A stretch of DNA of 64,000 nucleotides from Eukaryota sp. TZLM1-RC (GCA_040285825.1 JAUPSS010000008.1:496001-560000), one strand, 5' to 3'; counted from the first letter of the stretch, positions 1 through 64,000 are shown. Notes: a model not told the origin generated them from the sequence alone. Translations and numbers: made by a program.

Positions 1-21
1 AACAAAACCAGAGAAACACAG

Positions 22-731
22 TTGAAGGGTACTAAAAAAATGCCCCGTCGAAGACGTAGACATCCAGTCGAAATTTTACCTGAAAGGCCCCTTATCGGCG
101 TTGATCTTGGCCAATCAAGATTATGTGGTTACTTCTTAAATGATAATCAATGTGGAGTTATCCCTTGTCCAACTGGCAGAAGATACATGACAAAAAATTC
201 ACCCAGTAAACACTCTCCCAACCAATATTCCGTTCAAAAATTTCAACCAATATTTGAACCATTGGAATTTGGTCAGGAGGAAAAGTGTATTTGGAAAGTA
301 ATCGCCAGAAATGGAAAATAATTAAATTTGATAACCGCAGACGAAAAGAGAGACGGTTCAGAGAGAGTCTCAACAAATTTCAAAGTCTGGCTGGACATCC
401 TGAAAAACTCTATCTTGCTGTGGGTTCTGCTAATTTCCCTTCTCATTGCCGAAAAGTCAATCGATATGGATCAGCAAGGGCTTTCAGAAAATGGTTGTGT
501 TATCAAAAGGACGTGAAGCACTTGTCAACCAGTGAATTTAATACAAGCAAAATGTCAAGTTGTTGCATGGCCGAGAATATTCAAGCAGGCTCATGGCAGA
601 TGCGTATTTGTACTGAGTGTCAAATAGTATATGACAGAGATATTTCCGCTGCAAAAAATATTCAAATTAAGAAGAAAGCGGAATTGTGGCCGGAAAGATA
701 CATTTGCCCAGATGCTCTGCTGAGGAGATGA
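22..731 (+). pseudogene. Fanzor/TnpB-like RNA-guided nuclease, family A (C-terminal half, one frameshift near 290-320)
   Basis: ORF 22-321 has RuvC-I-like LIGVDLG. ORF 285-731 has RuvC-II SEFNTSK, Zn-finger SCC...CTEC and RuvC-III DRDISAAKNI. All three catalytic residues appear intact. Confidence 0.85.
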
Positions 732-984
732 ATAGGGAACGTGAGCATACAGAAACAAAAACTTTTGAGACCGATCTACAAATACCTTAGTAGCATTTGG
801 TAGATCCACTTAGATACATCAAGTCGCGAGGCTTTGTTCTGTGAATGCAGTAGGTGTATTTAAGTGAGGTAGCCCATTGATGAAGATCATGATTGTCTTT
901 GTCAAATGATGCTACATGTCTCTTACACCCTGTGAGTAGAAATTGAGAAAGTTGAAAACAGGAGTGAATTTCACAGGGGAATGC
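732..984 (+). ncRNA. Candidate omegaRNA / right end of family-A Fanzor element
   Basis: About 250 nt of non-coding sequence after the Fanzor stop is highly similar to the reverse complement of 17128-17356; similarity ends abruptly after GTGAATTTCACAGGGG-AAT. Confidence 0.55.
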
Positions 985-1766
985 ATGATAAGTGAAATTC
1001 ACAGTAATACCAGTTAATTTTCCACCCATTCAATTTTTGTTGGTAATAAATCATTCTCCTCATCAACAGGTTTCACTGCTGCTTTCATCAATGGTTGGTG
1101 AAAAACACATTTCATCAATATGCAAACAAGTAGAACCACAAGAGAATGAACCAAGTTTCTACAGTATTGACAAGTTTAGTTGAGTGTAATTATGTTTTGC
1201 ATTCCACTTTGAACTCCTTTCCATTTTCTGAGTTCTTTATTGCTCAATATGTTTCACAACTTTGATTTTCTTGGGAACACGATGATATGATACTTGAGGC
1301 ATAAGATAACAAGAGTAAGGAGTAATTTTATTAGATTTCACTCGCTATCACTAGTGAAGTCTATTACACACTAGAGTAATTGTCCACAGTACAACACTAG
1401 CTTTTCCCCCTCTTTCATCTCAAAAGACAGCTATGAGAATTGAGCAATAAGAATTGAGCAGGTTCTTGAGCAATAAACTTTTATTGGATTTCACATCTTC
1501 AATGAGAAAAGGGTTCAGCTAAACATCACTCACTTATTAATAACAATTGTAGACCAACGGTATTGTAAAGGCTAGTGAGTGATTGAAGAGAAAGTTTAGA
1601 GTGGTATTTAATCAATAATCATCTATAGAAACACGCATTGTTTGAGTTAGCAAAATTGAAACAAAATGTTTATAAAACTATCCAACATTGAGGAATTGGA
1701 TCCCTATTCGTTATAACTACTATTAATTTGATAATAAATTAGCTATAATTCTTTGCTAATGTTGAG

Positions 1767-2250
1767 CCATAGAGAGATTTGAAGTAAAATTAATAAATAA
1801 TGGATAAATAAGTTTCACAAAATAGCATTGTAGTGATGGGTGATAAAAGCAAACCAATTTTAAGCATAAAGCACCTACAAAGAATGTTGGTTATCGAAAG
1901 GTGTTTAAAAACCGTAACTTCCGTCTATTACTGGATAATTATATAACTAGTCCTCGATGTCATGCATGTGTACGCAAGGGGAAAGAAGGTGAAAAAGTAA
2001 AGAGATATCGAGTACCTAATGGAAGACCATACAGGAGAGCAGAGACATCAACTTTCCTGAGATATGCATTACTCACTTGCAAGAAGTGTGGATGTCAATG
2101 CTGTTCTTAATATGATTCATGGGGTGGTGGATGTGTAACTTAAAGGAAATGAAAGTCCCCAAGTTTTGAAATTGATTCATTTAGTCTTCATATTCCACTA
2201 ATCTCAACTCATTACTGCTATTTGACATTTTTGTGCTATTAGCTGATGTC
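1767..2250 (+). mobile_element. Family-C Fanzor remnant whose 3' end abuts the SART1-like ATG
   Basis: Degenerate IVVMGD..KQTNFKHKAP, FRLLLDNYITSPRCHAC, LLTCKKC; homologous to 51159-51901. Ends in TTTGACATTTTTGTGCTATTAGCTGATGTC. Confidence 0.85.
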
Positions 2251-3181
2251 ATTGGAACATGACACGACTTCACTTCTCTCCCGTATAAAGTCTTCGCGTC
2301 GTAAACGTATTCTTAAAGAACGTGTACAACAATCCAATGCACCAAGTCTCCCTGTTGATTTATTTGACCAGCACGAACCAACAGTTGAACCAACTCTACA
2401 ATCAACAAATTCCCAACATTTTTCTCTTCCTCTAGAGGAACAAGTTAGGCCTATGGCTGAACATTTTGTAGAGGGTGAAGTTGGATTTAAAAAGCGTAGG
2501 AGGAAAACCCGTCCTAGTAAGCCAATATCTATTTCCGAAGACACTCTAACCAACCAAGAACAGCTTTCTTCCCCGGAAATCACTATTAAACCTCCTGAAT
2601 TTGATGATGTATGGTTCCATTACGAAGAACAACCATTAGAAGAGGACCAGTCAGTTATGGACACTGAACAAGAGCAACGAGTGACTTCAGAAACTGGGAA
2701 AGTAGAATTTGAAGCTCCTACTGCATCAACTCTTGACATCTCAGTATCTGATGTTCTCAGCCGACTCAGCAGATCTGTCGAAGTCCCTGTTAGTCAAGAT
2801 GCGACAGATCAAAATTCAAAGAATTCCAAGGACCAAGGATTTGTCCCTAAACCAATAGTACTAGATTATTACGATGATGAAGGGAATTTACTGTCTCCAA
2901 AAGCGGCTTACAAATTTTTAAGTCACAAGTTTAGCAACAGGTTTCCTGGTTTAAAAAGAAAGGAAAGAGAAGACAAAAAGAAAAAAGAACATGGATTTGG
3001 GGCTAAGATATTGCAGGAAAAGTCAAATTTAGAAACCATAAAAAAAGTAATGCATAGTTCACATACTCCAGAGATTGTATTAGGAGAATCAAACAGTCTT
3101 TGGAAGTCTTTTGACTCTAAAGGGGAAAATTTTAGTTCCGATCCAAAGTTTGTGCCACCTAGAAAGAAGTCTAGGAGTTAA
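2246..3181 (+). CDS. SART1: SART1/Snu66-like U4/U6.U5 tri-snRNP protein (short)
   Basis: C-terminal motif LDYYDDEGNLLSPKAAYKFLSHKFSNRFPGLKRKER resembles the conserved SART-1 C-terminus. Confidence 0.7.
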   Translation: MSLEHDTTSLLSRIKSSRRKRILKERVQQSNAPSLPVDLFDQHEPTVEPTLQSTNSQHFSLPLEEQVRPMAEHFVEGEVGFKKRRRKTRPSKPISISEDTLTNQEQLSSPEITIKPPEFDDVWFHYEEQPLEEDQSVMDTEQEQRVTSETGKVEFEAPTASTLDISVSDVLSRLSRSVEVPVSQDATDQNSKNSKDQGFVPKPIVLDYYDDEGNLLSPKAAYKFLSHKFSNRFPGLKRKEREDKKKKEHGFGAKILQEKSNLETIKKVMHSSHTPEIVLGESNSLWKSFDSKGENFSSDPKFVPPRKKSRS

Positions 3182-3692
3182 AAGGTTGATACCATAATGC
3201 TGAACAATCATTAAATAAGTGTTTTTGGAAATAAATTTTTTCAAACCAAAAATAAAATCAAAATTAATGTCTACGGTTTTAGAGAAATTGATTTTTTCGA
3301 CAGAGCAAACTAAATTGCAGACTTAAACTTCTTCTTGAAATAATAACAATGATTGAAAAACGTTCATATTTAATGTTGATTGTACAAGTTTAGACTGAAT
3401 ATTTTATTTGGCTAAGGATAACATTATTGAATTATTACCTCAAAAATATGAAAATTAGTTATCAAGAAGAAAAGAAATAAAAAAAATTCTAGTAGAGAAA
3501 AATAGAAAACCCTGAAAAAACTTGAAGAGTTTTTGTGGAATTGCCAAAGCTGGAAAATTGTTGCAAAAGCCTAACTTCAAGTGTCCTGAAATACCTACAA
3601 AAATTAAGAAAAACATCTCTTTCTATTACTAAAACTCAACCTATTTGATTTAAATAAACCCTTGTCGTTATTACTAGATGACAACAATTTAC

Positions 3693-4925
3693 TTACTGTT
3701 GCATTGAAACAACTCCACCGTGTTTAGCAGGAAGCACATACTCAACTCCTTCTAACAATTCCTGATCCTTCAGCGCCCTTTCCTGAGCTTCCTCCTCTTC
3801 TTTCTTTTCATAAACAGATTGAACAGTAATCACTCCACTTGCTTCCAAGGTTTCGGATACCAAAGACCCCTCGACATACTTAAAACCTCCCCAAAGTGGT
3901 CTATCTTGTTTCTTCTCCTCTGTGGGCTCAGCAAACACATCTCCGTAAAGACCATTGCCGTGAATATCGACAGGAGCCTTTCCCCAAGCCCCAGGAAACC
4001 CAAATCCCCACTTGCCACCCTTTGGAATAGGGGAATTAAGGCCAGGAATTTTGAGGAGAGGGTAAGATGGTGGGGGCCCGTGGCGTTGTTGGTTAACTAA
4101 CCAAGGCGGGGGTCCATTGGAGGGCATTCCAAGTGCCTTTCGTAATCGTAGACTTAGTTTTCCTGGTTTGCATTTGGTTAAATGAGTCTCGTATTCTTTT
4201 CCTTCGTAATAAATTTCCCCAAAAGTTGATAATTGTGGTTTTGTTTGGAATTTAAAGAACGCATCATGCAAAACTTGGTAATCAACCTCAAATCTATGTG
4301 TTTTTGGATCCAATCGCTGTCTCATTCTTGATTTGAGCCCCTTTTCAAACTCCTTTAAAGTCTGTTCCCGGAGACCCACCACTCCCGTCTCAATCACAAA
4401 CTGGGGTATTTTGAAGGGTATCTTGTCAATTCCTCTTTTTCCCTGCAGAAACTTCTTTCGTTCAGACCAATGTCTTGGAACAGATACAGAATTCCTCACT
4501 GACTTCAAATGGAGTAGCATTAAAGGGTCTGGAGCACACGTGTCCCAAAACTCAACCAAATCAGATCTGTCGACCTTCATTTTCAGTTGGGCTACAGAGG
4601 GTCGTGAGAGCATCTTTCTTTGTTTGATAGAAAGAGATGAGATGGATTGGCCAGAACTAATGTCGCCTATTCCGTGCTCTTGTTCTTCTTCAGATTCACT
4701 TTCCTCAGCTGAGAGTTCAGAATCTGAAGAAGCACCTGAGGGAGATGCCAGTCTCTTAGTACCAGCGTCTGTGTAGGGTTGAGTTGGTTGTTCAAATTCC
4801 TGAAAAATATGAGTAAAAGAATCTTCTTGAGTTTGCAGAGGCTTTGATGTGAATGTATCTAAAGAGGGAAGTGAAGTAGGAGTAGAAGATGCAACATGGT
4901 AGATCTTCTTACGTATTTTGGGCAT
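3693..4925 (-). CDS. SF3B2: Splicing factor 3B subunit 2 (SAP145/Cus1)
   Basis: DUF382-like VPRHWSERKKFLQGKRGIDKIPF, LHDAFFKFQTKP, FGEIYYEGKE; PSP domain PPPWLVNQQRHGPPPSYPLLKIPGLNSPIP. Confidence 0.95.
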   Translation of the reverse strand: MPKIRKKIYHVASSTPTSLPSLDTFTSKPLQTQEDSFTHIFQEFEQPTQPYTDAGTKRLASPSGASSDSELSAEESESEEEQEHGIGDISSGQSISSLSIKQRKMLSRPSVAQLKMKVDRSDLVEFWDTCAPDPLMLLHLKSVRNSVSVPRHWSERKKFLQGKRGIDKIPFKIPQFVIETGVVGLREQTLKEFEKGLKSRMRQRLDPKTHRFEVDYQVLHDAFFKFQTKPQLSTFGEIYYEGKEYETHLTKCKPGKLSLRLRKALGMPSNGPPPWLVNQQRHGPPPSYPLLKIPGLNSPIPKGGKWGFGFPGAWGKAPVDIHGNGLYGDVFAEPTEEKKQDRPLWGGFKYVEGSLVSETLEASGVITVQSVYEKKEEEEAQERALKDQELLEGVEYVLPAKHGGVVSMQQ

Positions 4926-4967
4926 GAACTAGTAGCACAAAAATGTCAAATAGTAACTTGTTAAGAC
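4921..4967 (-). promoter_or_regulatory. Conserved start-codon-adjacent leader motif
   Basis: Minus strand reads TCTTAACAAGTTACTATTTGACATTTTTGTGCTACTAGTTC-ATG, matching the motif before the ATGs at 2246, 16148, 51897/51905 and 62324. Confidence 0.8.
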
Positions 4968-5028
4968 TGTGGGAAATTCCCAAATGTACACAATTTTCGA
5001 CGATTTTCGTGTGGAATATTTACAAAAA

Positions 5029-6760
5029 CTATCTACACAGATACTGAGGCCTTTCATTACCACTCATCCTCGCTTCAGCAATCGCAAAAATATTCAGACA
5101 AGCCAGCTTATTTCTGTGAAAAGCTTTGTTGAACCTTTGTTGCTGAGTTCACAACTCTCACTATTACAAGCTAATACACCATGACATGTAGTAACAGGAG
5201 TCTTTTCTCTTCCATAGAATCTGGGATTTGTTACTCTCAAAAACGTAGAAACCTTTTCGAAGCAAACAGGACATTTTGCTGAAGTGAAAGCTTCATTAAT
5301 CATCAATACTTCAAATCCATTTCCTTTTAGAAATTGAATCCATCCAACAGCATCGAGTAGGTCGATGATGTTTTAAATTTTCAAAGCCGCTTTTACCATA
5401 AGCACCCATTAGTATTAAGGTGTCTTTTGGGTTGCCAAACTACTGAACAAGATTTTATAACAACCAATTTTCAGTCTTTTGCTTGTGAATAAAAGCCTGC
5501 ATTTGATGAATGCTCCACGAGTCAAGACTGTTAAAGTCACTTGTCAAGAAAACTTGCCGAAGTTTGGCAACCACAAAGTTGGAAAAGTCTATAAAAGTTG
5601 CTGAATTGGCAGCAAACGCGGACAATTCGGTGTTTGCATCTTCAATTGTCACTTCGTTAGACTCTATCATTTGGTTCCTGTCGTAATCTACCTCAGTTTA
5701 CTTTGTCGCCCATCGTTTTTGTTTTCATTCATCCTACTTTTCAAAGACCAGGACATCTGAGTCATTCTCAACCATCTGAATTTCTTGTCTTGATTCATCA
5801 CCCGACTATTTCTTTGCTGTTCAGTTTCATGTTCAGGCATCATGGCTAGTTCTTGATCAGTCTTTTTACTGCCAAAATACAATACATCACGTTTTCCAGG
5901 TTCACAAACAACAATTCGTTTGTCTTGAAAAGTATCAACATCAACATCATCAATATATAAATCCGAAATACTGGCCTTGATGTCTGGCTTACATTTCTGA
6001 CCCTGTAAATTCCGTCGAACAAATTCTACTGCAATATTAAATACACCTCTGTGGATAATGGTGTTGAATTTATATATCTTTTGTTTGAACATTGGTTGGT
6101 TTAAATCGATAATATTAACCAAAAGTCAAATTGCTCAGGTGGTTTGAAACTATGGATTTGACCTTGTGTATTGACTATTTTCAACCACTGTTTGGGCAAC
6201 AAATCATCAATGTTTGTTTGATAATTGTCCAACTTGTTCTTGTGTTAATTGGAAGACATCCAGGACCTACATTCGTTGATGCAGGGGTAACGTGATGAGG
6301 TTTCCCCTCTCTACTGGCACCATATTGAGCAGTCGTAATTGCTGGTTTTAAGAATATTTGAGGATCTTTCTCAACAACATCTCCAAGAAAGTGTACATCA
6401 ACTGGAAATATATTGTCAACCAGACTCTTATCCGTGACTGAATTCTCAATTTGCCAAGTAAATGGTGTTATAAGACTATAAAATATTTCGTCACGTTCAT
6501 TGTTTCTAATATCATGTTGTTGAGATAAATTTAAAAACTCATCATCAAGAAGGTCTGAAATATTTTCAGGTGCAAGTCTTCAAGAACTCAAGTAATTTCT
6601 ATCATCAACTAAAAATATGTGTTTGAATTTTCGAAGTCTAAATCTATAAAATGAAATTATAGTAGACAAATGGGCGTTGCATACCCACCCAGTTTGTGCA
6701 TTTCTGCTAACACATTTTCCACATCTGATATTTCAAAATAAACATTAATAAATCGATTAA
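5029..6760 (-). pseudogene. Fanzor/TnpB-like nuclease, family B (multiply disrupted)
   Basis: Minus-strand fragments: RIVVCEPGKRDVLY (RuvC-I-like), INEAFTSAKCPVC (RuvC-II + ZnF), CHGVLAC..C, then frameshifted HRNKLACLNI...GNERPQYLCR-stop at 5029. The 5' limit is approximate. Confidence 0.8.
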
Positions 6761-6949
6761 TATGTTACCGTAAGACCCCCGATCCAGATCCCAGTAGAAA
6801 TTAGCCCCGCCAGTACAATTCCCTTCTCAATGGAAATGAGAAATTTTACTTCTGAATTGAAAAATAATAAGTGGAATATTTCATCCTTCTGGAAATATTT
6901 CGCTCGAAAAAACAAAAATTGTTTTAAAAAAAAATTGGAAATAGAAAAA

Positions 6950-9510
6950 TTGTAAAATCAAAAATTTGCCGAAAATTGTGCTTACGTGGTCGTTATGGTG
7001 CCGCGAAGCAGTCCTTGTTTTCCTCTTCTTTGGCTGATGCAAACTCTGATAACCTTGAAAAACTTCAAAAGTTGCATCCTCAAGAAAATTTTAAGTGCAG
7101 CAAGCCCGATGTGTGTCCTTTTTGGATTGAAAATCCTATTACTTCAATTGAAGTTCTTACAGCTATTCAAAAATTGCCAAAGGGGAAAGCAGCAGGCCCA
7201 TCTGGAATTTCTTTTGATTTTTTTAAAAAATAGCGTGTTCCAGTGCCCCGAAATTGCTGATGATCTAGCCCATTATTTTCAACAATTAATTGTTTTGAAA
7301 GTTAATCCTCCATTTGAATTACTCGCTGCACGTCTGATTGCTTTAGTAAAGCCTGGAAACGGAATCAAACCTGACGGAATACGCCCAATTGCTGTTGGTG
7401 AATCTCTTTCTCGTTTGCTGGCATCAATTGTCTTCGATCGTGTCAAAGACAAAGCTTCTACATTTTTGAATCCTCATCAATTTGGAATCAAAACAATTGA
7501 TGGTGCTTCTGTTGCTGCTATTGCCTCTGATACCTTTTTTAATGCAGAGGAAAATAATTTTATTGTTAATCTCGACTTTAAAAATGCTTTTAATTCTGTA
7601 AAGCGAGAAGCAATTTTTGAAGTTATTAAATCTGATTTTCCTGAGCTATCGAGTTTTTTCTACCATTTTTATGGGAAAGAATCAGATTTAATTTTTAATT
7701 CTTTTGGTCTTAAATCATCTTCTGGAGTGAAACAGGGAGATCCTTTAGGCCCATTATTGTTTTGTTTAGCTATTCACAAAACTTTAAATATCATTAAGCA
7801 AAAATACCCATCTATAAAAATAGTTGCTTATATGGATGATATATCCTTGATTGGTTCATTTGATTTACTAGAATTGGTTGTTCAAAAAATTGCCGATTCA
7901 TATGAAAATATTGGGCTTCATCTTAATGCGAGCAAATGCCTTCTGATTGGCTCTTCTGCTCAAGATCTCGTGATAAACGATTCTATTGTCCCTTTTACTA
8001 ATTATAGTAGTGATGCTTTTAAGTTCCTTGGTTGTTGGTTAGGAAACGTGCCTCAAATTCGGAATGAATTACAAGTTATTTTGGAAAAAATGAAAATTGA
8101 CCTTGATTCAATTTCTTCTTTAGATATAGAAAAGCATATTAAATTTTTCATGCTTAAAATTTGCTACACTGGGAGAGTAACCCACATTTTGAGATCTTGT
8201 GCTCCTTCCATAGCATTAGATTTTTGTCGTTCATTCAATTCATTGAGAACAGAATTTTTTGCTGATTTATTGGATGTAGAACCAGGAATGTTGAAAAGTC
8301 ACTTATTTTCTTCAGCAAATTTGGGGGGTATTGGATTTACTAAATCTTCAATTGTGTGTCAATCAGCATTCTTGGGTGGTGGCAAAAATTTTAATTATGA
8401 ATTTTCTCGTAGATTTCCTGATGATTTTCATCTGTTAGTTTCCAATTGCAGTCCTTATTTGTATGAGTTATCTTGTGAACTTGAAAAAATGCCGCTACAA
8501 ATTTGGACCAAATGTTTTCCTCAATCAATTCAAACAATTCCAAACCGATCTCTTTTTAATTTACAGTTTTGCTGTAAAAAGCTTCAACAAAAATTGTCAA
8601 AGAATTTTGAAAGCTTGGATTTTGATGTAAGACTTGGCTTGGCCAAGAAAAAGAATCCCGCTTTTGCAAATCTTTTACAAGATATGTGTGACAGTACTTC
8701 TTCTGCCTTAGTAACAACAATTCCACAAGTTTATGGTTCTCTCTTAACCGATTCTGCTTGGACTCTGAATATGAGATTTCGTTCCTTTATCTGGCCTGAT
8801 AATTTACCTCATAATTTAATTTGTAAATGTTCTCGAGAAATTACAACTACTCATTTGTTAAATTGTAAACATTTTATTACTTTTAGAAGCAAGGTTCATG
8901 ATGCTGTAAGAGACCAGTTATATTGTATGTGTAAATCTCATAGAATTGAATCCTTCTTGGAACCTCTGTTGTCAAATCTGTTTGATGCTGAAAATGATTT
9001 TCATAAGAATAATAGAGGTGATGTCATATTACCTGGATTAGATGGAAGCTTTATTTTATTGGATGTAATGTCTGTTGATCCTTGTAATGCCTCAAATGAA
9101 AGGCTTGTTAATTCTGAAATTCATAATCCCCTTTCAAATACTGAAAATTTTAAATTCAAAAAATACAATGAACCTTTGTCCAAATTGGCCAGTCTACAGC
9201 ATGCAAAATACAATTTGTATCCATTTGTATTTTCCCTTTTTGGTTCACTTGCACCAACTGCTTTACGTTTTTTGGATGATTTTGAATTGATTGTAAAGAG
9301 AAGAACTGGCAGAAATTTCAACAGATTGTTTTGGCAAAATAGAATTGTGTTTTCTATTTTTAAGGGGATGTTGAAGATGGTTTCTGATGCTTTGCTGTCT
9401 CTTGGTTCTCACTATGAGAGAGTTGCATCTAGTGTTTTTGTTTTGGGAGAGATGGATTTTTTAGATGTTGATTTATAGGTTTTGAATAAAATTAAAATTA
9501 AATAAAAAAA
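6950..9510 (+). mobile_element. Non-LTR retrotransposon, CRE-like (RT + CCHC + restriction-like endonuclease), family A; 5'-truncated, near intact
   Basis: GIRPIAVGE, DFKNAFNSV, GVKQGDPLGPLLF, YMDD; CKC..HLLNC..HDAVRD; RGD..D..KY..PFVFSLFG. One frameshift in a T/A homopolymer at ~7220-7230; AATAAA and A-rich tail at 9486-9510. Confidence 0.92.
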
Positions 9511-10383
9511 TTAATATGTTTTTCATAATTTAGTTTCAAATTATTCTTAAAATTGGCAATCAATACTGGGACCATGTACTCGGGAGGTCTACTGAATTCA
9601 TCAGTTAGAAGTCGTGGGAAAAGTTCAAGCCTATATCTGAAATGGTCTACATAGATTAGAGTTTAATCAGCAGAAAATGGGTTGGTTGATAGAGATGTTG
9701 GCAGCTTTTGGATTGAAAAGATAAATATAAACATAATCATCAAACTCAACATTATCAAAATAACAATTTAAGACAAAACATCTTGGATCTAAAGTACAAG
9801 AACCTACTGTAAACCACAAAAATTAACACACTCAAAAACATCAAAATAACAATATAAAACAAAACACAGACAAGAAAGACATCCCATGTCTAAGGTGAAT
9901 ACATGGCTGATTCAAGGGTAGCCATATCATGACTCACATGATGACTCAAAAAAGTGCAATACTCTACCTTCCCGCAAGGAACAGAACAACCATTCCATTC
10001 GGAAATCGAGGCTCTGATTTTTCGTTTATTCCTGTAAAGCAGGACTACTGAGGTGATCAGGAGGGGAAACTTTACTGTTCTGTGAAGAACAGATTGAAGG
10101 AGGAGGTCGGAACTGAGTCCACTACCTCATTTTCCTCTTTCTTGTTTTGGTGCATGAAAACAGTCAAACAGTCAAACAGTCAAGATAATCTCGCTGTCTG
10201 ATTTTGCAATTAGTAATCAATGATTACTAATTTCCAAACTCTTCCCAATCAATCAAACAAGCAAACAATCAGGACCCTTGGATCACCTATGTCTTCATTG
10301 GTATTGTATGTTTAATCATATTAATTGCTTTTGTACTACTTTGTACTTGATCATATTACCAGAGTTCTCAGTCATACTTTTAA

Positions 10384-10740
10384 GTCTACTGGATACCAAT
10401 AGTACCTTTGATACTTCTGCCATTTGTAATATGCTTATTCGGATTAGGCTGTTTTATCTTCCTAGGCCTTGTGTCTTTTCTTTTACTGTTCAATTGGGGG
10501 TTTCATCTTAATGCAGTCGTTGTCGTATTATTCAGTTCAATCCTGTTGACTGATTCCATTAGATTTACACTTAAAATTTGGAGAAACAAACTCTTTTCTT
10601 CTCAACAATGTCCTGATGCTCTAGCTTGTTACTTAACCACTCTTCTTGAGCCGCTCCTCTTTCCTGTCTCACTGATCCCTTTGCTCTGTGTGTTCAGAAC
10701 AGGTGAGCTCCTTCATCGCCTTTCAGCATTCAAAACGTAA
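10384..10740 (+). CDS. Possible small multi-pass membrane protein (5' exon unresolved)
   Basis: Strongly hydrophobic open frame with no in-frame ATG, so it would need an upstream exon. Confidence 0.25.
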   Translation, partial: VYWIPIVPLILLPFVICLFGLGCFIFLGLVSFLLLFNWGFHLNAVVVVLFSSILLTDSIRFTLKIWRNKLFSSQQCPDALACYLTTLLEPLLFPVSLIPLLCVFRTGELLHRLSAFKT

Positions 10741-10950
10741 GGATACTACAAAAAGAATTTCATGTCAAAGGTTTCAAAAACAGAAACTGAAACCAAATTC
10801 AAAAATAAATGAAAACGAAGAGCTTTAGAATTTCCCTTTTGAGCTTAAAGTTTGCAAAATCAAAGTAATGATTTCACTACAAAAATTTATCAAGTATGGT
10901 GTAAATGAATGTTTTGAGAAGAAAATCGAAGCAGTAAATAATAACTAAAC

Positions 10951-11216
10951 TCGTGGAAAAATCCAAAAATGCCACATACTCACTGTGGTAAATGTCAGGT
11001 TAAATGTCAGTGAAATCACATAGGTGATTATTCTCAATTTATTAAAAATAATAAATGAATAATTAAACTTAATTCTCCTTGACTAAACTCATACTATTTT
11101 AGATACTTGCAAATATCTATGTTTGTTGACCAACAATGGTATAAATTGCAAAACCAAATAATTGGTTCAATAATGATTTGATGTTTGAAAGAATTTGTAA
11201 TGAATGTAAAGTACCC
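10951..11216. repeat. Dispersed ~265-bp repeat, inverted copy of 25951-26172
   Basis: Shared blocks TCGTGGAAAAATCCAAAAATGCCACATACTC and GTTTGTTGACCAACAATGGTATAAATTGCAAAACC...GAATGTAAAGT. Confidence 0.85.
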
Positions 11217-11239
11217 CAGCAATACCCCAGCAATCAAAG

Positions 11240-14200
11240 ATGCCTCTCTTATCCTCCTTAGTTTCAACAGCTTCTGAGAGTCCACCTAGACTACTTTCAG
11301 TACCATTTAGGCAATTGTTACAATGTCTCTCCCATATGTCTACAACAGAGTTTTCAAATAAGCTTTCCTCTGTGTTACCACTTTTATATCCCGGAATCTC
11401 AGCCTTTCATTTTGATAGATATAACCCTTCTCGCATCGTTTCTCTTGATTCTTCCGAGGGATTCCTGCTTCAATTACCATCTCCGTTTTCCCTCTCCTCT
11501 CCCCTCGCAGAAATCATCTCCTCTATACAGTCTTTTTTATCTTCCCATTTGGCCAAACTCGTTGCTGATTTTGCATCCTCTTGTCACTCGACCTTTCTCT
11601 CTCCTACAGGTTCTCTGTCTGTTATAGCTGAATTGTTTGAAAATAATTTTAATTGCATCTGTGTGTTCGGAATGTGGCTTTTTATTAATGAATCCACAGA
11701 GAAGTACAAACGAACAACTACACAATTGACAAAGTTTCTTACAGTCACTAATGCAAAATTGAGGAATTTGCTATCATCAACTGTAGGATCGACCAAAATA
11801 AAGGTTCAAAATTCACTAGTTTTGATTAATTTATTGTCTCAGTCAGGGCTAAATAACATTAGTTTACAGAATTCTGGTGAATCAATAACTGTAAAATTTG
11901 GCGATGCTGTCAATGATGTCAAGATGATCTTTTCTAGTTTGTCCAAATTTTCACCTCTTGAACTTCCAATTCTGTTGGCCTGTCCAAATTTTGGTGATCT
12001 TTGCTCTAACGTGTCACCAGGAGTCGTTTCTCTTGACTTTGAACAACCAATCATTTTGATTGAGCTTCTAAGTAAATTATTTTCTTTTAAATTCACTTCA
12101 TTCATCTTCTCTAATAGGAATTCGGCCCAATGGGAATTAACTATGTCTCTATTAAGTATACGGTGTGAGGGATCAATTCTTCATGTTCACGTTGATTCGA
12201 GTCTTTTGAAGTCGATTGATGTTGACCTATTCTTCAATCAATTACACGTGATTGATTGTTGGCTAGGGGGTCAATTAAATCTTAAGTTTCCTTTACCAAA
12301 TACTAAGTTTATTGATCTTGAAAATAATGTCGATGATGTATATTCAATTGTCTTTTTAACATTTGAATCTGAAATTCCCTCAAAATTCAAATTATTCAAG
12401 GCAATATGTCAATCAACTATCCAATCAAATGACCAATCAACCACATCCACTCAGTTAATCACCTCGTGTATGACTTCCCTAGGCCTAATCGACAACCAAT
12501 CACTATCAAAAAAGATTGATTCACTTATTTCTGATGTCACTTCCACTTTAACCCTTTGCTCAATTACTTCTACCTTGTTTGAACTTCATTTCTCCTCTTG
12601 TCCTGTCGTTTCCCCTGGTCATGTGAGGCATGATTCCAGAAGAAGCTCGATAACTTCAATTTCTCTTGGTGGAAACGATAGTTTGGTGACCAATCTCTCT
12701 GTTTGTTTCCTTGCTGGATTAGAAATGGTTTCATCTGATACGAGTTCATTAGAGAGTATCTTCTCAAATGAACTAGTGGTTCGATCTAATCAGCTCAAAA
12801 GTCAATGGATTTCAAGCAAATTGATTGGGTTTAATGATTGGTTTGTGGGATTAGGTCATAAAGTGGTCGATTTTTTGAACCTTTGTCAAGATTTCTCGCG
12901 AATTCTTGTTGTTCATTGTAGTGTTGAAGTGATTGAGAATTTGATTGATCTTTTCTCTTTAATAGGCAAGGCTCTGTGTCAAAGTATTAGCATTGATGAC
13001 CCTTCAATCAAATCAGATTGGCATGTGATTACTTCACCCAATCAACTTCCTTTTTCGGAAGTTTCTGTCTTAATTTGCCTTGGATTTGATTGGAAGTTTC
13101 CTTTAACTCTCAATCAACGAATTATGAATTTAGATATACCCAGCAACTCTTTGTTTTCTGATTCCAAGACTATTCCTGACTTTCTTAGGAAATCAGTGGA
13201 CTTTTTGATTGAAAAATTCAAAATTGATGAAGAAATTGAAGAAACAATCACTGAATTATGGACCATTGTTTTCACTTTTCTAAGTAAATATTCTCTAAAT
13301 TGTCCCCAATTAATTCATTTTAATTCTGTGTTGAAATCCTTATTTCCAGTGTCTTTATGTCAGTCTGTCGCTTATTCCCATGTTCTTAGATCATTTTTAA
13401 TTACGTTTTCTGTTCTTCTTGGAAGTTTATTGTCTGATGAACAAAAACTTGAACTATCCTCTTTATGTGCAGAAAGGTTTCCAACTGAGGTCCCAGTTCT
13501 CACCTCACCTCAATCAAACCCTCAATCAAACCCTCAATCACCTTCTGATGACGAAACAGTTTCCCATCCACATTCTTTATCTCGTTCGTCTTCTGTTCCA
13601 AAGGGGTTAGTCAATTCTCCGAGCAAATTGTCCATTGTAGATCAGCCAGCCGTTCAAACAGGATTAACTCCCAATGGAAATTCCGATCCTCATCTCTCTG
13701 ATTACGATTATGACTCCCAATACAGTTACGAAACTGTTTCCTCTGACACCACCCCCTGCGAGTCATCTCCTTCTCTTTTTCACCATGCATTGGATCCTAT
13801 CAATGGACAATGGATTCCATTAAGTTTAGTGTTCAAAGATGATAGAGCCTATGTCGTTACAGGAGAAATGGCTTTTGCTCTTCTTCAGTGTCACATGTTT
13901 GCCACATCACCAGTTGTTTGTTGGATTCACTCTGATTGTTCAGGTTTCGGTCGTTTGCAGCTCATTAAACAGCTCACAAATGGCGAGAATGATGGAGAAG
14001 AATTGTCATATGGACAAGTGACAAGTCGTATTATTTCAGGAAGAGCTCATGATCAATTTGACGACAACAATGATGCTCTTCATCGTAATGCAATGGCAAT
14101 TGTGCTCAATCAACCAGATCTACAGTCAAAATCTAGTTTTATTAACAAAATGAAACACTTATTGTTTGAAAATGAATTAAATTCTTTTGGAGTGGATTTT

Positions 14201-15343
14201 ACTGAAGATTGTCCGTTCCATGAAATTGTTCTTGTTCTTAATCTTTCTTGGTATTTACCTGATCACATTCATCCTTTATTGGTTAGTTTAATCGCAAATA
14301 AGCCAATTGATGGATTATATTTTAAGATTGCAAAGATTTATGTACTGTCAGATACAAAATTCCTTTCACAAGATTCAGTCTACTCTGTACATTTCCAACG
14401 TGTCAAACTTCCCTTCCCTTCACTGGATTCTATTGTTAAAATCCTCAATCATCATTTCAATTCCACTGTAAGGTCTACATTAGCTCCTGTAGGACTGGGA
14501 AAGTGTCTAGCTAAGCTTTTGGTTAGCACTCATTCAAAATTTCAGGAGGCTGATGGAAATTTTTTGTTTTGTAACCTCTCGACGGCAATCAACTGTGCAA
14601 AGTTAATCAACCACCTTCCAGAAGAAGTTCTTGAAGATCCAAATTATTTCATGAATGTTTTTGATGAAGTCATTGAGATTATTATTGGTTCCCAAATCAG
14701 ATATGCAGATGAACTAATTTCTGATTTAGAGGCAGATTCGTATAATTGTTTGTTGCCTTTGACATTGTATTCAGATAATTTTGAATCAGATGTGCAAATG
14801 GATTTTAGATTTTCCAATAAGTTTAATGTTATGGATAGCTTAAATCAAGAACACTCAAATATTCCTTCACCAATAATGTTACAGTTGATGTCAAAAACGC
14901 TAAATTTGATTGATGAACACGGTAAGCATGTCTTAAATGATTTCAAAGATAATATTAGCAACTTGTGCACTTTACTAGAATTGAACTTCTTTCCAATATT
15001 CATTCTTGCTCCATTTGATTTGAACAATCTGCAGCTCTATAGCTCTCTAATACATTTATCAACCAATATGGTAGAGAAAGAGTTAGTAGTGGTGGATGAT
15101 TCAACCTCACTGGAAACTAAACTTGAATCCTCTAATGTATTTTTACTGGACCAATCCATATTAAAAGAAGAAGAGTTTTTAAAAATTTTGGAAAAGTTAA
15201 ATCCAACCAATCTAGAAGATTTTGATAAAAAAGTTGTTTTTCTCTTGGACAGCATGGGGGAATTTACAGAATCATTACAAAGTAATTCAACCCTAACTAA
15301 TTCAGGAATAATTATCTCGTGGGATGGCCTATTATCAAGTTAA
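11240..15343 (+). CDS. 1367-aa protein, probably a highly degenerate dynein-heavy-chain-like (AAA) protein
   Basis: Long intact ORF. Segments FHHALDPINGQWIP, PVVCWIHSDCSGFGRLQLIKQL, VKLPFPSLDSIVKIL and FCNLST resemble the dynein AAA3 region with a decayed Walker A. Confidence 0.5.
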   Translation: MPLLSSLVSTASESPPRLLSVPFRQLLQCLSHMSTTEFSNKLSSVLPLLYPGISAFHFDRYNPSRIVSLDSSEGFLLQLPSPFSLSSPLAEIISSIQSFLSSHLAKLVADFASSCHSTFLSPTGSLSVIAELFENNFNCICVFGMWLFINESTEKYKRTTTQLTKFLTVTNAKLRNLLSSTVGSTKIKVQNSLVLINLLSQSGLNNISLQNSGESITVKFGDAVNDVKMIFSSLSKFSPLELPILLACPNFGDLCSNVSPGVVSLDFEQPIILIELLSKLFSFKFTSFIFSNRNSAQWELTMSLLSIRCEGSILHVHVDSSLLKSIDVDLFFNQLHVIDCWLGGQLNLKFPLPNTKFIDLENNVDDVYSIVFLTFESEIPSKFKLFKAICQSTIQSNDQSTTSTQLITSCMTSLGLIDNQSLSKKIDSLISDVTSTLTLCSITSTLFELHFSSCPVVSPGHVRHDSRRSSITSISLGGNDSLVTNLSVCFLAGLEMVSSDTSSLESIFSNELVVRSNQLKSQWISSKLIGFNDWFVGLGHKVVDFLNLCQDFSRILVVHCSVEVIENLIDLFSLIGKALCQSISIDDPSIKSDWHVITSPNQLPFSEVSVLICLGFDWKFPLTLNQRIMNLDIPSNSLFSDSKTIPDFLRKSVDFLIEKFKIDEEIEETITELWTIVFTFLSKYSLNCPQLIHFNSVLKSLFPVSLCQSVAYSHVLRSFLITFSVLLGSLLSDEQKLELSSLCAERFPTEVPVLTSPQSNPQSNPQSPSDDETVSHPHSLSRSSSVPKGLVNSPSKLSIVDQPAVQTGLTPNGNSDPHLSDYDYDSQYSYETVSSDTTPCESSPSLFHHALDPINGQWIPLSLVFKDDRAYVVTGEMAFALLQCHMFATSPVVCWIHSDCSGFGRLQLIKQLTNGENDGEELSYGQVTSRIISGRAHDQFDDNNDALHRNAMAIVLNQPDLQSKSSFINKMKHLLFENELNSFGVDFTEDCPFHEIVLVLNLSWYLPDHIHPLLVSLIANKPIDGLYFKIAKIYVLSDTKFLSQDSVYSVHFQRVKLPFPSLDSIVKILNHHFNSTVRSTLAPVGLGKCLAKLLVSTHSKFQEADGNFLFCNLSTAINCAKLINHLPEEVLEDPNYFMNVFDEVIEIIIGSQIRYADELISDLEADSYNCLLPLTLYSDNFESDVQMDFRFSNKFNVMDSLNQEHSNIPSPIMLQLMSKTLNLIDEHGKHVLNDFKDNISNLCTLLELNFFPIFILAPFDLNNLQLYSSLIHLSTNMVEKELVVVDDSTSLETKLESSNVFLLDQSILKEEEFLKILEKLNPTNLEDFDKKVVFLLDSMGEFTESLQSNSTLTNSGIIISWDGLLSS

Positions 15344-15359
15344 ATAAAACAGTCAAAAA

Positions 15360-16148
15360 TTACATTAAGTTTACTATATTTGGAAGATCAACTTCCACTA
15401 TACCGGCTATGGTGGCCACTTTTCTAGCATGCCTTATAGCCTGCATTGTGATAGGGTGCGATGCACCCAACTGATTCTTGTACTCCTCAACAGAAGCAAA
15501 CACCACAGGTAATGCATCCTCAATAACTTGAACCTGAATAGCTAATGGAAGAGCAGAAAGCACACGATCTTTTTGATTTTGATGAATCTGTTGCATTCTT
15601 TTTAATCGGGCTTCCCTTTTAGCTTGGGTCTTGTTTTTGAAGTTTATTAAAGTATTGGTAATATTTGCAAATTTGAAAAAAGAAGGAGTTTCAGCCTTTT
15701 TTGCAGCAGAATCAGTTGTTTCTTTTGCTTCTTCCTTTGGAGCAGAATTTGAATCCTCTTCTGACACTTCTTGTTGTTGATCACTCTCTTGGTTGGACGG
15801 AGCAGAAGTAGTTTGTGGAATTGTTAAGGTCATGTCTGCCGCACTGGATGAGTAGGTTTCAGCAGGAAGATCTCTTTCATTTTCTTCATTGGGAGCAGTA
15901 GAAGAAGGCTGGATTTCATGAGGAGATTCTGGGGGTTTTGAAGGAGGGTTGAGTGAGGGTTCTTCTGTTGTGGGTGGAATGTGACTAGATGATGGAAGGA
16001 CAGGAACATCTTCTATCCGTAGGCCAAGCTGAGGGCTCTCATCACCTACTGGGGGTCCTACTGGGGGTGTTTCAGGAAGGTTTGTACTGGTTCTGGTAGA
16101 ACTTTCTTTTCTTTTTCTGCGCTTACGCTGTCGTTGTATAGTGGACAT
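15360..16148 (-). CDS. Hypothetical protein (basic N-terminus, P/S/E/T-rich, helical C-terminus)
   Basis: 262-aa ORF, tail-to-tail with the 11240 ORF (16-bp gap); ATG lies within the conserved leader motif. Confidence 0.75.
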   Translation of the reverse strand: MSTIQRQRKRRKRKESSTRTSTNLPETPPVGPPVGDESPQLGLRIEDVPVLPSSSHIPPTTEEPSLNPPSKPPESPHEIQPSSTAPNEENERDLPAETYSSSAADMTLTIPQTTSAPSNQESDQQQEVSEEDSNSAPKEEAKETTDSAAKKAETPSFFKFANITNTLINFKNKTQAKREARLKRMQQIHQNQKDRVLSALPLAIQVQVIEDALPVVFASVEEYKNQLGASHPITMQAIRHARKVATIAGIVEVDLPNIVNLM

Positions 16149-16318
16149 CGGCTAATAGCACAAAAATGTCAAATAGCAGTAATGAGTTGAGATTAGTGGA
16201 ATAAGAAGACTAAATGAATCAATTTCAAAACTTGGGGACTTTCATTTCCTTTAAGTTACACATCCACCACCCCATGAATCATATTAAGAACAGCATTGAC
16301 ATCCACACTTCTTGCAAG
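16144..16318 (-). mobile_element. Family-C Fanzor 3' end abutting a host ATG
   Basis: Near-identical reverse complement of ~2086-2250, including the same deletion of the WNRN codons. Confidence 0.9.
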
Positions 16319-17127
16319 TCAGTAATCCTTATCTTAGGGCCGTTGATGTCTTTGCTCTCCTCCCCTATTTTCGCTTTGATTTTCACAACTTATTCTGTTT
16401 CTTCCACTAAACTTACTCAAAAGTGACAAAAAGACATTTATCATTTTTTCATGAGCATCTTTTTTAGAAGGGTCATATACCGTATTTGACAAACATTGGT
16501 ACTCTTTTATTTTCAATTCACTCTTCTTTTTCTCATTCAATGATCACCCCCAACTATTTCATACCTCAAATAAACTAATTGTACAATAAATAACATTCAA
16601 GCAAACATTATATAATGGCTGGTGTAAAAGACCAAATCAATAAGAACTAGTACAATGGACAGTGTATATACTCATAGTAGACCAAGGTCCATAGATCCAG
16701 TAACATCCAGTAATCATTATTACCAATCATTATTACCAATCATTATTAGACCATTTGACCACAATAATAGAAAAGATGGTTCATGGAAAGATGCAAATGT
16801 TTGATCTAGCTGGACCTAGTTAAAACAATAGTATCTTAACCAACAATTCAAATAACAATTTAATTGTTAATTGCAAGTTTTTACGGTAGTAGCCTCCTGC
16901 TCGTAGTACCATGGGAACTCAATGTCAACAACATGAAGACACTGGAGAAGAGAGTGGAAGTGGAGAGGAAGAAATTGAAAGTGAGACGCTTTTAAATAAA
17001 TATAACCAAATAAATTATATCCAAAATGCCATACGCGTAAGGAGCATGGCACGGTCTGAAAGTGATTATGGTATAACACTGATTTTAAGAATTTGAATTC
17101 TCTGAATTTTAATTTATTTGAAGAAAC

Positions 17128-17356
17128 TGCGAATTCCCCTGTGAAATTCACTCCTGTTTTCAACTTTGTCAATGTCTACTCACAGGCTGTAAGAGACATG
17201 TAGCGTCATTTGACAAAGACAATCATGATCTTCAATGGGTTACCTCACTTAAATACACCTTCTGCTTTCACAGACCAAAGCCTCGCGACATGATGTATCT
17301 AAGTGGATCTACCAAATGCTACTAAAGCATTTGTAGATCGGTCTCAAAAGTTTTTA
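17128..17356 (-). ncRNA. Second copy of the family-A Fanzor downstream (candidate omegaRNA) region
   Basis: Reverse complement of ~757-984; separated from its ORF (18123-18566) by the pogo-like insertion. Confidence 0.55.
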
Positions 17357-17376
17357 AAAAAATTAAAAATCCAATA

Positions 17377-18081
17377 CCGTGTTTGTAAAAAAAACTTCGA
17401 CCCAAAGAAGTTCGAACAGAAAAATGTTCAAACAAAGTAATAAAAGTTCGAACATATTTCAGAAAAACAACAATTTATTGGAAATCATTTAAATAACTTC
17501 TAATAACTATGAACTAAATATCAAACAACTATTCAAGGGCTTAAATGCATGCGTCAATGTTTTTGCGAACATGCTCCCATCCACTTAGAATATAGTTTTC
17601 CTCATTCGCTTTCAAATGCTCAAATGAATCAATGATCCACTGCCCAATTTTTGGTTTTACGGTTGTTACCAATAAATTTAATCTTACATCATCTAAAGCT
17701 ACATTGTTCTGTAACTGTTTGGTAATGTCTTTGGTACAGTATTCTCCAAATCTATTTCTCAGCCGTTTTTCAAAGGGTACATTTATAGAAAAATCCAGCA
17801 CACAAAATAAATCAGTGACCTTTGCAGGTATGGGTTCAATATCCAAATTTAGCTCTTCTGCGAGTGTTTACACTTTTTCCAAATCATGCGTATAGTGTTG
17901 GTCGCAAATCATACGTGCACGATCACCAACAGGAAAATTCAAGTTGAATTCTTGTGCCATTTTTGCTCTTTCTTTTTCCAAGTAGGGTAAAAGGAATATT
18001 TTATCTTTCTCATATGTTCGAACTGAATAATGTTCGAAAAGTTCGAACTTTTTTGGGTCAAAGTTTTTTTTACATACATAG
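17377..18081 (-). mobile_element. Internally deleted pogo/Tc1-mariner-like TIR transposon
   Basis: About 42-bp imperfect TIRs (CCGTGTTTGTAAAAAAAACTTCGACCCAAAGAAGTTCGAAC / CTATGTATGTAAAAAAAACTTTGACCCAAAAAAGTTCGAAC) flanked by TA on both sides. Internal ORF 17541-17846 IPAKVTDLFCVLDFSINVPF..KPKIGQW resembles a DDE_1 transposase C-terminus. Confidence 0.8.
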
Positions 18082-18122
18082 TACAGAAAATCAAAATGAA
18101 ATTTTTTTTTCCAAAATTTAAG

Positions 18123-18566
18123 CTTCTGTATGCTCAGGTGCTTTATTCATCTCCTCAACAGAGCATATGGGCAAATGTAATTTTCCTGCCACAAGTCCAC
18201 TTACTTCTTAATTTGATTTTTTTTGCAGCGGGAATATCTCTGTCATATACTATTTGACACTCAGTACAAATACCCATTAGCCATGAGTTTGCATGAATAT
18301 TCTCGGCCATGTAACAACTGGACAGTTTGCTAAATTAAAAGTAAAATTTAAATTAAATGCACTGGTTGACAAGTGCTTCACGTCCTTTTGCTAACACAAC
18401 CATTCTCTGAAAGCCCTTGCTGATCCATATTGGTTGAGTTTTCGGCAATGAGAAGGGAAATTAGCAGAGCGTACAGCAAGGTAGAGTTTTTCAGGATGTC
18501 CAACCAGCATTTGAAATTTGTTGAGGCTCTCTCGGAACCATCTCTCTTTTCGTCTTCAGTTAACAA
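18123..18566 (-). pseudogene. Second family-A Fanzor fragment
   Basis: Reverse complement of ~330-755 with substitutions and indels. Confidence 0.85.
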
Positions 18567-18581
18567 TTGTTCGACTCGCCC

Positions 18582-20060
18582 TAAACCTCACCACTCTCTT
18601 CCTTTATGTGCATTCCTCTCCATAATCAGCTCCTTCACATTCAAACTTTTCTCTTATCTAACACTCCGCCACACAAATTGATCAGAGTCGATTACTTTGC
18701 CTCAATTAATTAAAGCTTTAAGTAAGATGTCTATAAATTTACAATTACCAGAGATTTTTCAGTTGCTATTTAATGAAAACTGTTTGAAATTCTTTCGGTC
18801 AAATTTCATTACCGCATTATTGCTAAAAAATTTATTTTTTCTTACTCTTACCTTTCTTTCCAGAATTTCATTTAGGTCTTTTTCTCGCCATTTTTCTTTT
18901 TTGCGACAGTATTCAATTGTTTCACTTCGAACAATTATTCATTCAACAGTAAGATGTTTGATTTTTTTGTTTGAGGAATTGAGTTGATCTTTGTAAAGCT
19001 CCACTGGTTTATTAGTTTATTTGAATCAAATCAAAATTTAAATTCTAAATTTGTATTTATTGATAAAATGGATTTCTTCCATTCATATCATTAAATTGTT
19101 TCACTGAAATAGAAATTTGATTTCCATTTTTAAACCCATCATAATTAAAAAGAATATCAACATATATGTTTCTTTATTGAACTACAACACTTAATATAGT
19201 AAAATCAGAACTAATGAAACTAAATTCCATCAAACATCTCCTCATTGTATTTTCTTGAACCAATTTTTGGAAATTGCCATGTCCATTGACCCTTGTAATT
19301 CTTCTAACGAACATTTCATTAACTCAGATGTAAATAATCCTCTTCGTGCTGGCGAATAATTTAAAATTGCTAAATATGCGAAACCCATTTCCTCTGTAAA
19401 TGAAAATTCTCATGCCCAATATAATTTATGTCCCTTTGTTTTTTTTTGCTTGGATCTCTAGGTAAGGCTGCTATGGCTTTCCTTGAGGATTTTGTTGTAG
19501 TTTTAAAGGAAAGAACTGAAAGAATTTTCAATGGTGTATACTGGCAAAACAGGATTGTATTTTCTATTTTTAAGGGAACGGTAAAACTAATTTCTGATTC
19601 ACTCTCTTCTTTTGGGAAATTTTCTCAATCTTTAGCACTTAATTGTTTTGATGTAGGGGAGGCAGTTTTTGAAATTGTGGTTTGGGTCATCAAGAATCAA
19701 TTTTGATAACAAAGGCTCTAAAAAGGAATCTAGTCGATATGATTTGCACATTACATAAATTTGGTCCCTGACATTGTTATGTATTTTACTTCTCAATGTA
19801 ATGAAATGTTCACGGTTCAAAAGATGAGTAAACAAAAGAGGTTTACCACATTTACAAGTTAAATGATTGGGCAAATTGTTTGGCCATAAAAAACAACGAA
19901 AACGCATGTTTAAAAGCCATTCATTGTTTTGTAACAAAAGTCCATAAACAGAGGGAATTTGAGTTACTAAAGCAGAAGCAGAACTATCGCGAATGTCCTT
20001 TAAAAAATTACCGAAAGCGGGATTTTCAGTTTTGGCCAAGCCAAGGCTTACTTCATAATA
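18582..20060. repeat. Composite block duplicated (inverted, ~730 bp deleted) at ~61290-62050
   Basis: 18582-18830 matches 62050-61800 and 19560-20060 matches 61800-61290, including the same chimeric LINE fold-back junction (AATTGTGG|TTTGGGTCATC). Confidence 0.85.
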
Positions 20061-20275
20061 AAAACCTTATTGGGCCAAAGGAAACATCGAAAACGCATTG
20101 TAAAAGAAAATGTGGTATCATCAAAAAGAAGACCATAAATTTGGAGAATTTGAGAAATTAAACAAGATGGTCAACTACTTTGAGCATTTAACAAAAATTT
20201 GCGAAAGCGAAAGCGGGATTATCTTTTTTGGCCGATCCAAGACGAACATTGAAATCCAAGCCTTCACAAATTATT
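19277..20275. mobile_element. Fragments of family-A-related CRE-like LINE (RLE region) in both orientations
   Basis: + strand: SIDPCNSSNE..WQNRIVFSIFKG. - strand: NPAFGNFLKD..CKCGKPLLFTHLLN..HNNVRDQ. Confidence 0.85.
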
Positions 20276-20763
20276 ATTTACACGACAGCTAATGTAGAAA
20301 TAATGTTGTACAGCTGATCCACGTGTACATTTTTAGCACTCAAAAAATGAATAAACATTTTAGTCAAAAATTTCTGGGACGAAATCCTCGAACGAACATC
20401 TATAAAGTTATGCTTCATAGTTGAGATGAAGACTGTCTTTACACTTAAACAGGTCAGCCGAGACCATTTTATCAAACTAGCCCGATTCGTAGACTACTCT
20501 TCGAAAAAAAGAAGTCTTTCCTCAACTAGCCAGATATAGTAAAATGTGACACAACGTAGTACAAAGTGGAAAATATCAGTGAAAGTAGATACCATGAATA
20601 GTTAATGGAAGGGGAGCGGCATAGGTTGATGAGGAGAGGGAGTTGATAGAAAGGTCCACGATTGGAGCCACAGAAATTGAAAGAATTAGACTAGGGGGAT
20701 TCTCTAAAGGATTATTTCTACCAAACACAATAAGCAACTACAGGGCAACTTGTCTGATATCAC

Positions 20764-22005
20764 ATGACACATCTCGAATGTGGAGTGTGTACCGAAATCA
20801 TGGAAGAACCCACCACTCTTCCATGTGGCCATAGCTTCTGTCGCACTAAATGTCTTATCAAGTGGATACAAAACTCTAAATGCGCTCCTAAGTGCCCCGA
20901 ATGTCGTCACGATATCCTCAATACTGACTTCAACATAAACTTTGCTCTCCGATATGCCATTGATCTTGCCAAATCTCCTATTTGCTCCGAGTGCCAAAAT
21001 TTACCGTCCTCTGTCTATTGTACCGATTGTGAGGTTCTCCATTGCTCTGCATGTAGCCTTTTCATTCATCGCCCTAGATGTCTGAATCACCACCAAATTG
21101 TTCCAATCTCTCAACGACCTTCTGAAAAAAAGACCAATCAATCTGAACTCCAAGGTTTGATTGATGAACTCCAATCAGAAATTAATAGACTACACAGGGA
21201 AAACTCCGACGCAAATTCAACAGTTTATGCCTTTGATCAACGAATCGGTGAGTTGGAACTAAAGTTAAGTCAAAAGTCACACATGTTAAAGGAAAAAGAC
21301 AGTGAAAAGGGGGCCGCCTTGAGTCATTTGAAATCTTCTTTTGATGCAGAAATTGCTAAATTCAAAGGTCAATTAGCTGCAGTTGAAAAAGAATTGAATA
21401 TTGAAAAGAAAAATAACAATGCATTGAACTTTGAAATCAAGTTATTGACTATACAAAATAAGAAATTAGAAAAACAGTTGTTGGAGGTCAACAAGGCTCA
21501 AAATGATGATGTCATTGCTCATAATTCGCCTAATTTTGATCTATCTTTCTCTGCAAAATTTAAGTACAACAAGATCAAATTAGCCAATGCAAATAAGAAA
21601 GCATTCTTTGAGACCACTGATTTGGCCAAGGGGTACATTTTAGGCAATTGTGCATTACCTTCAAACAAGATTAGCCATTATCAAGTTCTTTTTAAGGGAC
21701 TTGGAATGGTAGCGATTGGAATTGCTCCCAGGAAGAGTTTGTCAGCTAATTTTTCAAGAACAACAAGAGAAATCAGCATTACCAGTGATGGAGATTTGAG
21801 GAATATGGTGGGCTTTAACTGCAAGTGGAATTCTCCCAGTGTCGTCAATGTGACTGTCAATTTGATTGACTATAAGATCACAATCAGTAGTTCTGATGGC
21901 GTCGTGTCATGTTCTGCTGAATTGTGTGGCCTTGCTACAGATTCTTGGTTTCCTCTTTTTTGGTTGGATGAGGCTGGGGAGCTTGAGATTTGTCAACACT
22001 CGTAA
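20764..22005 (+). CDS. RING / B-box / coiled-coil / SPRY-like (TRIM-like) E3 ligase
   Basis: C3HC4 RING CGVC..LPCGHSFC..C..CPEC; B-box CSEC..YCTDC..C..C..H..HH; coiled coil; SPRY-like C-terminus (VAIGIA, VNVTVNL, WFPLF). Confidence 0.85.
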   Translation: MTHLECGVCTEIMEEPTTLPCGHSFCRTKCLIKWIQNSKCAPKCPECRHDILNTDFNINFALRYAIDLAKSPICSECQNLPSSVYCTDCEVLHCSACSLFIHRPRCLNHHQIVPISQRPSEKKTNQSELQGLIDELQSEINRLHRENSDANSTVYAFDQRIGELELKLSQKSHMLKEKDSEKGAALSHLKSSFDAEIAKFKGQLAAVEKELNIEKKNNNALNFEIKLLTIQNKKLEKQLLEVNKAQNDDVIAHNSPNFDLSFSAKFKYNKIKLANANKKAFFETTDLAKGYILGNCALPSNKISHYQVLFKGLGMVAIGIAPRKSLSANFSRTTREISITSDGDLRNMVGFNCKWNSPSVVNVTVNLIDYKITISSSDGVVSCSAELCGLATDSWFPLFWLDEAGELEICQHS

Positions 22006-22162
22006 TTTAGTCAATTTTTTGCTTTATGCAATTTATTTAATAAATTTTAAAACTGTACACAAACCAACAAACTGGTTACTTCGTTTAATTTATTTCGTTA
22101 TTCATAATGCAATTTACATCGCCTTTTTGTTACTTATAAATGTTTTTTCTCTTAAATTTTCG

Positions 22163-22443
22163 TCTTTTGCATTTTTTGATTAATACCTTATTAAGGAAAT
22201 CTTACAATTTACACCCCTTGTACAGAACACAACAATTAGAATGAATAACGAAACACAAGTCCTAGACGACCTTGTCTCTCATACCACTGTTCTAAACTCT
22301 GAGATTAATGAAATTGACACTGATATCAACAAGCTTCAATGGCTCACCAAAAAGTATGGTCCTTTGTTCAAAAAGCCACTTGATTTTCTCCACTGCTTGA
22401 AGGAAGACAGATTATCCCACATCAGTCGGATAGAGGACAGCTT
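22163..22443 (+). repeat. 281-bp duplicate of 29059-29339 (inverted), carrying the first 67 codons of a coiled-coil ORF
   Basis: Identical N-terminal peptide MNNETQVLDD...RIEDS plus ~78 bp of upstream DNA; no differences seen by eye. Confidence 0.9.
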
Positions 22444-25299
22444 GAAAACAATTAAAATAATGTTATTTTGTTCTCTTTCATAAAATGTTTTCAATGATGT
22501 TTATCATTATGGTCAAGCCATAGAGTTCTTGTTCAAATCAGTCCTAAATTAATCTAAAAGTGCAAAATTCTTACCACTACAGTATATTCAAAAGTGTAAA
22601 TCTATTGATCATACACAGTGATTGTTTCAACATACTTGAAATTTGTTTTTAGTTTTCTCTTCAGCTCTACGTAATGACGAATTTCCAGAAAGTGGAAGTC
22701 TTTCAAATGAATTTTTTGGAACAATTATAAATCTGACTTCAATAATAAACATTGATCCATCGAGGCCTGCACAGCAGATTTCCACAACTATCAACAAGAG
22801 AATTTTTGCCAGAGATGTCATTCAAATTAGAAAGCAAAAGTTCAATAAAGGACTCGAATTTGTACGACATACACATGCAATACAATTGATTACGGACTGG
22901 ATCATGAATTTTTGATCCAGTTTTGAACTTTTGAACTTTTGTTTTGAAAATAAAACGTTTACAACTGAGTAAATGGGTTGGAGTGGCAATTTGACCACAT
23001 TTTCAACTCAAACCAACGATGATCAGACCAACTAAAAGCTCCAAGCCTCATTGAGAATAAAAAAAATCATGCATAAACAAGCCATAAATTGTGAGTAGGT
23101 GATTAAAAATGGCTTTCTTGCAGAAGCATGATATTTTACAAAAAATGTACCCACTTCAAACAGTTCTTGTTGATTATAACAGCTGTCAAAATGTGATCAC
23201 ACTTTCACAATGTGATCACACTTGTAGTGTTAAATATGTCAACTTGGTACACAATATTACTAGTATATATTTATTAAGGTTTGTACTGACAATTTAAATA
23301 CAAAACTAAATTGAGGAACGTCTTCTACAGACTTAATCAACTTCTTTGATGCTTGACCAATCCAAATCAATTTCTCCTTCTAGAATATCTTCATTTTCAT
23401 CATGAACGATGATTTCATCGAGAGGTGCACAATCCATTGGAGAGCTGTAAGCGGAAAAAGAGGACAAAGTGCTTGCTTATAAACAAGATTTTTCTATATC
23501 AAACAATTTATATTTTAGTGATCTTTTTGAGGGACATTTTCAATCAGCTTAAGAGACCAAAGTACGTTTTTAATATGGAAAAATTTTAGTCAATTAAACC
23601 AAGTGTGATGAGATGTGATCACACATTGAATGGTGTTTGTGATCAAAAAGTATGCTTCAAACATATACTCACTATAAACCGATCATCTACAAGGGGAGAA
23701 ATCCCTCCCAAAACTGCAGTGAAGCCTACATCTAACCCCAAAGAGAGTATTGAAGCTCATGAACAAACAGTTTCTGCACCAATCGATAATGCAGAACAAA
23801 ATTTCATTTTCAATTTGTTTATTGAATGATTACCGTAAAACTTATTTGCAAGACAAAAACCGTCTAAACTCAATTTTTCATATGACTGAAAGGACCTTAC
23901 AATCAGCTGAAAAATTGTTATTAAATATACAACCAATAGAGTTATTTCCAGTACATCAAATAGTTTTCGAATTGATGTCAGTGGTTTAAAGATAAAAAAC
24001 ACAAATATTAACAAACAAACGATCATCAAAATAAACAAAATTTAAAAAGATGCTACAACTCCTAAAACAGTTGTTTCATTTGATATTGCAACAACAGCAA
24101 CAAACGCAATTCCGCCTATAAAGATTAATTAAAGGATGAATAATATGAGAAAACAAGAGGCTCAAAACCTCAAAAATCTGATTGATGAAGAGCTATTGGA
24201 TTGGATCAACAACCAAGAAGTTTTCCTCATCTCTGGGGTTTTATAGTTTTCACAAGGTTGACTTTTGCATGCAGGAAAGTTTTATTGCTACCTGGGGATT
24301 CAACCGCGGAGCGTTGTTCTAACTACTTGTTAATTGCAATTTCATTCACAGTTTGGATACAGAGGGAGCATTTCTGTTATTGTTTGTTCAATTTTCAATT
24401 AGTCACGAGCCAAACGTCGGGACTGGCTTTAATATGTAAAAAACTTGATATACCAGCGAGTTCCAACAGAATTACTGTTCTTGGCAAAGTTAATGGAATC
24501 AGAACACATTCAACATGTTTTGTAATTTTTGCCAATAAATTCACTCTGAATTTAATGGTATTTTTGATTCATTTTTGTATCCCAAAAAACCGTTACTGCG
24601 TCAAATTTAGCACGACGTTGGAATCTCTCAGTTGGTTTGTTTATTAAATGAATCTAAAGGGTACTTTCATGCTAAATTGAAACGCCTTTTACCAATTGAT
24701 TGCATTGAAAGAAAACCTCAAGATACAATTAATTATTCATTGGGAAGAAGGGTTCTTCCTTTGAAATTAATTTTTACTATTTCAATCAAACAAAGTGGTT
24801 CAACCTACTTTTGTGACTGACAAAACAACATTGAAATCTATTGTCAAGCATAAGAATTTGGAACCTCTATGAGTTTATTATGCTTAGTTGGTTTCTGGAT
24901 TGAGAATGACTTCTTATTGTCTTTAATTCATCTTGTTCTTGTAATTAACAATGACCAACAATTCCCTCTCATTACTCAATCAAAGGTAGAACAGCTTCAA
25001 AAGTTACTCAGTAAAATATTTTACAATGAGCACAGAATTAAACTCAATGAGGATGGTTTACCTACTTCAATTAATCAGGATTTAAAATTTTTTCTATTGA
25101 ATACAATTGTAAACAGTTAATGGTTAACAATGGTGGTCCTCCTTTTTTTCCCATTAATTATTGCGCTAGATTGGATCTTTATTGCATAAACCACTTAAAC
25201 ACATTTAGAAATAAATATTGCAATATGATACCCACAGTATATAAAATTAGTAAAATTTATTAAGTAGTTTCCAAAAAGTTTCCAAAATAACAATTGGAA

Positions 25300-25720
25300 A
25301 AAATATTTATTGAACATTCACACTTAATAGAATTAATTCATTGCTAATAGGACGACTATCATTGAACCAAGATTTCCTCTACAAACCCTTGATCTGCTTG
25401 CTGTCTAGCTAAAGCTTCTCTTATTCGATTGAAAAACCGAGGTAATCTATTAATAATGGTAAATTGAATCCGAGAGCGCCATAAAAAATATCAAATCTTT
25501 TCATTGTTTTTTCTTGAACCATTTTTTGGAAGTCATTCAAAAAAGTTTGTGTTTCTACTGATAGTCTTCAGTTTATTGAATATAGGAAAGCAATAAAACT
25601 AGTGGTGTACTTCTAACAGCATTAGCTTCTTCGATATCCTTATCATATTTTCTATGTTTTTCTATTGCTTTAGAATCAAGAGCACTCACAGGATTAAGTT
25701 TTCTTCTGTGAACAATTGGA
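25300..25720 (-). mobile_element. 3' end fragment of family-B CRE-like LINE
   Basis: Reverse-complement homologue of ~43375-43790. Confidence 0.85.
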
Positions 25721-25950
25721 TGAATTCAATTTTTTTTAAATTCTATTATTGTGAAAAATTTAAAAGATGAGTAAAAGCTGTTGAAACTAAAATTTTACTT
25801 TCCACTGTACAAACGGAGTCTCAAACATTCAATAAATCTGCGACCAAAATTAATTATTTTATAGAAGTTGAAGGAAAAACGTTTAATATCACCCGATTTG
25901 CCCAGTGGAAGACGCCTAATTTTTTTTGAAGTTGGAAACCAAGGACTTTC

Positions 25951-26172
25951 GGGAACTTTACATTCATTACAAATTCTTTCAAACATCAAATCTTTATTGA
26001 ACCAATAATATGGTTTTGCAATTTATACCATTGTTGGTCAACAAACATAGCTATTTGCAAGTTTCTAAAATAGCAAGATTTTAGTCAAGGAGAATTAAGT
26101 TTATTCAGAATAGACACCTAGGTGATTTCACTGACATTTACGAGTATGTGGCATTTTTGGATTTTTCCACGA
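25951..26172. repeat. Dispersed repeat upstream of TFIIS (inverted copy of 10951-11216)
   Basis: Direct sequence comparison. Confidence 0.85.
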
Positions 26173-26206
26173 TTTCTCTCTTCATTTACTTCACTAAGAT
26201 CAGGAC

Positions 26207-27031
26207 ATGACTTCTGTTACAGATCTTAAATCTCAACTTGTTGAACTACTGGATACTGAGCATCGTGATGTTTCGAGCATAATCGAAATTCTCCAAACAT
26301 TGAAAGACACTGAAATAACTATGACTATTTTAGAAGAGACCCATATAGGAAGAGTTGTTAAACAAGTTCTTGATCAGGTGGAAGATGATCAAATCAAAAC
26401 TCTATCAAAGTCCCTACTCCGCAAATGGGTAAGTCTTGCAAAACCACACAAAACAAGTCCTGTCACCCCAACTAAACAACTGAAAGATGAAACTCAACCA
26501 AAACCCAGTAAACCTGCTGTCGAAGTTGGGCTTCCTCGAGGTATCAGGACGGGTGACGAGACTAGGAACAAAGTACGTACTTTACTATATGAATTATTTA
26601 GCCAAAAGATGCAAGCCAACAATCCTGAGAACCTCTCTGTCAACATTGAAACAGCAATGTATGAGACTTATGGGTCAGAGCCTAAATATAGAGGTACGTA
26701 TAGAACACTTAAATCTGCATTTCTCAATAATTCAGACCTGATTCAACTTGTTGAAGATGGTCACATTTCTCCACAGAAGCTTGTATCAATGACACCGCAA
26801 GAATTTTTGACTGAAACTCAAAAGAAATACTATGAAGACATCAGTGACAAGCGGAAACAAATGGCAATGCTCCACGATACAGATGGTGGCAGCTTTACTG
26901 ATATGTTCAAGTGCGGAAAGTGTGGTCAACGAAAATGTACTTACACGCAAAAACAGACTAGATCAGCAGATGAACCTTTAACCAACTTTGTGTTGTGTCT
27001 TTCCTGTGGTAATAGATGGAAGTTTTGTTGA
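26207..27031 (+). CDS. TFIIS: Transcription elongation factor S-II
   Basis: N-terminal LW domain (LEETHIGRVV..LLRKW), central domain and Zn ribbon CGKC..QTRSADEPLT..C..CGNRW. Confidence 0.97.
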   Translation: MTSVTDLKSQLVELLDTEHRDVSSIIEILQTLKDTEITMTILEETHIGRVVKQVLDQVEDDQIKTLSKSLLRKWVSLAKPHKTSPVTPTKQLKDETQPKPSKPAVEVGLPRGIRTGDETRNKVRTLLYELFSQKMQANNPENLSVNIETAMYETYGSEPKYRGTYRTLKSAFLNNSDLIQLVEDGHISPQKLVSMTPQEFLTETQKKYYEDISDKRKQMAMLHDTDGGSFTDMFKCGKCGQRKCTYTQKQTRSADEPLTNFVLCLSCGNRWKFC

Positions 27032-27334
27032 TTTGTGTATTTTGGACGGGGTTTTTTGCTTTCTTTTTTGCTTAATATTTAGTTTTTAAGGTGGGCTATT
27101 TCTTTAATTGAAATTGAATAAATTTTTTAAACAAAATGGTGATTTCTACGATTCAGAAGATGTTGATTTAATTTTAACATTGCTGTTGACAAAAAAAGAA
27201 TAGGATAAGGATAAGGCTTACAATCACAATTAAAATTATAATCAAGTATTAAGACATTTATTTTATGGCCTACTTCATTTTTAGAAAGTTCAGAAATATT
27301 GTCACTAGATTCCGTTGTCTTGTTTGTAAAATCA

Positions 27335-28520
27335 TAATATTTATTGAACATGCACACTTAATTAAATTAATTCATAACTAATGGGACGAATATCATTGAA
27401 CCAAGATTTCCTCTACAAAATCTTGATCTGCTTGCTGTCTAGTTAAAGCTCCTCTTATACACACATGCAGTTGCTTTTTTCACAATATTTAAATCACCTA
27501 TAAGAACAACATCATCCATATAGGCAATCATTTTTAGCGAAGGAACCATCTCTTGAATTTGTAATAAAATAGGATGAATGACCAAACAAAACAAAAGAGG
27601 TCCTAATGGATCTCCTTGCTTTACACCACTTGATGAACCCAAAATGGAATTACCAAAATGCAAATTAGAATTTGTGCTATTCGTTGATTGGAAATACGGT
27701 ATTAATTCCGGCATGTATTGCAACAGAGCACCATGAATACAGCAACGACTGAGTGAATTGAATGCATTACTAAAATCCAAGGACATACAAACATTGGATT
27801 CATTTTGGCGAAATAATACATCTGTAGCAAATATCGCTGAAGAAACTCCATCAGTGGTATTAATTCCACATTGAAAGGGTAATAAAATCGTTTTTGCTGT
27901 TTCATTGAACCTGATTAAACAACAAGCAGAAAAATTATTATGTATTCTTTCAGAGACCGCAATAGGACGAACATCCATTTTTGAATTCTTGACAAGTGCA
28001 GTCAAACGAGAACATCTTAATTCTTCTAAATACTTATGTTGACCAGTCAATATTCTATTAAAAAACTTGGTTAATGAAACAAGGCAATCCTCTGATGAAA
28101 TTACTGCAGCTTTTATATGATCAATAGAAATACCAGAAAGCCCGGCAGACTTACCACGTGGTCTCTTTTGTATCACTGAAAATACCTCTGGTGCCATCAA
28201 TGGATGAGTTTCCCAAATAAGTTCCGCAAAAATTTTGATCCATTCTTGGGTCTTCCAATGGATGTAGTATTTTCTGTTTATCTTTAGTGTGTTGATTGTT
28301 GGGAGCTTTAAGTCAGGGACTTAAAGCAGACAAAGCCCTAGACCATTTGTTATCAAAGCATTTGTCTTCAAGAATTTTGCTCAATTTCTCAGATGACTGT
28401 TGTCTCGGTGCTATATTAGTTAAATCTTCAAAAATATTTACGAAATTTTGTTCAAAAGGAGCACAAAAAGAACCAAAAAATTCCCAGAGAATATTGATAG
28501 CATACTTTTTTTTTACATAA
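27335..28520 (-). mobile_element. Family-B CRE-like LINE, internally deleted (RT joined directly to the 3' end)
   Basis: DVRPIAVSE, DFSNAFNSL, GVKQGDPLGPLLF, YMDD; jumps at ~27455 to ..ARQQADQDFVEEILV and the 3' UTR. Confidence 0.9.
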
Positions 28521-28775
28521 TTGTTCCAGAAATGACTGTATACTGTTTTTAAGTTGCGTAAATTATTAAGTAATAAATATATTATTTCCGAAACTAAAAG
28601 TGTTTGTTAAATAGAGAGTTGTAATTTACTAAAGTATTTTCCATTTAGTTAATAGTTGATCTCAGGCATTTGCCCTAGAAGATATATCTCAATTGATGTC
28701 CTCAATTTTCACAGAAGAAAACAGATTTGTGTTTAAAAAAAATATTCAACTTATAATTTACAATAATTAATAAAT

Positions 28776-29261
28776 CTAGGGACTTCTATAGGCCAATATA
28801 GGGGAATACAAAGTATTAGAAGGTGTGCTATTCTTTGAGACCCTCCCCGGCCCAGCATTATGGGGTGAATTACATAGAATTGAGCTGTTTGTGAATATAA
28901 GCTTACCAGAAGAAGGACTTTTGACAGGAATGCTCACTGGTGAACGAAAGGCCTGAGTATTCCCAGAAGGTGGATCTTCAAATGTAGAGAAGTGTTGTGG
29001 TTGAGTCAACTGGGAAGCCAGCCTGCCTGCTGTATGTAAAGATTGGTGAAAGTTATGAAAGCTGTCCTCTATCCGACTGATGTGGGATAATCTGTCTTCC
29101 TTCAAGCAGTGGAGAAAATCAAGTGGCTTTTTGAACAAAGGACCATACTTTTTGGTGAGCCATTGAAGCTTGTTGATATCAGTGTCAATTTCATTAATCT
29201 CAGAGTTTAGAACAGTGGTATGAGAGACAAGGTCGTCTAGGACTTGTGTTTCGTTATTCAT
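28776..29261 (-). CDS. Hypothetical coiled-coil protein (repeated; may be TE-derived)
   Basis: 161-aa ORF whose 5' part is duplicated at 22241. Confidence 0.4.
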   Translation of the reverse strand: MNNETQVLDDLVSHTTVLNSEINEIDTDINKLQWLTKKYGPLFKKPLDFLHCLKEDRLSHISRIEDSFHNFHQSLHTAGRLASQLTQPQHFSTFEDPPSGNTQAFRSPVSIPVKSPSSGKLIFTNSSILCNSPHNAGPGRVSKNSTPSNTLYSPILAYRSP

Positions 29262-29354
29262 TCTAATTGTTGTGTTCTGTACAAGGGGTGTAAATTGTAA
29301 GATTTCCTTAATAAGGTATTAATCAAAAAATGCAAAAGAATAACTAATCTGTGC

Positions 29355-30055
29355 TCTTCATCAGGTGTAAAACAAGGGGATCCTTTAGACCCATCCTTAT
29401 TTTGCATAACAATTTAAGAATCTTTGATTGCTATTAATGAAAAATACCCTTCTCTCAAAATTGTGGGTTACATGGATGACATCTCCCTTGTCGGTCCATT
29501 TGATGTTGTTCAGAAAGCTTCAAATGAAATTGCGGAACAATATGAAATTATTGGTCTTCACTTGAATCCTAAAAAATGTTTATTAATTGGTAATGATTTC
29601 AAAGAGTTGGAAATTAATAATTGTAAAATTTCTTTTATCAATTATTCACAAGAAGCTTTTCGTTTTCTTGGATGTTGTTGAGGAAATGTTGATGAAATTA
29701 CTAAAAATCTCAACGAAATTGTTACAAAACTTGGTACTGAGCTTCAATTAATTTCTGAATTAGAAATAGAAAAACATACCAAATGTTTTATTTTAAAAAT
29801 TTGATACTCCGGAAAAATTACTCACTTATTGAGGTCGACAGCACCTTCATTGTCTATCGATTTTTGCCGATCATTTAATCAACTTCGTGCAACTTTCTTT
29901 GCTTCCCTATTAGAAGTGAATCCTGAGCTAATTCGAGCTCACTTGTTCTCTTCTTCACAATTTGGTGGCGTTGGTTTTACCAAATCTTCAATTCTTTGTC
30001 AAGCAGCTTTTGTTGGTGGCAAAAATTTTATTTTTGAATTTCTTAATCTTTTCCT
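29355..30055 (+). mobile_element. Degenerate RT fragment, family-A-related LINE
   Basis: SSGVKQGDP, GYMDD, FRFLGC, GGVGFTKSS with in-frame stops. Confidence 0.85.
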
Positions 30056-30059
30056 TGAA

Positions 30060-30199
30060 ATTGTATTTATTGAATTTGCACACTTAATTAAATTAGCTCA
30101 ATACTAATGGGACGACTATCATTGAACCAAGATTTCCTCTACAAAATTTTGATCTGCTTTCTGTCTAGCTAAAGCTTCTCTAATTCGATTGAAAAACCG
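30060..30199 (-). mobile_element. 3' end of family-B LINE (left flank of the gag array)
   Basis: Reverse-complement homologue of ~43650-43790. Confidence 0.85.
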
Positions 30200-30367
30200 T
30201 GGTGTTGTTGTTGAACTCAAATTGAATTAGTAGGTTTCTTTGTATTTTGACTGATGACGTGATACTCGTTTATGAATCAGTTTTATTAATAAACTCAGAT
30301 TTCTCTCTCTCCTTCGTGTGTTCATCTGCCTAACGGCATCAATGATTATTGGCCCTTCTTATTTCAG

Positions 30368-31123
30368 ATGACTGTTCCTTCTGTCAACCTCCCGTCTCTT
30401 TCTTCCATGAAAGTTGAAAGTGTTCTCTTGTTCCTACAAGAGTGGAAGATCTATTCTTCTGTGACTTCCAAGAAAGAGCTTGTTCCAGCAAGACTCTTGG
30501 TCGATTCTTTTCTGTTAGAGTCCCTATCTCTCCAGAAATCCGACGTCTCTTCCAGTGACGATGTTCTTCTTAGACATCTACAATCTGTCGTATCGTTCGC
30601 CACGTACGAAGATTTTAGTCTGGCTATGTCAGAACTGAAGCTTGATGTCCGTATTGGTGACGTCCGAGAACGTATGTCCTGTTACCTGCGACGTTTCCTC
30701 CAGGTAAAGAGTAGGGCTTCCGGACTGAAGTTACCAGACACAGCTTTTCTGAATCGATTTGCCAGAGGAATTCTTCCCGTAGGTCTTCAACGTTCTCTAC
30801 TAGCGAGAATTCGAGATGATGTATTCCCAGATCTTCACTCTCTTGTCGAAACCACTACTGATGAGCTGTTGGACTGCTCTAGGGTTGCTTCATGGACTCG
30901 TGGTTTCAAAACCTCAGTGAATGATGTGGAACGTACGGCTGGCACTAAAACGAGGTCCTCTTGGCGCTCTCAGGATTTAAAAAATCAATCGTGCTTCAAG
31001 TGCCACAAGCTTGGACACTTCTCCCGCGATTGTCCTACTAAAATCAAACATGAGGTAAATTATGTGTGTCACACAAACGATGCACCAAAAAGTTTAACAA
31101 ACCCCATATCTTCCCTCTATTGA
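30368..31123 (+). CDS. Gag-like protein with CCHC zinc knuckle (unit 1)
   Basis: 251 aa, CFKCHKLGHFSRDC. Confidence 0.85.
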   Translation: MTVPSVNLPSLSSMKVESVLLFLQEWKIYSSVTSKKELVPARLLVDSFLLESLSLQKSDVSSSDDVLLRHLQSVVSFATYEDFSLAMSELKLDVRIGDVRERMSCYLRRFLQVKSRASGLKLPDTAFLNRFARGILPVGLQRSLLARIRDDVFPDLHSLVETTTDELLDCSRVASWTRGFKTSVNDVERTAGTKTRSSWRSQDLKNQSCFKCHKLGHFSRDCPTKIKHEVNYVCHTNDAPKSLTNPISSLY

Positions 31124-31328
31124 GCCAGTACTGTATTTGTCCTCAGAAAAGTGGGAGAAAGTGGTGTTGTTGTTGAACTCAAATTGAATTAGTAGGTTTC
31201 TTTGTATTTCGACTGATGACGTGATACTCATTTATGAATCAGTTTTATTAATAAACGCAAATTTTCTCTCTCCTTCGTGTGTTCATCTGCCTAACGGCAT
31301 CAATAATTATTGACCGTTTTTATTTCAG

Positions 31329-32085
31329 ATGACTGTTCCTTCTGTCAACCTCCCGTCTCTTTCTTCCATGAAAGTTGAAAGTGTTCTCTTGTTCCTACAA
31401 GAGTGGAAGATCTATTCTTCTGTGACTTCCAAGAAAGAGCTTGTTCCAGCAAGACTCTTGGTCGATTCTTTTCTGTTAGAGTCCCTATCTCTCCAGAAAT
31501 CCGACGTCTCTTCCAGTGACGATGTTCTTCTTAGACATCTACAATTTGTCGTATCGTTCGCCACGTACGAAGATTTTAGTCTGGCTATGTCAGAACTGAA
31601 GCTTGATGTCCGTATTGGTGACGTCCGAGAACGTATGTCCTGTTACCTGCGACGTTTCCTCCAGGTAAAGAGTAGAATTTTCCGGACTGAAGTTACCAGA
31701 CACAGCTTTTCTGAATCGATTTGCCAGAGGAATTCTTCCCGTAGGTCTCCAACGTTCTCTACTAGCGAGAATTCGAGATGATGTATTCCCAGATCTTCAC
31801 TCTCTTGTCGAAACCACTACTGATGAGCTGTTGGACTGCTCTAGGGTTGCTTCATGGACTCGTGGTTTCAAAACCTCAGTGAATGATGTGGAACGTACGG
31901 CTGGCACTAAAACGAGGTCCTCTTGGCGCTCTCAGGATTTGAAAAATCAATCGTGCTTCAAGTGCCACAAGCCTGGACACTTCTCCCGCGATTGTCCTAC
32001 TAAAATCAAACATGAGGTAAATTATGTGTGTCACACAAACGATGCACCAAAAAGTTTAACAAACCCCATATCTTCCCTCTATTGA
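31329..32085 (+). pseudogene. Gag unit 2, frameshifted near 31677
   Basis: AGTAGAATTTTCCGG instead of AGTAGGGCTTCCGG; split into 150-aa and 84-aa ORFs. Confidence 0.8.
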
Positions 32086-32290
32086 GCCAGTACTGTATTT
32101 GTCCTCAGAAAAGTGGGAGAAAGTGGTGTTGTTGTTGAACTCAAATTGAATTAGTAGGTTTCTTTGTATTTCGACTGATGACGTGATACTCATTTATGAA
32201 TCAGTTTTATTAATGAACGCAAATTTTCTCTCTCCTTCGTGTGTTCATCTGCCTAACGGCATCAATAATTATTGACCCTTTTTATTTCAG

Positions 32291-33046
32291 ATGACTGTTC
32301 CTTCTGTCAACCTCCCGTCTCTTTCTTCCATGAAAGTTGAAAGTGTTCTCTTGTTCCTACAAGAGTGGAAGATCTATTCTTCTGTGACTTCCAAGAAAGA
32401 ACTTGTTCCAGCAAGACTCTTGGTCGATTCTTTTCTGTTAGAGTCCCTATCTCTCCAGAAATCCGACGTCTCTTCCAGTGACGATGTTCTTCTTAGACAT
32501 CTACAATTTGTCGTATCGTTCGCCACGTACGAAGATTTTAGTCTGGCTATGTCAGAACTGAAGCTTGATGTCCGTATTGGTGACGTCCGAGAACGTATGT
32601 CCTGTTACCTGCGACGTTTCCTCCAGGTAAAGAGTAGGGCTTCCGGACTGAAGTTACCAGACACAGCTTTTCTGAATCGATTTGCCAGAGGAATTCTTCC
32701 CGTAGGTCTCCAACGTTCTCTACTAGCGAGAATTCGAGATGATGTATTCCCAGATCTTCACTCTCTTGTCGAAACCACTACTGTTGAGCTGTTGGACTGC
32801 TCTAGGGTTGCTTCATGGACTCGTGGTTTCAAAACCTCAGTGAATGATGTGGAACGTACGGCTGGCACTAAAACGAGGTCCTCTTGGCGCTCTCAGGATT
32901 TAAAAAATCAATCGTGCTTCAACTGCCACAAGCCTGGACACTTCTCCCGCGATTGTCCTACTAAAATCAAACATGAGGTAAATTATGTGTGTCACACAAA
33001 CGATGCACCAAAAAGTTTAACAAACCCCATATCTTCCCTCTATTGA
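32291..33046 (+). CDS. Gag-like protein (unit 3)
   Basis: 251 aa, intact. Confidence 0.85.
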   Translation: MTVPSVNLPSLSSMKVESVLLFLQEWKIYSSVTSKKELVPARLLVDSFLLESLSLQKSDVSSSDDVLLRHLQFVVSFATYEDFSLAMSELKLDVRIGDVRERMSCYLRRFLQVKSRASGLKLPDTAFLNRFARGILPVGLQRSLLARIRDDVFPDLHSLVETTTVELLDCSRVASWTRGFKTSVNDVERTAGTKTRSSWRSQDLKNQSCFNCHKPGHFSRDCPTKIKHEVNYVCHTNDAPKSLTNPISSLY

Positions 33047-33251
33047 GCCAGTACTGTATTTGTCCTCAGAAAAGTGGGAGAAAGTGGTGTTGTTGTTGAA
33101 CTCAAATTGAATTAGTAGGTTTCTTTGTATTTCGACTGATGACGTGATACTCATTTATGAATCAGTTTTATTAATGAACGCAAATTTTCTCTCTCCTTCC
33201 TGTGTTCATCTGCCTAACGGCATCAATAATTATTGACCCTTTTTATTTCAG

Positions 33252-34008
33252 ATGACTGTTCCTTCTGTCAACCTCCCGTCTCTTTCTTCCATGAAAGTTG
33301 AAAGTGTTCTCTTGTTCCTACAAGAGTGGAAGATCTATTCTTCTGTGACTTCCAAGAAAGAGCTTGTTCCAGCAAGACTCTTGGTCGATTCTTTTCTGTT
33401 AGAGTCCCTATCTCTCCAGAAATCCGACGTCTCTTCCAGTGACGATGTTCTTCTTAGACATCTACAATTTGTCGTATCGTTCGCCACGTACGAAGATTTT
33501 AGTCTGGCTATGTCAGAACTGAAGCTTGATGTCCGTATTGGTGACGTCCGAGAACGTATGTCCTGTTACCTGCGACGTTTCCTCCAGGTAAAGAGTAGGG
33601 CTTCCGGACTGAAGTTACCAGACACAGCTTTTCTGAATCGATTTGCCAGAGGAATTCTTCCCGTAGGTCTCCAACGTTCTCTACTAGCGAGAATTCGAGA
33701 TGATGTATTCCCAGATCTTCACTCTCTTGTCGAAACCACTACTGTTGAGCTGTTGGACTGCTCTAGGGTTGCTTCATGGACTCGTGGTTTCAAAACCTCA
33801 GTGAATGATGTGGAACGTACGGCTGGCACTAAAACGAGGTCCTCTTGGCGCTCTCAGGATTTAAAAAAATCAATCGTGCTTCAACTGCCACAAGCCTGGA
33901 CACTTCTCCCGCGATTGTCCTACTAAAATCAAACATGAGGTAAATTATGTGTGTCACACAAACGATGCACCAAAAAGTTTAACAAACCCCATATCTTCCC
34001 TCTATTGA
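33252..34008 (+). pseudogene. Gag unit 4, +1 A in a homopolymer before the zinc knuckle
   Basis: A7 instead of A6 at ~33863-33869; could be a sequencing error. Confidence 0.7.
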
Positions 34009-34213
34009 GCCAGTACTGTATTTGTCCTCAGAAAAGTGGGAGAAAGTGGTGTTGTTGTTGAACTCAAATTGAATTAGTAGGTTTCTTTGTATTTCGACTG
34101 ATGACGTGATACTCATTTATGAATCAGTTTTATTAATGAACGCAAATTTTCTCTCTCCTTCGTGTGTTCATCTGCCTAACGGCATCAATAATTATTGACC
34201 CTTTTTATTTCAG

Positions 34214-34969
34214 ATGACTGTTCCTTCTGTCAACCTCCCGTCTCTTTCTTCCATGAAAGTTGAAAGTGTTCTCTTGTTCCTACAAGAGTGGAAGATCTAT
34301 TCTTCTGTGACTTCCAAGAAAGAGCTTGTTCCAGCAAGACTCTTGGTCGATTCTTTTCTGTTAGAGTCCCTATCTCTCCAGAAATCCGACGTCTCTTCCA
34401 GTGACGATGTTCTTCTTAGACATCTACAATTTGTCGTATCGTTCGCCACGTACGAAGATTTTAGTCTGGCTATGTCAGAACTGAAGCTTGATGTCCGTAT
34501 TGGTGACGTCCGAGAACGTATGTCCTGTTACCTGCGACGTTTCCTCCAGGTAAAGAGTAGGGCTTCCGGACTGAAGTTACCAGACACAGCTTTTCTGAAT
34601 CGATTTGCCAGAGGAATTCTTCCCGTAGGTCTCCAACGTTCTCTACTAGCGAGAATTCGAGATGATGTATTCCCAGATCTTCACTCTCTTGTCGAAACCA
34701 CTACTGTTGAACTGTTGGACTGCTCTAGGGTTGCTTCATGGACTCGTGGTTTCAAAACCTCAGTGAATGATGTGGAACGTACGGCTGGCACTAAAACGAG
34801 GTCCTCTTGGCGCTCTCAGGATTTAAAAAATCAATCGTGCTTCAACTGCCACAAGCCTGGACACTTCTCCCGCGATTGTCCTACTAAAATCAAACATGAG
34901 GTAAATTATGTGTGTCACACAAACGATGCACCAAAAAGTTTAACAAACCCCATATCTTCCCTCTATTGA
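34214..34969 (+). CDS. Gag-like protein (unit 5)
   Basis: 251 aa, intact. Confidence 0.85.
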   Translation: MTVPSVNLPSLSSMKVESVLLFLQEWKIYSSVTSKKELVPARLLVDSFLLESLSLQKSDVSSSDDVLLRHLQFVVSFATYEDFSLAMSELKLDVRIGDVRERMSCYLRRFLQVKSRASGLKLPDTAFLNRFARGILPVGLQRSLLARIRDDVFPDLHSLVETTTVELLDCSRVASWTRGFKTSVNDVERTAGTKTRSSWRSQDLKNQSCFNCHKPGHFSRDCPTKIKHEVNYVCHTNDAPKSLTNPISSLY

Positions 34970-35174
34970 GCCAGTACTGTATTTGTCCTCAGAAAAGTGG
35001 GAGAAAGTGGTGTTGTTGTTGAACTCAAATTGAATTAGTAGGTTTCTTTGTATTTCGACTGATGACGTGATACTCATTTATGAATCAGTTTTATTAATGA
35101 ACGCAAATTTTCTCTCTCCTTCGTGTGTTCATCTGCCTAACGGCATCAATAATTATTGACCCTTTTTATTTCAG

Positions 35175-35930
35175 ATGACTGTTCCTTCTGTCAACCTCCC
35201 GTCTCTTTCTTTCATGAAAGTTGAAAGTGTTCTCTTGTTCCTACAAGAGTGGAAGATCTATTCTTCTGTGACTTCCAAGAAAGAGCTTGTTCCAGCAAGA
35301 CTCTTGGTCGATTCTTTTCTGTTAGAGTCCCTATCTCTCCAGAAATCCGACGTCTCTTCCAGTGACGATGTTCTTCTTAGACATCTACAATTTGTCGTAT
35401 CGTTCGCCACGTACGAAGATTTTAGTCTGGCTATGTCAGAACTGAAGCTTGATGTCCGTATTGGTGACGTCCGAGAACGTATGTCCTGTTACCTGCGACG
35501 TTTCCTCCAGGTAAAGAGTAGGGCTTCCGGACTGAAGTTACCAGACACAGCTTTTCTGAATCGATTTGCCAGAGGAATTCTTCCCGTAGGTCTCCAACGT
35601 TCTCTACTAGCGAGAATTCGAGATGATGTATTCCCAGATCTTCACTCTCTTGTCGAAACCACTACTGTTGAGCTGTTGGACTGCTCTAGGGTTGCTTCAT
35701 GGACTCGTGGTTTCAAAACCTCAGTGAATGATGTGGAACGTACGGCTGGCACTAAAACGAGGTCCTCTTGGCGCTCTCAGGATTTAAAAAATCAATCGTG
35801 CTTCAACTGCCACAAGCCTGGACACTTCTCCCGCGATTGTCCTACTAAAATCAAACATGAGGTAAATTATGTGTGTCACACAAACGATGCACCAAAAAGT
35901 TTAACAAACCCCATATCTTCCCTCTATTGA
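35175..35930 (+). CDS. Gag-like protein (unit 6)
   Basis: 251 aa, intact, S13F variant. Confidence 0.85.
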   Translation: MTVPSVNLPSLSFMKVESVLLFLQEWKIYSSVTSKKELVPARLLVDSFLLESLSLQKSDVSSSDDVLLRHLQFVVSFATYEDFSLAMSELKLDVRIGDVRERMSCYLRRFLQVKSRASGLKLPDTAFLNRFARGILPVGLQRSLLARIRDDVFPDLHSLVETTTVELLDCSRVASWTRGFKTSVNDVERTAGTKTRSSWRSQDLKNQSCFNCHKPGHFSRDCPTKIKHEVNYVCHTNDAPKSLTNPISSLY

Positions 35931-36135
35931 GCCAGTACTGTATTTGTCCTCAGAAAAGTGGGAGAAAGTGGTGTTGTTGTTGAACTCAAATTGAATTAGT
36001 AGGTTTCTTTGTATTTCGACTGATGACGTGATACTCATTTATGAATCAGTTTTATTAATGAACGCAAATTTTCTCTCTCCTTCGTGTGTTCATCTGCCTA
36101 ACGGCATCAATAATTATTGACCCTTTTTATTTCAG

Positions 36136-36828
36136 ATGACTGTTCCTTCTGTCAACCTCCCGTCTCTTTCTTTCATGAAAGTTGAAAGTGTTCTCTTGTT
36201 CCTACAAGAGTGGAAGATCTATTCTTCTGTGACTTCCAAGAAAGAGCTTGTTCCAGCAAGACTCTTGGTCGATTCTTTTCTGTTAGAGTCCCTATCTCTC
36301 CAGAAATCCGACGTCTCTTCCAGTGACGATGTTCTTCTTAGACATCTACAATTTGTCGTATCGTTCGCCACGTACGAAGATTTTAGTCTGGCTATGTCAG
36401 AACTGAAGCTTGATGTCCGTATTGGTGACGTCCGAGAACGTATGTCCTGTTACCTGCGACGTTTCCTCCAGGTAAAGAGTAGGGCTTCCGGACTGAAGTT
36501 ACCAGACACAGCTTTTCTGAATCGATTTGCCAGAGGAATTCTTCCCGTAGGTCTCCAACGTTCTCTACTAGCGAGAATTCGAGATGATGTATTCCCAGAT
36601 CTTCACTCTCTTGTCGAAACCACTACTGTTGAGCTGTTGGACTGCTCTAGGGTTGCTTCATGGACTCGTGGTTTCAAAACCTCAGTGAATGATGTGGAAC
36701 GTACGGCTGGCACTAAAACGAGGTCCTCTTGTTGCTCTCAGGATTTAAAAAATCAACTCATTAAACTTCTGAGCCAAGGACCTAGTGATAAGAGGATTTG
36801 TAGATCGAAATATATGATTGAAGTTTGA
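36136..36828 (+). pseudogene. Gag unit 7, truncated before the zinc knuckle and reading into antisense LINE sequence
   Basis: Gag similarity ends at ~36756 (QDLKNQ). Confidence 0.8.
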
Positions 36829-38760
36829 ACTAAAACACAGTCTTATGATGGTAAATTTGATATGTTTCTGTATATCTAAAATCATCATTCGGTCAATGTT
36901 ATCGGAAATTGACTTCAACTTTTCACACAAACTTTCACAAACTTTTCACTTTTCAAACAATTTTTTGGTAATTTCATCATTATTTCCTGAAAGCGAGCCC
37001 AAAAGACGAATAGCATCAATTGAATATAATTTGCCTTGAATTTCAATACCATCAACTATTGAAGAAACTGGAGAATTCGATAACAAAACACATTTAAGTG
37101 AATTAAGTCGGAGGCCAATTCTGGTAAATAATTCTTTAAAACATACAGTTGTTGTTTTTACAATATTTAAATCACCTATAAGAACAACATCATCCATATA
37201 TGCAATCATTTTCAGGAAAGGAAACATCTCTTGAATTTGCAGTAAAATAGGATGAATGGCCAAACAAAACAAAAGAGGCCCTAACGGATCTCCTTGCTTT
37301 ACACCACTGGATGAACTTAAAATGTTATTACCAAAATGTAAATTAGAATGTGTGCAATATGTTGATTGAAAATACGGTATTAATTCCGGCATATATTGCA
37401 ATAGCGCACCATGGATACTGCGACGACTTAGTGAATTGAATGCATTACTACAATCCAATGACATACAAACATTGGATTCATTTTGGCGAAATAAAACATC
37501 AGTAGCAAATATCGCTGAAGAGACTCCATCTGTGGTATTAATACCATATTGAAAGGGTAATAAAATTTTTTTTGCTTTCTCATTGAACCTGCTTAAGCAA
37601 CACGCAGAAAAAATATTTTGTAAGCTCTCAGAGACTGCAATAGGACGAACATCCATTTTTGAATTTTTGACAAGTGCAGTCAAACAAGAACTTCTTAATT
37701 CTTCTGGGTATTTGAGAAAAAAAAAGTTTGTTGAAAAAGTTTGTTGAAAAATTTGGTTAATAAACCAAGACAATCCTCTGAAGAAATAATTGCGGCTTTT
37801 ACATGATCAATAGTAATACCAGAAAGTCCGGCAGACTTACCGCGTGGTCTCTTTTTGATCAACGAAAAAACTTCTGATGGCATCAATGGATAATTTTTCC
37901 AGTATGTGCCATAAAATTTTTGATCCATTATAGGGTCTTCATAAGGATGAAGTATTTTTAGTTTATCTATTGTATTTTCATTGTTGGGTCCTTTAACTCC
38001 GGGACTTAAAGCTGACAAAGCCTTGGACCATTTGTTGTCAAAGCATTTGTCTTCAAAAATTTTACTTAATTTCTCGACTGATTGATTTCTCGGCGCTATA
38101 TTAGTTAAATCTTCGGAATTATTTACAAAATTTTGTTCAAAAGGAGGACAAAAGGAACCAAAAAATTCCCAAATAATATTGATAGCATACTTTCCTTTAC
38201 ATAATTGATCCAAAAATCTTTGAAAAACGAAAGCAAATTCATTGCATTTGGTCGGATGAATTTCTTGAGGTATTCTTATAAGAGGATGGTAGTTATCAAC
38301 TATGCGGCATTTCAAGCATCGATCAGAAGTTTTTCCTTTTGCATTTTTTCTAAAAGAAATACCACAATTGTTGCAAGTTTTGTGCTTCAATCGATTGCTA
38401 ACTGCTTTTGCAACAACTTGTGGATCACTTATGGGTTCTACCTTAGACTCTTTTCTTCTAATAAATTTTCTTTTACATTTTGTTTCAGAATTTGCCACAT
38501 TATTTTTTTCCCACATTGGGGCATGTTCGAGCATTATGTCCTTGTTGTCGACACTTTGAGCATCTGTAGGAGCGTGGCTTTGTTTTTGAACAAACTTTGT
38601 TTTCATCGTGATTTTCTAAAAATTCTTGATCAGAATTTTTTTTGTCCAAAAATGAAGAAAGAAAAGGATGAGGAGGAGAGTTGGAAAGGACGTCTTGAGC
38701 ATCTTATTGTCTATCGTTCTTTCTTTTGACTCCATTAGAATCAGAAAATGATTCAGGCAT
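36755..38760 (-). mobile_element. Family-B CRE-like LINE, 5' two-thirds (zinc knuckle, C4 finger, RT), frameshifted
   Basis: An alternate frame at ~38510-38590 reads RCSKCRQQGHNARTCP; also CNNC..CLKC and RT motifs QGDPLGPLLF/YMDD. Confidence 0.9.
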
Positions 38761-38839
38761 CAACAAAAAAGAATAGAAGCAATGATCGCGGTTCAGACAG
38801 GTTGTAAGTTAAACGTTTTTATGTAGAGGAAGGAAAAAA

Positions 38840-39950
38840 AATTTCCTTGAAGATATTCATTTGCTTAATCCTTCATTTTCAAAATATTTGTATGACCTTG
38901 ATGTTGCTATTAATAAAATTGCACCAGAAATTTGGTGTCAATGCTTTCCCGACTCAGTTCAATAGATTCCTTCACGAAATTTAGTTAATTTAAGGTATTG
39001 TGTGAAGAAACTTCAACAAAAACTGACAGTAATACTTGAAGGCTTGGATTATGAAGTACGTCTTGGCATGGCCAAGAAAACAAATCCCGCTTTTGCAAAT
39101 TTTTTACTGGATGTTTGTGATAGTTCTGCCTCTTGTTTGATAAATCAAATACCAAGAGTTTATGGTTTGTTTCTCAATGACCCTTGCTTTTTGTTATCTA
39201 TGCGTCCTCGATCTTTTATTTGGCCTGATAATCTTCCTCATGGATTAATTTGTAAATGTGGAAAGACTGTCACTCCAACCCAATTATTTAATTGTAATCG
39301 TTTTATTACTTTTAGATCAAACGTACATGATGCAGTTTGTGATCAGCTTTATTGTATGTTTAAGTTTTACAAGATTGAATCTTTTTTAGAACCTTTGCTT
39401 TCAAATTTGGCTGATGAATCTGACAGAAATTCTTTTGGTGACAGCCGTGGTGATGTGCTAGTTCCCGGACTTGATGAATCATTGATCATTATTGATGTCA
39501 GATCTACTGATGTATCAAAAAGCTCAAATGAAAAAATGGCACAGTCTTATAATTCACCTTTACGTAGAGCCGAAGAAGCGAAAATTATTAAGTACACAGA
39601 AAAAATCAATAATCTGAATTCCAACTCACATACTCAATACCTTCGTTGTCCTTTTGCTTTTTCTTTATTTAGAACCTTTATTTAAACTGCGTTATCTTTT
39701 TTGGACAATTTCTCATCTGTTGTCAAAAATAGAACTGGAAGAATATTTGACTGAACCTTTTGGCAAAATAGAATTGTATTTTTTCTTTTTAAGGGAATGT
39801 ATAGCCTTGTTTCTAGCTCGTTGTTATCACTAGAAAAATTTTATGAAGAAAAAGCTGTAGGTAAGTTTTCAATAGTAGATGTGGAGTTTGAGGAGATAGA
39901 TTTTTAGTTTTTTACAATTTTGTTTGAATAAAATATGTATAAAAAAAAGG
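38840..39950 (+). mobile_element. 3' part (RLE) of family-A-related LINE with A-tail
   Basis: ORF 39002-39685 CKCGK..HDAVCDQ..RGDVLV..IDV; AATAAA and A-run at ~39927-39948. Confidence 0.88.
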
Positions 39951-39959
39951 TTTTCATTT

Positions 39960-40410
39960 GAAATGCATACTTTCTCAAGCATCATTCAAACTTATCCCAT
40001 TAACTTTCATCCTTGGTGAGATCGTCCACAGATGTTCTAGAATCCTCGAATAATTGGCCACCAATCTCAGTGAGCCCATTTCTCCTCTAGAATAATACGT
40101 AGCTTTGAAGCTAGTTTCTTTGTGGTCTCTGGAACGCTTCTGGTCTTGTTCCATAGTAGTGCTCACTAATGCAATTTCTAGATGATTTAGTGATGCAGAA
40201 ATGTCTCTAGACCTTACTTAATTACATTCCCGACAACTGAAATAGGCGTTGTGAACTTTAACTTCACCATCAACTTCTCGATAGATCTTTTGGTGTAGCA
40301 TTTTGCAGCAGTTCACCTTTGCAGATGTCATGTATTCATCTCCGATCTTTACATTACCAAATGAACATTGTAACAACTTGAGAAATGCCTTACGTGGAGT
40401 TTTCACTTTT
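39960..40410 (-). pseudogene. Fanzor/TnpB-like C-terminal fragment, family D
   Basis: KTPRKAFLK..GDEYMTSAKVNCC..FSCRECN, followed by a (D)RDISASLN-like segment. Confidence 0.7.
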
Positions 40411-40869
40411 AAGAACTATACTTTAACTGACTATAGTTCTGTAATTTAGAAACTTATTTATGAATTGAAGCAAATCCTCAATTAAATTGATTAAATGTTC
40501 AATCCATCAAAGACAATTCTCTTGTTGATAAATCTAATTGTGTGATGAAGCCTTAAGTAAGAACCTTCTGTCCTATGTGCTAGATTAAATGAATTAGAAG
40601 TGTTATTCAATTAGTGACGGTAGTATTATAGGTGAGTTAAATTGTAACTAAAAGTGCTAATACTCACCACATAACTAATAGTTCCAAAATAAAATATTAT
40701 CGATTCATGTTTTATTATAGTGTTCGTTCAAGTGTTGGTAAAAAGAATAGTGTTGGTGAAAGAAGTGGTTTGGTGAAAGAAGGATTTTATAATTATGTGC
40801 ACAAAAAGAAAGCCACTAATGAACAATTGATAATTCCTTAATAAACAATTTAAAACCAAATTGCTACTT

Positions 40870-41420
40870 CGTACAGAGTTTACGCAAATACCTGTATGAA
40901 ATAGCAACGCCAATGGCATGGGTACCGACACAGGAAGAAATCAGGAATCTAGGCTTCCATCCGAGAACTATACTAGACCAACTGCTGATCAATGGAGATC
41001 GCCGAGCCCTGCGCCGCAACAAGTTTGATTTCTTTAAAAGAATGCAAAAAAAAAGAATAATTGGATTTATTGAAAAAATTAAACTAATGGCTAATGGAAG
41101 AGAAACCATAATTTGGTTTGGTAGTGGAGGTGATGGGCCATCAAGACAATCTGTGAAAACCCCAAGGAAGCGCTTTTTGAAGGAGGTTCAGAAACATTTT
41201 ACATATGTGAAGCCTAATGGAGATGAATTCTACACATCTGCCAAAACGAATTGTGTAAGGTATTCAATCAAAAGTTGTATCACGGTGATGGGAGGGTGAA
41301 CAACGATAAGTTTGTATGCCCTCAATGTCAGACATTCTGATCGAGCGACATCTCAGCCTCCAGAAACGAGCTGGAGATTGCAAGAAGAAGCAAGAGCCCT
41401 CAAGACCTTCCACCAGTCGG
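40870..41420 (+). pseudogene. Fanzor/TnpB-like fragment, family D (second copy)
   Basis: IIWFGSG..KTPRKRFLK..GDEFYTSAKTNC, then frameshifted VCPQC..SDISASRN. Confidence 0.7.
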
Positions 41421-41429
41421 AACAATTGA

Positions 41430-42340
41430 ATGAATTTAATTCGCTATTTTACACCATGACTAATGCATCTAATGAAGACAGTTTTATCAGATCTTATGAA
41501 GCACTACAGAATTTTGTTGGAGTGTCAAACTCACTCTTAGTCTATTTTAATAAGACTTGGCTGCCTTTTAAATCGAGATTTGTAAAATATGAGGTCAATC
41601 AAACAGTCAATCTTGGGGTCAGAACAACTTCAAGAGTTGAAAGTCTGCACAAGTCCCTGAAAGATCACTTGATTTACTCCACTGGTGGCTTGAGTGATGT
41701 ATTCAGTAAGCTGAAAATTGTATTTACTGAACAAAATCGACTACACGAGACCGAGGTCTCATCAGAATACTTACGTGCTTATCAGTTTTCCGAACACCAC
41801 ATTTTCCGAGATTTGAACCAAAAAATCTCTGGCTATATCATGAACAAGTTGCTCAAAATTCTTGATGAAGTCAATACTGATGAAGAAAATAGAACTTATG
41901 ATGACCAAACATTATTAGCACATGGACTTCCAACCTATCCAACAATTTCCAATGCAAAAATCAACAGAGAACCATTAACAATGGAGAGTGTACATGTCCA
42001 TTGGCACCTGTTTCCTCTTATGGAAGAATTAGAACCTGGCAATGTTGAAGTTGCCGAAAATCCCGAGCAACAGAATGTTGAGGAACAATCACAACAGCAG
42101 TCAGAATATGATGTGGTGTTGAATGAACTGCATATGCTTTCAGAAACCAGCAAGGTGATGATTCTCCCAAAGCTCAAAGAACTTCTAGATATTGGCTTGA
42201 AAGGTCCACAACCACCTGTTGTTGCAACAAAGCGCACCAGAGGTAGACCACCAGGATCAAAGAATAAACAAATTAGACAAAGGAGAGACCCATCGTTGTT
42301 TGAGCATGTAAGAGAGACAGTCATCAGTAGTCAACAATAA
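41430..42340 (+). mobile_element. MULE/MuDR (FAR1-like) transposase C-terminal fragment
   Basis: YFNKTWLPFKSRFV..NLGVRTTSRVESLHKSLK; HVHWHL; RTRGRPPGSKNK..RRDPSLFEHV. Confidence 0.8.
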
Positions 42341-42454
42341 AATGGTGTTTATTATCCAGTATCAAGAACATTTGGATTTGACTGAAGTCATCACAGAACA
42401 AGTGAGGAGATTGATTTTGTATCTAGTCAATTTTGTAACTAGTTTTGGATTTAG

Positions 42455-43790
42455 TCAGTAGACCTCTCGTCACTAGACCTTTGGCTCAAAAGTTTAATGA
42501 GTTACGTGCAAAAGTTCTGTCTCAATTACTGGGATGTAAAATGTTTCAAATTCCAGATCATGCTTACCTTAGTCCACAATATGGTGGTTTAGGGTGGACG
42601 AAGGCTTCTATTCTTACCTCGTGTGCTTTTGTTGGTGGATGCAGAAATGCAATCTTTGAGTTCTCCGAAAGATTTGCAGATTGGGAAGATTTATTGATGA
42701 CAACGCAAAGTTCCACTGTTTTTGCATTAAATGAAGAAATTTCAAGAATTGATATAGAAAAATGGGGTCAATGTTTTCCCCAATCATTCAATGGCAATAT
42801 TCCAGAAAAAAATGTTTTAAATTTGAAGTACACTCTTCGAACATTACAGAAAAGATTGACTGGAATGTATGAAAAAGATCTTTATAATAATATTTGCAGC
42901 TCGGCTGTTTTAAATCAAGATCTTCACTCATTGTTATTGGAAAAGGGTGTTTGTGAAAACAAGGTGTCAGATTCTTCACTTTTTGTAACCATTGTACCAC
43001 GAAGATTTGGATTGTGTGCTACTAATGAAGCATTTGTAACAAAAATGAGATTATATTTGAACATCCCCATTAACCAATTATTATCAAAAGAAAAATGTAT
43101 TTGTTCGAATTCACCTCAACTCACTTTGCGCCATGCTCTAAATTGCTCTAAATTGATAACTTATCGTTCTTCATTACATGATGCTGTTAGAGACACTGTT
43201 TTCAATATGGCACAAACTGCAAGGATATCGTGTATCAAAGAGCCCCTGCTGAAAGAAACACTTTCTCTGAATAATTTTGGTTCTGATGATAGAGGTGATG
43301 TATACTGTGATTGGATTGATAATTCTGAAGCTATTGTTGACTTTGTCTCATGTAATGTTGCAAACGATACTTTGGTTCACAGAAGAAAACTTAATCCTGT
43401 GGCTGCTCTGGATTTTAAAGCAAAAGAAAAACATAGAAAATATGATAAAGAAATTGAAGATGCAAATATCGATAGAAATACACAGCTGGTTTTTATTGCT
43501 TTTCCATTTTCGATAAATGGAAGATTATCAGTTGAAGCAGAAACTTTTTTGGATGACTTCCAAAAAATGGTGAAAGAAAAAACAATGAAAAGATTTGATA
43601 TTCTTTTATGGCGCTTTCGGATTCAATTTGCCATTATTAATAGGTTACCTCGGTTTTTCCATCGAATAAGAGGAGCTTTAGCTAGAAAGCAAGCAGATCA
43701 AGATTTTGTAGAGGAAATCTTGGTTTAATGATAGTCGTCCCATTAGTTATGATTTAATTTAATCAAGTGTGCAAATTCAATAAATTAATT
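42455..43790 (+). mobile_element. Family-B CRE-like LINE 3' portion (intact RLE region)
   Basis: GGLGW, CIC..HALNC..HDAVRD, RGDVYCD..VDF..KEKHRKY..FPFSINGR. Confidence 0.9.
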
Positions 43791-43830
43791 TAGTCAGTCT
43801 CATAAAAAATTCTGAGCAATAAATAGCTTG

Positions 43831-44983
43831 ATGCAATCTTACATGTTCCAAAAAACTCCAGCGTCCATACCACTATCTAAGGTACCTACATGGGAACAAC
43901 ACGGGCTCCATCCTGTTACTGTCAAAACACCATTCACTTACTCATCTAACATCAACTCAAAAGTTTCTCTGTATAGGGGCGACTCAACCAAACTCAAAAT
44001 TGATTCTATTGTCAATGCTGCCAATTCCAGCCTTTTGGGTGGCGGAGGTATCGATGGTGTGATTCACCGTGCAGCCGGACCAAAGCTACTCCAATACTGT
44101 AGGCAACTCAATGGCTGTCCTACTGGGAAGACGAAAAAGAGTCCTGGATTCAAGCTACCTTGTAAATTCATTCTGCACACGGTCGGCCCTATTGGTGAAA
44201 ACGAAGCTGCTCTCAAATCTTGTTATAAGACCTGCATGGATTTCGTCGATGGTAAGGACATTAGATCTATCGCTTTTTGTGCTATCAGTACTGGTATCTA
44301 TGGTTATCCAAAGGATCGTGCATGTTTGTTTTTTGTTAATTTATCTTATCCTAGGCAGAGTTGCATTGAATTACATTAGAGAATGGTTGGAAGTACCTGA
44401 GAACATGGAAAAGGTGGACAGGATTGTCTTTGTGGTTTTTGATGCTCCCACTGTTGACACTTATACTAGCTTTTTCCCGGTCTATTTTCCAAAAGAAAAT
44501 ACAATTATTAAAAAAGATGAATTTGATTTGTCTGATTCTTCCTGCTATGAAGAGAAAGTAGACAGTGGAGCCATGTCTGTTGATTCTGATGAAGATAAAC
44601 CTCAAGGGAAAAATTCTGTTCAATCCAAAGAGGAAAACGTGGTTGATGAGCAACAGCCTATGATTACTGATGATCAAGTGGGTGATGAAGACGAAGTTGA
44701 AACACGCAAAGAAGAAACAGCAGAAGTAGAAGAAAAAGACGAAGTTGAAACAGGGAAAGAAGAAACAGCAGAAGTAGAAGAAAAAGACGAAGTTGAAAAA
44801 GTTATAGAAGAAAAAGACGAAGTTGAAAAAGTTATAGAAGAAAAAGTAGAGGCAAAAGACGAAGTTGAAACAGGGGAAGAAGAAATAGAGAGACAAGCGT
44901 ATTTAAAACAGGATGGAATTGTGGAAGGAGAACGATCAATTGAAAGTGATTCGTCCGATTTGTTAAATTACAATAGTGAATAA
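43831..44983 (+). CDS. Macro-domain ADP-ribosylhydrolase (MacroD-like) with acidic repetitive tail; intron 44324-44354
   Basis: GDSTKLKIDSIVNAANSSLLGGGGIDGVIHRAAG, HTVGP, ISTGIYGYP. Removing the 31-nt GTTTGT...CCTAG intron joins the two ORFs in frame (DRA-C-RVAL). Start is ATG 43831 or 43843. Confidence 0.92.
44685..44885 (+). repeat. Coding tandem repeats (EEKDEVE[T/K]...)
   Basis: GACGAAGTTGAAA recurs five times with 30-51 bp spacing. Confidence 0.85.
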
Positions 44984-46821
44984 TTTCTGATTTTAAATAC
45001 AATTGGTTAAGTCTAAATATTTCAATCTTATCTATTCACCTTGACTTATTCTTGTAACTCCAGTTGTTGCCTTTGGTCGGAGAATTAGAAGAAAGAGAAT
45101 GTCACAAATTTATTTTATTTAAACAGAAAGTCCAACATTGAAGAACAACAAAAGTTGGAATGAATTTGATCAAATGTTCTAGGAATCAACTTCATCTGTA
45201 TGACATACACAGTTTGCTCTTCTGGACTACTTGGTGAATATTTATGCACACAAAAAGAGTGGCTTGGGGAAGAATGCAGATGTAGATGAATCTATGGCCT
45301 CTAATACTGAGTAATTGGAAGCTTACCCTGATTAGACCTCAGAACAATTCACCAATGATGAACACGTGATGTATCCTTATCACGTTCTTGGAGTAGATTT
45401 TGTATAATAAGTTGTTTAATATTTATTTATAGTTTTCAACAACAAATATACATGAAATTCAAAAAATTGCGCAAAAAGGGGTTTGTAAGCCTCATTTGAG
45501 AATCTTGCCTATAAATCTGTTTGAATCGATGAGTTTCCAACTAGTTGACGGTGTTAAATTTTGGGAAACCAGACAAAACAGTTGAAAAAATTAGAGTTTG
45601 ATATCCATGACGAAGAAAGAGACAGAAAATATCTATTCGTTACGAGCTTACAATGCGTAAATAATTCAAAAGTCTGTAGAATAGAAATCGTAATGCTCCT
45701 GAGAAGACGATGTCAGCATATGGAAGATAACAAGGAACAAATTGGGTCTATCTCTATGATGGTAAAAAACGATTTTTCCTATCACCAATCAACGTCAAAT
45801 ACTGAGCTTGTATTGCATTATGTCACCACCTATAATGTTAATATTTTTTCTTCTCCTTCAAACAATGACTAAACGAGATTCTTAAAATACGAGATTGAAT
45901 CTCTTAAAATCTGAGAAAATATGCGGTACAAGCATCTGAGAGCTTGAAGTGCTGATTCTTTACAGATGGTCTTGAATGTAGATTTAGAATTGAGTAACCC
46001 TTTTATCAATGCAATGCCACTGTTGAGAACAGTTTCCCTTGCAAAAACTTTAAGAGGAAATGATTCAATCTAAATTGGATAATAAGAATTCAAGACTCTG
46101 ATAGCTCGTACTTTTTTATATATGTCTAATATCTAAATAATGTTCTATCGAAGATGATAAGTCAGACATAAAGTCTCTTTTCATCTGCTTTTTTTCTGAA
46201 GAAGTAAGATAAGAAAAACATTTCATCATTTATCAGTAGAGTTTAAACCTGTCCTTCTCAAAGAATGTTGGGATATTGATGGTGAAACATCTGCAATGAG
46301 AAAAAAGTCTCGTCAATTAGTTCGCTTTTAATTGATGGACATATCCCATTTCTACGTCCCACTTCTAAAGAAAAGAAGTATCCAAAATTTGATCTTTCGT
46401 CGAAATCAATTTGTATTTAAGAGCCATGTTCCACATTAATAATTATTGAGAAGATGAGGATAGTAAGCTCTTTCATGCTCTGCCTTTGAAACAATCTTGT
46501 ATAGCATCTTATATCAAACTTCACAAGACAAGTATATTAGACTTGTTGTATGCCGAAATTAGAGACATTCTTGGTCAAAGTTCTGCTTATCAATGGAATG
46601 ATCAAGCTGCTGATTTGTTCCTATGGACACTATTTTGAAAATCGACAAGATTAAAAACACCAAACTGTATTCAGAAAGTTCAAAGTACATCTTGTCTAGC
46701 ATCGGGACTGTTGGAGTAGCAGTTTCGTTCATTCAATCCAGAATGGACTTGAAACAATACAAGGAAATACAAGGAAACTGCAAAGGAATTAGATAAAATG
46801 AACAATTTATTGATTGGGTCT

Positions 46822-46863
46822 GCACTCATTTCATTGCTATAGACAATATCTGTAATATGAATG
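46822..46863 (+). promoter_or_regulatory. Second type of start-adjacent leader motif (shared with 56203-56241)
   Basis: CACTCATTTCATTGCTATAGACAATATCTGTAATATGAATG vs CACTTATTTCATTGTAATAGATAATATCTGTAACAATG. Confidence 0.7.
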
Positions 46864-49800
46864 TTCTTGAATACTGAGCTACTTATCCATCCATTTCAGG
46901 AACCTTGCCATCTAAATCATCCTTATGCCATTCATGTACACCTTAGAGATGAACCTTATCTACCGCTGTTTTCAATTATACAGTCTTCTATCCAATCACC
47001 AACTTTACTCGGTTCATTTGACCTTTCAAACCTCTCGTCCTCTTCCTCCCAGATTCATGTGATTGTCGTCATCAGTTCTGTAATACATTCCCCCTCTATA
47101 CTGTTTCCCACACTTGTTCATACTCTTCCTGTCTTTATCGGCACTACGATACTCGATATGAACCACGATCTACACGAAATCAACCTTTACAAAATCAAGA
47201 AGAACAAGCATTCACTACCCCAACTTAGTAACCTTTTAGCTTGCCTTGATCAAACCATCTTTGACACGCAGTGTTTTCTTACTCTTGGCATTGAATTATC
47301 TTCTTCAGAAATTCCTTCGATTCGCAACTTTTACCAAAAGACCCTTAGTTATAGTTTAGAATATCCATTTCCTAGGTATGAGTTTTCTATAATTCAATCG
47401 TTCAAAAGGAATTTATTGTTGGTAAAATGTAATTCTTTGACACTTAATTCTCCTATTAATTCTTATTATTGCTTAATTTGTTCAATCTATCTTTTCTTTA
47501 AGGGTAATACTTTAGAAATTCCCTGTTTGGTTCAAAATGCAGGGTTTTCTGCTTCCAAACTTCCTTCTCTTTCTATTATGTGTAAGAAGGGTTGCTTGAC
47601 CCAAAAGGACAATCAAAGAAAAGAGGAAATAGGTCAAATGTTTTTGATTGATTTGGATATTGTTGAGGAATACTTGATTGATTACAATCAAACAGAAGCA
47701 TTTATGACCTTTTCAATCATTTCAGTAGGTCAAAAACGTTGTCAATTAGGACACTGTCAATCTAAGTTGATTGAATCAACTGATCCTTGCCCTTTTTCCT
47801 CAGCACATATCAATAATTTGGATATTGCAACAGATTTATCTTTAAAATTTCCCAATCTGGGATTAATTTCCTTTTCTACCAGATTGATCTCTACTAGCAA
47901 GTCGTCTGACCCTTTTATCGACAAAATTTTCAAATTTTACAATGAGATGATCTCAATTGAGGACTATTCGTCATTGGAAAACTCTCTTTCGTCACTTAAT
48001 CTTTTTTTAACACAAAATCCAACCCTTTTTAATTCACCTGAATTACTTTTTTTTATTCCTAAATTACTAAACTCCTTATTTCACATCAGTTGCTTTGATG
48101 TTGATTTTGATGGTTTTGATCTGTTATTTAGCCGAATTTTAAATACAATATTGTTATTGTTTGAGTTGCCTTTGTTAAAAGATTCCAAAGCTCTTTCTAT
48201 CCTTGAGAACTTTTCTCTTTCACCTGTTCAATGTAGGTGCTCTAGGTTATTATGCTGTGAATTTAATTCCAGCTTCTCTAATTTTATTGAATTTTTCTTG
48301 AAATTTGATTGCTTTTCTTTGCCTCAACTGATCTGTTTGAGAATTCTTATTGTGAAATTTTTGATACACTTGCCATCCCTCTCAAGTGAGCTTTTGCTTA
48401 ACTTTGCTGAGCTCATGTCAAATATTTCGAAATTTTCAAGGTCTTGTTCTAATTCCAAGTTGTTGAAGGAAATATTTAGTTTAAATGTAGCTTTATTGAA
48501 TTTCTTCTTACTAAATAGCAATTTTTGTAAGGCAACTTATAACTCAAACACTCTTTTGTCTCTTTGTTTTGAACCATTTCTGATGGTTTTTCTCAATAAT
48601 ATTCCTGCACTTGAAGGTAAAAAGTTCAATGCCAAATCTTTTCTGTTACACATTGACACTATTGTTTCAACTGTTTTAATTCAAATAAAAAATAATGATT
48701 CAAATCAAATCAGTTCATGCCTGTGTGAGTTTCTTTTGGATAAATTCAAATTAGTCGTTGAATTTCTTGTCCTTTTTGATCTTGTTGACGTTTTTGATCT
48801 GTTTGTTAAATTATTTAAAATTCTGTTGCTTTCTAACACCAATGTTCATACTGATTGCTTGGCTGTTGTAATTAACCATGTTATTGACAATATTTCTATG
48901 ACTATATCAGATTTGTTAAAGCAATTGTATAATTTCTCCAGTGATTCTCGGACTTCCTTTGAAAATAACGAAAATTTTGATCTTAAAAGTATCAAGAAAC
49001 TAACAAGTGCGCTTTACTCGTCAGAAAATGACAAATATTTGGAGCTGATCTCCTCTATTTTGCAGCTTTCTAATCTTGAAAAATTAGCACATCGAATTTC
49101 CCCATTAAGTCTTTATAGAATGACAGTAAGCGTTCTAGTCAAGGTTATTCAATCAGATAATGATGATTCGATCTTTTTTGATTTGCTCTCCTCTCTACTC
49201 AATCTGACCCACTTCTTTCTCTCCCAAAATCCTGATATTTCTATCTCATCATGTGGTTTTACTCCGATTAATACCAGTTGTTTAAGCCCTTCTAGTCTAG
49301 ATCAAAAAGAATTAATATTAACTATCTTGATTAATTCAGTTGCATCAAAATATTCATCTTTTTGTTTGGGTTTTAAGTATTTACCATTGGATTTATTTAT
49401 ACAAATTGGACGACTTTTACCTTTTTTTATTAAAACTTTCCCTCCAATGTCTAATTGTAATTGTTATTACTCTTGTTCTGTAATATTTAAATTCTTTTTA
49501 GAACATTTGGTTTTTTACCTGGCCAAAAGTAATGCTGAAATCTCATCACAACAAGCAGACAGTCTAACTTTGGTCTACAATCATTTAATGAATCATTTAT
49601 CATTGACTAGGGGAGACCAAGGTCACTCTCTCTTTAACTTAGAGAGGAACTTGCCTTTTTGGTACAACTCAACATTAAGTTTTTTGTTATCAAATCTTTC
49701 TCCTGTTGAGCTTGATACCATCAATGGCAATTTTACTGCAATCAACTCTTTAATAGAGATTAATCATTTACCCAAGAATTTTTCAAAGAGAATAAACTCC

Positions 49801-50514
49801 ATTTTCAGAATGAATATCGATATTTCTATTAGGGTTTTCCACACCAACTCTTTGCTTTCTTCAAGCAGCTTGGAAAAACCAATGGGATCTTTGCTCTGGT
49901 CTTTTTCTTTTTTGGTGCAAAGCTGTTGGACCTTAGGTTGCAGAAAACAGGAGTTGAGCAAATTAATTCATGTTTTAAAGTCGTTTAAGTGGAAGAAGGA
50001 GTCAATGTATGCATTGGAAGCGTGGCTGTTGTCCTTTGGATGTGACAGAAATTATTTACTTGAGCTGGCCAACCTCTACAAAGATCTTAATCTTGTTCAA
50101 AAGAGGGGGGTTAAGTTTTTAGAATCGTATCAACAACGTTTGGGACATAATGATGACGTAATCAATCTTTTAAATGATTGTTTATCCACCAAAGAAGAAG
50201 TTGCAATAGTCGAAACTGCTGTGGTTTGTTGCGTTTATTTTTCTGAACCAGTCGCCAGAACCTTATTTGGAATTCGTTCTTCCTTTAACTGTGTCTGTTT
50301 CAAGGTTTATCTCAGTGTCAAAGATTTTGATGAAGATTTAGTTAAATCCTTTTTAGTAGAGCAATTTCCACTGGTTAACGGTGTTGCTTTTGAACTTTCT
50401 GTTGTTAAACTTGTCAATATTGGGTACAAACTTGGTGAATTTTCTACTGTTGTCATAGGGGGTTCTTCATTTAATTTACTTGGATTTCCCTTCAATAGAG
50501 TTTTCTTTATTTAA
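46861..50514 (+). CDS. 1217-aa protein, possibly a divergent DOCK-family (C2/DHR-1 + helical) protein
   Basis: Long intact ORF. ISFSTRLISTSKSSDPFIDKIF and ELLFFIPKLLNSLF resemble the end of the DOCK C2 domain and the following helices. Confidence 0.5.
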   Translation: MFLNTELLIHPFQEPCHLNHPYAIHVHLRDEPYLPLFSIIQSSIQSPTLLGSFDLSNLSSSSSQIHVIVVISSVIHSPSILFPTLVHTLPVFIGTTILDMNHDLHEINLYKIKKNKHSLPQLSNLLACLDQTIFDTQCFLTLGIELSSSEIPSIRNFYQKTLSYSLEYPFPRYEFSIIQSFKRNLLLVKCNSLTLNSPINSYYCLICSIYLFFKGNTLEIPCLVQNAGFSASKLPSLSIMCKKGCLTQKDNQRKEEIGQMFLIDLDIVEEYLIDYNQTEAFMTFSIISVGQKRCQLGHCQSKLIESTDPCPFSSAHINNLDIATDLSLKFPNLGLISFSTRLISTSKSSDPFIDKIFKFYNEMISIEDYSSLENSLSSLNLFLTQNPTLFNSPELLFFIPKLLNSLFHISCFDVDFDGFDLLFSRILNTILLLFELPLLKDSKALSILENFSLSPVQCRCSRLLCCEFNSSFSNFIEFFLKFDCFSLPQLICLRILIVKFLIHLPSLSSELLLNFAELMSNISKFSRSCSNSKLLKEIFSLNVALLNFFLLNSNFCKATYNSNTLLSLCFEPFLMVFLNNIPALEGKKFNAKSFLLHIDTIVSTVLIQIKNNDSNQISSCLCEFLLDKFKLVVEFLVLFDLVDVFDLFVKLFKILLLSNTNVHTDCLAVVINHVIDNISMTISDLLKQLYNFSSDSRTSFENNENFDLKSIKKLTSALYSSENDKYLELISSILQLSNLEKLAHRISPLSLYRMTVSVLVKVIQSDNDDSIFFDLLSSLLNLTHFFLSQNPDISISSCGFTPINTSCLSPSSLDQKELILTILINSVASKYSSFCLGFKYLPLDLFIQIGRLLPFFIKTFPPMSNCNCYYSCSVIFKFFLEHLVFYLAKSNAEISSQQADSLTLVYNHLMNHLSLTRGDQGHSLFNLERNLPFWYNSTLSFLLSNLSPVELDTINGNFTAINSLIEINHLPKNFSKRINSIFRMNIDISIRVFHTNSLLSSSSLEKPMGSLLWSFSFLVQSCWTLGCRKQELSKLIHVLKSFKWKKESMYALEAWLLSFGCDRNYLLELANLYKDLNLVQKRGVKFLESYQQRLGHNDDVINLLNDCLSTKEEVAIVETAVVCCVYFSEPVARTLFGIRSSFNCVCFKVYLSVKDFDEDLVKSFLVEQFPLVNGVAFELSVVKLVNIGYKLGEFSTVVIGGSSFNLLGFPFNRVFFI

Positions 50515-51158
50515 TGCTTCGAGTAGGTTAATTCATTGTTTCAACAAAATAAATGTAAAATATTACACTTTCTTTTGAACTTTCTCTTTATCTCACTATA
50601 GTCACAACTCAAGCTCTTTCGTATACAGGGTTTTCGGCAACATTTTCAAGTTAACAAAAGTAGAGCACAGTAGTTCAGTCTGGTTTGTATCATGTAAATG
50701 TGGAGAAACAAGAAGATTAGCTTTCACTGTGGGCTCCTCATCTGTGGATACTTATCTTTTCTTCAGTGTGATCGATGTAGTCCCTCAAATCTTCAAAGAC
50801 TCTACCTCTCATCAGAAGAGGGATTTTTGAAGTCTCGATTGCCTTTATAATTCTTGGTTTTATAATGGAGTTTTATATATAAGAAAAAGTTTTGTATAAT
50901 TAGCAGAAAACAAAAATAGTAGCAATATACAATGGATTTAGGAAAGAGTAAAGTATGCAACCCACTGCTCCTCAAAGAAGAAGAGAAACTCTGAACAAAA
51001 ACCATTTGTTAGTCTTGGATAGTATTAAAAGCTTTAGTATTGTGGTTTATTTAGCTTTACGTTTAAGTTGAGGGAATTCTATTTCTCCTCGTAATAAATT
51101 ACATTTCATCTAGTGTATGCACAATAACGAACAGCCCTACCATCAGTTCAAAAATTCT

Positions 51159-51901
51159 ATAAGGATGCTAAAGAATCATGGATTTATCAAAACAAAACTG
51201 TAAAGGAGTGGGAAGAAGAATTAAATCAGTTTTCAAAAAAAACTCTACATCATGAAGAATTCCTATATTACTGCAAGGCAAAAAACAACTCTTCTCTCCT
51301 TGTTGGAGCTTTTTAATTTTTTTAATTTTTTTAATTTTTTTAATTTTTTTTAATAAAGATAAGAGTCATGAAACTGCAAAGTTTCATGGCCACAGAGAGG
51401 TTTGAAGCAAAATGGATGAATAAATTTGAAAATAAGTTTGGAGGTCCAGAAAATAACATTGTAGTGATGGGTGATTGGAAGCAAACCAATTTTAAGCATA
51501 AAGCACCTAAAAAGAATGTTGGTTATCAAGAGCTGATGAAAAACCGTAACTTCCGTCTATTGCTGCTGGATAATTATATAACTAGTTCTCGATGTCATGT
51601 ATGTGTACTCGAGAGAAAAGAAGGTGAAAATGTAAAGAAGCATCGAGTACCTAATCCAAGACCTTACAGGAGAGCAAAGACTCCAACGGTCCTTAGACAT
51701 GGAATACTCACTTGCAAGAAGTGTATGTGTCTATGGAATCGTAATGTCAATGCTGCTCTTAATATGATTCATGTTTATCAGTATCTGAAAGGAAATGAAA
51801 GACCTCAAGTTTTGCAAAGATCAACTTGATTCATTTCATCTTCATATTCCAGTAATCTCAACAGGTTACTATTTGACATTTCTGTGCTATTAGCCGATGT
51901 C
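51159..51901 (+). mobile_element. Family-C Fanzor remnant (longest contiguous copy) ending at a host gene start
   Basis: RFEAKWMNKFENKFGGPENNIVVMGDW..LLDNYITSSRCHVC..RHGILTCKKC..WNRNVNAALNM..GNERPQ. A TTTTAA expansion at 51311-51352 disrupts the frame. Confidence 0.9.
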
Positions 51902-51904
51902 TGA

Positions 51905-52780
51905 ATGAATGTTACATCATCTCCTCAGCTTGATGCAGCCTTTCAAAACTTTAAAAAAGATTCTTGTGGTTTGGTATCAAAATCGACAATAGCTGAGTGG
52001 TTGACAGCCAACAACTTGAACACAAACGCTGTTCAACATGTTGTCAACACTATGCCCTCTGACCACATCAATCACCAAGATTTTATAACCACTGTCCTAA
52101 AGTTCATTCCTCCTGACTCTCCCCTGGCTTCCCCTGCCATTCCTCAACGACAAACTCTCTCACCTTCGGACAATGAACTTTCTGACACCCCATCCAGTCC
52201 AGAGTCCACGTGCACCATGCCTTCCTTGAAATTCTCAGAAACTCTTCACACACCTCCCCACTCGCCACGTACACCAGTTCTCCCATCTTCTACTAGGTCT
52301 ACAAGATCAACAAGGTCCAATTCTGATAAAAATGCTGCTCTGCAGGAGGTGTTGGTTGAATACGAGAAACTAAGAACAGAGTTTCATCAGCAGTTTTTGT
52401 TACTGCAAGAATATAGAAGAAAAGTTTTGAATGGTAGGAAATCAGTTGATGCTACCAGGGGCAATGGTGACCGGAATTTGGTATATGAATTTTCCAAATT
52501 AAAAGAAGAACTATTGGTTGTTACGAGACAAAAGGATTCGCTACAGAAACAAGTCATTGAGTTGGAGAATAAGGCATCTGCCCGTGAACGACAGTCATAT
52601 GTAGTTCAATGTATGGAAGTTTGTGTAAAGGAACAGTTTCAGCATTTTTTGAATCAGCAGGAAGTATTCAAAAGGAAGGAATCTTTAAGACAGTTGGTTT
52701 TGACTGGTTGCTGTTTTTTGATTGTGATTGTGATTGTCATCTTATTAAAAAAGGACAAGGTTGTACATTATTTTGCTTAA
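51905..52780 (+). CDS. Protein with EF-hand-like N-terminus, coiled coil and C-terminal TM helix (tail-anchored)
   Basis: AFQNFKKDSCGLVS..INHQDF; heptad repeats; LVLTGCCFLIVIVIVILL. Confidence 0.7.
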   Translation: MNVTSSPQLDAAFQNFKKDSCGLVSKSTIAEWLTANNLNTNAVQHVVNTMPSDHINHQDFITTVLKFIPPDSPLASPAIPQRQTLSPSDNELSDTPSSPESTCTMPSLKFSETLHTPPHSPRTPVLPSSTRSTRSTRSNSDKNAALQEVLVEYEKLRTEFHQQFLLLQEYRRKVLNGRKSVDATRGNGDRNLVYEFSKLKEELLVVTRQKDSLQKQVIELENKASARERQSYVVQCMEVCVKEQFQHFLNQQEVFKRKESLRQLVLTGCCFLIVIVIVILLKKDKVVHYFA

Positions 52781-52899
52781 GTAACGAAATACAAAATTTC
52801 ATTCTAAATTTCTAATAAAATTTTTATCATTTTGTATTATAATTTATTCCATTGAGAAACTAAACACCAAAAATAAAATTCTAAATCTTCATTTCCCAA

Positions 52900-54440
52900 A
52901 TCAGTCAACAAAAATTGACTGGAAGTTTTTCCTTCTTAAAAGCGACCAAGAGATAATAAAGCAGAAGATAATAAGGGGATAACACATTGCAAAATTCAAA
53001 AACAAAATTTTTCTCTCCACCAAGGAAAACAGCTTGACAGAGAATAGACGATTTAGTGAAATTAATTCCACCAAAATTAGATGATGAAAGTACATGCCTT
53101 CGAATTACATCAGGATTGACATCAATCAAAGATGCAAAAATTTGTTCTTAGGTGGCTAAAGAAGCAGCAAAACTTACGTGAAATATTTGGACAAGTTGTT
53201 CTTGAAATGTGAGTAATTTAAGCGAGTAACAAATTTTTAAGATAAAAAACTTAATATGTTTTTCAATTTCTCTGTTTCAAATGAAGAAACTTAATTAAGT
53301 TCAGAAGCCAGTTTCAGTAAAAGATTATTTAATCTTTCAGTAATTTTGGGAACATTATTGAGCCAACAACCAAGGAAGCGAAATGCATCAGAAGAGTAGT
53401 TTACAAAAGCAATTTCAACTTCATCATGGTGAAACTATCTTTTGCATTTCCTATGAGGAGACATTTGTCAGGGCTGAGCAAAAGTCCAATACTTCTGTAA
53501 AGAAGCGAAGGTTCAGATGCAATTTCATTCAAAACATTTAAAGGACCAGTATTCGAGGTATCATCCATATATCATACTCTTTTCAACATAGGATAACGTT
53601 TACTGAAATGAATCAATGACTTGTGAATTGCTAAACAGAAAAGCAATGGCCCAAGAGGATGACCTTGCTTAACTTTAGAAGACCAAAAAAGAGTATAAGA
53701 TTTATAAATTAATTCACTAGCTTTACCATAAAATAAATAAAAATAGCTGGATAATTCTGGAAATTCTTTTTAAATAACATCATAAACTGCACTTCGATGT
53801 ACCGAATTAAAAGCATTTCTAAAATCCAAATTAAAATATAATTTTGATTATTGTAAATAAAAAAATAAATGAAATCTCAAGGCAGCAACAGATGCATCAT
53901 GAGTTGTTATATTGCCAAATTGGAAAGGAGCTGACAATTTAGCAGCCTTTGAAGCAACACGATTGAGACCAATTGATGCAAGGACACGATCAATTGATTC
54001 ACCAATGGCAATTGGACGAATTCCATCAGGTTTCTTACCATTTCCAAGTTTTACCAAAACAATCAGACGAGCAACCAGTAATTCTGATGGAAGAGTGGTA
54101 TTTAGGCAAACTAAATTGTGGAAAAATTCAGCAAAATCCTCGCAAACTTCTGGAGCTTTTCTACAAAGGAACCTCAAAACATCAAATGAAATACCCGATG
54201 GACATGCTGCTTTTCCTTTAAAAAGATGGTTGATAGCAGCCTGTATTTCAGTTGAATTTCTGTTAGCATCAGTCAAGAACTTACAAATTTTTGGCTTAGG
54301 ACAACAGAAATTTTCTACAGGATGAAGTTTTCCAATTTCCTCACTATTTCATCAGAAGGCTAAGCCAATTGAGAAGAAAAAATAGCTTTTTTGGCTGAAC
54401 CATAACAACCTCTTACACACATTTTCTCACCAATTTGGAT
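52900..54440 (-). mobile_element. Degenerate family-A-related LINE RT region
   Basis: GKAACPSGISFD..GIRPIAIGE, decayed QG.PLGPLLF, GGINFTKSS. Confidence 0.85.
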
Positions 54441-54643
54441 TTTAGTGAAGGTGAAGCTAAGTTTCGTGCATTGGTTGTTCTTTTCACAAAAGATTTTTTT
54501 GGAAAAAAAAACTCATAAATGTGTTATGGAAATTAATAATTGGTAATCATTTCTAATATAATTCTAATAAAAGTCTACTAAAAGTCTAATTTGTTTTACT
54601 TTATACTACGACACTTAGTAAAATTAAATAAGAACTGATGGAA

Positions 54644-56130
54644 CTAAATTCCATTAACCAAGATTTCCTCTACAAAATCCCTATCTGCTGGTTTTCTCCC
54701 CATTGCTTCTCTTATTCGATAATAGAACCGAAGTAATCTAATAATAATGGTGAATTGAATCCTATCATCAGAACCAAATTTCTTTAATGACAGTGTTTCT
54801 TTCAGCAGAGGCTCTTTAACACACGAGATTCTTGCAGTTCGTACCATATTAAAAACAGTGTCCCTGGCAGCATCATGTAATGAAGAACGATGAGCTATCA
54901 ATTTGGGACAATTCAGACCATGAGGTAAGGTGATCTGTGGGGAGTAGGAGCAAATACATTTTTCTTTTAGTAGAAGTGGTTCAATTGGATTATTCATATA
55001 TAATCTCATTTTTGTTACAAACGCTTCATGATCAGCACATTGCACAAAACTTCGTGGTACAATGGTGACAATGAGTGATTAGTCTGATGACTTGTTCCCG
55101 CATACCCCTTTTCCCAATAGTAATGGATGAAGATCTTGATACAAAACAGCAAGGTTGCATAAATTTTTATAAAGATCATGTTCAGACATTCTAGTCATTC
55201 GTATTTGTAAAGTTTGAAGTATTATAAAGTTAAAAAATTGAAATTAAAATTAAAATTAACATTAAAATTTGTTTAATTCATTTCAGGTAACATACCATTG
55301 AATGATTGGGGAAAGCATCGATTCCATTTTTCAGTATCAATTCCATTTTGTATTCATTAAAAGCAAAAATTGTTGAACTTTGCGTTGTCATTAAATCTTC
55401 CCAACCAGCAAATCTTTCAGAAAACACAAAAATTGCATTTCTCCATCATCTTAACTGTAAACATCTTATTACATTTAGAAGTAAAGTACGTAATAATGTC
55501 AGGGACCAAATCTATGTCATGTGCAAATCATATTGCGTAGACTCCTGTTCAGAGTCATTGCTATCAAAATTAATTCGTGAAATTTCCCAATATTGACAGT
55601 ACGCGCTATAATAGAAATTTGTTGATTCTGACAAGAGGTGAGATGTTTGTTCCTGGCTTAAATGGAAGTTTCACCATTTTAGATGCCATGTCTGTTGACC
55701 CTTGTAATTCTTTTAATGAACATTCATTAATTCTTATGTCAATATCCCTCTTCTTTTTGAAGAACATTACAAAATTGCTCAATACGCGAAACCTATTTCT
55801 TCTGTCAATGAAAATTGTCATACCTAGTATAATTTATGTCCCTTTGTTTTTTCTTTGCTTGGTTCTTTAGGTAAGGCTGCTATGGCTTTCCTCGAGGATT
55901 TCAATGAAGTTTTAAACGAAAGGACTGAAAGAATTCTCCATCGAGTTTACTGGCAAAACAAGATTGTGTTTTCAATTTTTAAGGGAGTAGTGAAATTAAT
56001 TTCTGCCTGACTTTCTTCTTTTGGTAAATTTTCTAAATATGTAGTAATTAACTGCTTCGATGTGGGAGATGCAGGTTTTGAGGATGTGGAGCTTTAATTG
56101 TGTTTTTGATTGTTCCAATTTAATAAATAT
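54644..56130. mobile_element. LINE patchwork: family-B 3' part (-, 54644-55220 and 55260-55440) and family-A-related 3' end (+, 55440-56130)
   Basis: CICSYSPQ..HDAARD..DFVEEILV; HLNCKH..VRDQ, MSVDPCN, YWQNKIVF. Confidence 0.85.
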
Positions 56131-56202
56131 AACAGTTAAACTTTGAGGGTGAAAGTCTTCCACTTCTCAAAAACTCATTTCCTCTACATTGGTATAACAA
56201 GG

Positions 56203-56241
56203 ACACTTATTTCATTGTAATAGATAATATCTGTAACAATG
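56203..56241 (+). promoter_or_regulatory. Second-type leader motif before the DDB1-like gene
   Basis: Matches 46822-46863; the CATTGT...ACAATG inverted repeat contains the ATG. Confidence 0.7.
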
Positions 56242-59200
56242 ACGCCCCTTGCAGATAACCTTATTGTGTCAACTATACTCCAAGGCACTTCCTCTTCCCT
56301 TCACTGCACAGGAAAGTTTATCTCTTCTGAACATGATGTTCAAATAGTCATCCCTAGAGGTAATGGTATCAATCTCTATGGGCTCAGTCCCACTGGATTG
56401 GTCCCTCTTTCGACCTCTCCTCTTTTCCGTTCAATCTCATCTCTTCACCCACTATCTCTACCTTCATCTTCCCCTTTCACGTCACTTGCTTTCATCACCC
56501 CTTCATCAGAACTTGGTGTTTTCCACTTTGAGCAATCATCTCACAACTCGATAAAACTTAAACTGGATGCTATTGGATCCATCACAACCCGTCAATGCTT
56601 AGGTTCTCCTCTTGAAAAGAATCACCTAACTGTACTCAACCACCCCTCCTGCCCCATTCTTGTCTCTGCCACAGCTTCTGGTCGTCTTTCCTTCTCCCCT
56701 CTCTCTTCCAAGTCATCTAGCATATTGTCCCACCACATCCCAATTGAGGAGGTAACCATAACTTCCATGGGGGTCGTTCCTGATTCAATGATGATCTACG
56801 TTTTAGGTGATGTTGCAGAACCGTCAATGAGGAAGAGAAGGCTTTCTGTTTACAAGGCTGATTTTGATGAATCTCAATCTATCGTTCTTTTATCAAAACA
56901 CACCTTTTACGATGTCCCCTCCGATTCTTCCTTTGCCCTTCCACTGAATATCTCTGGTGAAGTCTCTTTCTTTATTGCAGGTCCTAACTACATCAGTTTA
57001 GTCTCTTCAATTAACACTAAGCACTTTGAGTCAAATAATTCTGATGTTACTTGTGCAGTTGTGTCCAGTGAGGTTCAATTAGTGTACTTTGATGGCAGGG
57101 GAAAGCTTTTTGAGTTTAGGGTTAATGATGGTATCGTGAGGGAAATTCCAATCAAAATGATTGATGATGTTGATCGTTTGACTAGCATTGACTCTCTAAT
57201 CACTTCTTCTTCATTGTTGGTCAAAAAAGATAATTTAACTACAGTACTTGCTGTATCTCCCTACACAAACTCTTATTTGATCAACATTCCGTTCAATGTC
57301 CACCTTGAACTCTCCCCTTCTTCGTACGCTGCTACTGCTGCCCCCTGCCTCCCTTCCTGTGCTCCCATCTCCTCCTTAGCCTCCTTGAATGATTCATTGG
57401 TGGCAGCGGTCGGAACTCTTGGGGGAGGTGGTGTTTTGAATCTGAAAAGGGGTAGTGAGTTTGTTTCTTTCTCCAACATTGAGGTAGGGTCTCCATTAAT
57501 TCCTTTCTTTGTTGATGGTTTTCTTATCTTGTCTGGCGGAGGCACGGCTGCATTGAAATTGGTTGGTGATGAGTCTGGGGTTCTTGACCTGCAAGAAGTG
57601 GAAAGGTTGCCTAATTGGGAGATGGAAGCGGAAAGTATAGGGGTTGGATTGATTAACGGAGACGTCATGGCTCAAGTAACTAATCGTAAGGTCAATACCA
57701 GTCAAGCTGGTCTTTCTTGGTCAACAGATCAAAATTCTCTTATTCTGACCTGTTGCTTCCATAATAATTCCATCTTTCTTTCCCTTGATAATGATTCATT
57801 GATAGCTCTTTCTTCTGATCTGACCCCTTTATCAGTTACTCTTCCAAGTGCTGCCGTCACCATTTCAGCATTTGAAGGATATCTGTTCGTTGGTTGTTGG
57901 AGTGGTGAACTAATGATGTTTAGTGAGGGTCTTGATGTAATTGGTCATTTGCCTGCTATTCCGTTTTCGCAGGCAAAACCAAGACATTCAACATTTATGA
58001 GGTTTGGTTCTACACTTTACTTGTTTATTAGTCTTGCAGATGGGCACGTGGGTTTCCGTTCCGTTTCTAACCCTCTTGACTGTCATTCTGATTGGACTTG
58101 GTTTCATCTCTCTTCTGTTGAATCCAGGTTTTGTCCTGTTCACAATCAAAATGAAAGCTATTTATTGGCCTTGTCTGATACAAATTACCTCATCAAAACA
58201 GTAAATTCAAAACCAATTCCTCTATACCTAAACTTCCAAAGTGCCGTTGCTGGTGTCTATTGCCAAGTTGTTCCCTCTCCCTTCGTTGCCATTTCAACCA
58301 CAAATTCGGTTTACTTTGGCTCAATTAACACGAAGCCTTTAATTCATTCCTCATTCTCCTCTCTCAACCATCTTACTCCCAGGAGGGTGGCCAGGGTGCC
58401 GGAAACTAGCTCAGTTGTAGTTAGTGGAAGCAGAATAGAGTCGCAAAGAGGCCATGTGTTCAAATCTTTTGGGTCATTTGCAAAGGTTTGGGGGTCAGAA
58501 TCTGGAGTTTTCAGTGATTTTTACAACTTGGATCAGCATGATAGTGTCGTCACTGGCTGTTGTTGCTTTTTTAATGAAAAAAGTGATTCTTTTTTCACAA
58601 TACTTGCAGTCGCTAATGAAGTTTTGAGGTTTTCTAGTATAATTATATTTAAATCAAAAGATAAAACTAGTTGGGAGAAGGTGGCAGATTTTGAATTGAA
58701 AAAAGGTCTTGTCTTCTCTTTGTTGCACATTCCAAGCCCCAATCCAACTTTTTCTGTCGGATTCAATGCTCAGGTGTTCATTTACGAAATTGACCCGGTC
58801 AGTTTTGATTGCATTGTTCTAGCCGAGCTCCTCACTCAGTTTTTTGCTTATTCGCAATCTTTAGCGGGAAATTTTTTGGCAATTGGGGATTATACGGCTT
58901 CTGTTACACTAACTAAACTAATTCGAAATAATAAAGGAAAAGTTGAGAAAATTCAAGAAGTTTCCCGAGATTTTAAACCTCTTTCTTGTAAGTCATTGTA
59001 CTTGATTGATAAGAATACTGCAATTGCTTCAGCAACTCAAGGAAAAATACACTTGATGTCATTCCCTCACGATGCCGCAAGCAGCACCTTTGCCCGCAGA
59101 GGTCAGTCAATTCACTACCACTCCAATGTGTCCTGTTTCAATTCAGTTGATTCTCTCTATCCATCTTCTCTACAAGCTGTTTCTTTTGTTAAACCATTAG

Positions 59201-59460
59201 TGGTGGGGGGCTGTGTTGATGGAAGTCTGCTTTTGTTTTCTACCCTTTCTAATGATGTCGCCATCAGGTTTAGGGAACTTTCAAAGCTCTTGTCTGGATT
59301 ATTTAGACTTGAAATTTCTGATTCATTAATTATTAATGGAGATTTGATTGCGCTCATTCCTGCAATGAGCCCAAATGAACAAAAAACAATAGCGCTGAAG
59401 GTTGGTATTGATCATGCTGAAATGATGCAATTGATTGATGGTTATTTAAGTTCGATATAG
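56239..59460 (+). CDS. DDB1: DDB1-like triple beta-propeller protein (DDB1/RSE1/CPSF1 family)
   Basis: N-terminal CTGKF..IVIPRGNGINLYGLSPTGL; IGDYTASVTL..EVSRDFKP; IINGDLI; ~1070 aa. Confidence 0.75.
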   Translation: MTPLADNLIVSTILQGTSSSLHCTGKFISSEHDVQIVIPRGNGINLYGLSPTGLVPLSTSPLFRSISSLHPLSLPSSSPFTSLAFITPSSELGVFHFEQSSHNSIKLKLDAIGSITTRQCLGSPLEKNHLTVLNHPSCPILVSATASGRLSFSPLSSKSSSILSHHIPIEEVTITSMGVVPDSMMIYVLGDVAEPSMRKRRLSVYKADFDESQSIVLLSKHTFYDVPSDSSFALPLNISGEVSFFIAGPNYISLVSSINTKHFESNNSDVTCAVVSSEVQLVYFDGRGKLFEFRVNDGIVREIPIKMIDDVDRLTSIDSLITSSSLLVKKDNLTTVLAVSPYTNSYLINIPFNVHLELSPSSYAATAAPCLPSCAPISSLASLNDSLVAAVGTLGGGGVLNLKRGSEFVSFSNIEVGSPLIPFFVDGFLILSGGGTAALKLVGDESGVLDLQEVERLPNWEMEAESIGVGLINGDVMAQVTNRKVNTSQAGLSWSTDQNSLILTCCFHNNSIFLSLDNDSLIALSSDLTPLSVTLPSAAVTISAFEGYLFVGCWSGELMMFSEGLDVIGHLPAIPFSQAKPRHSTFMRFGSTLYLFISLADGHVGFRSVSNPLDCHSDWTWFHLSSVESRFCPVHNQNESYLLALSDTNYLIKTVNSKPIPLYLNFQSAVAGVYCQVVPSPFVAISTTNSVYFGSINTKPLIHSSFSSLNHLTPRRVARVPETSSVVVSGSRIESQRGHVFKSFGSFAKVWGSESGVFSDFYNLDQHDSVVTGCCCFFNEKSDSFFTILAVANEVLRFSSIIIFKSKDKTSWEKVADFELKKGLVFSLLHIPSPNPTFSVGFNAQVFIYEIDPVSFDCIVLAELLTQFFAYSQSLAGNFLAIGDYTASVTLTKLIRNNKGKVEKIQEVSRDFKPLSCKSLYLIDKNTAIASATQGKIHLMSFPHDAASSTFARRGQSIHYHSNVSCFNSVDSLYPSSLQAVSFVKPLVVGGCVDGSLLLFSTLSNDVAIRFRELSKLLSGLFRLEISDSLIINGDLIALIPAMSPNEQKTIALKVGIDHAEMMQLIDGYLSSI

Positions 59461-59625
59461 TACTGCTTGGATTTCAGTTTTTTTAGTTTCTTTATTTTGT
59501 CTCAATGTTTATGTTAAATTTAACAAGATTTTAAATAAAATTATTTGATCATAATTATTCATCTTTTTTACTATTATTACTAAAATTTATTAAATTTCTT
59601 GGTAAATCGCTGTAAATCACCAACA

Positions 59626-60257
59626 ATAAGGATGTTAAAGAATCATGGATTTATCAAAACAAAACTGTAAAGGAGCGGGAAGAAGAATTAAAACAATTTT
59701 CAAAAAAACCCTAGATCATGAAGAATTCCTATATTACTGCAAGGCAAAAAACAACTCTTCTCTCCTTGTTGGAGCTTTTTACTTTAATGAAGATAAGAGT
59801 CATGAAACTGCGAAGATTCATGGCCACAGAGAGGTTTGAAGCAAAATGGATGAATGAATTTGAAAAAAAAGTTGGAGGTCCAGATGATAACATTGTAGTG
59901 ATGGGTGATTGGAAGCAAACCAATTTTAAGCATAAAGCACCTACAGAGAATGTTCAATATCGAATCGTTGTTAAAAAATGCATCTTCCGTCTATTACTTA
60001 TTATTATTACTATTGGATAATTATATAGAACAAGTTGTCGATGTCATGCATGTGTACTCGAGGCAAATGAAGGTGAAAAGGAAGCATCGAGTACCTAACC
60101 CAAGACCTTACAGGAGAGGAAAGACTCCAACAGTCCTTAGACATAGATTAATCACTTGCAAGAAGTGTGGATGTCTATGGAATCGTAATGTCAATGCTGT
60201 TCTTAATATGATTCATGTTTTGGATGAGATCAAAGTAAATGAAAGACCTCAAGTTTT
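59626..60257 (+). mobile_element. Family-C Fanzor remnant (5' piece; terminus displaced to 62268-62328)
   Basis: Same 5' boundary (ATAAGGATG.TAAAGAATCATGG) as the 51159 copy; GDW, DNYI, WNRNVNAVLNM, ERPQV, then a break. Confidence 0.88.
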
Positions 60258-62267
60258 TATTTATTTAAAACATAACCAAAAATGGTAAAAACTAAAAATC
60301 TATTTCCTCAAACTCCACATCTACCATTGAAAATTTACCATCAACCTTTTCTTCATAATATCTTCCTAGTGATAACAACGAGCTAGAAACAACAATTCTT
60401 AAAACAATTTTTTTTATTTTTGGAAAATTTTTTTTTAAACAACTGGAATATTTATTGAGATAAAAATAACCACCTAGAATTCAATATCCTCCAAACAAGC
60501 GTCACTATTACTGAACCTACTCACAGCATTACGTTCATATTCTACACCAATAGCTAAAAGTGCCTTTGAAATCATTGTTGGAATAGACTTGAAAATGCAA
60601 AAAACAATTCTATTTAACCAGAAAGTGGAGTTCATTGTTTTACCAGACCTATTCAGTAACACTTTTTTAAAATTTTCCAAAAAGTGCAAGCCTGAAGGTC
60701 CAATATTGCCAAAAAGAGAAATTGCAAACTTTTTGATTTGAAATTTTGGAAAATACAATTCTATTTTGCCAAAAGGTTCGGTCAAACATTCTTCCAGTTT
60801 TGTTTTTGACAATACTAGAGAAATCATCTAGAAATGATAAAGCAGTTTTACCCAAGGTTCCAAATAAACAAAAGGCAAAAGGACAAAGAATGTATTGAGT
60901 ATGTGAGTTGGAATTCAGATTATTGATTTTGGGTCAATTTTGTTTCTTCTTGATTAGAAGTTAATGAATTTTTGGTTCGAATTCAATTATTTTGTTCTGT
61001 TGATTTGGGTGGAATTGGTTTTAAAATCTTCGATTTTGTGTAAAGCAGCATTTTTAGGAGTTGACAAAAACTATATTTTTGAATTTTCCAAAGATTCCCT
61101 TATGGTGTTCATCTAATCGATGGTGAATCAAATTTTTATTTGAATCAACTTCAAATTGAATTAAATAATTGCCCAGTGATATATGGATTCAGTGTTTTCC
61201 TCAGGATGTTCAAGAAATTTCCAACTGATCACTCCCAAATTTACGTTTTTGCCTGAAATAGCTTCAGCACCATCTGGTTAAATTATATGAAAGCTTGGAT
61301 TATGAAGTAAGATTTGGCGTGGCCAAAACTGAAAATCCCGCTTTCGTAAATTTTTTAAAAGACATTCGTAATAGTTCTGCTTCTGCTGTAGTAACTCAAA
61401 TTCCCTCTGTTTATGGACTTTTGTTAAAAAAACAATGAATGGCTTTTAAACATGTGTTTTTGTGGTTTTCTATGGCCAAACAAGTTGCCCAATCATTTAA
61501 CTTGTAAATGTGGTAAACCTCTTTTGTTTACTCATCTTTTGAACTGTAAACATTTCATTACATTGAGAAGTAAAATGCATAATAATGTCAGGGACCAAAT
61601 TTACGTTATGTGTAAATCATATCGAGTAGATTCCTTTTTAGAGCCTTTGTTATCAAAATTGATTCTTGATGACCCAAACCACAATTTCAAAAACTGCCTC
61701 CCCTACATCAAAACAATTAATTGCTAAAGATTGAGAAAATTTCCCAAAAGAAGAGAGTGGATCAGAAATTAGTTTTACCGTTCCCTTAAAAATAGAAAAT
61801 TTTTTAGCAATAATGCGGCAATGAAATTTGACCGAAAGAATTCCAAACAGTTTTCATTAAATAGCAACTGAAAAATCTCTGGTAATTGTAAATTTATAGA
61901 CATCTTACATAAAGCTTTAATTAATTGAGGCAAAGTAATCGACTCTGATCAATTTGTGTGGCGGAGTGTTAGATAAGAGAAAAGTTGGAATGTGAAGGAG
62001 CTGATTATGGGGAGGAATGCACATAAAGGAAGAGAGTGGTGAGGTTTAGGTAAAAAAAACGGAAACTTTTTATAATACCTACGGATTTTACCTACGGTAA
62101 AACTAATTTCTGATTCACTTTCTTCTTTTGGAAAATTTTCTGAATCTGTAGTAATTAACTGTTTCGATGTAGGAGATGCAGGTTTTGAAATTGTGGAGTT
62201 TTAGTTGTGTATTTTATGTTTTCATATTCCTTATTAGATAAATAAAAAAATGTTAAAAAAAGCTGTG
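60258..62267. mobile_element. Mosaic of LINE 3' fragments in alternating orientation
   Basis: Pieces homologous to 39800-39940 (-), other RLE tails (-), 19560-20060 and 18582-18830 (inverted), and a LINE 3' end with A-tail at ~62090-62260. Confidence 0.8.
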
Positions 62268-62328
62268 AAAAGATCTTGATTCATTTCATATTCCAGTATT
62301 TGACATTTTTGTGTTATTAGCTGATGTC
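62268..62328 (+). promoter_or_regulatory. Family-C Fanzor terminus / leader motif at the ZNF277-like start
   Basis: AAAGATCTTGATTCATTTCATATTCCAGTATTTGACATTTTTGTGTTATTAGCTGATGTC matches 51817-51901 with small deletions. Confidence 0.85.
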
Positions 62329-63430
62329 GGATCTCACTGAACAGCAAGTATTAGAACTAGTCCAAGAAGATCCAGCAAAGACCAACGACGTTGCAAGCTG
62401 CTTTTTCTGCTGTTACACAAATGACTCTCCTCATGAAGTCGTCAATCACCTTGAATCAACTCATTTCTTCTCTATAGAGAATCCTGAAGCTATCAATGAC
62501 TTACCTAGATACCTCCGCATCTACTCAAAGATTCTCACTGACAAACCCTCACCCTTCTTCCTCTCTACAGACCTCCCTAACGATGATCTGATTCGCAAAA
62601 CCATCAACAAAGATAAGCTGAAAGTTATGCTCAACCTTCAACATCAAGAAAGAGCTGACGACACCACTGTAAGAACATGTATCTTTTGTCGCCAGGAGTT
62701 CACTGGAGACCGCTCTCAAGTCTTTCAGCATATGTTTACCACTCACAACCTCAACCTTGGAAGAGCAGATGGGTTAGTCAATGTAGATAAGCTCTTGACA
62801 ATTCTGCATTCAAAGATGGATGCTCTTGAGTGTTTGTTTTGTAATAGAGTTTTTCGAAATAGGGAAGCTTTAAAGAACCACATGAAGAAGAAGAATCATA
62901 TTAAAGTTCATCCAAGCGACAAACTTTATGATCAATTCTATATAATTAATTATTCCAATCCTGGAATTGGTTGGCAGAAACTTGATAAGGAAGTTGATGA
63001 TGAGCTGTACACGTCAACTGCTGAGAGTCTTGCGGAATCAATGATCGATAATTGGTCTGATTGGACTGACGATTTCGAGCAGGAGGTAAATTGTCTTTAT
63101 TGCGATGAAGTGTTTCCTAATGTGGAAAAGGTTCTCAGCCACTTTAAATCAGTTGAAGACGTAGATTTTATTAATATTGTTGAAAATTGCACGTTAATGG
63201 AGTTTGTGCAGTTAGTTAATTTTTTGAGAATTTGTGCTTCAAAGCTAAGGTGTCCGGCTTGCAATGAAACCTTTGATTGTAAAGCTGATTATCAATCACA
63301 CGTAATCAATCAAGGTCATCAGTTGCCCTTGGAAAATGAACACATTTCTCCACAGTATTTAATTCCTTTCGATTCGAATGATCCTCTTCTTTTTTCTTTA
63401 GAAGGATTTAAGGATGATGATTTGAATTAG
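62324..63430 (+). CDS. ZNF277: ZNF277-like C2H2 zinc-finger protein
   Basis: CIFC..HMFTTHNLNLGRADGLV, CLFC..LKNHMKKKNH, YDQFYIINY..G..W, WSDW, CLYC. Confidence 0.85.
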   Translation: MSDLTEQQVLELVQEDPAKTNDVASCFFCCYTNDSPHEVVNHLESTHFFSIENPEAINDLPRYLRIYSKILTDKPSPFFLSTDLPNDDLIRKTINKDKLKVMLNLQHQERADDTTVRTCIFCRQEFTGDRSQVFQHMFTTHNLNLGRADGLVNVDKLLTILHSKMDALECLFCNRVFRNREALKNHMKKKNHIKVHPSDKLYDQFYIINYSNPGIGWQKLDKEVDDELYTSTAESLAESMIDNWSDWTDDFEQEVNCLYCDEVFPNVEKVLSHFKSVEDVDFINIVENCTLMEFVQLVNFLRICASKLRCPACNETFDCKADYQSHVINQGHQLPLENEHISPQYLIPFDSNDPLLFSLEGFKDDDLN

Positions 63431-63508
63431 AATAGTATTTTACAAATAAATAATCGATAAAGTTATCATTAAAAATGTTTACAAACGAATTGAATTTACA
63501 ATCAAAAT

Positions 63509-64000
63509 CTAATCAGCATCTAGTCGGAAAGCCAACTTCTTTCCACGGTGACCTTTCAACAGATCATTCGCCACATACCTTACCAGATTAGAGCCTTGAA
63601 TTCCAATGTCTTCTTTAATCAAATTAACAGCTTCAACACGTGCAAACCGAATTGTCTTGGCTCCTTCAGCAGTAGCATTAGCATTAATGATATAAGAGTC
63701 AGCCAAAGCTCTTGCATTTCGGACGCGTACATCAGCTGCCCTAATGGTTTGATCCAATTCTGTATCCTTTTCAGTGAGTCTATTATCTCTTTGGCTTCTG
63801 GCAACATCAATGTCTCTTTCTGCAGCCTGTCTGTTGCTAATAGCATCTTCAAACACAGACGGTAAATCAATGTCATGTAGTTGGAAAGCAGTGACTCTGG
63901 TCGAAATTGCTTGAAGTTTATCACGAAGAGTATCTTCCATATGGTTCTGTACAATAGACCGTTCAGAAAAGAATTGAATAGCAGTGTAATTGCTGGCGAC
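63509..64000 (-). CDS. SPFH/band-7 (prohibitin-like) protein, 3' part; 5' end outside the window
   Basis: VTAFQLHDIDLPSVFEDAI..QAAERD..ARA.A..I..NATAEG pattern; the frame appears open to the window edge. Confidence 0.75.
   Translation of the reverse strand, partial: VASNYTAIQFFSERSIVQNHMEDTLRDKLQAISTRVTAFQLHDIDLPSVFEDAISNRQAAERDIDVARSQRDNRLTEKDTELDQTIRAADVRVRNARALADSYIINANATAEGAKTIRFARVEAVNLIKEDIGIQGSNLVRYVANDLLKGHRGKKLAFRLDAD

Follow-up and report, generated by a model that had tools for sequence, protein, structure and literature searches.

In the metamonad Skoliomonas litria, the right ends of Fanzor1-bearing mobile elements are found immediately 5' of the start codons of unrelated protein-coding genes. 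We estimate a probability of about 0.6 that these right ends dock on start codons, with a preference for ATGTC, and now supply the proximal promoter and 5' leader for the genes behind them. According to this explanation, mobile elements with Fanzor1 (family C, its sibling family B and a possible A-C composite) would have inserted, in the S. litria lineage, with the right end placed directly before a host ATG, always in the orientation of the gene and with a strong preference for genes whose coding sequence starts ATGTC. The ancestral upstream region would have been displaced, and the element tail would have taken over the promoter and leader of housekeeping genes. Docking would then reflect target choice by a once-active element rather than random insertion followed by selection, and the cue may combine the context of transcription starts with ATGTC, to which the GACAT in the right end is complementary.

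Fanzor right ends at host start codons

The initial annotation described a terminus shared by five unrelated genes in the window (the whole 64,000-nt stretch of DNA analysed), and this was confirmed. The 22-nt motif TTTGACATTTYTGTGYTAYTAG has five exact matches (2221+, 4950-, 16173-, 51872+ and 62299+) where 0.01 are expected, and five or more were seen in 0 of 100 shuffles. The match at 4950 places the same motif, as had been proposed, at the end of the family-B copy preceding SF3B2. The motif contains an in-frame TAG, shutting the reading frame upstream of the ATG, and in four of the five copies this ATG is the start of a long ORF; the tail-anchored protein gene is the sole copy whose junction ATG differs from the host start. 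When the copies were aligned across the junction, similarity extended through ATGTC (ATGCC at SF3B2) and ended there, with mean pairwise identity falling from 0.87 to 0.30, in agreement with the annotation.

Fanzor remnants in the same orientation had been proposed upstream of every one of these genes. At four, PF07282 matches or nucleotide homology bear this out; at the tail-anchored gene, for example, a 153-aa relic ORF (51368-51829, PF07282) is followed by a 72-nt tail and ATGTC at 51897. The signal upstream of SF3B2 consists of a weak tblastx match (5151-5237, 52% over 29 aa) that falls in the zinc-finger/RuvC-III coding region, together with collinear 3'-UTR similarity; the last ~55 nt of this family-B remnant are homologous to family C, including a nearly identical 29-nt block (4957-4929). 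The copy said to be split by ~2 kb of LINE sequence is indeed interrupted, its body stopping at about family position 655 and its tail resuming at 62262, and the end in front of the ZNF277-like gene is family C with internal deletions rather than a separate family.

Table 1. Features of the window, with positions counted from its first nucleotide
Feature	Position	Strand	Remarks
Family-A Fanzor 3' part	1..982	+	Sharp right end at 982, away from gene starts
Family-C Fanzor1 remnant	1766..2250	+	5'-eroded, ORF broken; nucleotide homology
SART1 junction	2221-2242 (motif), then CTG, then ATGTC	+	Fused to SART1-like start
SART1-like host gene, 311 aa	2246..3181	+	Start ATGTC
SF3B2 host gene (DUF382 + PSP)	3693..4925	-	N-terminus MPKIRKK
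Family-B Fanzor remnant	4921..5237	-	Ends ...CTAG TTC ATGCC
Hypothetical gene hyp262, 262 aa	15360-16148	-	Start fused to 218-bp family-C fragment
Family-C terminal fragment, 218 bp	16144..16361	-	95% identical to 2033-2250
Second family-A 3' part	17133..18566	-	85-94% identical to 328-982, 754-bp insertion
Second shared leader (CACTYATTTCATTG...AATATCTGTAA)	46823..46860	+	Just before DOCK-like gene ATG
Family-C copy	51149..51901	+	Further piece at 50963-51004
uORF, 3 codons (ATG TCT GAA TGA)	51897-51908	+	Overlaps ORF ATG at 51905
Tail-anchored protein gene, 291 aa	51897..52780 (uORF + gene)	+	ATG at 51905
Family-C body (family positions about 1-655)	59626..60257	+	PF07282 ORF 59905-60288, nucleotide homology
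LINE fragments, about 2 kb	60258-62261		Separate 59626 body from tail
Tail of 59626 family-C copy	62262..62328	+	Two internal deletions; fused to ZNF277-like ATGTC
ZNF277-like host gene	62324-63430	+	Start ATGTC

The proximity of the motif to start codons, which the annotation had suggested scoring, was assessed over ~105 kb of the 31.9-Mb genome. A profile of the terminal 70 nt identified nine independent right ends in this sample, and 9/9 adjoin a host ORF at its start, on the same strand, with none elsewhere. The four copies beyond the window have junctions identical in kind. Three of the right ends were located blind, through a Fanzor ORF only, and all three lie before housekeeping genes (Rpc34, TopoI and p714, of 714 aa). 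The sample holds 252 ATGTC pentamers, and right ends occupy start codons only. The leader is present at 7/7 independent host genes of the sample that start ATGTC, and the family-C end at none of the sampled genes with other starts. No match to the motif was found in JGI metagenomes. Family A provides a contrast, since its own right end is different and misses gene starts. The entire family-A gene (L009:6527-8486) is frameshifted and keeps the GVDLG and DRD motifs, and the second family-A part in the window has a sharp end at 17133 that matches the end of the first.

The motif stands at roughly 1/4 of the host genes sampled, a frequency that would also suit a generic host promoter or leader older than the elements, which they captured or used as a homing target. 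A precedent for shared leaders exists in the same DNA: a second one, unrelated to the Fanzor-derived leader, lies before a DOCK-like gene, again at 56204-56238 before an RSE1/SF3B3-like gene and in shortened form at L002:6209(-); no clear promoter motif shared by the upstream regions of other genes emerged from this small sample. A host origin is nevertheless very improbable, given that in 6-7 of the 9 copies similarity runs unbroken from the motif into the 3'UTR and coding sequence of Fanzor, that even the shortest copies hold Fanzor 3'UTR, and that the motif is absent from the sister-species DNA described below.

Orthologous loci in sister species

We compared SF3B2, TopoI and Rpc34 with their orthologues in Skoliomonas sp. 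GEMRC and RCL. Element and motif were found at 0 of these six loci, and ~42 kb of sister-species DNA contains neither the family-C end nor Fanzor-C coding sequence. Upstream regions in the sister species measure 43-160 bp at five of the six loci. Rpc34 starts ATGTC in both species (MSKK/MSRK), as does TopoI in GEMRC (MS..), the RCL model of TopoI beginning 12 codons further upstream; SF3B2 starts MPKIRKK/MAKIRKK, with ATGCC/ATGGC.

Whether ATGTC belongs to the element or to its target had been posed as a question for orthologue comparison, and the answer falls to the target. Because the sister orthologues start at the same codon, the junction ATG is shown, on this alignment of starts, to be the ancestral host start codon in all three testable genes, the three to which the result applies; the proposal that the element supplies the ATG does not hold for them. 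On the same comparison ATGTC is a target-site feature, with the TC ancestral too in Rpc34 and TopoI, and the ancestral upstream region is shown, as judged from these loci, to have been displaced by the element. The three species share no flanking genes on either side, and with microsynteny lost a strictly defined empty site was not seen.

Decay of the Fanzor1 genes and the putative omegaRNA

Homology identifies the remnants upstream as genuine Fanzor1 C-termini. PF07282, the C-terminal TNB/OrfB zinc ribbon (cut-off 26.3 bits), scores 31.8 bits in family A and 27.1 and 27.2 bits in family C (window ORF and P0002), and P0002 matches the Fanzor1 proteins of Parasitella (9cf0, E=3.5e-20) and Spizellomyces (8gkh, E=1.2e-12). 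The family-C ORFs are C-terminal stumps of 146-158 aa that lack RuvC-I and differ in their starts and ends. The RuvC-III Asp (before xNAA) is changed to Asn in all family-C copies (NRN instead of DRD at 51368-51829), none has a complete RuvC triad in a full-length protein, and no full-length family-C protein was seen in the sampled S. litria DNA. Together with 5' erosion that varies among copies, these features show the local family-C Fanzor genes, as far as sequence can tell, to be dead relics. A functional mini-Fanzor protein was considered and rejected because dN/dS of the ORFs is near neutral (0.5-0.85).

In every copy the right end is sharp and the 5' side eroded. Neither an intact left end, a target-site duplication nor a transposase was found for the family-C copies, and no Y1 (HUH) TnpA ORF lies in or near them. 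The copies at L004/L012 and L002 extend some 1.45 kb 5' of the end but are too decayed to yield a left end or a full-length family C. Two loci contain both A and C parts, with unrelated spacers between the parts, and a 114-bp leader common to family A (L009:6424-6535) and L004:967-1080 does not define the left end. In the shortest copies 67-70 nt of Fanzor 3'UTR remain, and 5' extent ranges from 67 bp to >1.4 kb; the long copies show roughly equal mutual divergence.

A common 3' boundary with such variable 5' extent, and with no left end or target-site duplication, is also what would be predicted if breaks had been repaired by ATGTC microhomology copying from an existing right end, or if leaders had undergone gene conversion, leaving tracts that run from ATGTC with variable upstream reach. 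The leader of hyp262 fits this, being a 218-bp, 95% copy of the SART1 leader beyond which the sequences further upstream are unrelated. However, variable 5' ends are produced equally by later deletion and TE insertion, as in the LINE-split ZNF277 copy, the roughly equal divergence of the long copies is what a transposition burst would give, and breaks confined to start codons are left unexplained. We consider repair an unlikely origin of the junctions. Retrocopying of a whole gene was rejected: poly(A) tracts are lacking, and 16 nt separate the stop codons of hyp262 and its convergent neighbour.

TldRs are full-length, conserved, nuclease-dead TnpB-derived repressors of bacteria that are directed by a guide RNA to a promoter in trans, and here, too, a catalytic RuvC residue has been lost in a TnpB-family protein beside host genes. 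By analogy, an omegaRNA from the Fanzor 3' end would carry the first codons of the adjacent gene as its guide, and a dead Fanzor would bind the gene start, with ATGTC as TAM and with transcription control or homing as the effect. The geometry matches the rule for TnpB and Fanzor, in which the guide comes from the right-end flank and the TAM matches the insertion site (PMC10312701). Consistent with a dead nuclease, the RuvC-III change is present in every family-C copy, and a long-range pairing of 8-11 bp joins the NVN codons to the terminal TTGACATT. This pairing is broken in the TopoI copy, however, and the 3' region has no excess folding stability over shuffled sequence (z = -0.03). Among five near-identical sequences, covariation analysis gave one compensatory pair in the long-range stem and two among all 28 predicted, and Rfam has no match for the element 3' region, SL RNA included. 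Copies of 67-70 nt are too short for a scaffold, and where TldRs are full-length and under purifying selection, the S. litria ORFs are nearly neutral relics (dN/dS 0.52-0.84) truncated to ~150 aa. A TldR-like role appears quite improbable. Because the local genes are truncated, near neutral and RuvC-III-mutated, any omegaRNA would need a Fanzor protein from elsewhere in the genome, and the case for a putative omegaRNA with a coding-sequence guide is weakened.

Of the terminal stem that had been proposed between GACAT and ATGTC, the inverted repeat itself is real; it is degraded in 4/9 copies (a G-T/G-U wobble at one position in two copies, one mismatch in SF3B2 and two in TopoI), with no compensatory change and no measurable gain in stability. 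IS200/IS605 elements recognise their cleavage or target site by base pairing with a DNA guide located within the element end, and their target motif is at the left end. The S. litria ends are similar in that a GACAT within the end is complementary to the flanking ATGTC, the two being separated by a small palindrome. They differ in having the motif at the right end, no Y1 transposase, and a weak, unconserved 5-bp stem whose complementarity lacks compensatory upkeep.

Probable promoter function and a possible start-codon niche

The suggestion that the element end is a portable promoter and 5'UTR is retained without its ATG: exaptation to serve host genes as proximal promoter and 5' leader is, from the arrangement of these loci, the most likely function. 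At essential, single-copy S. litria genes the element is all that lies upstream, and the element, directly 5' of the host gene, is absent at the six orthologous loci, as expected for an exapted TE. A role as promoter and leader is further suggested because Skoliomonas promoters and 5'UTRs probably fit within a few tens of bp, and because the last ~70-100 nt are ATG-free and are the sole part kept in the most eroded copies; every copy has an ATG-free stretch of at least 74 nt upstream of the junction. Identity among long copies is 87% over the terminal 30 nt and 75-93% in the body, so the terminus is no better conserved and shows no added purifying selection. A scan for bacterial promoters and terminators was uninformative, and the genome paper holds no data on promoters, UTRs or Fanzor (PMC11316075).

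The tail could also contain a 5'UTR mini-intron, a GT...AG segment of 25-32 nt removed 3 nt before the ATG, with transcription starting further upstream, in the element tail or the Fanzor remnant; this would be compatible with, not opposed to, an element-derived leader. The most conserved block between B and C runs from GT to AG over 29 nt (51865-51893; 4957-4929), similar to annotated Skoliomonas introns (29-34 nt, GTTTG...YAG), and the GT is kept in 6/9 copies. In the other three (the subfamily of SART1, hyp262 and p714) AT replaces GT. The 5' site GTTAC deviates from GTTTG, and, unlike in four example introns, no branch-point-like motif lies 6-8 nt before the AG. Splicing at this site seems rather unlikely.

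The proposed docking with promoter replacement shares features with several known systems. As in Fanzor1 and TnpB (SpuFz1 of Spizellomyces, PpFz1 of Parasitella and ISDra2 TnpB), there is a homologous C-terminus (zinc ribbon, DEYRTS, xRDxNAA) and a short non-coding tail from stop codon to element end, and the right flank would be the guide. In S. litria, in contrast, host start codons mark the exact position of the right ends, which share the gene's orientation, and the family is decayed and RuvC-III-mutated; no TIR or left end of the kind that defines Fanzor/TnpB elements was identified in the copies. A full-text literature search for Fanzor/TnpB docking on start codons found no description, and we know of no report of it for any Fanzor or TnpB element. 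Nucleotide-precise, oriented insertion at a functional position, recurring across loci, is shared with Ty3 at Pol III start sites, SLACS/CZAR/CRE at spliced-leader genes and R2 at 28S rDNA. Those systems are retroelements, which reach repeated or Pol III targets by integrase tethering or with a sequence-specific endonuclease, whereas here a Fanzor DNA element is found at unique Pol II protein-coding genes sharing only ATGTC. Bacterial IS elements activate neighbouring genes by outward promoters, eukaryotes exapt TE promoters, and in S. litria an element terminus likewise stands in place of the native upstream region, presumably driving its neighbour. Here, however, the junction is repeatedly exactly at the start codon and, unlike in chance events, the ATGTC-start class appears saturated.

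More tentatively, Fanzor1 may integrate specifically at the ATGTC starts of Pol II genes, the right end bringing a replacement promoter and leader and the class being saturated. The gene would survive insertion because of that replacement, and with the class saturated a large share of housekeeping promoters would be Fanzor-derived. Recognition may be nucleic-acid-guided, by pairing of GACAT with ATGTC or with ATGTC as the Fanzor TAM, in which case the initial codons of host genes would serve as the natural omegaRNA guides of this family.

If the pattern holds genome-wide, the start codon of protein-coding genes would be, to our knowledge, the first known eukaryotic genomic niche for a Fanzor/TnpB-type element, and a large fraction of the promoters of a free-living protist would be transposon right ends, a wholesale promoter replacement. 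A transposon that docks on the ATG with a spare promoter would make insertion at an essential gene harmless. Native Fanzor omegaRNA guides, in the form of housekeeping 5' coding sequences, and ATGTC as a TAM would become testable, and for metamonads the 67-100 nt tail offers a candidate portable promoter of minimal size.

Fanzor right ends at host start codons

The initial annotation described a shared terminus fused to the start codons of five genes, and we found all five motif copies at the places claimed, the 22-nt pattern at the element right end occurring five times in the window against 0.01 expected. Alignment of the five flanks confirmed that homology extends through ATGTC (ATGCC at SF3B2) and ends there, and pairwise identity in the long copies averages 0.87 over the last 30 nt and 0.30 over the following 30 nt. 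The ORFs downstream encode SART1-like, SF3B2, 262-aa hypothetical, 291-aa tail-anchored and ZNF277-like proteins. The motif ATG is the ORF start in four of the five, where the upstream frame is shut by an in-frame TAG within the motif. At the tail-anchored protein gene it begins a uORF of three codons, and the stop of this uORF overlaps the true start codon at 51905.

PF07282 was detected in a 153-aa ORF upstream of the tail-anchored protein gene and in its paralogues, which also match the C-terminus of solved Fanzor1 proteins (Parasitella, E=3.5e-20; Spizellomyces, E=1.2e-12), indicating that family C, present at most junctions, is Fanzor1. The family-C copies are relics. Their ORFs are C-terminal stumps of 146-158 aa with varying starts and ends and a pairwise dN/dS of 0.52-0.84, the RuvC-III Asp preceding xNAA is Asn in all copies, and the 5' extent ranges from 67 bp to >1.4 kb. 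The family-B remnant at SF3B2 is a sibling that has diverged from family C: it gives a 29-aa tblastx match at the zinc-finger/RuvC-III region, is similar and collinear up to the end of the ORF, and has an almost identical terminal block. The end at ZNF277 belongs to family C and carries two internal deletions; its copy is split as originally described, LINE fragments parting the body from the tail. The right ends of family A are sharp (at 982 and 17133) and neither is located at a gene start, so docking belongs to the C/B-type end and not to Fanzors generally.

The window covers positions 496,001-560,000 of contig JAUPSS010000008.1 in assembly GCA_040285825.1. The source organism, deposited as "Eukaryota sp. 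TZLM1-RC", is Skoliomonas litria, an anaerobic, free-living metamonad with a genome of 31.9 Mb, 35.8% GC and 55% repeats (PMC11316075). Searching proteins with the 153-aa ORF as query gave just three paralogues, all in S. litria, and their loci were fetched blind to context. Each stump has a same-strand housekeeping gene within ~110 nt downstream (RNA polymerase III Rpc34, topoisomerase I (TopoI) and a 714-aa protein), and each locus terminates ...TAG-YYN-ATGTC at the gene start. Ninth and tenth copies were also identified (see table); besides the coiled-coil gene and the family-C leader in front of it, the duplication that carries them holds the family-A Fanzor and a gene of 232 aa. When a profile built from the terminal 70 nt was run against ~105 kb of S. 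litria DNA, ~0.3% of the genome, the matches were the known copies and nothing more. This sample contains 252 ATGTC pentamers; the leader is present at 7/7 independent host genes that start with ATGTC, and the family-C end is found at 0 of ~20 other gene starts.

Coordinates of elements, leaders and repeats (plain numbers, window; L002, L003, L004, L009 and L012, further S. litria loci)
Feature	Position	Strand	Remark
Family-A Fanzor	1-982; L009:6527-8486		distinct from family C; L009, entire gene
153-aa ORF	51368-51829		family C
Split family-C copy	59626-60257		tail at ZNF277
Ninth copy	L009:6267-6338	minus	precedes coiled-coil gene, just upstream of window
Tenth copy			segmental duplicate of ninth
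Inverted segmental duplication	L012:14500-20456; L009:4000-8740		~21 kb apart
GT...AG block	51865-51893		equivalents in L002, L003, L009
GT...AG block	4929-4957	minus	
RuvC-III motif codons, AATGTCAA	51740-51752		
Terminal TTGACATT	51872-51884		~135 nt downstream of AATGTCAA
Second leader, CACTYATTTCATTG...AATATCTGTAA	46823-46860; 56204-56238		just before ATG of DOCK-like; RSE1/SF3B3-like
Second leader, first half alone	L002:6209	minus	1 nt ahead of ATG
114-bp leader	L009:6424-6535; L004:967-1080		84% identical
Family-A 3' part/family-C tail	328-982/2033-2250; 18566-17133/16361-16144		same order at both loci
Tandem array	30199-36756		~seven units of ~960 bp, 98-99% identical
Inverted repeat	10948-11216; 25951-26175		78% identical

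Ancestry of the junction ATG

To compare element with target we retrieved the SF3B2, TopoI and Rpc34 orthologues with their flanks from the two sister genomes, Skoliomonas sp. GEMRC and Skoliomonas sp. RCL (PMC11316075). The motif and Fanzor remnants are absent from all six loci. The upstream regions are tiny (43 bp for SF3B2 in GEMRC, 52-60 bp for TopoI, 160 bp for Rpc34) and often common to a divergent neighbour. SF3B2 begins MPKIRKK (ATGCC) in both S. litria and RCL and MAKIRKK in GEMRC, while Rpc34 begins MSKK in S. litria and RCL and MSRK in GEMRC, with ATGTC in all three. The GEMRC TopoI start, MSSSS.. (ATGTC), lies <=2 codons from the position of the S. litria MSDSE start; the RCL gene model starts 12 codons earlier. 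Because orthologues without the element share the start (SF3B2, Rpc34, and TopoI in GEMRC), the ATG, together with the TC where tested, is ancestral host sequence. This is the comparison with relatives that the initial annotation had called for, and it overturns the suggestion made there that the element supplies the ATG. The element terminates at or overlaps the host start codon and donates no new ATG. ATGTC starts 3/15 (~20%) of the sister-species genes sampled and is found at 8/9 S. litria junctions, which reflects a target preference.

In neither flank do SF3B2, TopoI and Rpc34 show microsynteny between S. litria and GEMRC or RCL; an adaptor-complex subunit is the Rpc34 neighbour common to RCL and GEMRC. 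Gene order is strongly shuffled.

Folding of the right end and other repeated leaders

The right-end flank provides the guide of an omegaRNA (PMC10312701), and the geometry of the junctions permits, without positively favouring, an omegaRNA with the gene-start flank in that role. Arguing against this, the 3' region is no more stable when folded than shuffled sequence (z = -0.03) and the Fanzor proteins at the junction loci are dead. The proposed GACAT/ATGTC terminal stem is degraded in four copies with no compensation, by G-T/G-U wobble in two and by real mismatches in SF3B2 and TopoI. The sole notable folding feature is a pairing of 8-11 bp between the NVN codons of the RuvC-III motif region and the terminal TTGACATT, to which AATGTCAA is complementary; it is retained in 4/5 long copies.

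Between families B and C, conservation is highest in a 29-nt block whose limits are exactly a GT and an AG; annotated Skoliomonas introns are 29-34 nt (GTTTG...YAG). The GT is retained in 6/9 copies and gone in one subfamily (SART1, the 262-aa hypothetical gene and the 714-aa gene). Given the match in size and the retained GT, a 5'UTR mini-intron within the element-derived leader is possible and would fit the main model.

Other repeats were also observed at gene starts. A second shared leader, unrelated to the motif, has no adjacent Fanzor body in the window and is shortened in L002, so its spacing to the ATG is not constant. One copy of a 114-bp leader lies ahead of the ATGTCAGAC with which the family-A Fanzor gene opens, so this gene too begins ATGTC behind a repeated leader; the other lies ahead of decayed Fanzor-like sequence, itself upstream of the 714-aa gene's family-C copy. 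An inverted repeat just upstream of a 1367-aa gene and TFIIS is probably another TE fragment at a promoter position. Elsewhere in the window, the two pairings of a family-A 3' part with a family-C tail have similar spacing (about 770-1050 bp) and unrelated spacers, and could represent a composite element or independent events. The units of the tandem array encode a 251-aa zinc-knuckle (gag-like) ORF.

Placement and proposed role of the element tails

The right end has been placed precisely and in a single orientation 5' of ancestral start codons, an arrangement particular to the S. litria lineage. The element displaced the original upstream sequence, and its Fanzor genes are decayed. A model of random insertion with later selection was considered and rejected: repeats, half the genome, would be neutral ground, yet in the ~105 kb sampled no family-C end lies off start codons. 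Much older LINE debris still survives in repeats. As random insertion then selection cannot account for the pattern, the element itself would choose the target. The cue setting start-codon ATGTC apart from ~240 others may be transcription-start context; pairing of the right-end GACAT with ATGTC, or ATGTC as a TAM, are further possible cues. Fixed 3' and variable 5' boundaries would also result from repair, through microhomology-primed copying off an existing end. Consistent with such a route, the leader of the 262-aa hypothetical gene is 95% identical to that of SART1 over 218 bp, with unrelated DNA further upstream.

The element tail would supply the proximal promoter and leader of the host genes, since promoter and 5'UTR fit a few tens of bp in Skoliomonas and the genes are essential and single-copy. 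The most eroded copies retain 67-70 nt, and no copy has an ATG <=74 nt upstream of the junction; because the copies share ancestry, the ATG-free tail is weak support for this role.

The Fanzor1 protein family is already known, as are TE-derived promoters and site-specific insertion as kinds of phenomenon. Our literature search returned no account of Fanzor right ends docking repeatedly, and to the exact nucleotide, on start codons of ancestral origin. Overall, what appears new in S. litria is this repeated docking, with the genes that start with ATGTC apparently saturated in the DNA sampled.
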